Notes under the pieces: model-generated
Database searches by the model: none
The model's input: the letters and a program-made list of their open reading frames with translations, nothing else
Told to the model about the DNA's origin: nothing
In this document: positions 1 to 28,224 of the stretch, piece by piece
Position numbering within the stretch: position 1 is the first letter of the stretch
Layout of the letters: each line of letters begins with the position of its first letter
DNA from: a virus
Taxonomy: Duplodnaviria; Caudoviricetes
DNA length: 28,224 bases
Direction: 5' to 3' (one strand)
Virus record (IMG/VR): IMGVR_UViG_3300020438_000208
Location: 1 to 28,224 of that record
Made by a program: the position numbers and the translations under genes

Positions 1-123
1 CTGCTGCGAATAACATCGTAGCATTCTCACGTCCAGTAAGCCCAGTTCGCACCCGTGAACTCGTCCTTGCTTGACCCAAAGGTGAGATGGGGGTTAAGTT
101 AGCCTTCTAACCCAAGTAACTCA
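1..123 (+). ncRNA. ssrA: tmRNA (ssrA), 3' part of the coding piece of a circularly permuted cyanobacterial-type gene; 5' part lies outside the window
   Basis: Frame 3-74 reads AANNIVAFSRPVSPVRTRELVLA-TGA, matching the ANNIV.F.R start of cyanobacterial tmRNA tags. It is followed by a pseudoknot (GGGTTA 91-96/TAACCC 108-113 and AGTTA 97-101/TAACT 117-121) and then directly a terminator. No T-arm/CCA end is present, as expected for the two-piece permuted gene of marine Synechococcus/Prochlorococcus. Confidence 0.8.
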
Positions 124-124
124 T

Positions 125-149
125 GAGGGGTGAAATGCCCCTCTTTTTT
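125..149 (+). terminator. Rho-independent terminator after the tmRNA
   Basis: GAGGGG (125-130) pairs with CCCCTC (138-143), followed by TTTTTT (144-149). Confidence 0.9.
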
Positions 150-211
150 AATGGTTCAAATTACATGTATATAAAATCTTAGAACCACAGTGAAATAAAG
201 GGATCTGCTTG

Positions 212-219
212 TATAAATA
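212..219 (+). promoter_or_regulatory. T4-type late promoter (gp55-dependent)
   Basis: Exact TATAAATA in the intergenic region 35 nt before the ATG at 255; AGGA at 243-246 is a possible RBS. Confidence 0.85.
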
Positions 220-254
220 AATGGACGGCAGATTATACCCATAGGAATAGCAGT

Positions 255-3200
255 ATGGCTTTGACAAGACTTGACAATCTTATTAGTTCAAAAACTGGTA
301 AGTATTTGTATGTGTCTCCTGACGATTTCAACGCATCGGATGAGCTGAACAACAGGGGAAATTCCCCAATTAGACCATTTAAGTCTATTCAAAGAGCATT
401 TATAGAGATCGCACGATACTCTTACTTACCTGGAAGAGATAACGACAGGTACGATCAATTCACCATCATGTTGATGCCTGGTAAGCATTACATTGATAAC
501 CGTCCAGGATTAATAGACTCTAGTGGTATTGATGCCTTCCAGTTTGATCAAGCATTAAGTGAATGGACTGATAGTTCATCATTAGATATATCTGATCCAA
601 ATAACATACTTTATAAGTTTAACAACACCGAGGGTGGTGCTATTATCCCTCGTGGTTCGTCTTTAGTTGGTTACGATTTACGTAGAACTACTGTTCATCC
701 TCTTTATGTTCCTGATCCTGCTGATATGTTGGAGAAGCGTTCTGCTATCTTCAATGTAACTGGTGGTTGTTACTTCTGGCAGTTTACTATAAGGGATGGT
801 GATTTAGAACCTTCTTCACCATTGTATGATACTAATGATGGTATAGGTAAAGTTTATAATCAGACTCCTCCTGCTGGTAGTCCTGGTACTGCATGGACAC
901 AGTTAGAAATTCCTAACTTCTCTCACCATAAACTAACTGTATTTGAATATGCAGCTAAGGAAGAGTTAGGTATCTACTATCAGAAAGTTGCCAAGGCATT
1001 CTCTCAGTATCAACCAACGATTGATGATGCTGGTGAGTTTGGTGATAGAATTCAAGAGACAAGAATTGTTGGACCTCTATCAGATCTTCGTTCTATTGAA
1101 TCTATTAAGTGTACTGATCTTACTGGATTGAATGCAGGACAGATTGAAGTTGAAGTAACTACTAAAGTACAGCATGGTTATTTCAAGAGTCAGTTTATTG
1201 CTATTGAGAACAATGGTCTTGATGAAGAATTAAATGGTACTTTCTCCATTAATGAAATTTCTGATTCTGATCTAAGAGTATTTACATATAGAATATCAGG
1301 AACTGTTGCTGCTTTAGGATCTACTACTAATCTTGTTAGTGGTGTATCTTATTCTGCTGCTAATGGATTGGATGGAAATGCCGTAGTTAAAGCAGAGGTT
1401 GACTCTGTTGAATCTGCATCTCCATACGTATTCAACTGTTCTATCAGATCTACATGGGGTATTTGTGGTATATGGGCAAATGGTTTGAAAGCCACTGGTT
1501 TCAAATCAATGGTTATCGCTCAGTATACTGGTGTATCACTCCAAAAGGATGACAGAGCATTCATCAGATATGATGAGTATACCAATACATTTAATCAAGC
1601 ATCTCTAACAGATGCATTTGCAACAGTACCTTACCACACTAAGGGTGATGCATTCTGGAAGGATGACTGGAGAAACTTCCACGTTCGTGCATCAGATGAT
1701 TCATTCATTCAGTGTGTTAGTATCTTCGCTGTTGGTTTTGCTGATCACTTCCTAATGGAAAGTGGTGGTGATATGAGTATCACCAACTCTAACAGTAACT
1801 TTGGTAATACATCACTCCATGCTATCGGTCATAAGGGTTATTCCTTTAACCAAGATAAGGGTGGATATATTACAGACATCATTCCTCCTCAGGTTGTTTC
1901 TACTTCATCAGGAAACGTTAAGAAGAATGCTTACTATACAATAGACGTACAAGCATCTAATGATATTAATAACCACACCAAATTGTATGTTGGTGATGAC
2001 TTAGCATATGATCCTAAGAAACGTCCAGCAGCTACCATTGATGGGTATCGTATTGGTGCTAAACTAGATGATGAGATTAAAGTTAAACTTCAACCAAATG
2101 ATACTGGTTTTAATGAGTATAGTTCTACTCTAACACCAACTGGTTTTGATAAGTTTACTGTATCAGCAGAAATATTAAACCCATCAGGTTATACACCTAA
2201 TAATGCTAACCTTGATACTGCTAATAGGATTGAAGCAAATAAAGAATTCATTGCTTATGAAGCATATGGATATATCCTAGGTAAGTATCCTAATTTAAAA
2301 ATTAATGATAACATTGAGATAGTTAAGTGTCGTAGAGATATTGGTTATCTACTTGGTGCTACTATACAAGATTTAAGATTGGGTGGTAACATTAATACTA
2401 TTCAGGCTGCTGAATCTTACTATGTTCAGACTCAAGGAACCAGTGAACTTAGTTATATTACTGGGGAACTAACAGAAACATTAGAAGCATATGATTATGC
2501 TAGAGATCTAGCAATTGCTGCATCTCGTAACTTTGTGTATCTACGTCAAGGTTGTGAAACAGTTGCAACTTCTTCATTAGTTAATGTTGGTGACACAAGT
2601 GGTATCGTTCAAGGTATGACTGTTGCTGACTATGCACCTAGTGAGTTTGATGATTCACAAGGCAATTACAAAGGACAGTTAAAAGAAAATGCTACACGTC
2701 CTAACTCACCTGTTATTCCAGACAATACATTTGTTAAGCGTGTTGTTGACTCAGCAACTATTGAACTTGGAGTTAAGAATTTAACTGGAGAGAAGAAAGT
2801 ATTCTCTAATCGTCATGGTGATGCTGCTAATTTAATTGAAGCAAACAGAGCATTCATTGCTGCTGAAGCATTTGATAGGATGTCTACGTTTGATTTTCCT
2901 GGATATACATCACCTACAGGATATACATCACAAGATTGTCTTGATGACATTTCTGATGCATTGAAAGCAATTGAACAGAACATAGCATTTGGTGGTAATG
3001 CAGAGACATGGGATGCTGCATACCATTATGATAGTGGTGCTGTTGCATACTTAGATGCTAAGAAAGACGAAACTATACGTTGCTTTGAATATGCCAAGGA
3101 CATGGCAATTCAGGTAATGCGTAAGGAAGATGTATTTGTTTTTGGTAGTCATGGGTTAACTCAAGTTAAGACCACTGCACAACTCAACTCTTCTAATACT

Positions 3201-6200
3201 GCTATTGCAGATGCAAGTGATCCTATTACTAATGTAGCACCAGACCCAGTTAATGATAAAGCTGGTGATGCACGTAATTTAATCCTTGCTAACGCAGATC
3301 TTATTGCACATGAGTCTGTTGAAAGAATGCTTCTTCAGTCTTCTACAGAGAAGTTTACTCCAACTGCTGCTGCTTACAACCCTGCTAGTGGTGATTTAAC
3401 ACTGACTATTAATAGTCATGGACTTACAGGAGCAACAACTTTATCAGCATCTGATGCTGACTATACTGCAAGCACAGGTGTTCTTACAATTACATCTAAT
3501 GGTCACAGCATGGTTGAGGGTGAAAGAGTTCACATCACTGATGGATCTCTTACATTTACATGTGGTATGGATAGTAATACTACCACACATGCATACCCAA
3601 GAGCAACTGACCCTGTGTCTGGTAAATGGTTAGAGATTTCTAATGTAACTACCAATACATTTGATGTTCATGTTGGTGATTCACCTATAGTATCATTTAC
3701 TCCTACTGCTGCTGATTACAATCCAACAACAGGAGTTATGGAACTTACTGTTGGTGCTCATGGATTGACTGCTGGTACAAATATTAAGATTGCTCAGGAT
3801 TCATTAACATTTACTTGTGATCAAGATAGTAATGCAACAAATCATACTTATCCAAGAGCAACAGACCCAATCATTAATGGTGTTGCTATTCAGTCTGTAA
3901 CTGCTAATACAATTACAGTTCAGGTCTTAGCATCTGCACCTTCTACAAATGTCACAAACCATACATTTGTTAGTTCTTCTGCTAACTCAGTTGTAACTGG
4001 TGGTGATTATGTACACCAATTCTCAACTGCAACTGCTAGTGGTATTAAGAGAGAGAATGATGCTATTAGAATTGATTACAATGCTTTAACATTCACTTGT
4101 GGAATGGATGGTAATGGTAGTCAGCATACTTATCCTCGTGTAAGTGATCCTGCTGGTGGTGCATTACTTGCTGTTGGAGATACAACTGCTAACACAGTTA
4201 CAGTTAATGTAGGTAAGTCAGTAGAGAAGACTTATGACGTTGGTGATGCTACGTACAATCATACAACTGGTGATCTAACTCTAAGTATAAGCAACCATAA
4301 ACTATTAAAAGGACAGAGTATTAGATTAGCTGATAATTCTATCACATTTACATGTGGACAGGATGCTAATGCTACTAATCATTCTTATCCACGTTCAACT
4401 GATCCAGCATATCAGACAGCGTTACCAATTACATCTGTTGGTTCATCAAATCATACAGCAACTGGTGCTACATATGAACCTTCAAATGGTGTTCTAGAAT
4501 TAACTGTAGCAAATCATGGTTTTACAAACGGAGATCGCATAAAAATTTCTGAGGGTTCTTTGACCTTCACATGTTCGTTTGATAATAATCTTACAGAACA
4601 TGCATATCCAAGACTTAGTGATCCTAAGAATGATAAGTGGTTAACTGTATCAGATGCAACTGTTAATACTTTCAAAGTTAATGTTGATGCAGCAGGTGCT
4701 GATCAACAGTATACTCCAACAGATGCTGCATATGATCCTGCAACTGGTGATCTAACTCTTACTATTGGATCTCATGCATTATCACAGGGTGATGGTATTA
4801 CTATTGATAATGATTCATTGTCATTCACATGTACAATGGATGGTAATCAAGTTGCTCAGACATATCCACGTGCAGGTAAAGATCAGGCATCAGGAAGATC
4901 TCTTCCTATTAAATCTATAACTGGTACATCAGTTACAGTTAATGTAGGTGTGGCAGGTGATGATAAGTATTTCCAACCTACTGCTGGAACATATAATGCT
5001 GCTACTGGTGAGATGGTTCTTACTGTAGGACAGCATGGATTTGCAGTTGGTTCTGACATTACTCTTAAAGATAATTCTCTTACATTTAGTTGTGATAAAG
5101 ATGGTAATGCAACCAATCATTCCTATCCTCGTCCTGGTACTGACCCCTATGCTGGTAAGTCTATATCTGTAACAGCAGTTGGTTCCACATCACATACTGC
5201 TACTGGTGCTGTATATACTCCTACAACAGGAGCATTGTTACTTTCAATTGCTAATCATGGATTCTCTAATGGAGACTACATTCAGATTGCTGATGACTCA
5301 CTCACATTTACATGTGAATTAGATGGTGATACCGCACAGAAATCATACCCTCGTACTGGATTTGATTATCCAAGTGGAAGATGGTTGAAGATTTCTAATG
5401 TTGTTGCCAATGCTTTTGAAGTTAACGTTGGTATTTCTTCTGATACATCCAACCATTCATTTGTTTCAGCAACTGCTAGTGGCATTACAAGACAAGATGG
5501 AACATTTACAATCAATGTAGGTTTTGATGCTGATGCTAACAATCAGTATGCACATACATTTGTTAGTGCTCTTGCTGATGCTGTTGAGTATGAACCACAG
5601 TCTTTACATACATTTGTAAGTGCTGGTGCTAACTCAGTAAAACATCTTCCTCAATCTGCACATACATTCAAGAGGGGTGCTACTGGTGGAATACTTAAGC
5701 AAGGTGGAACCATTACAGTTAATGTTAATGTAGGTGCATCTGGTCAACAGTATCCACATACATTTGTGAGTGCTACTAGTGGTGCTGTAATATCTGGTGG
5801 ACAATATCCACACACATTTGTATCTGCTGTAACTGATTCAATTCATAAGATATTCTATGTTGGTGGAACTAATCCTGCTTCTAAGATCTATCATAGTAAA
5901 GACTGTGTTGATGATGTTGTAGATGTATTGAAAGCTGTTGCAGATAACGTAGCATACGGTGGTAACGATAAGACATGGGATGCTGCTTATTCATACAAGA
6001 CTGGTAATCATGTTGTTGGTGAAGAATCTGAGACTAATGTAGTCTTTGATTATGCTAAAGAGTTGGCTGCTCTAGTCAGCAGAAATCAGAAGATCCTTAC
6101 AATTGGATCTCATGGTTTGACTCAGAGTATCAACAGTCAAATTACAACTGACTTTGCTCAAACTGCTGATAATAAGGGTGGTGATGCGTACAATTTGATT

Positions 6201-9200
6201 CAATCTAATAAAGAATTTATTGCAGAAGAAGCATACGAAAGAATGATTCTTAACAATGCTGGATTCTTACCACCAACAGGTAATCCACAGGATTGTATTG
6301 ATGATATTGCTGATTTTGTTAATGAAGTATCATACAACGTAGGATTTGGTGGTAACGATAGAACTTGGGACATGGCAAATCTGTATGTAACAGGTGCTCA
6401 TGTTGCTGGTGAAGAAGAACAGACACTTGCTGCATTCAAGGATGCTACTGAGATAATGATTCAGGTGATGAGAAATGAAAAGGTTCTCGTTATTGGTTCT
6501 CATGGTGGCACACAAACATATGATAATAGTATTACATCGTATGTTGCTAATCCAATTAACAATAAGGTAGCTGATGCAAGAGATTTGATAATTTCCAATA
6601 AAAATTTCGTGGCAGAAATTGCTCTTGGAAGGATGATTGCACAGTATCCTTCATACACATGGCAGACTGGTTATAGTTCTACTGATTGTCTTGATGATCT
6701 TAAGGATGTAGTAGATGTTGTAGCACATAACTTAGCATACGGTGGTAATGATCGTGTATGGGATGCTGCTAACATGTATGTTGCTGGTGCTCATGCTGCT
6801 GGATCAGAGAATGAAACAATCTATGCATTCAATCAGGTTCGTGACCTTATAAGACAGGTCATGACAAATGAGGCAGTTACAGTTGGTGGTCATACATCAC
6901 TAGCACAAGCAACTGATACCTCTATTACTGATGGTGTTACTAATGGTGATTGTGATGCTCCAAAAGCAACTGTTACTTCTTTAGTACAGATTCTTACTAA
7001 TACTATCAGTACACCTTCTTCACTACTCAGTGTTACACGTACAGGTGCTACTTACAAGTGTCCTACTGTAGAGTCTGCAATTAATACATTATCTGACATT
7101 GTTACTAATGCTATATCAACACCTGAGAGTCTTGCTCCAATAGCTAGAGTTAGGTCTGCTGGTAAGTGTGAGGATGTAAGAAATTCTATTGATACGTTGT
7201 TTACTATCATTCAGAATACTATTACTACACCAACTTCACTTAATAGTATCACAAGAAGTTCTTCTAATGGTTCTTGTCAGAATGTAGCGTCTACTATTAG
7301 TACTCTGTTTGGTATTCTTACAACAACTATTAATGATGTTACATCAGCTAACCCAACAGGTTATCTTAATAGTATAGAGAGAAAAACATCACCAGAGGGA
7401 ATTTCTTTCGGTGCATCAGTTAATCCTAATACAACAACTACAAATAGTTACCTCTGGTTTACTTTACCAGCAGGTATATACGCTGATCCTACTCTATTCA
7501 CACCATCTACTGATACTTCAATTACTATTGATGCAGGTTATCCACAGTGTAATAGTCAGTCTGATGCTGTTCGTCAGTTCTTTGCTAACATCAAGACTAT
7601 TATTCAGAATGGTTTGAATAGTGTTCCTAGAGCACAGGCTGCTAGTGTTGGTGCTCTTTCAAATAGAGCAACACTATGGAAGATTGCTGGAACTAACCCA
7701 CATGGTTTAGAAACTGGTACTGCTGTACGTCTTGTTCCAAGACCTAAAGCTGGTTTTGATGTTGATAAGCGTAAGGTAAGACTACCGAATGGTTTTGAAA
7801 CTAACGAGAAATATTATATCATAGCATCTGGTAGAGATACATTGCCAGAAAATTACTCTGGTGTGTCACAATTTGATGGTACTGAGAACTCTCAAGTATA
7901 CTTCATGTTGGCAAGCAGTATAGAGAATGCTGCTGCTGGTATCTATCTACACTCTGCTGAAGTAGAGGCAATAGATCCTTATGTAGAAATTGATGTTTAT
8001 CAATTCATACTTGATGATAAGTATGATCTACACCAGTATGGTTGTAAGATGGATGGTGTAGTTCCTTCTGGTATTCGCACAGATATTCCTAACATCTTTG
8101 ACGTTCCTCATTCAAATACAGGATCACCTGCTAAGCCACCTACATCACATAAGGTATTCTTTAGAGAAGATACAGATAACATCAAGAAGTTACCTTCAGT
8201 TTCTGGTACGTATGCTCTTGACCCTGCTGTTACATTCCAAAGTGGATCTAAGCAAGGTAAGATTAGGGATGATAAGTTCTTCTATGTAAGATATGAGAAT
8301 GCTAAGGTATTTACAGTCTATAAGACAGCAGACTTAGCAGTACAAGGTCAGATTAAAATTGACTTTGCACCTGATAGTGGTAATACTTATGGGTTCTTTG
8401 TGTTTGCTGATAAGCGTCAGTCTCCAATGAGATTTGATCCATCATTTGATAATCCAAATGCAACTGAGATGGGTAAGTGGTACTTAAATGTTAAACCTAA
8501 CTCAGATGGAGCTAACACCAATACATCTATGGAGATATTGGCTAGACTTCATACTCAGGCATACAATCAGAACTCTGGACAAGATAAGACTAATGATACT
8601 TTCTTTGAAAGAATTACTGATGACAGAGAAGCTGATGAGCGTATCTATCGCTTCCGTTATGTTATTCCTAAGTATCTTAAGTCTGTTCGTGATCCTCTAA
8701 ACGGATTTACCATTAAGGTACGTAAGGATGAGACTAGAAAACTATTACCACAGAAGATAGTACTTAAACCTATTACTGGAACAGCAGTAGCACAGTTTGC
8801 TAACCCTAATCAATCTAATGAGAAAATTGGATTTACTCAAGCAGATTTTGATGACACAACTAATAATGTCAACGAAGATAATCAGTATGATCCATACAGA
8901 AAGGTTCTAGATAGTGATCCTGTTGGGTCTACATTTATTAAGAGAGTTGCTACTACCAATTATATTGGAATGACAGTTCAGTCTGGTAATTACTTTACTG
9001 AACAATCTAGTGGTGATACTCTTCTTGAGTTGACAGTATTTGATCCTAGCATTGATAATGCTGCACTTGCTAATGAAAAACTAACAACAGTTAAGATTAC
9101 TGCACCTGAGGGTGGTAGTACTGCTACTGGATTTACTTTCAGTAAGGATATTAAGCAAGATGATAATACACAACCTACATTTAATAAGGTTGTTTGGAAT

Positions 9201-12200
9201 GCACCTCATGCTACTGGATATGCTTATATTCATGCTGTTTGTGAAGTTCCTGGCACTCCATCTGAGTGGCATTTAATTCTTAAGGGTGTTGTTAATACAA
9301 CAGGTAAACTTTTGTTCTCTGAATCTGATAACATTAGATTTGAGCAGGGTACAGTTTATGCAGACCTTAAGAGTGATCCTGACGGTGGCAAATCGCTTGA
9401 TACAAAAGATCTAATCGCAAAAAATTTGCCCCAGTATTATTACAAGCAATTAGCTGCATCTGTTTATACAGTAACACCTGGTGATATTATTCCAGATGAT
9501 ACTGGTAATCAATACCGTATTATATCTGTAGAAGATGTTGGTGAAATTGATGACACATTCTATATCTTTAATGTTCAGGAAATTAAGAAACGTATTTTTG
9601 AGCAACAAGAAGGTGTATACTATATCACTGCTGTTCGTGGTAACCATTCACCATTCCCAACAGGTGCTGGTAACCAAGGCAACTTTAGAAACTTTAAGTT
9701 CTCTCAACCAATTAGTAAGTTATATCCTCTTAACTATAAGAATGACCCTCTTTGGTATCAGCATCCTAAGTTAGAACCTGCTGCAATTGATCCACCTGCA
9801 ACATATTCTGCTGCTGATAACTATGTTCATGGTTTAGTTAAGGTTAATGACTTTAAGGGATCAATGACCAAGGAAGCAGTTGTTGATTTTACAAACACAT
9901 CAGCACTGGTAAATTACAGTTATACAGGAACTAATTCTCTTAAAGCACAGACAGGTAATGCTTCGTCTGGTTCAGAAGATCGTTTAATTCCTATTACTGG
10001 TGATAATACAGTTCTATCACGACAGAAACTATATGTTGAACTTAGACGACCATCTATTGCTCGTGCTGGTAACCATACGTTTGAATACCTTGGTTTTGGT
10101 CCAGGTAACTACTCAACTGGTCTACCTGCTAGACAGGAAGTTGTTCTTACTACAACTCAAGACTTCTATGCTCAGTCTAAGAAGCAAGATGGTGGTTTAG
10201 TATTCTACACTGGTCTTAACAGTAATGGTGACCTATACATTGGTAACCGTAAGATTGATGCTATCACTGGTGAGGAAGTATTCCTAGAAAGAGCAGCATT
10301 AGTTGATTCTGAGGATGATGGGGAAGATTTAGGAAGTCTTGTTACAACCTTTGATACTCCTGTAACATTCAATAAGAATATCACAGTCAATGGTGGTGAT
10401 GATCAGAACATGGTCAATAGGTTTAATTCTCCTGTTGAAGTTAATGTTCTTGGAACTATAGGCAAGGATGCTTTAATCATACAATCAAATGTAAGTACCA
10501 ATGCTGCTGATAATGAAGATCAATCACTTGATAGAACTTCTCAGTTCCTTAATAGTGATACTAAGGGTGATGTAGTAATATCTAAGAATAGGATTGCTGC
10601 TTCTGTATTCCAGTTTAACCCACGTGGTTCAAATGGTGCTGCTCAAGGATATAGAATTCAGAATCATGTTGTTGGATTACTTGGGTCTAACGTAACACCA
10701 AATCAGACTGCATTGTTTGTCAATGGTGGTACTGCATTATATCCAGAACAGAATGTATCCTATAGTTTTGCTGGAGCACCTCTAACTGGAGATATGCTTC
10801 TTAAGGGTGAGGAAGTAGGTAAGTCTGGATCACTTGGTTGGATATATGCTAATTACTATGCAGATATCGCTAATGCAAGTGTATACTCTCTACAACCTGA
10901 ATCAACTACTGTTGCTGGTAGAAAGATTAGAATAGATTGGAATGGATTAACTAACCAATCTATTGGTCTTACTAGTGGTTCTCAAATTAGAATCAGTGGA
11001 ATGCTTGATAATGTATTCAATGATACATTTAATATCATACCATCAACGTTTAATAAAAACAACACATATGTTGAATTTAATCTTGATATTGGAAATGAAA
11101 GAAGTGACATATCAGGTGATAATGTAAGATTGTGGTCAACAGAGGTATCATTAAATAATCCTTCACTATTGATGGAATATTCTAACTCTTCATGGAAGGA
11201 GTTTGGAGTTATTGGTGCTGAAGCTATTAGATCTAATGTAGATTTCATTGGTGAATATAAGGTTGGTATTAACACAGTTGCACGTGCTGAACATCAATCT
11301 GCTAAGAATGCATGGACTGAATTGGCAACAGAACCACGTGCTAACTTGGATGTTGTTGGTACAGCATTTATTAGTGGTAAGACATTTGATAATACTAATT
11401 GGTTAACAAATAGTGTATTAGGAAATAGAACTGAATCTTCTGTAGATAATGCATTCTTAGTTGGTGGTGATAGTAGACCAGGAGTTGATGCTAACAATGT
11501 TCCTTTACAGGATAATGAAGCAACTCTAAGAGTTTCTACTACTAACGGTGGTCGTGTTGGTATCAATGTAACCAATACACAATTAAATGGTTCTGCTGAT
11601 AGTGGAGTATACAATGCAGCACTTGCTGTAGATGGTAGTGGATTCATTAGTCAGAACTTACGTGTAGAGAATGATCTAGCAGTTAATGGTGGAGGCGGTG
11701 GTAACATTGCTAACCTAACAACTCTTATTACTACTGGTACATTTGAGTTTGTTAATGATACCGCATTCAAGGGTATTGCAGCAACTACTAGTGTTGCAGG
11801 TAGTAATGGATTGAAGATGGCAGGTTATCTCCATAATATTGAGATAGGTAATGCCACAACAGATATACAAGACATCAAGATTGGTAATACTAGTGCATCA
11901 AGTACCGTTACTCTTGGTGCTACACCTGATGGAAATATTCCTTCAGGATTTACTAACAGTACTGACATTTCGTTAGTTACTATTGGTGGTGCTTATAATA
12001 GTCTTGAGTCTAGTTCTGAAACTAGAATTGGTACTAAGAGCTTTAAGATTTATGGTGATGTTTGGTTAGGTTGGAGAAGAACTCCTACTGATGCTTCTCA
12101 GACCGTTGACTTTAAATCTAAAGCTACAGTAGTTAACTTCCTTTCTAACTCTGGTGGTCCTTCAACACTTAACTTTGCTACTAAGGCATCTGACGTTAAT

Positions 12201-15035
12201 ATTGCTGGTCAAGGTGGTACAACAACCATTAATAACTCTCTAGAGGTAGCAGCATCTGCTAAGTTTAATTCAAATGTTCATCTATGTGGTGGTAATTCTT
12301 CTGGATATTATGTTGGTGGTAGAGGTCAATTAGGAACTACTATTCAATATCATAACGTTCCTGTTGATCCACTCAATCCAGATAAGAATGTTGACCTTGT
12401 TAATGTATTGGTTACAGGTGTTAATGATCCTGGTTATAACCAGATTAACACTGCTGGTTTCAACTATTGGGGTAGTAACTTCTTCCGTCTTGCTAAGACT
12501 CAAGTTGGTGGTAGTCCAGTGGTTGCACCACAGGATCTTCCTGAGATACCAGTATCAGAAAATGCATTCTATATGCCATTATTGAATTCTCCTGCTGGAT
12601 ATTATACTGTTGGAGATTATATTTTAATTAACAGTCCAATAGTTACTAATGGTCATCCTGAGATAGTTGAAGTTGTTGAGTTAACTAGACCAACTGTTGC
12701 TCCTTACTATATTAAAGTTAAGAGACAACCACTAGGAACATTCACTGCTGCGATTGATACTCATCCAGACTTTACACTACTTTATAAGTGTGAGGTGCAG
12801 TTTAATTCTACTTGGACAACACAAGCAATTGATAATACTGGACCACAAGATGATGTATATCTTGCAGAATTTGGTGGATCATTAGATACTAATGATTATA
12901 TCATTATCGGACGTGATGCTCAAGGAACAATTGGTGAATTTGTTAAAATTGTTGAGATTAAGGATGAAGTAGCACAGACACTTAAAGTTAGTGACTGTGG
13001 TAATCCTGACAAGACAGTATTTGAAGTTAATTCTGTAACAGGAGACACATATATTGGTGGTAAACTTACTATTGATAATTCTGTATCTTTGAGTGGTGGA
13101 TGTGGATCAACAGTAAGACAATTTGGTGATCCTGCTACTAATCAGTTTGTTGGTGATATAATTGCTCCTACTGGTAGTGTTAATGCTACTGGTATTAGTG
13201 GAATTCTTACTGACGATATTGCTAACCTTGAGGTAGGCGATATCATTAAATTAAAATCATATAATGTAGATCAAGTACCTGTAATACCAGTAAACACAAG
13301 AATTACTGAAATTGATACTGATTCTATCACACTTAGTAATGGAATAGGTGCATTATCTGCTATTAATGATGCTGCCTTCTCTGCTTCTAGGAATGAAGAA
13401 GTAACGATTACTAATGGTGCTAGTCAAAACTCATTCTATCTTGATACTTGTACTGCTACTCTAGAAATAGGTAGTCAGCATAGAAGAATTCAGATAGCAA
13501 GATCTCTTCCTGATGTACAAGCATCAGCTGATACAGAAACTGCATTTAGGTCTGTTAAAGAACATATAAGAGCATATTCTTATTGGTTAGATCCAAAGGT
13601 TCTCCAATCTACAGGACCAATTACAGCGTTGTCTGCTAATGCAACTACAGGTACTGTTCCTGGTTCAGTTTATATCCCAGTAGCAAGTCTTGGTGTATCT
13701 GATGGTGCGTTTGTTGCTGGTGATATAGTATTGGTTGGTAATGCTGCTCACATTTCTGGTAGAGGATTAACTGCTGGTGAACAAACGTTTGAGATAATGC
13801 TCATTCAGTCTATTGACGAAGTTAATAAAGTTCTTAGATGTCTTCCTGGTCAAGAGGGAACAACAGAACTTGCTTTAACCAACTATACAGCAGGTAGTAA
13901 CATTACCGTAATGAGGATACTGAAGCATCCTGAAAGTTCTGCTGTATATGATATTCAATCTAGATCAAGAACTATATCTGGTGTGGTTACACCATATGTT
14001 TCTCTTATCTTGGAGAAGGGATATATTGTACAGACTAAACTAGATTATGCTAACTGGGTAAGATTCCATGACACTAGAGAAACTGGTACATTTGATGATC
14101 AGTTCTTCTATGTTGGTGACAGTATAAACAGCACAATCAATAAAGGTTGTCTGTTTGGAAATGTTCATCAGGATGACATGAACGAGTTCACTCATGCTGG
14201 TGTGGTTCCACATCAAACTGGTGATCTTACGGTCAACAAAGACCTTACAATGATTGGTGGTGACATTACTGTTTATGATTCTGTTAAAAAGACAAAATTA
14301 TTTGCGTTCAGAAATGATGATGGTCATGCTGATCACGCAGCAAATATAGACTTTGAAGCTGGTGTCATTGGTAGAGGTACTATTACTCTTTACTCCACAT
14401 CTTGTCCAGAGAACGTAGCAGCAAGTGGATGTGATCCATCATTCTCTGTTGACGTGTTTAGTAATGTTATTGCTGGTAGTACATTTACTATTAGAGGTGA
14501 AGCAGTTCAAGCACCACCTAAGACACCTAAGTTAACTGTTGATAATCTAGGAGTTAGTGGTGCTAATAAGTATGTTATTAACCAAGATCAATCAATTGAT
14601 GCATTTGGTATTAATAACTTTACAACTAAATCTGGTGGTCGTCATGCTAGATATATTGCTACTGGTGCTGACGAGAGTGATAAATATTTAACAGCGAACA
14701 TACAGTACTTTGCTAATATTGCAGTAGGTGATACATTCGTTGTTTACTTACCTGATAATCCTAATAGTGGAGATGAAGTTAGTGTGATTGACGTTGGTGG
14801 TAATCTAACATACAATACATCACTTGTTGTTAGAGCACAGGGTACAGGAACAAGAGTTCAAGGAGATGCAAGTGGAACGAGTTTGGGTATTGAAGGAACT
14901 ACTACATGGGGTTCTGGTGAATTAGTTGTACAAACACCTAACGCTGCATTTACTTTAGTGTATCTTGGAGGAGTTGATTCAGATAATAATGTTGTTGGTG
15001 GGTCTGTTACTGGTTGGTGGCTCAAGGAGGTTTAA
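255..15035 (+). CDS. Giant virion structural protein / fibre (4926 aa) with beta-helix-like N-terminal region and nested repeat arrays
   Basis: Uninterrupted ORF behind a late promoter. The N-terminus (MALTRLDNL...LYVSPDDFNASD...GNSPIRPFKSIQRA) and the HTFEYLGFGPGNYSTGLP block resemble large cyanomyovirus structural proteins. The C-terminal LPDNPNSGDEVSVIDVGGN...LVY...GWWLKEV resembles the small beta domains of T4 gp34/gp9-like proteins. Exact role on the virion is not determinable here. Confidence 0.85.
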   Translation: MALTRLDNLISSKTGKYLYVSPDDFNASDELNNRGNSPIRPFKSIQRAFIEIARYSYLPGRDNDRYDQFTIMLMPGKHYIDNRPGLIDSSGIDAFQFDQALSEWTDSSSLDISDPNNILYKFNNTEGGAIIPRGSSLVGYDLRRTTVHPLYVPDPADMLEKRSAIFNVTGGCYFWQFTIRDGDLEPSSPLYDTNDGIGKVYNQTPPAGSPGTAWTQLEIPNFSHHKLTVFEYAAKEELGIYYQKVAKAFSQYQPTIDDAGEFGDRIQETRIVGPLSDLRSIESIKCTDLTGLNAGQIEVEVTTKVQHGYFKSQFIAIENNGLDEELNGTFSINEISDSDLRVFTYRISGTVAALGSTTNLVSGVSYSAANGLDGNAVVKAEVDSVESASPYVFNCSIRSTWGICGIWANGLKATGFKSMVIAQYTGVSLQKDDRAFIRYDEYTNTFNQASLTDAFATVPYHTKGDAFWKDDWRNFHVRASDDSFIQCVSIFAVGFADHFLMESGGDMSITNSNSNFGNTSLHAIGHKGYSFNQDKGGYITDIIPPQVVSTSSGNVKKNAYYTIDVQASNDINNHTKLYVGDDLAYDPKKRPAATIDGYRIGAKLDDEIKVKLQPNDTGFNEYSSTLTPTGFDKFTVSAEILNPSGYTPNNANLDTANRIEANKEFIAYEAYGYILGKYPNLKINDNIEIVKCRRDIGYLLGATIQDLRLGGNINTIQAAESYYVQTQGTSELSYITGELTETLEAYDYARDLAIAASRNFVYLRQGCETVATSSLVNVGDTSGIVQGMTVADYAPSEFDDSQGNYKGQLKENATRPNSPVIPDNTFVKRVVDSATIELGVKNLTGEKKVFSNRHGDAANLIEANRAFIAAEAFDRMSTFDFPGYTSPTGYTSQDCLDDISDALKAIEQNIAFGGNAETWDAAYHYDSGAVAYLDAKKDETIRCFEYAKDMAIQVMRKEDVFVFGSHGLTQVKTTAQLNSSNTAIADASDPITNVAPDPVNDKAGDARNLILANADLIAHESVERMLLQSSTEKFTPTAAAYNPASGDLTLTINSHGLTGATTLSASDADYTASTGVLTITSNGHSMVEGERVHITDGSLTFTCGMDSNTTTHAYPRATDPVSGKWLEISNVTTNTFDVHVGDSPIVSFTPTAADYNPTTGVMELTVGAHGLTAGTNIKIAQDSLTFTCDQDSNATNHTYPRATDPIINGVAIQSVTANTITVQVLASAPSTNVTNHTFVSSSANSVVTGGDYVHQFSTATASGIKRENDAIRIDYNALTFTCGMDGNGSQHTYPRVSDPAGGALLAVGDTTANTVTVNVGKSVEKTYDVGDATYNHTTGDLTLSISNHKLLKGQSIRLADNSITFTCGQDANATNHSYPRSTDPAYQTALPITSVGSSNHTATGATYEPSNGVLELTVANHGFTNGDRIKISEGSLTFTCSFDNNLTEHAYPRLSDPKNDKWLTVSDATVNTFKVNVDAAGADQQYTPTDAAYDPATGDLTLTIGSHALSQGDGITIDNDSLSFTCTMDGNQVAQTYPRAGKDQASGRSLPIKSITGTSVTVNVGVAGDDKYFQPTAGTYNAATGEMVLTVGQHGFAVGSDITLKDNSLTFSCDKDGNATNHSYPRPGTDPYAGKSISVTAVGSTSHTATGAVYTPTTGALLLSIANHGFSNGDYIQIADDSLTFTCELDGDTAQKSYPRTGFDYPSGRWLKISNVVANAFEVNVGISSDTSNHSFVSATASGITRQDGTFTINVGFDADANNQYAHTFVSALADAVEYEPQSLHTFVSAGANSVKHLPQSAHTFKRGATGGILKQGGTITVNVNVGASGQQYPHTFVSATSGAVISGGQYPHTFVSAVTDSIHKIFYVGGTNPASKIYHSKDCVDDVVDVLKAVADNVAYGGNDKTWDAAYSYKTGNHVVGEESETNVVFDYAKELAALVSRNQKILTIGSHGLTQSINSQITTDFAQTADNKGGDAYNLIQSNKEFIAEEAYERMILNNAGFLPPTGNPQDCIDDIADFVNEVSYNVGFGGNDRTWDMANLYVTGAHVAGEEEQTLAAFKDATEIMIQVMRNEKVLVIGSHGGTQTYDNSITSYVANPINNKVADARDLIISNKNFVAEIALGRMIAQYPSYTWQTGYSSTDCLDDLKDVVDVVAHNLAYGGNDRVWDAANMYVAGAHAAGSENETIYAFNQVRDLIRQVMTNEAVTVGGHTSLAQATDTSITDGVTNGDCDAPKATVTSLVQILTNTISTPSSLLSVTRTGATYKCPTVESAINTLSDIVTNAISTPESLAPIARVRSAGKCEDVRNSIDTLFTIIQNTITTPTSLNSITRSSSNGSCQNVASTISTLFGILTTTINDVTSANPTGYLNSIERKTSPEGISFGASVNPNTTTTNSYLWFTLPAGIYADPTLFTPSTDTSITIDAGYPQCNSQSDAVRQFFANIKTIIQNGLNSVPRAQAASVGALSNRATLWKIAGTNPHGLETGTAVRLVPRPKAGFDVDKRKVRLPNGFETNEKYYIIASGRDTLPENYSGVSQFDGTENSQVYFMLASSIENAAAGIYLHSAEVEAIDPYVEIDVYQFILDDKYDLHQYGCKMDGVVPSGIRTDIPNIFDVPHSNTGSPAKPPTSHKVFFREDTDNIKKLPSVSGTYALDPAVTFQSGSKQGKIRDDKFFYVRYENAKVFTVYKTADLAVQGQIKIDFAPDSGNTYGFFVFADKRQSPMRFDPSFDNPNATEMGKWYLNVKPNSDGANTNTSMEILARLHTQAYNQNSGQDKTNDTFFERITDDREADERIYRFRYVIPKYLKSVRDPLNGFTIKVRKDETRKLLPQKIVLKPITGTAVAQFANPNQSNEKIGFTQADFDDTTNNVNEDNQYDPYRKVLDSDPVGSTFIKRVATTNYIGMTVQSGNYFTEQSSGDTLLELTVFDPSIDNAALANEKLTTVKITAPEGGSTATGFTFSKDIKQDDNTQPTFNKVVWNAPHATGYAYIHAVCEVPGTPSEWHLILKGVVNTTGKLLFSESDNIRFEQGTVYADLKSDPDGGKSLDTKDLIAKNLPQYYYKQLAASVYTVTPGDIIPDDTGNQYRIISVEDVGEIDDTFYIFNVQEIKKRIFEQQEGVYYITAVRGNHSPFPTGAGNQGNFRNFKFSQPISKLYPLNYKNDPLWYQHPKLEPAAIDPPATYSAADNYVHGLVKVNDFKGSMTKEAVVDFTNTSALVNYSYTGTNSLKAQTGNASSGSEDRLIPITGDNTVLSRQKLYVELRRPSIARAGNHTFEYLGFGPGNYSTGLPARQEVVLTTTQDFYAQSKKQDGGLVFYTGLNSNGDLYIGNRKIDAITGEEVFLERAALVDSEDDGEDLGSLVTTFDTPVTFNKNITVNGGDDQNMVNRFNSPVEVNVLGTIGKDALIIQSNVSTNAADNEDQSLDRTSQFLNSDTKGDVVISKNRIAASVFQFNPRGSNGAAQGYRIQNHVVGLLGSNVTPNQTALFVNGGTALYPEQNVSYSFAGAPLTGDMLLKGEEVGKSGSLGWIYANYYADIANASVYSLQPESTTVAGRKIRIDWNGLTNQSIGLTSGSQIRISGMLDNVFNDTFNIIPSTFNKNNTYVEFNLDIGNERSDISGDNVRLWSTEVSLNNPSLLMEYSNSSWKEFGVIGAEAIRSNVDFIGEYKVGINTVARAEHQSAKNAWTELATEPRANLDVVGTAFISGKTFDNTNWLTNSVLGNRTESSVDNAFLVGGDSRPGVDANNVPLQDNEATLRVSTTNGGRVGINVTNTQLNGSADSGVYNAALAVDGSGFISQNLRVENDLAVNGGGGGNIANLTTLITTGTFEFVNDTAFKGIAATTSVAGSNGLKMAGYLHNIEIGNATTDIQDIKIGNTSASSTVTLGATPDGNIPSGFTNSTDISLVTIGGAYNSLESSSETRIGTKSFKIYGDVWLGWRRTPTDASQTVDFKSKATVVNFLSNSGGPSTLNFATKASDVNIAGQGGTTTINNSLEVAASAKFNSNVHLCGGNSSGYYVGGRGQLGTTIQYHNVPVDPLNPDKNVDLVNVLVTGVNDPGYNQINTAGFNYWGSNFFRLAKTQVGGSPVVAPQDLPEIPVSENAFYMPLLNSPAGYYTVGDYILINSPIVTNGHPEIVEVVELTRPTVAPYYIKVKRQPLGTFTAAIDTHPDFTLLYKCEVQFNSTWTTQAIDNTGPQDDVYLAEFGGSLDTNDYIIIGRDAQGTIGEFVKIVEIKDEVAQTLKVSDCGNPDKTVFEVNSVTGDTYIGGKLTIDNSVSLSGGCGSTVRQFGDPATNQFVGDIIAPTGSVNATGISGILTDDIANLEVGDIIKLKSYNVDQVPVIPVNTRITEIDTDSITLSNGIGALSAINDAAFSASRNEEVTITNGASQNSFYLDTCTATLEIGSQHRRIQIARSLPDVQASADTETAFRSVKEHIRAYSYWLDPKVLQSTGPITALSANATTGTVPGSVYIPVASLGVSDGAFVAGDIVLVGNAAHISGRGLTAGEQTFEIMLIQSIDEVNKVLRCLPGQEGTTELALTNYTAGSNITVMRILKHPESSAVYDIQSRSRTISGVVTPYVSLILEKGYIVQTKLDYANWVRFHDTRETGTFDDQFFYVGDSINSTINKGCLFGNVHQDDMNEFTHAGVVPHQTGDLTVNKDLTMIGGDITVYDSVKKTKLFAFRNDDGHADHAANIDFEAGVIGRGTITLYSTSCPENVAASGCDPSFSVDVFSNVIAGSTFTIRGEAVQAPPKTPKLTVDNLGVSGANKYVINQDQSIDAFGINNFTTKSGGRHARYIATGADESDKYLTANIQYFANIAVGDTFVVYLPDNPNSGDEVSVIDVGGNLTYNTSLVVRAQGTGTRVQGDASGTSLGIEGTTTWGSGELVVQTPNAAFTLVYLGGVDSDNNVVGGSVTGWWLKEV
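2202..7631 (+). repeat. Five helical repeat units (DA.NLI..N..FIA.EA...C.DD...GGN..TWDAA..Y) with five displaced closing helices
   Basis: Unit bodies start at ~2202, 2811, 3255, 6171 and 6561. Cys-led amphipathic closing helices have Cys codons at 6951, 7059, 7167, 7275 and 7548. Confidence 0.85.
3354..5849 (+). repeat. Eight ~100-aa beta-rich repeat units (Y.P.TG.L.LT...HG...G..I.I...SLTFTC..D....H.YPR..DP...TVNVG...HTFVSA)
   Basis: The translation shows eight F[TS]C..D/YPR cores and eight H.F closing strands. The array interrupts the third helical repeat between ERMLLQSS and DCVDD. Confidence 0.9.
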
Positions 15036-15038
15036 TCA

Positions 15039-16463
15039 ATGGCAAGTTATAATCGTATTAAGGCAGCTCAGCATGTGCCTATTGGTACTATCATGCCTTG
15101 GACTGGTAGTTCGGGTACTGGAGACGAAGGAATAGCAGCTGGTTGGTTGATATGTAATGGATCTAAGAAAGGTTTATATGCTCGTGATTATCCTCTTCTT
15201 GCTAGGGTAGTCAAGAATACATATGGACCTTTTCCAGATCCAAATAACCCATCAGAACAGATTGGTGTTAATTTAGGAATAGTAAATGATTTTCCATATA
15301 ATCCACCTATCGGACACCCCGATCATGATGATACTAAACATGTTGATCAATTTGATTTACCTAATCTAAATCAGATTGCATTGATTGACATTGAGTCAAC
15401 TAGATTATCCAATGATGATTTAATTGTTGTTGGTAATTATCTTAGTACTAATGGTATGGAAGGAACTCAAGCACCAACATTAGTTAGAAGTGGTATAGAT
15501 CTTATATTTGATATTGAACCATCAAATACTCTTTCAGGTAGGATAACTGGTTTACTCATGGAAGATCCAGTATATTTTACAAGTGTGTATACTGTTCCTA
15601 GAAAATTAGGTATTGATCATACACCAGCTCATAGTCACAGACCAATGAGTGATGATTCTTTTGATCAATTCTATAGTGCATTTCCACAAGCATCTCCTGT
15701 ATTAGAATTTGTTCCAGGTAGAGCATTACCCGATCAATCTAATATTGTTTCAGTAGCACCAGTTGGACAGAAAAATAATGCTGATGCACCACATGCTTTT
15801 TCTACTCCTGGTGTAGCAAGAGTTACTTGGTATGATGGTGTAACTGAAAATTCTCATATAGGTGGAGAAACGAGTCAAATAGTACAAATTAACAAGACTA
15901 AATTACCAGATACAAACGTCTATCCTGGAACCCCTGCTCAAACAAGAACTATACCTCAAGCACATACATTAGTATCAGCTTATAGTGATGATTATAGTGG
16001 TGTTACAGACGTTGCTGTAGATGCTTTAACTGGATCATTTCCACCACCAGGAAGATATAGTGGTCAGAGAAACTATTATGCTTCTCCAGACATACCTGAT
16101 GTTCATAGAGGTGCTGATATGGGTGATGATTATATTGAGGATATGGTATATGATCCTGCTACTCAATCTCAACCTATAAATACTAATGGACCTTTTGCTC
16201 CTGCTGTGAATACTGGTAATACATTTACTACTACACTTAATCATGATGCAGAAAGATTTGCAAGTGCTGCTTTAAGATCTCACAGACATGATGCTATGGA
16301 GATATCAATGACTAAAGGAAGTTTAGGAATATCAACAACTACTTTAGTTAACAATGTGTCAACAGGAACAACATCGCCAGTATCGGTTGATAGTGCAATG
16401 ACAGTAACTATTAATCCAAATACACCCTCACAAACAATGATTTATATGATGAGGGCTTGGTAA
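15039..16463 (+). CDS. Tail-collar domain fibre protein (gp12/short-fibre-like), 474 aa
   Basis: Collar motifs PIGTIMPW, GWLICNG, YPLLARVV and FDLPNL; two HxH motifs (15630, 16281); C-terminal MIYMMRAW; SD AAGGAGG at 15024-15030. Confidence 0.85.
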   Translation: MASYNRIKAAQHVPIGTIMPWTGSSGTGDEGIAAGWLICNGSKKGLYARDYPLLARVVKNTYGPFPDPNNPSEQIGVNLGIVNDFPYNPPIGHPDHDDTKHVDQFDLPNLNQIALIDIESTRLSNDDLIVVGNYLSTNGMEGTQAPTLVRSGIDLIFDIEPSNTLSGRITGLLMEDPVYFTSVYTVPRKLGIDHTPAHSHRPMSDDSFDQFYSAFPQASPVLEFVPGRALPDQSNIVSVAPVGQKNNADAPHAFSTPGVARVTWYDGVTENSHIGGETSQIVQINKTKLPDTNVYPGTPAQTRTIPQAHTLVSAYSDDYSGVTDVAVDALTGSFPPPGRYSGQRNYYASPDIPDVHRGADMGDDYIEDMVYDPATQSQPINTNGPFAPAVNTGNTFTTTLNHDAERFASAALRSHRHDAMEISMTKGSLGISTTTLVNNVSTGTTSPVSVDSAMTVTINPNTPSQTMIYMMRAW

Positions 16464-17851
16464 TGGCAGTATTCTATAATAAACAAAAAGGAATACATGG
16501 ATCATTAACTGGTACTATTATATCTTTTCCAGTTGAAGTTAACACAGAAGATCCAGCACAGTCTGTTGCTAGAGCAAAACTACCAGCAGGGTATATGAGG
16601 TGTGATGGTAGAGTTTTAACTAATGAAGACTATCCAATGTTAGCAGTTGTATTGGGTACAGGTGAAACATCTAAATTTAAAAAAACATCTCAAACATTAT
16701 CGGATGATCAATTCCAACTACCAGATTTAAGAAGTAAACATATTAGAGCAACTACATCATCCAACATTGGTACTTTTAATGATCTTACTGTAACAGATTC
16801 TGCTGGCAATGAGCAAGTAAAATCTGGTGTTCAATTAGATGTATTGTTGAATGTTGATACTCCATTTACATTGAATTATAATGGATCATTTTATATTCCA
16901 CCTCAAACACAGGAATTAAGAGGAGAACCATCCTTTGCTGTTGAGACAGGTTCATATACATTCTATGCTGAAGTTCCTGCAAATGGATTTCAACCACATA
17001 TGCATAGAACTAATACTCAAAGAGCAAGACAAGTAGATGCAGGTGGAAATCATTTTAGTTCTAGACAAATAAACTCAGTTAGAACCAAAAGTACATTGAA
17101 TGTATGTAAGTGGTGGGAGTATGCTAAACAGGATTTATGTTACTGGTATTATACTGGTGTTGTAGCACCTGGATCAGGTGGTAGGAATGTGGAACCTACT
17201 TCATATGAAGATCAATACGGTGCGTGTTGGAATTCTTGTTCTAATTTTATTCAACAAGGATTGTGTTTATGGCCAGACAGTACAACATGTGATAATGTTC
17301 CTATAGATAGGTGGCATGTACGTGCTGGAAATAATGGTTGTAATCATGGTAACGTTCCACCTTTTCCTGGATATGGTGATACAACATGGGGTGCTGTAAC
17401 ATATCCTCGTACTTATACACACTCATGTGTTTGTACTTCTCCTATTCAAATTTTTGGATGTCCTGGTGGTATTAATGGTTCAACCATAGAAGATGTTAAG
17501 AATGGTCCTGGAAATGATGGATGGACTACACTGGAAGCAGGACTACCAACTGATCTACAAGGTGATATAAATTTACCAATGGCTCCATTGGATGATGCTT
17601 ATCAAGTTGGTTATGCTGCTGTTAGTAATGTTCATAGTTTAACAGGTGAGTGGGGAAATGATGGTAATCACAGACATAGATTAGACTTCAATTCTGATAT
17701 TGCCCATACTTTTGTTATGAATACAAGAGCATCTACTGCTAGAGCAGATGCTGGTCTTGTGTCTAAAATCACTTTAGCAACAAACGATGCTCCAAAAGCA
17801 GATAAATATATACAACCATACGTTGTAACAGAGTATTTTATTAAGATCTGA
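16463..17851 (+). CDS. Tail-collar domain fibre protein with Cys-rich tip, ~462 aa
   Basis: Collar motifs TGTIISF, PAGYMRCDG, YPMLAVVLG and FQLPDLR; HxH at 16997 and 17669; C-terminal QPYVVTEYFIKI. Start placed at ATG 16463 (TAATG overlap) rather than TTG 16457. Confidence 0.85.
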   Translation: MAVFYNKQKGIHGSLTGTIISFPVEVNTEDPAQSVARAKLPAGYMRCDGRVLTNEDYPMLAVVLGTGETSKFKKTSQTLSDDQFQLPDLRSKHIRATTSSNIGTFNDLTVTDSAGNEQVKSGVQLDVLLNVDTPFTLNYNGSFYIPPQTQELRGEPSFAVETGSYTFYAEVPANGFQPHMHRTNTQRARQVDAGGNHFSSRQINSVRTKSTLNVCKWWEYAKQDLCYWYYTGVVAPGSGGRNVEPTSYEDQYGACWNSCSNFIQQGLCLWPDSTTCDNVPIDRWHVRAGNNGCNHGNVPPFPGYGDTTWGAVTYPRTYTHSCVCTSPIQIFGCPGGINGSTIEDVKNGPGNDGWTTLEAGLPTDLQGDINLPMAPLDDAYQVGYAAVSNVHSLTGEWGNDGNHRHRLDFNSDIAHTFVMNTRASTARADAGLVSKITLATNDAPKADKYIQPYVVTEYFIKI

Positions 17852-20800
17852 TGGCGACATATAAGCAAGGAAATACATTTGATACATCAGGGAATGTAAC
17901 GGGTGTCACTGAAACTCCAAACTGGTATAGCGATAAGGCAGGGTCTTATGGCACAGTTGGTGCTATCGTGCCAGTATTGGTTAACGATTATAGTGACAAT
18001 ATAGGAACAATTGAAGCACCTCATTATGCTAATAGAGGGTACTTATATTGTGATGGAACATCATATAATATTAGAGACTATCCCTTACTATATGAAATAG
18101 TTGGTAATGAGTATCTAACACCATCAGAGTTAATTGATTCAAACTCATATACTTTTACTGCTACTGGTGAATCAGGTTCTATTTTTAGAACATTTATTGA
18201 TGGTACTGACATATATGCAGAAGTATATAAGTATGAATATACACCACCAGGATCATCAACTGCTATCAAGCAACGTGCAATACCACATGAGTCAAGATTA
18301 AGGTTTGTTGGTTCTCTTGGATCTTTCCCTGCTGGTGCTACTAATATATTTGAAGCAGATAAAGATTATTATCTAGAGTATAATCCAACATATCAAAATC
18401 TTTCAACAAGACAAGATACTACAGTACATAGAATATTAGTTAACCAAGCAATATCAAATACTACGACTGTAGTAACAACGACTGTACAGGTTAATTGGAC
18501 TATCAGTTCTGGAACTCTTATTGTACCATCTGGTACAGATCAATATTATATTTTACCAATAGAATATTATGGTACTGTTCCTGAAGCTGTGCCAGGATCA
18601 ATCAATGCTCAGACTGGATTACCATACCTTAGTGGGTATACTTCATACGAACCAAACGCATTAAATTATAGTCCTGAATTTAATTGGGGTAATTTAACTG
18701 GAATGCCTGATGGTGTTGATATTGATTCTTATGAAATATATCTTCAGAATATGTCATTGCAAGATATGGTGCAATGGCATGTAACAGGTATTCCTGCTAG
18801 TGTTACGACTTTGCAAAGTAATGCTGTATTGCCAACTGGTGCAGTTATACAACCCAATACAGTATCACAATCATCTGTTCAACCACCAGCAGGTACTCCT
18901 GCTTCGTGGATTAGAGATAGTGGATACTCAGGACCACAACCAGAGGGAGGTGAGAAACATCTTTATAGATTTAATGTTATTGCTAAACTGTCAAATGGAC
19001 AGGATCTAATACAGAGTATAGATTTTACCGCAGGTAATGGTTCGTTGATACCAACGTATAGTGGTAATCCTAATTACACTAATAATCTTACCATAACTGG
19101 TGTAACTAGTAATGTAACTGATAATATTTTTAACATAGAGTGGGGTACTCTTGGTCCATATACTAAGGATGCACAAGGAAATGTAACAGGACATCCTAAG
19201 GCAAGAATTAGAAAAGCATATAGTCAAACAGATTATCCATATGTATTAGGAACATTTAGAGTACCAGATTATAGAGACAGGAAGTTAATTGGATATGGTG
19301 AAGGTGTTGAGGGTGCAGGTACTCCACTTGTAGAAGCACGTGCAACAGTAAAAGTTGGTGATATCGGTGGTAAATGGTATATACCAACCACTACAATAGA
19401 TGATCCAGCAGAGTTCTTTACTATTAGTGATGTTGTAACATCAGGTTATAGTGATATACAGACTCAAGTTCAAGCATATTTAACTGGTGAAAAGAAATTT
19501 GTTGTCGGACCTATACAAGACTATGTTTTCAATAGACCAGCAACACATGATCATCAAATTCTTCGTAGTGAAGTAGATGAGCAGAATGAAGTATCGTTAG
19601 GTGGTCTTGATAGATTCACTACTTCATATCGTAATATTAAAGGTACTGTATCAACATTCATACCAGGCACATCAGATGAGATTGCGTTAGGTCATTCTCA
19701 TGGTCTAACATCATATAGACCAACAAACTCTTCTACTGCAACCTATGGTAATATTGCTGGTATTGGTGACTACAGTGCTAGTTCTGCTGGAACTATAGGA
19801 CAAGAATCATGGACAACGCCAGGTAGTCATACATGGACTGCACCAACAGATGTTACTTCTGTTTGTGTAGTAACAGTTGGTGGTGGTGCAGGTGGTGCAG
19901 GTGGAACAAAAGGTGGTGGTGGTGCTGGTTTAGGATATACCAACAATATCACTGTCGTTCCAGGTCAGACGTATAATTTATTTGTAGGTGCTGGTGCAAC
20001 TGGTGGTGCTGCTTCTACTGGTGATCATCCAGGACAAGATAGTTATTTCATTGATAGTACCACATGCTTAGGTAAAGGTGGTGGTACATCAACTGCTGGT
20101 GATTCATCTAGTTATGGAACATTTGTTGGTGATGGTGGTGGTAATGGAGATCCATCTTCTGCTAATGGTGGTGGAGGTGGAGCTGGTGGATATGCTCTTA
20201 ACCAAGGTGGTGGTGGAGTAGGAACTGATACAGATGTCACTGGAGGTGGTGCAGGTGGTGGTGGAGTAGGTCTTAAAGGACAAGGATCTACTGGTTCTGA
20301 TGGATCCCCTAGTACACAATCCACACAAGGTGGGATAATGCAGGGTGGTAGAGGTGGATCAGGTGGTACAAATGGTGGTAATACTATTGCACCATCAGAA
20401 CAAAATGCTACTAATCCAACTGCTGCAATAGGACAACAAGCATTTACAACTGCTGGTACATTTGATTGGGTAGCACCAGCTGGTGTTACTGAGGTAGACG
20501 TAGTAGCAGTTGGTGGAGGATCAGGCGGTGGACAACAAAGTAATGGTGGTGCTGGTGGTGGACTAGGATATAAAAACTCAATATCTGTGACTCCTGGTAA
20601 TACCTACCAAGTGATAGTCGGTTCTGGTGGTGCTGGATCAGTTAATACTCTTGGTGCTGCTGGTGGAGATAGTTATTTTATTGATACTAACACAGTAAAA
20701 GGTGGAGGTGGAACAGCAAATGGTACAGGTGGTACTTATGCTGGTGCAGGTGGTGGTGTTGGTGGTGCTAAAACACAATATGGATCTGGTGGTGGTGCTG

Positions 20801-23800
20801 CTGGATATTCTGGAAATGGTGGTGGTGGAACAGTAGTAGATGGATCAGGTGGTGGTGCTGGTGCTGGATCCGCATTTACTGGAGCAGTTGGTGGTGGTGC
20901 TGGAGGTGGTGGTGTTGGTATAACTGGTATCGGTGCTAGTGGTTCTGCTGGCAATCCACCTACTACATCAACACAGAATGCTATGATGTTGGGTGGTGGT
21001 GCTGGATCTGGAGGTAATACTGGAGGTAATGCAACTTCACCAACTTTATCAGATTCATGGGTATTAAGTAACGATACTGGAAGTAATTGGTCTTTCTGGT
21101 CTACTTTCATGAATGATTACGCCATTTATAAATCAATACCAGCTAATAATGCTACTGATCCATATCGTAATGCAATACAAGGTAATAGTCATACTTTTAA
21201 TGTTGCTCAGAGTGGAAATCTTAGTATTGAAGTACAATGTGATAATGAAGGAACTGTTAGTTGGGATGGTGTTGCCCTTGGTGGTGGTGGAGTAGAAGCA
21301 AGAGGTCAGGCAGAATTTACAACAGCAGGTTCACAGAATTGGACAGCACCTGCTGGTGTGACATCAGTAGCAGTTGTAGCGGTTGGTGCTGGTCAAGGTG
21401 GTGGTAATGATAACTCTGGTGGAGGCGGTGGTGGCCTAGGATATAAGAATAGTGTAACAGTCGTTCCAGGTCAGTCATATACAGTAGTCGTTGGACAAGC
21501 TGGATCAGGAACAACAGGATCACAAGGTAATGTTGGTGGAGATAGTTATTTCATTAATGCTACCACAGTAAAAGGTGGTGGTGGTAATAATGGTGTTGGT
21601 GGAACCTATGTCGGTGATGGAGGAGGTGTAGGTGGTGGAAAAGGTTCTGCTGGAGGTGGTGGTGGAGCCGCTGGATATTCAGGATCAGGTGGATCTGCTT
21701 CTAATGCTACTGGACAAGGCGGTGGTGGTGGAGTTGGTAGTTCAACTACTGTAACTGGCACAGGTGCTGGATCAGGTGGTGGTGGTGTAGGAATATATGG
21801 TCAAGGAAGTTCAGGTGCTGGTGGTAGTCCAGTTGTACAAAACTCAGCAAGTTCAGCAATGGGTGGTGGACAAGGTGGATCAGGTGGTACTGCTGGTACT
21901 TCAATTACATCTCCTTCTTCATCAGGTGGTGCTACTCCAACTCCTGCTGTTGGTCAAGCAGAATGGACAACGCCAGGTACATATACATGGACAGCACCTA
22001 CTGGAGTTACTGAAGTTTCTAGTGTAGCAGTTGGTGCTGGTGCTGGTGGTGTTCAGAATGGTTCAGGTGGTGGTGGTGGATTAGCTTGGCGTAATGCGAT
22101 TCAAGTCACACCAGGACAGACGTATACTGTGGTCGTTGGTGCTGGTGGTGCTGGATCATCTTCTGGTAGTTCTACTAATGCGAATAGAGGTGGAGATAGT
22201 TATTTTATTGATATAACCACGTGTAGAGGTGGTGGTGGTGGATGGGCAAGTGGTTCAATCACAACTGGTGGTGGTTATGTAGGTCAAGGTGGTGATAATG
22301 GAGATACAGTTTCTGCCTATCAAGGTGGAGGTGGTGCAGGTGGATATTCTGCTGGAAATACTGGTGGAGGTGGTGGCACAGGTGCAGGTAGTGCTTGTAA
22401 TTTTGGTGGTGCTGGTGGTGGAGGAGTAGGAATATATGGTCAAGGTGCTAGTGGAAATCAAAATGTTACTTCCTATTCATGTATATCAACAAATTATGGT
22501 AGAAGGGTAGAAGGTGGTACTGGTGGATCAGGTGGTTCTGACGGAGAAGATAGTCCAAGTGGTATGCCTTATCTAAGTGCTAGTCACTGGGAACGTTCAG
22601 GTCCATGGCCTACTGATGGTTCATGGGGTTCTACTAACTATTGGTCTCAGTTCATGAATGATTGGGCTGTATGTAGAGCAAAGCCAAATAATCTTAATGA
22701 TCCTTATCCTTGGAATGGAGTTGCTGATCCTTGGGGTAAAATATTTGATGTTCCAAGTACATTAAATCAAGTATATCTTGATGTGCAGGTTGATGATCAA
22801 TGTACTATAGGTGTTGGTAAAGTTACAACTAATGTTGGTTACTCTGGTATACAATGGTCTCTTACCAATCAGTTGCAACAAGCTACTGATGGTAGAGTAA
22901 CATATAACTTAGGAACTCTTACTGCTGGTAGACATTATATACTTGGTACTTTGACTAACACTGGTACTGGTGCTTGGAATGGTCCCAACCCTTGTGGTCT
23001 TGCGTGGATAATATATACAAATCCAAATGACAAGTGGGGATCTATGATCCTTGACTCACTTGACATGGCTAGTGGTCCTTTTAGTACTCATACTGATTTT
23101 GATGGTGGTAATGGTGGTGCTATCGGTGGTGGAGGTGGTGCATGTAATATTGGTGGTGGAGTACCTGCTGGTGCTGGATATATTGGTGGAGATGGTGGTG
23201 ACGGTGCTGTAAGAATTATGTGGGGAACAGGTAGATCATTCCCTAGTACATTAACTACTGATCAAACACCACAAAATTATAATCCTGGAACTGGTACATC
23301 ATATGGATCAGTCGCTGGTGGACCTGGCGGTGGATATGGTGGAGGTGGTGGTGCTGGATATGGTGGAAGTTCACCATATGAAGGTGGTGCTGGTGGTATG
23401 GGTGCGGTAAGAATTATTTGGGGATCAGGTAGAACATTCCCATCAACAGATACTCAAGATGTAACAACACAATCTTATGTTGCTGGTCAACCAAGCATTG
23501 TTAGTACTTTCTTTGGCGATCCAAGTGTAATATATGATCTTGGTAACGTTACTGCTGGTGATCATACCATAGGATTTACATGTAAGAATACAGGTAATGC
23601 TGATGCTTGGTCTCTAAATCCTGCTGGTATTGCTTGGTCTGTTCATTCTACAGGTAACACAGGAAATAAATTACAGACATCAGCTGATGCTGTTGGTGCT
23701 GCTGGATGGACATCATATGCTGGTGGTGATGGTGGAGATAATGGTGGTGGAGGTGGAGCTGGATATAACCTCGCTGGTGGTGATGGAGGAGATGGTGCTG

Positions 23801-26763
23801 TAAGAATTATGTGGGGTGGAACAGGTAGACAATACCCATTGAATGCATTTGATCAGACACCACAAAATTATAATCCTGGTGGTGCAGGAACATTTACACC
23901 TATGACTGGTGGATTTGGTGGAGAAGTTGGTGGTGGTGGAGGTAGTGGATACACTTCTGCTGGTGGAAAAGGTGGTGATGGTGGAGTCAGAGTTATTTGG
24001 GGTGATGGTAGAACATTCCCTAGTGATGCTGAAGATGTAACTGGTTCAAGTGGTGGTTGTTTAAATTATAAGATTACTGAAGCACCATCTATCGCTATTA
24101 ATAGTGTAGAAAGTGATGGTACTAAAATTACATGTGTTACTGCACTAGATCACGGATTTGCTGTTGGTGATTGGATAACATTCTTGGATGTTGGTACAGG
24201 ATATAATGGTACACATCAAATTATTGCTGAAGGATATAATACAAATACATTTAAAGTAGAACCATATAGTAATGCACCTGTTGCTGGTACTGGTGATGCC
24301 ACTGGTAAAGTTAGAGAAGCAGCAGGTTATTTCACTGATGTTACATCAATACCAGATCCTAAGGTTTGGGTAGTTGATGATCAAACTAGAATAGGTGGTA
24401 AACCAATAGTATCACAATCACCTGATGATTATGAATCAGTTCCAGGATATGAAGCGGTACTAACAAGTTCAGGAACTATTACTAAGAGTCTTGCAAGTGG
24501 AACTGATAAGGTAAGAAGATATAGCATACAAATGACTGCACCTGGTGGTGGAGGTGGTGGTTCACAAGGAAATGGTGGAACTGGTGGAAATGCATCTGTA
24601 ACCTTTGACTATATTATTAATGGAGTAAAATCACAATATACAATATATGCTTATGGTGGTACAGGTGGTACTGCTGGTAGTTCAGGTGGTGCTGGTGGTG
24701 CTGGTGGAGGATTCTTAGTTCCTTCTGCATTGGTTAGTGATCCAAACTTTAGTATTAACACTCAATTGGTTGGTAATGATGGTGCTAATGGAGGTTCTCC
24801 TGATCAGTCAACTCCTCAGGGTGGAATAGGATACACTCAAGGTAATGCTATATTAGTTGGTGCTGGTGGTAATGGTGCATATAGTACAACACCTAATTTA
24901 GGTAGTTTCCAAAGAAACTTTACTTCTAATGGAGCATTTAATGCTGCTACTGATCCATCAGTTCCTGCTGGTTCTGCTGTTGTTTATATTGATATTGATG
25001 CATCAGGTGGTGCAGGTGGTGATGGTAACTCTCAAAGAAGAGCAGGTTGTCAAACTCAGTCATATCTTAACAGTTCAGGATCTACACAAACTGGTGTAGG
25101 TGGTACTGGTGGACAAGGTAGACGAGTAACAGGTAGAACATCTAATAGTAATAGTTTTACATTCACTATTGGTTCTGCTGGTGGAAATGGATATAATAAT
25201 ACAGAGGGAACAACTGGTGAACCAAGAAATAATAATGTAGGTACTGGTGCTTCATCTGGTGGATATGGTGGTAGTGGAGCATGGGGTAATGGTTCTGCTG
25301 CTGGTGCTGGTGGAGGAGCAACTTCAGTCTTAGCTGGAGGTGGATATATTCTTGGTGCTGCTGGTGGCGGTGGCGGTGGAGGAGGAGGCGGTGGATTCAA
25401 TGGTGGTTCAATCTACGATAAGTGTTGGACTGGTGGACCAGGTAATCCCCCTGCACAAGCATTATTGTCTACTCAATCTATTGGATTCGCTTCTGGTGCA
25501 GGTGGTGGTGAAGGTGGTTGCACAGCAGGTGGTGGAGGTGGAGGTGGAGCAGGTGCTGGAACCTCAGGATCTGGTGGATCTTCTGGAGTTGCTGGTGCTG
25601 GTCACGTTAATACTGGATCAGGATCTGGTGGTTATGGTGGTCAATCTGCATACAATAGCAATTATATTACTAACGCAACTGAAAGTGCTGGATCAACTGG
25701 AAATGGATATGTCAACTTCACAGTTCATCATGAAGGTAACCAATTAGATCCTTCAGGTGGTGGTGGTGGAGCTGGTGCTACATTATTAATTTCTTGGGCA
25801 TTTGAAGATGTTGATGGTGCAACTGATATTGTTGCTAGTCTCGGTAATGTTGGTAATGGTGGAACTGGTGGTAACTCACAATCTGGATCAGCAGGGTATA
25901 TAATAGTAGATGCAGAAAAAATTCTTGAAGGAAGTGAAAATGCTCCTACTGGATATACTGCAGCTAGAGGAAATGTTTATGAAGTTCCTGGTTATCCTGA
26001 TGCACCAATTTGGCCTGCAACTTCATCTCTTAGTGGTGGTGCTATATGGCACAGTGCCAGTGACGATGTAATTACAGTTCTTCCTGCAACTGGTACTTTC
26101 CCTGCTCATTCAACACAAGCAAGTAAATTTATTAAGTTTGTTGGTGAAGGTAATAGATACCTACAATTAGGTGGATTTAATTTAATTTCAGCAGAAGAAT
26201 TAGTATTCTATATTATTAAAGGTGATGGTACTAATGGTGGTGATACACCAGAGGAAGACTTAGCATTATACTATAAACTCAATCTTGACGCACCTAATGA
26301 TACTTTAGTACAAGTTATTGCTAGTATCACTGAAACTGATCAAGGATGGAAAAAGTATACTTATACTATTAGTGATAATGATCCTATAAAACAAAGTAGT
26401 GTATTTTTAATATTACGTCAGGTTAGACCATCTAATTCTGGTAGTGACTGGGATGATGATGGTGCTGATGTGTGGGGTCTTGCTGAATTTGGTATTAAAT
26501 ATGGTGAGGTTACAGCACAAGTATTCACACCATCTACTAATTCTGAAATACCAGGAAATACAGGAACATGTGGACCTGATACTGGTATAGATGTTGTTAG
26601 AAAGACTGTTACTGCTTCACAATCTAATATTAGATTTACTGATGGTACATTTGCATTGTCTTCATCAACACCAATATCAATTAGTGCAACAGCAACACCA
26701 GAAGAGAATATACCTCTTGCAACTAGATACCACAGAGCTAAATACCTTATAAAAGCATTCTAA
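17851..26763 (+). CDS. Large tail-collar fibre protein (2970 aa) with nested glycine-rich and putative carbohydrate-binding domains
   Basis: Split collar domain (GYLYCDG...YPLLYEIVG at ~18037-18114; GTFRVPDYRDR at ~19249); HxH at 19546 and 19693; six Gly-rich domains; C-terminal KYLIKAF like the two upstream paralogues; TGATG overlap with the previous gene. Confidence 0.85.
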   Translation: MATYKQGNTFDTSGNVTGVTETPNWYSDKAGSYGTVGAIVPVLVNDYSDNIGTIEAPHYANRGYLYCDGTSYNIRDYPLLYEIVGNEYLTPSELIDSNSYTFTATGESGSIFRTFIDGTDIYAEVYKYEYTPPGSSTAIKQRAIPHESRLRFVGSLGSFPAGATNIFEADKDYYLEYNPTYQNLSTRQDTTVHRILVNQAISNTTTVVTTTVQVNWTISSGTLIVPSGTDQYYILPIEYYGTVPEAVPGSINAQTGLPYLSGYTSYEPNALNYSPEFNWGNLTGMPDGVDIDSYEIYLQNMSLQDMVQWHVTGIPASVTTLQSNAVLPTGAVIQPNTVSQSSVQPPAGTPASWIRDSGYSGPQPEGGEKHLYRFNVIAKLSNGQDLIQSIDFTAGNGSLIPTYSGNPNYTNNLTITGVTSNVTDNIFNIEWGTLGPYTKDAQGNVTGHPKARIRKAYSQTDYPYVLGTFRVPDYRDRKLIGYGEGVEGAGTPLVEARATVKVGDIGGKWYIPTTTIDDPAEFFTISDVVTSGYSDIQTQVQAYLTGEKKFVVGPIQDYVFNRPATHDHQILRSEVDEQNEVSLGGLDRFTTSYRNIKGTVSTFIPGTSDEIALGHSHGLTSYRPTNSSTATYGNIAGIGDYSASSAGTIGQESWTTPGSHTWTAPTDVTSVCVVTVGGGAGGAGGTKGGGGAGLGYTNNITVVPGQTYNLFVGAGATGGAASTGDHPGQDSYFIDSTTCLGKGGGTSTAGDSSSYGTFVGDGGGNGDPSSANGGGGGAGGYALNQGGGGVGTDTDVTGGGAGGGGVGLKGQGSTGSDGSPSTQSTQGGIMQGGRGGSGGTNGGNTIAPSEQNATNPTAAIGQQAFTTAGTFDWVAPAGVTEVDVVAVGGGSGGGQQSNGGAGGGLGYKNSISVTPGNTYQVIVGSGGAGSVNTLGAAGGDSYFIDTNTVKGGGGTANGTGGTYAGAGGGVGGAKTQYGSGGGAAGYSGNGGGGTVVDGSGGGAGAGSAFTGAVGGGAGGGGVGITGIGASGSAGNPPTTSTQNAMMLGGGAGSGGNTGGNATSPTLSDSWVLSNDTGSNWSFWSTFMNDYAIYKSIPANNATDPYRNAIQGNSHTFNVAQSGNLSIEVQCDNEGTVSWDGVALGGGGVEARGQAEFTTAGSQNWTAPAGVTSVAVVAVGAGQGGGNDNSGGGGGGLGYKNSVTVVPGQSYTVVVGQAGSGTTGSQGNVGGDSYFINATTVKGGGGNNGVGGTYVGDGGGVGGGKGSAGGGGGAAGYSGSGGSASNATGQGGGGGVGSSTTVTGTGAGSGGGGVGIYGQGSSGAGGSPVVQNSASSAMGGGQGGSGGTAGTSITSPSSSGGATPTPAVGQAEWTTPGTYTWTAPTGVTEVSSVAVGAGAGGVQNGSGGGGGLAWRNAIQVTPGQTYTVVVGAGGAGSSSGSSTNANRGGDSYFIDITTCRGGGGGWASGSITTGGGYVGQGGDNGDTVSAYQGGGGAGGYSAGNTGGGGGTGAGSACNFGGAGGGGVGIYGQGASGNQNVTSYSCISTNYGRRVEGGTGGSGGSDGEDSPSGMPYLSASHWERSGPWPTDGSWGSTNYWSQFMNDWAVCRAKPNNLNDPYPWNGVADPWGKIFDVPSTLNQVYLDVQVDDQCTIGVGKVTTNVGYSGIQWSLTNQLQQATDGRVTYNLGTLTAGRHYILGTLTNTGTGAWNGPNPCGLAWIIYTNPNDKWGSMILDSLDMASGPFSTHTDFDGGNGGAIGGGGGACNIGGGVPAGAGYIGGDGGDGAVRIMWGTGRSFPSTLTTDQTPQNYNPGTGTSYGSVAGGPGGGYGGGGGAGYGGSSPYEGGAGGMGAVRIIWGSGRTFPSTDTQDVTTQSYVAGQPSIVSTFFGDPSVIYDLGNVTAGDHTIGFTCKNTGNADAWSLNPAGIAWSVHSTGNTGNKLQTSADAVGAAGWTSYAGGDGGDNGGGGGAGYNLAGGDGGDGAVRIMWGGTGRQYPLNAFDQTPQNYNPGGAGTFTPMTGGFGGEVGGGGGSGYTSAGGKGGDGGVRVIWGDGRTFPSDAEDVTGSSGGCLNYKITEAPSIAINSVESDGTKITCVTALDHGFAVGDWITFLDVGTGYNGTHQIIAEGYNTNTFKVEPYSNAPVAGTGDATGKVREAAGYFTDVTSIPDPKVWVVDDQTRIGGKPIVSQSPDDYESVPGYEAVLTSSGTITKSLASGTDKVRRYSIQMTAPGGGGGGSQGNGGTGGNASVTFDYIINGVKSQYTIYAYGGTGGTAGSSGGAGGAGGGFLVPSALVSDPNFSINTQLVGNDGANGGSPDQSTPQGGIGYTQGNAILVGAGGNGAYSTTPNLGSFQRNFTSNGAFNAATDPSVPAGSAVVYIDIDASGGAGGDGNSQRRAGCQTQSYLNSSGSTQTGVGGTGGQGRRVTGRTSNSNSFTFTIGSAGGNGYNNTEGTTGEPRNNNVGTGASSGGYGGSGAWGNGSAAGAGGGATSVLAGGGYILGAAGGGGGGGGGGGFNGGSIYDKCWTGGPGNPPAQALLSTQSIGFASGAGGGEGGCTAGGGGGGGAGAGTSGSGGSSGVAGAGHVNTGSGSGGYGGQSAYNSNYITNATESAGSTGNGYVNFTVHHEGNQLDPSGGGGGAGATLLISWAFEDVDGATDIVASLGNVGNGGTGGNSQSGSAGYIIVDAEKILEGSENAPTGYTAARGNVYEVPGYPDAPIWPATSSLSGGAIWHSASDDVITVLPATGTFPAHSTQASKFIKFVGEGNRYLQLGGFNLISAEELVFYIIKGDGTNGGDTPEEDLALYYKLNLDAPNDTLVQVIASITETDQGWKKYTYTISDNDPIKQSSVFLILRQVRPSNSGSDWDDDGADVWGLAEFGIKYGEVTAQVFTPSTNSEIPGNTGTCGPDTGIDVVRKTVTASQSNIRFTDGTFALSSSTPISISATATPEENIPLATRYHRAKYLIKAF
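19795..24060 (+). repeat. Four Gly-rich domains (GQ...TT.G...W.AP..VT.V.VV.VG ... G.VR[IV][IM]WG) plus two WS.FMND...NP.G.AW domains, nested
   Basis: Openers at 19795, 20428, 21301 and 21949; closers with VR..WG at ~23209, 23407, 23800 and 23986. Confidence 0.9.
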
Positions 26764-26765
26764 AA

Positions 26766-27713
26766 ATGGCAACGGCAACTAAAAATGTAGATATTTATTT
26801 GAATGCATTGGATAGAACTATTCAGTACAAAGGCGTTCAAAAACAGATAACTGATAGTTATTGGGAATCAGATATCAGTCCATTACTCTATCCTTTATGG
26901 GATAGTGCTAAGGATAAACTTGAAATGTTTGTTTATAGACTTGATGATACATTTCTAGTGCAAAGAAATAAGTATAAAAAGAACTTTAAAACTAATACAA
27001 ATACGTGGGTTGCATACGAGTTTGATCCAACTGGTGTTGCAGAGTATGATGTAACAGACCTAAGAGACAAATTAAAAGAGAAATTTGTTGAGTTTAGGGA
27101 GGTAGAAGAAGATACGTATGAGAAAGCAGTACAAACAGAGTATGCTAGAACTAACTCATTAACATGGGACAAGGTAAAGGTTGTTAGGAGATTTCTTCTA
27201 CAGGATAGTGATTACACACAAATGGCTGATTCACCTTGTAGTGATGCAGATAAATTATTGTGGAAAAAGTATAGACAATATATTAGAGATCTTCCTACAT
27301 TACAAGCTGCTGCGTCACCATTTGATGTAGTTCTTCCTATTACTCCTGATGAGTATAATGAAAGAAAATCATTATCAGTAGATCAAATAGTTGTTGATAA
27401 GATAGGATTACAAGGTACAGATAAAGATTATCTTGATAGTTCATATCATTTCTGGAAGATGACTACAAGTACATTGAATTCATTTGCACAGAGAATGGTA
27501 TTGTATATTGCTGCAAGAACATCTGTCATTGCACCTATCAGTGGCATTGAAACACAAAGAGTGATGGTAAGTCCATTCCACAAATCATTTACTAATCCTA
27601 ATAATGCTGAAGCAACTGATAAGGTAGTAGATGAAGTGAACGCTAACAATGCTAAGGTAAATAGAGACTTCATTGAAGATCTACTAGATAAGATTGAAAA
27701 GGGAGAATTATAA
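26766..27713 (+). CDS. Protein with phage tail assembly chaperone (Phage_tail_APC-like) domain, 315 aa
   Basis: WDKVKVVRRFLLQDSDYTQMADSP...WKKYRQYIRDLP...LPITP (27165-27347) matches the R..LL..SDWTQ..D.P...W..YRQ.LRDLP pattern; located directly after the fibre genes. Confidence 0.8.
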   Translation: MATATKNVDIYLNALDRTIQYKGVQKQITDSYWESDISPLLYPLWDSAKDKLEMFVYRLDDTFLVQRNKYKKNFKTNTNTWVAYEFDPTGVAEYDVTDLRDKLKEKFVEFREVEEDTYEKAVQTEYARTNSLTWDKVKVVRRFLLQDSDYTQMADSPCSDADKLLWKKYRQYIRDLPTLQAAASPFDVVLPITPDEYNERKSLSVDQIVVDKIGLQGTDKDYLDSSYHFWKMTTSTLNSFAQRMVLYIAARTSVIAPISGIETQRVMVSPFHKSFTNPNNAEATDKVVDEVNANNAKVNRDFIEDLLDKIEKGEL

Positions 27714-28072
27714 TGCTAGTATCATTAAATGCACAACGAGTATATGAACTCGCTAAGTATGCTGCTGAATCAAAGAATAAATTTATTGCTATCATTAATA
27801 ATATTAAATGGTCTACCTTGGATGCTACCAAACAAGCCACAGTTAAAACATATTATGAGGATAGTATACCAACCGATGAGATTGGTGAAGTATTTGGTGA
27901 GCACTATACTATCTACGAATTTGATAGTCAGGCAGTAGCGATTGATACAATGCAAGATTGGATACCATTATCATCTGACCTTGCTGATCAGGATTATTTC
28001 ATTCATGTTCAGGTTGTTACACCTGCTGGTGGTATACCATACGATAACCTTATACCAGATAAACCAGCATAA
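27713..28072 (+). CDS. Hypothetical protein, 119 aa
   Basis: TAATG overlap with the previous stop, GGAG upstream, codon style like its neighbours, ends just before a terminator. No recognisable motif. Confidence 0.75.
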   Translation: MLVSLNAQRVYELAKYAAESKNKFIAIINNIKWSTLDATKQATVKTYYEDSIPTDEIGEVFGEHYTIYEFDSQAVAIDTMQDWIPLSSDLADQDYFIHVQVVTPAGGIPYDNLIPDKPA

Positions 28073-28075
28073 CAC

Positions 28076-28100
28076 TGTGCCACTTTAACAAACTGTCACA
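28076..28100. promoter_or_regulatory. Imperfect inverted repeat, candidate cyanomyovirus early-promoter-associated element
   Basis: TGTGCCACTT-N5-AACTGTCACA with 8/10 dyad match. Resembles the GTG[AC]CAGTT..AACTG[GT]CAC motif I recall from T4-like cyanophage intergenic regions. Confidence 0.6.
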
Positions 28101-28124
28101 AGCACCCACACAGGGTGCTTTTTT
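28100..28124 (+). terminator. Rho-independent terminator ending the structural operon
   Basis: AAGCACCC-ACACA-GGGTGCTT followed by TTTT. Confidence 0.85.
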
Positions 28125-28125
28125 A

Positions 28126-28141
28126 TGCTATGATATAAATG
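28126..28141 (+). promoter_or_regulatory. Extended -10 element (TGCTATGAT) overlapping a near-consensus late promoter (TATAAATG)
   Basis: TGnTATGAT at 28126-28134 and TATAAATG at 28134-28141, downstream of the dyad element. Confidence 0.5.
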
Positions 28142-28224
28142 TTGAGAGGATCACTGGGTTCCTGACTAGTCTGACTTAGAAGCAGACACATGATGTCAAG
28201 GTAATAACAAGATAATCCTAGTCC

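Follow-up and report, generated by a model that had tools for sequence, protein, structure and literature searches.

How a very long phage protein can be built from domains that appear to be broken is the question raised by this locus. In two giant genes of the window (the whole stretch of 28,224 nucleotides analysed here), runs of C-terminally truncated domains, termed openers, are followed by stacks of the missing C-terminal pieces, termed closers. A sequence-only reading had proposed that such proteins grow by insertion of domains into the loops of homologous domains rather than by tandem duplication; its observation is confirmed by our analysis and its interpretation is partly supported. 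The window carries six consecutive genes on the + strand, namely a small ORF and the following five:

255–15035, + strand: protein A, a 4926-aa tail-fibre-type virion protein of a T4-like cyanophage, with a helical/beta nest at residues 651–2462
15039–16463, + strand: neighbouring collar-domain protein of 474 aa (Pfam Collar E=1.2e-4, under the curated cut-off; phrog_4591)
16457–17851, + strand: neighbouring collar-domain protein of 464 aa (Pfam Collar E=3.7e-7)
17851–26763, + strand: protein B, a 2970-aa collar-type fibre protein that hosts a Gly-rich/lectin-like nest
26766–27713, + strand: neighbouring tail fibre assembly chaperone (Pfam Phage_tail_APC E=1.7e-10)

PHROG assigns protein A to tail fibre families. 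A search with its first 645 residues matched 454 phage records, almost all from Synechococcus or Prochlorococcus myoviruses. The same gene order as in the window is found in S-WAM2, ACG-2014e, ACG-2014h, Sf-CH1b and Syn1. Judged from gene content and order, the window is the fibre module of a T4-like cyanophage. A tRNA search found none in it, and a PDB sequence search with the N-terminal domain of protein A gave no match. The C-terminal domain of the same protein (14595–15032) shows faint similarity to the N-terminal portion of the proximal subunit of a long tail fibre (9f4a, E=0.15) and is a possible baseplate anchor. At loci L059–L062, genes resembling 2OG-Fe(II) oxygenases/prolyl hydroxylases are interleaved with fibre and chaperone genes downstream of the fibre genes and might act in fibre modification.

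The repeats of protein A were cut into four motif tokens with PSSMs (false-hit rate on shuffled sequence no higher than 0.07 per 1000 residues, with a looser setting adopted later for closers), and the strings were read with an exact edit-cost parser; greedy parsing cascades after one missed token. The string of protein A is HgeHgeH aabcabc)) bc ababcabcababc) c)))c)) geHgeHge ]]]]], in which openers and closers are balanced, as had been claimed, at 5/5 for the helical and 8/8 for the beta units. Under a last-in-first-out (LIFO) grammar it parses at edit cost 0 with a token depth of 9, whereas the first-in-first-out reading gives 9 violations. An assembly artefact is ruled out for protein A by a contig from another metagenome with the identical string, and locus L001 carries the same string. 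Token and profile matching confirmed a nest of five phycobiliprotein-fold domains (H1–H5), eight small beta-barrels (B1–B8) and one further beta domain (X), arranged as follows:

2205–2546, + strand: H1 opener, the outermost phycobiliprotein-fold domain; the last closer alone extends its profile match from 3–102 to 3–150 of 159 positions
2550–2780, + strand: X opener, beta-rich, lying within H1 and interrupted in turn by the entire H2–H5 nest
2811–3245, + strand: H2 opener (token PSSMs, profile matching)
3258–3344, + strand: first helix of H3, after which the beta nest is inserted
3345–4223, + strand: beta-barrel B1 with its two insertion sites, the side branch B2 enclosing the intact B3, and the B2 closer
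4224–5492, + strand: openers of the beta-barrels B4, B5, B6 and B7 and the intact innermost B8 (5190–5492)
5493–5852, + strand: five stacked beta closers, long, short, short, long and short, read as those of B7, B6, B5, B4 and B1 (length-class rejoining, model and complex)
5886–6164, + strand: remainder of H3
6174–6548, + strand: H4 opener
6564–7046, + strand: H5, the intact innermost phycobiliprotein-fold domain
7050–7388, + strand: closer helices of H4, H3 and H2 (H3/H2 order inferred), each beginning with a Cys aligned to phycoerythrin beta Cys158
7395–7640, + strand: X closer, then H1 closer

Since X sits between H1 and H2, the nest is ten domains deep (H1, X, H2, H3, B1, B4, B5, B6, B7, B8); the arm branches because B1 has two insertion sites. 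Residues 1–650 and 2465–4926 gave no match to the three repeat profiles, and a PDB sequence search with the beta unit returned nothing (best E=0.066).

The helical unit has a globin-like fold and matches phycobiliproteins in a PDB profile search (E=8.5e-5). The opener Cys, with the Asp downstream, aligns to Cys82 of phycoerythrin beta (the beta-82/84 site), and the closer Cys is matched to Cys158 in 3 of the 4 alignments shown, each time in a weak second stretch. The C-x-x-D motif is retained in 131/134 distinct openers and the Cys in 153/156 closers. A disulfide between the two was considered and dropped, as they align to separate bilin sites. These positions allow a different reading of the helical arm, as a pigment carrier and not just a stalk, in which lyases of the host or the phage, CpeT for example, would attach bilins to both conserved cysteines of each unit. 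In 5/5 fetched isolate loci with a close orthologue of A, and also in three IMG/VR loci, cpeT-like genes are found no more than about 2 kb upstream of that orthologue; T-type lyases act on Cys-beta155 according to a passage of PMC2327270. Against this, P-HM1 has a cpeT near a fibre devoid of helical units, and L051, with 2 kb of upstream sequence, has no cpeT match; the window itself offers 254 bases upstream of A. The N-terminal dimerisation helices used for alpha-beta pairing are absent, unit matches starting at beta-chain residue 33–35, and the Cys50/61 site is not retained. Bilin loading of the arm is best regarded as possible at odds well short of even, from alignments and gene neighbourhood. 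We consider slightly more doubtful still the full combination, in which a fold-independent grammar of recursive insertion (four folds, more than ten deep) would carry a chromophorylated globin-fold trunk, its closer Cys served by the orphan CpeT, and hence pigmented branched arms.

The cpeT-like genes were located at L058:5191–5715, in L059, L060, L061 and L062, and at L019:1849, L020:767 and L053:490, and the one near the P-HM1 fibre is at L156:39–443. The role of phage cpeT is described as unresolved in passages of PMC3037559 and PMC10452541; the conserved bilin-site cysteines make the fibre units a candidate substrate for this unexplained lyase.

Whether each closer completes a distant opener, and in which order, was addressed with profiles built from intact units (150 beta, 37 helical and 44 Gly-rich). 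The openers alone hold about 60–85% of a unit. In the 105-position beta profile, drawn from the 150 intact units of other loci, they span positions 2–82 or 2–73, B4 and B7 ending one strand before the others, and the match extends to position 102–103 only once a closer of the right length class has been joined on. Across the stack of five closers, LIFO pairing fits the lengths in 5/5 cases and first-in-first-out pairing in 1/5. This two-length order is one of 10 possible arrangements, and since 32/300 within-stack shuffles reach cost 0, protein A alone gives P ~0.1 for the order. H1 is extended by the last closer only, and H2 is not extended by that closer. Closers of the same class are interchangeable in the profile test, so the pairings H2/H3, B5/B6 and, in protein B, G1/G3 are not fixed by sequence. 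Pairing by similarity to intact units was uninformative for the Gly-rich units and merely suggestive for H1, H2 and the beta units. Cysteine covariation was likewise rejected as a pairing marker, the cysteines being near-invariant and their losses not paired; these rare losses, in single openers or closers, occur in L019, L050, L059, L061 and L026.

Homologues of protein A also bear on the order. Among 35 complete distinct homologue strings, 31 are altered by shuffling, and in 31/31 of these the LIFO cost lies under the shuffle mean; reversing the closers raises the cost in 30/31. These tests are not independent, because the homologues are related. With the original tokeniser 4/35 strings parse at cost 0, and after refinement eight architectures do so. 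The strings of L026, L038, L039 and L058 retain unexplained costs of 9–14, and in four other proteins missed closers are visible by eye. Together with the zero cost of protein A and its length classes, these data bear out the proposed LIFO order wherever it can be tested. Opener and closer counts co-vary: over 33 strings with 1–26 beta units they correlate at r=0.98, being equal in 13 and within one in 27, and the helical counts are equal in 30/33. The two kinds of piece thus do not vary independently, and the content of the nest is swappable between relatives, as anticipated.

How the nests grow can be read from gaps between relatives. In alignments of nine homologues at 58–69% identity, 27/30 indels of at least 25 aa are multiples of about 104 aa and fall at recurring sites, a sign that most growth came from single insertions of whole units; the global alignment of L060 (30% identity) was excluded from this count. 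Of the three others, two flank B3 in L054, total 111 aa and represent a true paired gain, and the third, of 25 aa, is ambiguous. The expected joint gain of an opener with its closer was thus found in this one case, single contiguous insertions otherwise accounting for the pattern. In 4/4 isolate phages examined the two halves of X with the flanking parts of H1 (A residues 686–842 and 2381–2462) are adjacent or at most 18 residues apart; there the inner nest instead interrupts H1 behind its first helix. Rejoined relatives and whole-unit indels agree with the proposed insertion into loops of homologous domains, and the hosts include unrelated domains as well.

The nest is not a constant part of the fibre. 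The orthologous fibres of P-SSM4, P-HM1 and P-SSM2 (3/3) keep the N-terminal domain of A and later segments but lack helical and beta units altogether; about 160–220 residues stand there in place of about 2,100 in A, so the nest is an optional arm. The idea that nesting is a general way of building these fibres is contradicted by this absence and by the two long parts of A that match none of the three repeat profiles. The claim that both termini stay at the virion outruns the data: the ends of each nest meet, and protein A runs on for 2,460 residues that match no repeat profile. An A orthologue of 6613 aa at L003:116–19954 has 26 beta units and is ~13 deep by tokens. Helical and beta nests also occur in other giant genes (L063:307–20760, L010, L026–L039), and in ACG-2014d a 6817-aa gene that follows baseplate gp6 carries both, so the modules are common to several virion genes.

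Protein B shows the same scheme with other folds. Its relevant parts are:

18118–19245, + strand: about 360 inserted aa, among them a PBP/YbhB-like domain (PF01161 E=4e-7), which split the N-terminal collar-like region
19795–21048, + strand: Gly-rich openers G1 and G2 (Pfam Gly_rich_2)
21049–21300, + strand: L1 opener, the first half of a lectin-like beta domain, colinear with the intact L2 and with L065 542–617
21301–22566, + strand: Gly-rich openers G3 and G4
22567–23091, + strand: L2, the intact innermost lectin-like domain (a PA14-like assignment is a lead only)
23092–24042, + strand: closer stack G, G, L1, G, G
24439–25920, + strand: further Gly-rich region, a possible G5(G6) nest (shuffle test not significant)

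By the same matching, protein B was confirmed to nest four Gly-rich and two lectin-like domains six deep, with a bracket count of 6/6, L1 being split and L2 intact. The Gly_rich_2 match (PF21722) has E=2e-29 and 103.6 bits against a curated cut-off of 24.3. The four Gly-rich openers span positions 1 to 212–214 of the 255-position profile from the 44 intact units, the four closers span about 203–255, and any closer brings an opener to 255. The two halves of L1 are colinear with the intact L2 and score 168 when joined versus 89 and 97 alone; the score of the L1 closer is reached by 0/500 shuffles. Rejoined halves thus gave near full-length profile matches in both proteins, as had been predicted. 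The order of domain types in B is palindromic and so cannot alone test the closer order. In L065 there is a single G(L) unit, onto which G2, the first and closing halves of L1 and the following closer map in order; this comparison supports closure of G2 and G4 directly after their lectin-like guests, the closer order of G1 versus G3 being ambiguous from sequence.

The block of residues 648–2068 is absent as one piece in five B orthologues; L073 has about 9 aa at this place and L070 about 150 aa. The flanks of the ~360-aa insert (residues 24–109 and 466 onward) are adjacent in L065, and a 79%-identical orthologue that aligns end to end rules out an assembly artefact for B. For the possible G5(G6) nest at 24439–25920, the observed scores were reached by 54/300 and 16/300 shuffles; the sequence-only reading, whose coordinates include this region, is confirmed for the main nests of A and B only. 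A tblastn search of the B nest against isolate phages gave two short matches, the low-complexity filter being the probable cause. The L2 region has no Pfam match; its second match in the ESM Atlas scores 0.95, with PA14 on 13% of the members of that cluster and a recognition score of 2281, below 2300. Nesting of G in G at a different site is visible by eye in collar-free unrelated proteins at L082:7250–11896 and L097:7901–12427. Positions 24058–24405 of protein B encode a single FCCH-like barrel (Pfam E=0.005) that may be distantly related to the A beta unit. With the phycobiliprotein-type, barrel, Gly-rich and lectin-like units, four folds are found nested across the two genes, in line with the three or more that had been claimed.

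We examined two segments of protein A with AlphaFold as single chains, the structural alignments being read as range ends. The segment comprising H4, H5 and two closers was modelled with a pLDDT of 89.8 and a pTM of 0.85. All of the 50 listed matches are phycobiliproteins (Z 15.4–17.7): H5 (model residues 132–282) aligns to phycocyanin beta 34–172, and H4 together with the second closer (range 2–318) aligns to the same residues in 2 of the 50 (Z 15.8–16.2, rmsd 2.0–2.2 over 130 residues; best Z 16.2, rmsd 2.0). In the model of B6(B7(B8)) (pLDDT 92.4, pTM 0.78), the strands 153–164 and 261–271 cross the joint between B7 and B8, the range 1–315 is aligned to single barrels in 12 of 50 listed matches, and the similarity of B8 to endosialidase and FCCH barrels has a Z of 8.0, which is the 'possibly common arrangement' level of the tool. 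A BFVD model of the homologous segment in another gene, an ACG-2014d structural protein, superimposes with a TM score of 0.85 over 314 columns. When the B4 opener and its own closer were modelled as two chains, the score was 0.60 versus 0.02 for the best control, with runs agreeing on at least 95% of contacts and a partner pLDDT of at least 70. This is weak support, as the mark for a complex is reached by 116/157 solved and 2/215 mismatched pairs, 18 solved pairs and both mismatches lying at or below 0.60. The models predict that split domains, here H4 and the B6 and B7 barrels, are completed by distant closers within one chain and that the joints are two-stranded, in agreement with the proposed out-and-back path of the chain.

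We infer that A and B each contain a block of domains nested loop in loop, LIFO where testable, forming a branched, out-and-back side arm, as predicted, on an ordinary cyanophage fibre scaffold, with host reach and grip as its likely function (probability about 0.85). The bracket structure, the completion by distant closers, the rejoined relatives, the whole-domain indels and the absence of the block in some orthologues were established from sequence and homologues; an adhesion role is likely from the annotation and the weak PA14 lead. In the proposed mechanism, recombination would place an in-frame copy of a complete domain, one with closely spaced ends, in a loop that tolerates it. Because each single insertion adds a balanced block, the brackets stay balanced and only nested order arises. 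The chain would run outward through the openers and back through the closers, giving two strands per joint, and folding would close the innermost unit first and then proceed outward. Stiffness of the stalk may come from the barrels and globin-fold units, and binding from the Gly-rich and lectin-like units; such a stiff branched stalk would widen the reach of the particle and present these binding modules to the host surface.

The same pieces could alternatively complete one another across the subunits of an oligomeric fibre, or with crossed pairing, to give a domain-swapped rope. Phage fibres are usually trimers, the single-chain models with their range ends are compatible with swapping between chains, and same-class closers score interchangeably; the ambiguous G1/G3 order and the weakly scoring two-chain B4 complex also suit such a rope. 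We nevertheless consider it improbable, since the order of length classes and the pairing of H1 fit LIFO, single contiguous insertions of intact units yield nested order only, and in the single-chain models, which are of high confidence, the domains close. Less probable still, and largely refuted computationally, is that the truncated units are complete smaller domains in tandem and the closer stacks a separate repeat domain: the openers do hold most of a unit, but the intact units of all three profile sets end in a closer, relatives have the halves rejoined, the models place closers inside the fold of the opener, and opener and closer counts co-vary.

If the nested arm is correct, its variation between close relatives means that the evolution of nesting can be watched. 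An opener that awaits its closer up to ~1,650 residues later poses a testable folding question, and the nests could serve protein design as natural out-and-back scaffolds that tolerate insertions. Because split domains defeat linear profiles, these abundant marine phage proteins are nearly blank in Pfam.

Several known systems share parts of this architecture. The helical units resemble phycobiliprotein beta subunits (PF00502; 7tja_B, 6y3d, 4h0m) in their globin-like fold (Z 16–17, rmsd ~2) and in the cysteines at both bilin-site positions, and differ in being repeated, split and nested, in lacking the N-terminal dimerisation helices, and in receiving their last helix from up to ~1,650 residues downstream. 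The best fold matches of the beta unit are the phage endosialidase barrel (4hiz) and the FCCH domain of ubiquitin-activating enzyme (4p22; PF16190), at a borderline Z of 8.0 (rmsd 2.5–2.7 over 78–82 residues; ESM Atlas E1_FCCH lead 0.92); these are single domains, whereas the fibre barrels are nested in themselves six deep. Unlike in Gly_rich_2 (PF21722), the last ~45 profile positions are displaced in protein B by nested G and lectin-like inserts. Contractile tail sheath proteins, described in PMC6088184 (citing Aksyuk et al. 2009) as 'Russian doll' domains I–IV, are also phage-tail proteins with domains inserted in one another; as described there, they have two to four non-repeated domains and homologous repeats are not self-nested.

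The closest parallel is Si3 of the cyanobacterial RNA polymerase beta' subunit (RpoC2), whose crystal structure, as reported in a passage of PMC10895346, shows eight copies of one small domain, four of them with elements from distant chain regions. In both systems one small domain is recursively inserted in its own copies, several of which are assembled from distant chain segments, and an elongated arm, known for the fibres as predicted models only, emerges from a loop of a host protein. The whole nest is optional here too, being absent from 3/3 distant A orthologues and five B orthologues. Among 2.7 million classified domains, a 2026 survey singles out a six-level nest to illustrate extreme complexity, and its text names close termini as a property of inserted domains (PMC13114784). 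The supposition that nesting this deep had not been described therefore needs correction, since six levels are known for Si3 (PMC13114784, PMC10895346), and stands in that the fibres go deeper. In a literature search that covered few subscription journals, neither nesting nor phycobiliprotein-fold units were found for cyanophage fibres. According to these sources Si3 has eight sandwich-barrel hybrid motifs in six levels, versus ten domain levels in A and ~13 token levels in the L003 orthologue. The fibres nest four folds in themselves and in each other, with copy numbers of 1–26 between relatives, and their host proteins belong to phage tail-fibre families, whereas Si3 lies in the trigger loop of RNA polymerase beta'. 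As to the sandwich-barrel hybrid fold of Si3, the top matches of the repeats among those listed are globin-like proteins and FCCH/endosialidase-type barrels, and a relationship to an unlisted family is conceivable. The fibre nests thus work like Si3 and yet are no member of it: recursive self-nesting was already known from Si3 and tail sheaths, and the cyanophage fibres represent a deeper, multi-fold form of it.

Follow-up and report, generated by a model that had tools for sequence, protein, structure and literature searches.

Eight mutually inserted copies of a predicted barrel domain in a tail-fibre-family protein of a probable marine cyanophage

The DNA analysed here, a stretch of 28,224 nucleotides from the Caudoviricetes record IMGVR_UViG_3300020438_000208 that we refer to as the window, encodes a giant protein in which copies of one small domain interrupt each other. 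We consider it highly probable that eight copies of about 104 residues sit in one another's loops as FCCH-like barrels and form a forked arm along which the chain runs out and back, which is likely to extend a cyanophage tail fibre or to serve as its adhesive branch. At the level of sequence, this reading is carried by the order of the motifs, by a last-in-first-out (LIFO) parse of that order and by the gain and loss of whole units among orthologs.

The gene concerned, ORF 255-15035, belongs to a run of structural genes that are all co-oriented. It matches the PHROG profile phrog_4527, 'short tail fiber protein', with E=0 and 3,663 bits, shares its N-terminus with the 'tail protein' of S-WAM2, and is followed downstream by tail-collar, Gly-rich fibre and tail-chaperone genes as detected with Pfam and PHROG profiles. 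Profile match and tail-gene neighbourhood thus both place it in phrog_4527, and judged from the annotation of its relatives its product probably resides in the virion tail. The 832-aa segment that holds the nest matched 368 phage records, all named after Synechococcus, Prochlorococcus, Cyanophage or Marine, and 15 of the 24 sequencing runs listed contained at least half of the window's words, the majority of the runs being labelled marine; RNA runs contained small shares of the window only. Because of the tail-gene context, the cyanophage-named matches, the S-WAM2 N-terminus and the marine-labelled runs, the virus is most likely a marine T4-like cyanophage. Excerpts of PMC2984593 mention cyanophage structural proteins of unknown function as well as the late promoter consensus. 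This consensus occurs twice in the window against 3.3 matches expected by chance, so it is only the position of the match ahead of the giant gene (Table 1) that is suggestive.

Some further observations concern the surroundings of the nest. The 3' part of a cyanobacterial-type tmRNA is seen at window 4-141 (RF01851, E 2e-8, below the gathering score and cut by the window edge), and in four of six loci scanned with ARAGORN a permuted tmRNA lies amid the tRNAs that precede the orthologous gene. The N-terminal region (window 255-2200) resembles DUF1565/right-handed beta-helix proteins and, judged by eye, seems to contain a plain HG...G..NG.F barrel near aa 295-350. The entire helical nest described below may itself be an insert.

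To describe the repeats we used five ungapped motif profiles, with seeds taken from the window and iteration over 86 homologous ORFs: A (Y.P.TG.L.LT...HG), B (I.I.D.SLTFTC), P (H.YPR..DP), C (T.NTF.VNVG) and D (H.FVSA....I). With thresholds close to those applied, shuffled sequence gave 1-23 matches per motif against approximately 880-1,070 in the real sequences. Each motif was found eight times in 3354-5849, the P motif of unit 6 at a low score only (6.9), and the resulting string reads [A[ABPC[ABPCD]D]BPC[ABP[ABPC[ABPC[ABP[ABPCD]CD]D]D]CD]D]. A preliminary description made from the letters of the window had cut the region into 15 segments and read them as the bracket 1(2(3))(4(5(6(7(8))))); all 15 proved to be in frame within ORF 255-15035 at the coordinates given (Table 1), and the motifs follow the order of that bracket. 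Only two of the eight units are continuous, so the array does not qualify as an ordinary tandem repeat of the beads-on-a-string kind, and rejoining the pieces as parsed gives units of 101, 102, 104, 105, 105, 105, 106 and 104 aa, the two intact units measuring 104 aa. GC and GC3 content do not differ between units.

The string can be parsed last-in-first-out, while a first-in-first-out (FIFO) parse fails. Among 4,000 shuffles of the segments 118 orders were consistent, meaning completable, and five of these 118 were LIFO. A strict stack parse gives a depth of six for the barrels and of nine once the helical hosts are included. Several details noticed in the preliminary description hold as well: three different loops of the unit serve as insertion sites in the window (A|B, P|C and C|D), and units 4 and 7 break early, at SVG and AVG before the C strand, with exactly the fourth and the first closer supplying that strand.

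Table 1. Features of the window, with positions given in the numbering of the whole stretch
Feature	Position	Strand	Basis
T4-type late promoter consensus TATAAATA	212..219	+	35 nt upstream of the ATG of ORF 255-15035
Nest-hosting T4-like cyanophage tail-fibre-family protein, 4,926 aa	255..15035	+	ORF, phrog_4527, S-WAM2 N-terminus
Openers of phycobiliprotein-like H1 (efg), H2 (efg) and H3 (first helix e)	2214..3332	+	Helical motifs; PF00502
Barrel unit 1 opener, motif A	3354..3434	+	Motif profiles
Unit 2 opener, ABPC, in A|B loop of unit 1	3435..3686	+	Motif profiles; model range 27/28-234/235 takes in closer
Unit 3, complete ABPCD, in C|D loop of unit 2	3687..3998	+	Motifs; model range 112-216
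Unit 2 closer, D	3999..4052	+	Motifs and model
Unit 1 continuation, BPC	4053..4220	+	Motifs; model ranges 1-285/288
Unit 4 opener, ABP, in C|D loop of unit 1	4221..4442	+	Motifs; model range 289/292-814/816
Unit 5 opener, ABPC, KWL type, in P|C loop of unit 4	4443..4703	+	Motifs; model range 364-783
Unit 6 opener, ABPC, in C|D loop of unit 5	4704..4964	+	Motifs; model range 448-768; 86-402 of 419-aa model
Unit 7 opener, ABP, in C|D loop of unit 6	4965..5183	+	Motifs; model range 536-748, one match, Z 5.5
Unit 8, complete ABPCD, innermost, in P|C loop of unit 7	5184..5495	+	Motifs; E1 FCCH match
Unit 7 closer, CD	5496..5594	+	Motifs and model
Unit 6 closer, D	5595..5648	+	Motifs and model (832-aa and 419-aa)
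Unit 5 closer, D	5649..5702	+	Motifs, WL/GI link, model
Unit 4 closer, CD	5703..5795	+	Motifs and model
Unit 1 closer, D	5796..5849	+	Motifs; model ranges 1-832, 1-830, 2-828 at Z 2.3-3.0 only
H3 continuation (fg), H4 opener (efg), H5 complete (efgh)	5898..7016	+	Helical motifs
Closing helices of H4, H3, H2, H1, LIFO, at 7059, 7167, 7275, 7548	7059..7613	+	Helical motifs

The assignment of each closer to its opener can be approached through motif content, linkers and sequence similarity. Motif content fixes the two CD closers, which singles out one of ten orders. In closed blocks of two units (n=43) a long entry linker is followed by a PQS exit in 20 of 21 cases and a short entry linker by a GG exit in 12 of 17, while single inserts have a GG exit in 34 of 39; linker classes that we refined after viewing these first counts gave 28/28 and 19/24 in 29 arrays. 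In the window the entry linkers, reversed, equal the exit linkers, as is the case for one of 30 distinct orders. The [KR]WL-type units 2, 5 and 8, for which a common GI.[RK]-type end had been pointed out, indeed finish in GIKR, GILK and GITR, respectively. Among 274 intact units, 33 of the 36 closers of the GI.[RK] type belong to WL units (p 6e-6), and in split units a WL opener goes with a GI.K-type closer in 7/8 cases under LIFO vs 2/8 under FIFO. On these counts the WL/GI.K link is real, yet partly a reflection of the insertion site.

The check that the preliminary description had proposed, namely to rejoin the segments and compare them with uninterrupted units, turned out less favourably. 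LIFO pairing ranked 58th of 720 for six units and 24th of 120 for five, which is weak, and over 14 arrays it came first in five and ahead of FIFO in twelve. A version based on coupling scores, with a cross-validated power of 78-82% on intact units, was negative (rank 394-575 of 720); its top couplings are located in the last D columns, which reflect the sequence after the unit. On the sequences compared, neither profile nor coupling scores of rejoined units support LIFO pairing, and profiles fail to assign closers because these are too much alike.

Structure prediction speaks to the pairing in another way. AlphaFold modelling of the 832-aa segment, closers included, returned compact barrels assembled from the split pieces as the bracket reading had them (monomer, 18 aligned sequences, pLDDT 86.8, pTM 0.54), and an AlphaFold (AF2) model of units 5-8 with three closers (419 aa, 21 aligned sequences) reached pLDDT 92.2 and pTM 0.79; the inputs were 18-21 relatives with an architecture like the window's. 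Domain composition was read from structural alignments by their first and last aligned residues only. On this basis 45 of the 50 matches listed coincide with a single LIFO unit to a tolerance of 4 residues (in 19 cases a split unit), five begin inside a neighbouring unit, and none of the 50 connects the start of one unit with the closer of another. By unit, the listed matches to the 832-aa model comprise 24 for unit 8, seven each for unit 4 with the fourth closer (289-816) and unit 5 with the third (364-783; best UBA1 FCCH, Z 7.8, 76 residues, rmsd 2.6; Z 7.8-8.1 over both models), three for unit 2 with its own closer (27-235), two for unit 3, and one each for unit 6 with the second closer (448-768) and unit 7 with the first (536-748). 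In the predicted model, units 2, 4, 5, 6 and 7 with their closers are each covered by single solved barrels at Z 5.5-7.8, and unit 1 with the last closer by three matches at Z 2.3-3.0 only. The 419-aa model agrees (aligned ranges 1-419, 86-402 and 246-350).

The best matches are an E1 FCCH domain (unit 8, Z 8.2, 77 residues, rmsd 2.6), a FCWL1 head-tail protein (Z 7.7) and endosialidase barrels (Z 7.1-7.9, rmsd about 2), and the nearest named Atlas cluster is viral E1_FCCH (0.92). The units are thus predicted to adopt an E1-FCCH/endosialidase-like fold, in the model a six-stranded closed barrel superposable on FCCH, and the middling Z of about 8 shows fold, not function. Sequence methods did not reach this fold: Pfam returned no family for the 832-aa segment at E up to 0.1, PF16190 included, and a sequence search of solved structures found no relative of the segment. 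Foldseek with the 419-aa model gave fibronectin-like low-TM noise only, which we rejected; against BFVD it matched cyanophage proteins, one with rmsd 3.6 over 320 columns, and these targets are predictions too, so that no support was counted. From the models, the interrupted barrels are predicted to be completed by their own returning strand or strands, and the chain to run out and back with a fork at unit 1, from which two arms, one of two barrels (2, 3) and one of five (4-8), would emerge through different loops.

The preliminary description had placed the six-deep barrels within an already nested helical domain, and this could be made precise: the third of five helical units hosts the beta nest. 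Four helical motifs occur five times each in the order efg[efg[e<8 barrels>fg[efg[efgh]h]h]h]h, and a strict joint parse of barrels and helices gives a depth of 9 in the window and of 10 in the related locus L017. PF00502, the phycobiliprotein family with its globin-like fold, matches the helical region with 28.6 bits against a cut-off of 22.2 (E 1.6e-6, summed over the protein), and a C..D motif is present in all five copies (window 2214-7613), as in phycobiliproteins; one helical unit searched by sequence against solved structures gave nothing better than E about 0.5. Different from phycobiliproteins, the five copies are mutually nested in a virion-type protein and their closing helices are delivered late. 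In each copy the closing helix also starts with a Cys, and the cysteines of these domains may attach a bilin or form a disulfide. The tree of barrels is accordingly predicted to hang from the third phycobiliprotein-like domain, with the helical domains as its stalk.

An apparent third nest was seen by Pfam and motif search at 19798-24003 in the next-but-two gene, ORF 17851-26763. Here Gly-rich (PF21722) openers lie at 19798, 20431, 21304 and 21952, a second, split domain begins at 21103 and continues at 23533, with an intact copy at 22648-23007 in between, and G.VR..WG closers follow at 23203, 23401, 23794 and 23980, the order being a LIFO mirror. The same tail-fibre-like protein contains, at aa 272-379 (about 18664-18990), a phosphatidylethanolamine-binding domain (PF01161) above the cut-off.

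Relatives of the barrel nest form balanced trees of other shapes. From 82 loci and the window we obtained 48 distinct interior strings with at least ten motifs each. Using all five motifs, 14 of the 48 were completable, of which 12 parse as LIFO and four as FIFO, the other two parsing with circular permutants; most of the 34 strings set aside had undetected D motifs, a permuted first unit or foreign inserts. When D was ignored, 31 of 48 were completable, all 31 as LIFO and 19 as FIFO, and in 120 further proteins six of 34 strings were completable (28 set aside), six as LIFO and one as FIFO, all of these counts being taken over related sequences and not over independent trials. In 11 pairs among eight orthologs, gaps of at least 12 aa sum to blocks of 97-108 aa that mostly hold one of each motif, and L017 and L025 lack unit 3 so cleanly that the opener of unit 2 joins a closer directly. 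The same helical loop carries between 8 and 25 units per nest among orthologs, with a branched array of 25 units, about 10 barrels deep, in L004, L006, L007, L009, L010 and L015, and divergent orthologs conserve the block of units 4-8 at 60-70%. Circularly permuted barrels, CD-ABP and D-ABPC, as well as a fourth insertion loop, B|P, occur in L064, L066, L069, L079, L054-L058 and L081. The bracket reading as a whole therefore finds support in motif order, linkers, whole-unit gaps and the AlphaFold model, the last being weak for unit 1.

Barrel nests were also noticed in other giant genes (L081 4792-26166, L077 12877-23367 and L061), and one nest-bearing giant gene lies between gp6 and gp9 of P-SSM7. 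Since nests recur in these genes, the barrel module moves between virion proteins.

That the brackets are mimicked by an ordinary degenerate tandem array or by misassembly of repeats is hardly credible to us. Repeats are prone to misassembly and our motif profiles were seeded from the window itself; against this, the units are only 33-57% identical over motif columns, every motif occurs exactly eight times, and pieces separated by as many as 500 residues come together as barrels in the model. Overlapping contigs of runs X2 and X7 cover 3000-6200 end to end with the order unchanged (of the four runs compared, X3 and X5 cover most or part of the region), and loci L001 (99%) and L002 (90%) share the window's architecture, the second closer of L002 carrying a 3-aa insertion that the profile overlooked. 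Because these independent contigs and loci keep the order, it is no assembly artefact, and both misassembly and plain tandem repeats were rejected as largely refuted. Tail fibres are often oligomers, and this would suit an arrangement in which the nesting exists in sequence while the barrels of one chain are finished by strands returning from the next, possibly in a trimer, or strands swap between barrels as in some Si3 domains. Such swapping is described for nested HABAS domains in the accessible part of PMC11515920, and the closers here are alike and poorly separated by profile scores. We nevertheless regard this as very doubtful, given that the monomer model completes its barrels in cis with high confidence and that whole-unit indels and ortholog-specific branched trees suit self-contained blocks.

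Two other proposals leave the topology unchanged and differ in what the nest is for. The inserted barrel of phage endosialidases binds polysialic acid, and its fold match to our units would fit a multivalent lectin tree whose barrels bind glycan and grip the cyanobacterial surface, the nest then not being mainly a spacer. The motifs are near-invariant (YPR; the Cys of motif B, present in 1,116 of 1,118 cases), the N-terminal region is like DUF1565/beta-helix proteins, and according to excerpts of PMC13576161 FCCH domains are single modules that face outward on siphovirus tail tubes. This remains a rather unlikely, if serious, proposal in our eyes: a Z of about 8 is middling, E1 enzymes and flavin reductases match the same barrel, a common fold gives no function, and conserved motifs may be structural. 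Depth and branching might instead be largely neutral, an insertable domain accumulating wherever folding tolerates it and only balance being selected. The spread from 8 to 25 units in one helical loop and the presence of the module in several unrelated giant genes, the gp6-gp9 interval included, agree with this; we hold it to be unlikely, as up to 2,600 extra residues are retained in intact frames and the 4-8 block stays conserved across divergent orthologs.

The closest architectural parallel to the self-inserted barrels is Si3 of cyanobacterial RNA polymerase. The portions consulted of PMC13114784, PMC11515920 and PMC10895346 describe recursive self-insertion of eight domains over six levels, so that in both cases a small beta domain sits inside its own copies, about eight in number, six levels deep and branched, with an elongated shape and continuity confined to the innermost domains. 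PMC13114784, a 2026 survey of 2.7 million domains, presents in its excerpted text the six-level polymerase nesting as a showcase of complexity. Si3, however, sits in the trigger loop of RpoC2 and has the SBHM/HABAS fold, whereas the host here is a phage tail-family protein and the best fold matches of the predicted model are FCCH-like barrels; no SBHM/HABAS chain appeared among the VIA matches listed, whose top entries are FCCH and reductase-type barrels. Furthermore, a second self-nesting family, phycobiliprotein-like, encloses the nest and brings the total depth to 9, and the architecture varies between close orthologs, whereas the polymerase insertions are described as ancient and retained (PMC11515920, in the part available). 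The nest resembles Si3 in architecture and is not a member of it.

In fold, the units share six strands with E1 FCCH (PF16190) and with phage virion barrels (endosialidase K1F/phi92, FCWL1 head-tail, N4 and lambda tail tip), 73-83 residues matching at rmsd 2-3 and Z 7-8. They differ by an extra FTC...YPR..DP subdomain of about 30 residues, by acting repeatedly as both host and insert, and by having no Pfam match in sequence. ORF 255-15035 has its family and locus in common with the giant structural proteins of T4-like cyanophages (phrog_4527, 5342, 701, 18802), whose annotations, among those examined, read structural, tail fibre or baseplate only and do not include a nested build. The literature searched, with most subscription papers and supplements outside it, yielded no publication that treats domain nesting in the virion proteins of phages, and the terms FCCH, nested, globin and phycobil are absent from PMC7824862. 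This architecture is of a known but rare kind, met mainly in cyanobacterial RNA polymerase, and is deeper than the published showcase if both domain families are counted.

Because the circular permutants D-ABPC and CD-ABP exist, the two ends of the barrel would lie side by side, and any closed block could then fit into a loop. If recombination took place between the first and last motifs that units share, closed blocks would be exchanged for closed blocks, while unbalanced recombinants would leave a strand unpaired and be purged by selection. In this way the phage could vary reach and valency by single domains with the host chain undisturbed. The part of our reading of which we are least sure is a role for the arm in host attachment, through longer reach or additional binding valency. 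We lean slightly towards a wider interpretation, in which cyanomyophage fibres are built by a general and still active 'bracket grammar': at least three unrelated families in the window (the FCCH-like barrel, the phycobiliprotein-like helix bundle and the Gly-rich domain) would insert recursively into themselves and each other and so form branched out-and-back trees that exceed the six levels published as the extreme, with a depth of 9 here and about 13 in the L004 group, and recombination of closed blocks would tune reach, valency and host range.

In one phage protein the nesting reaches six levels by barrels alone and nine with the helical hosts, and close relatives are set apart by entire units. 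How recursive insertion proceeds, a question that PMC11515920 regards as unclear in the part at hand, hereby becomes observable in extant populations. The nest might further serve as a natural scaffold for branched protein rods and as a model for the folding of a domain whose last strand comes up to 800 residues late. For the cyanophages themselves, it would provide a structural reading of their giant unannotated fibre genes and explain why linear domain scans fail on them.
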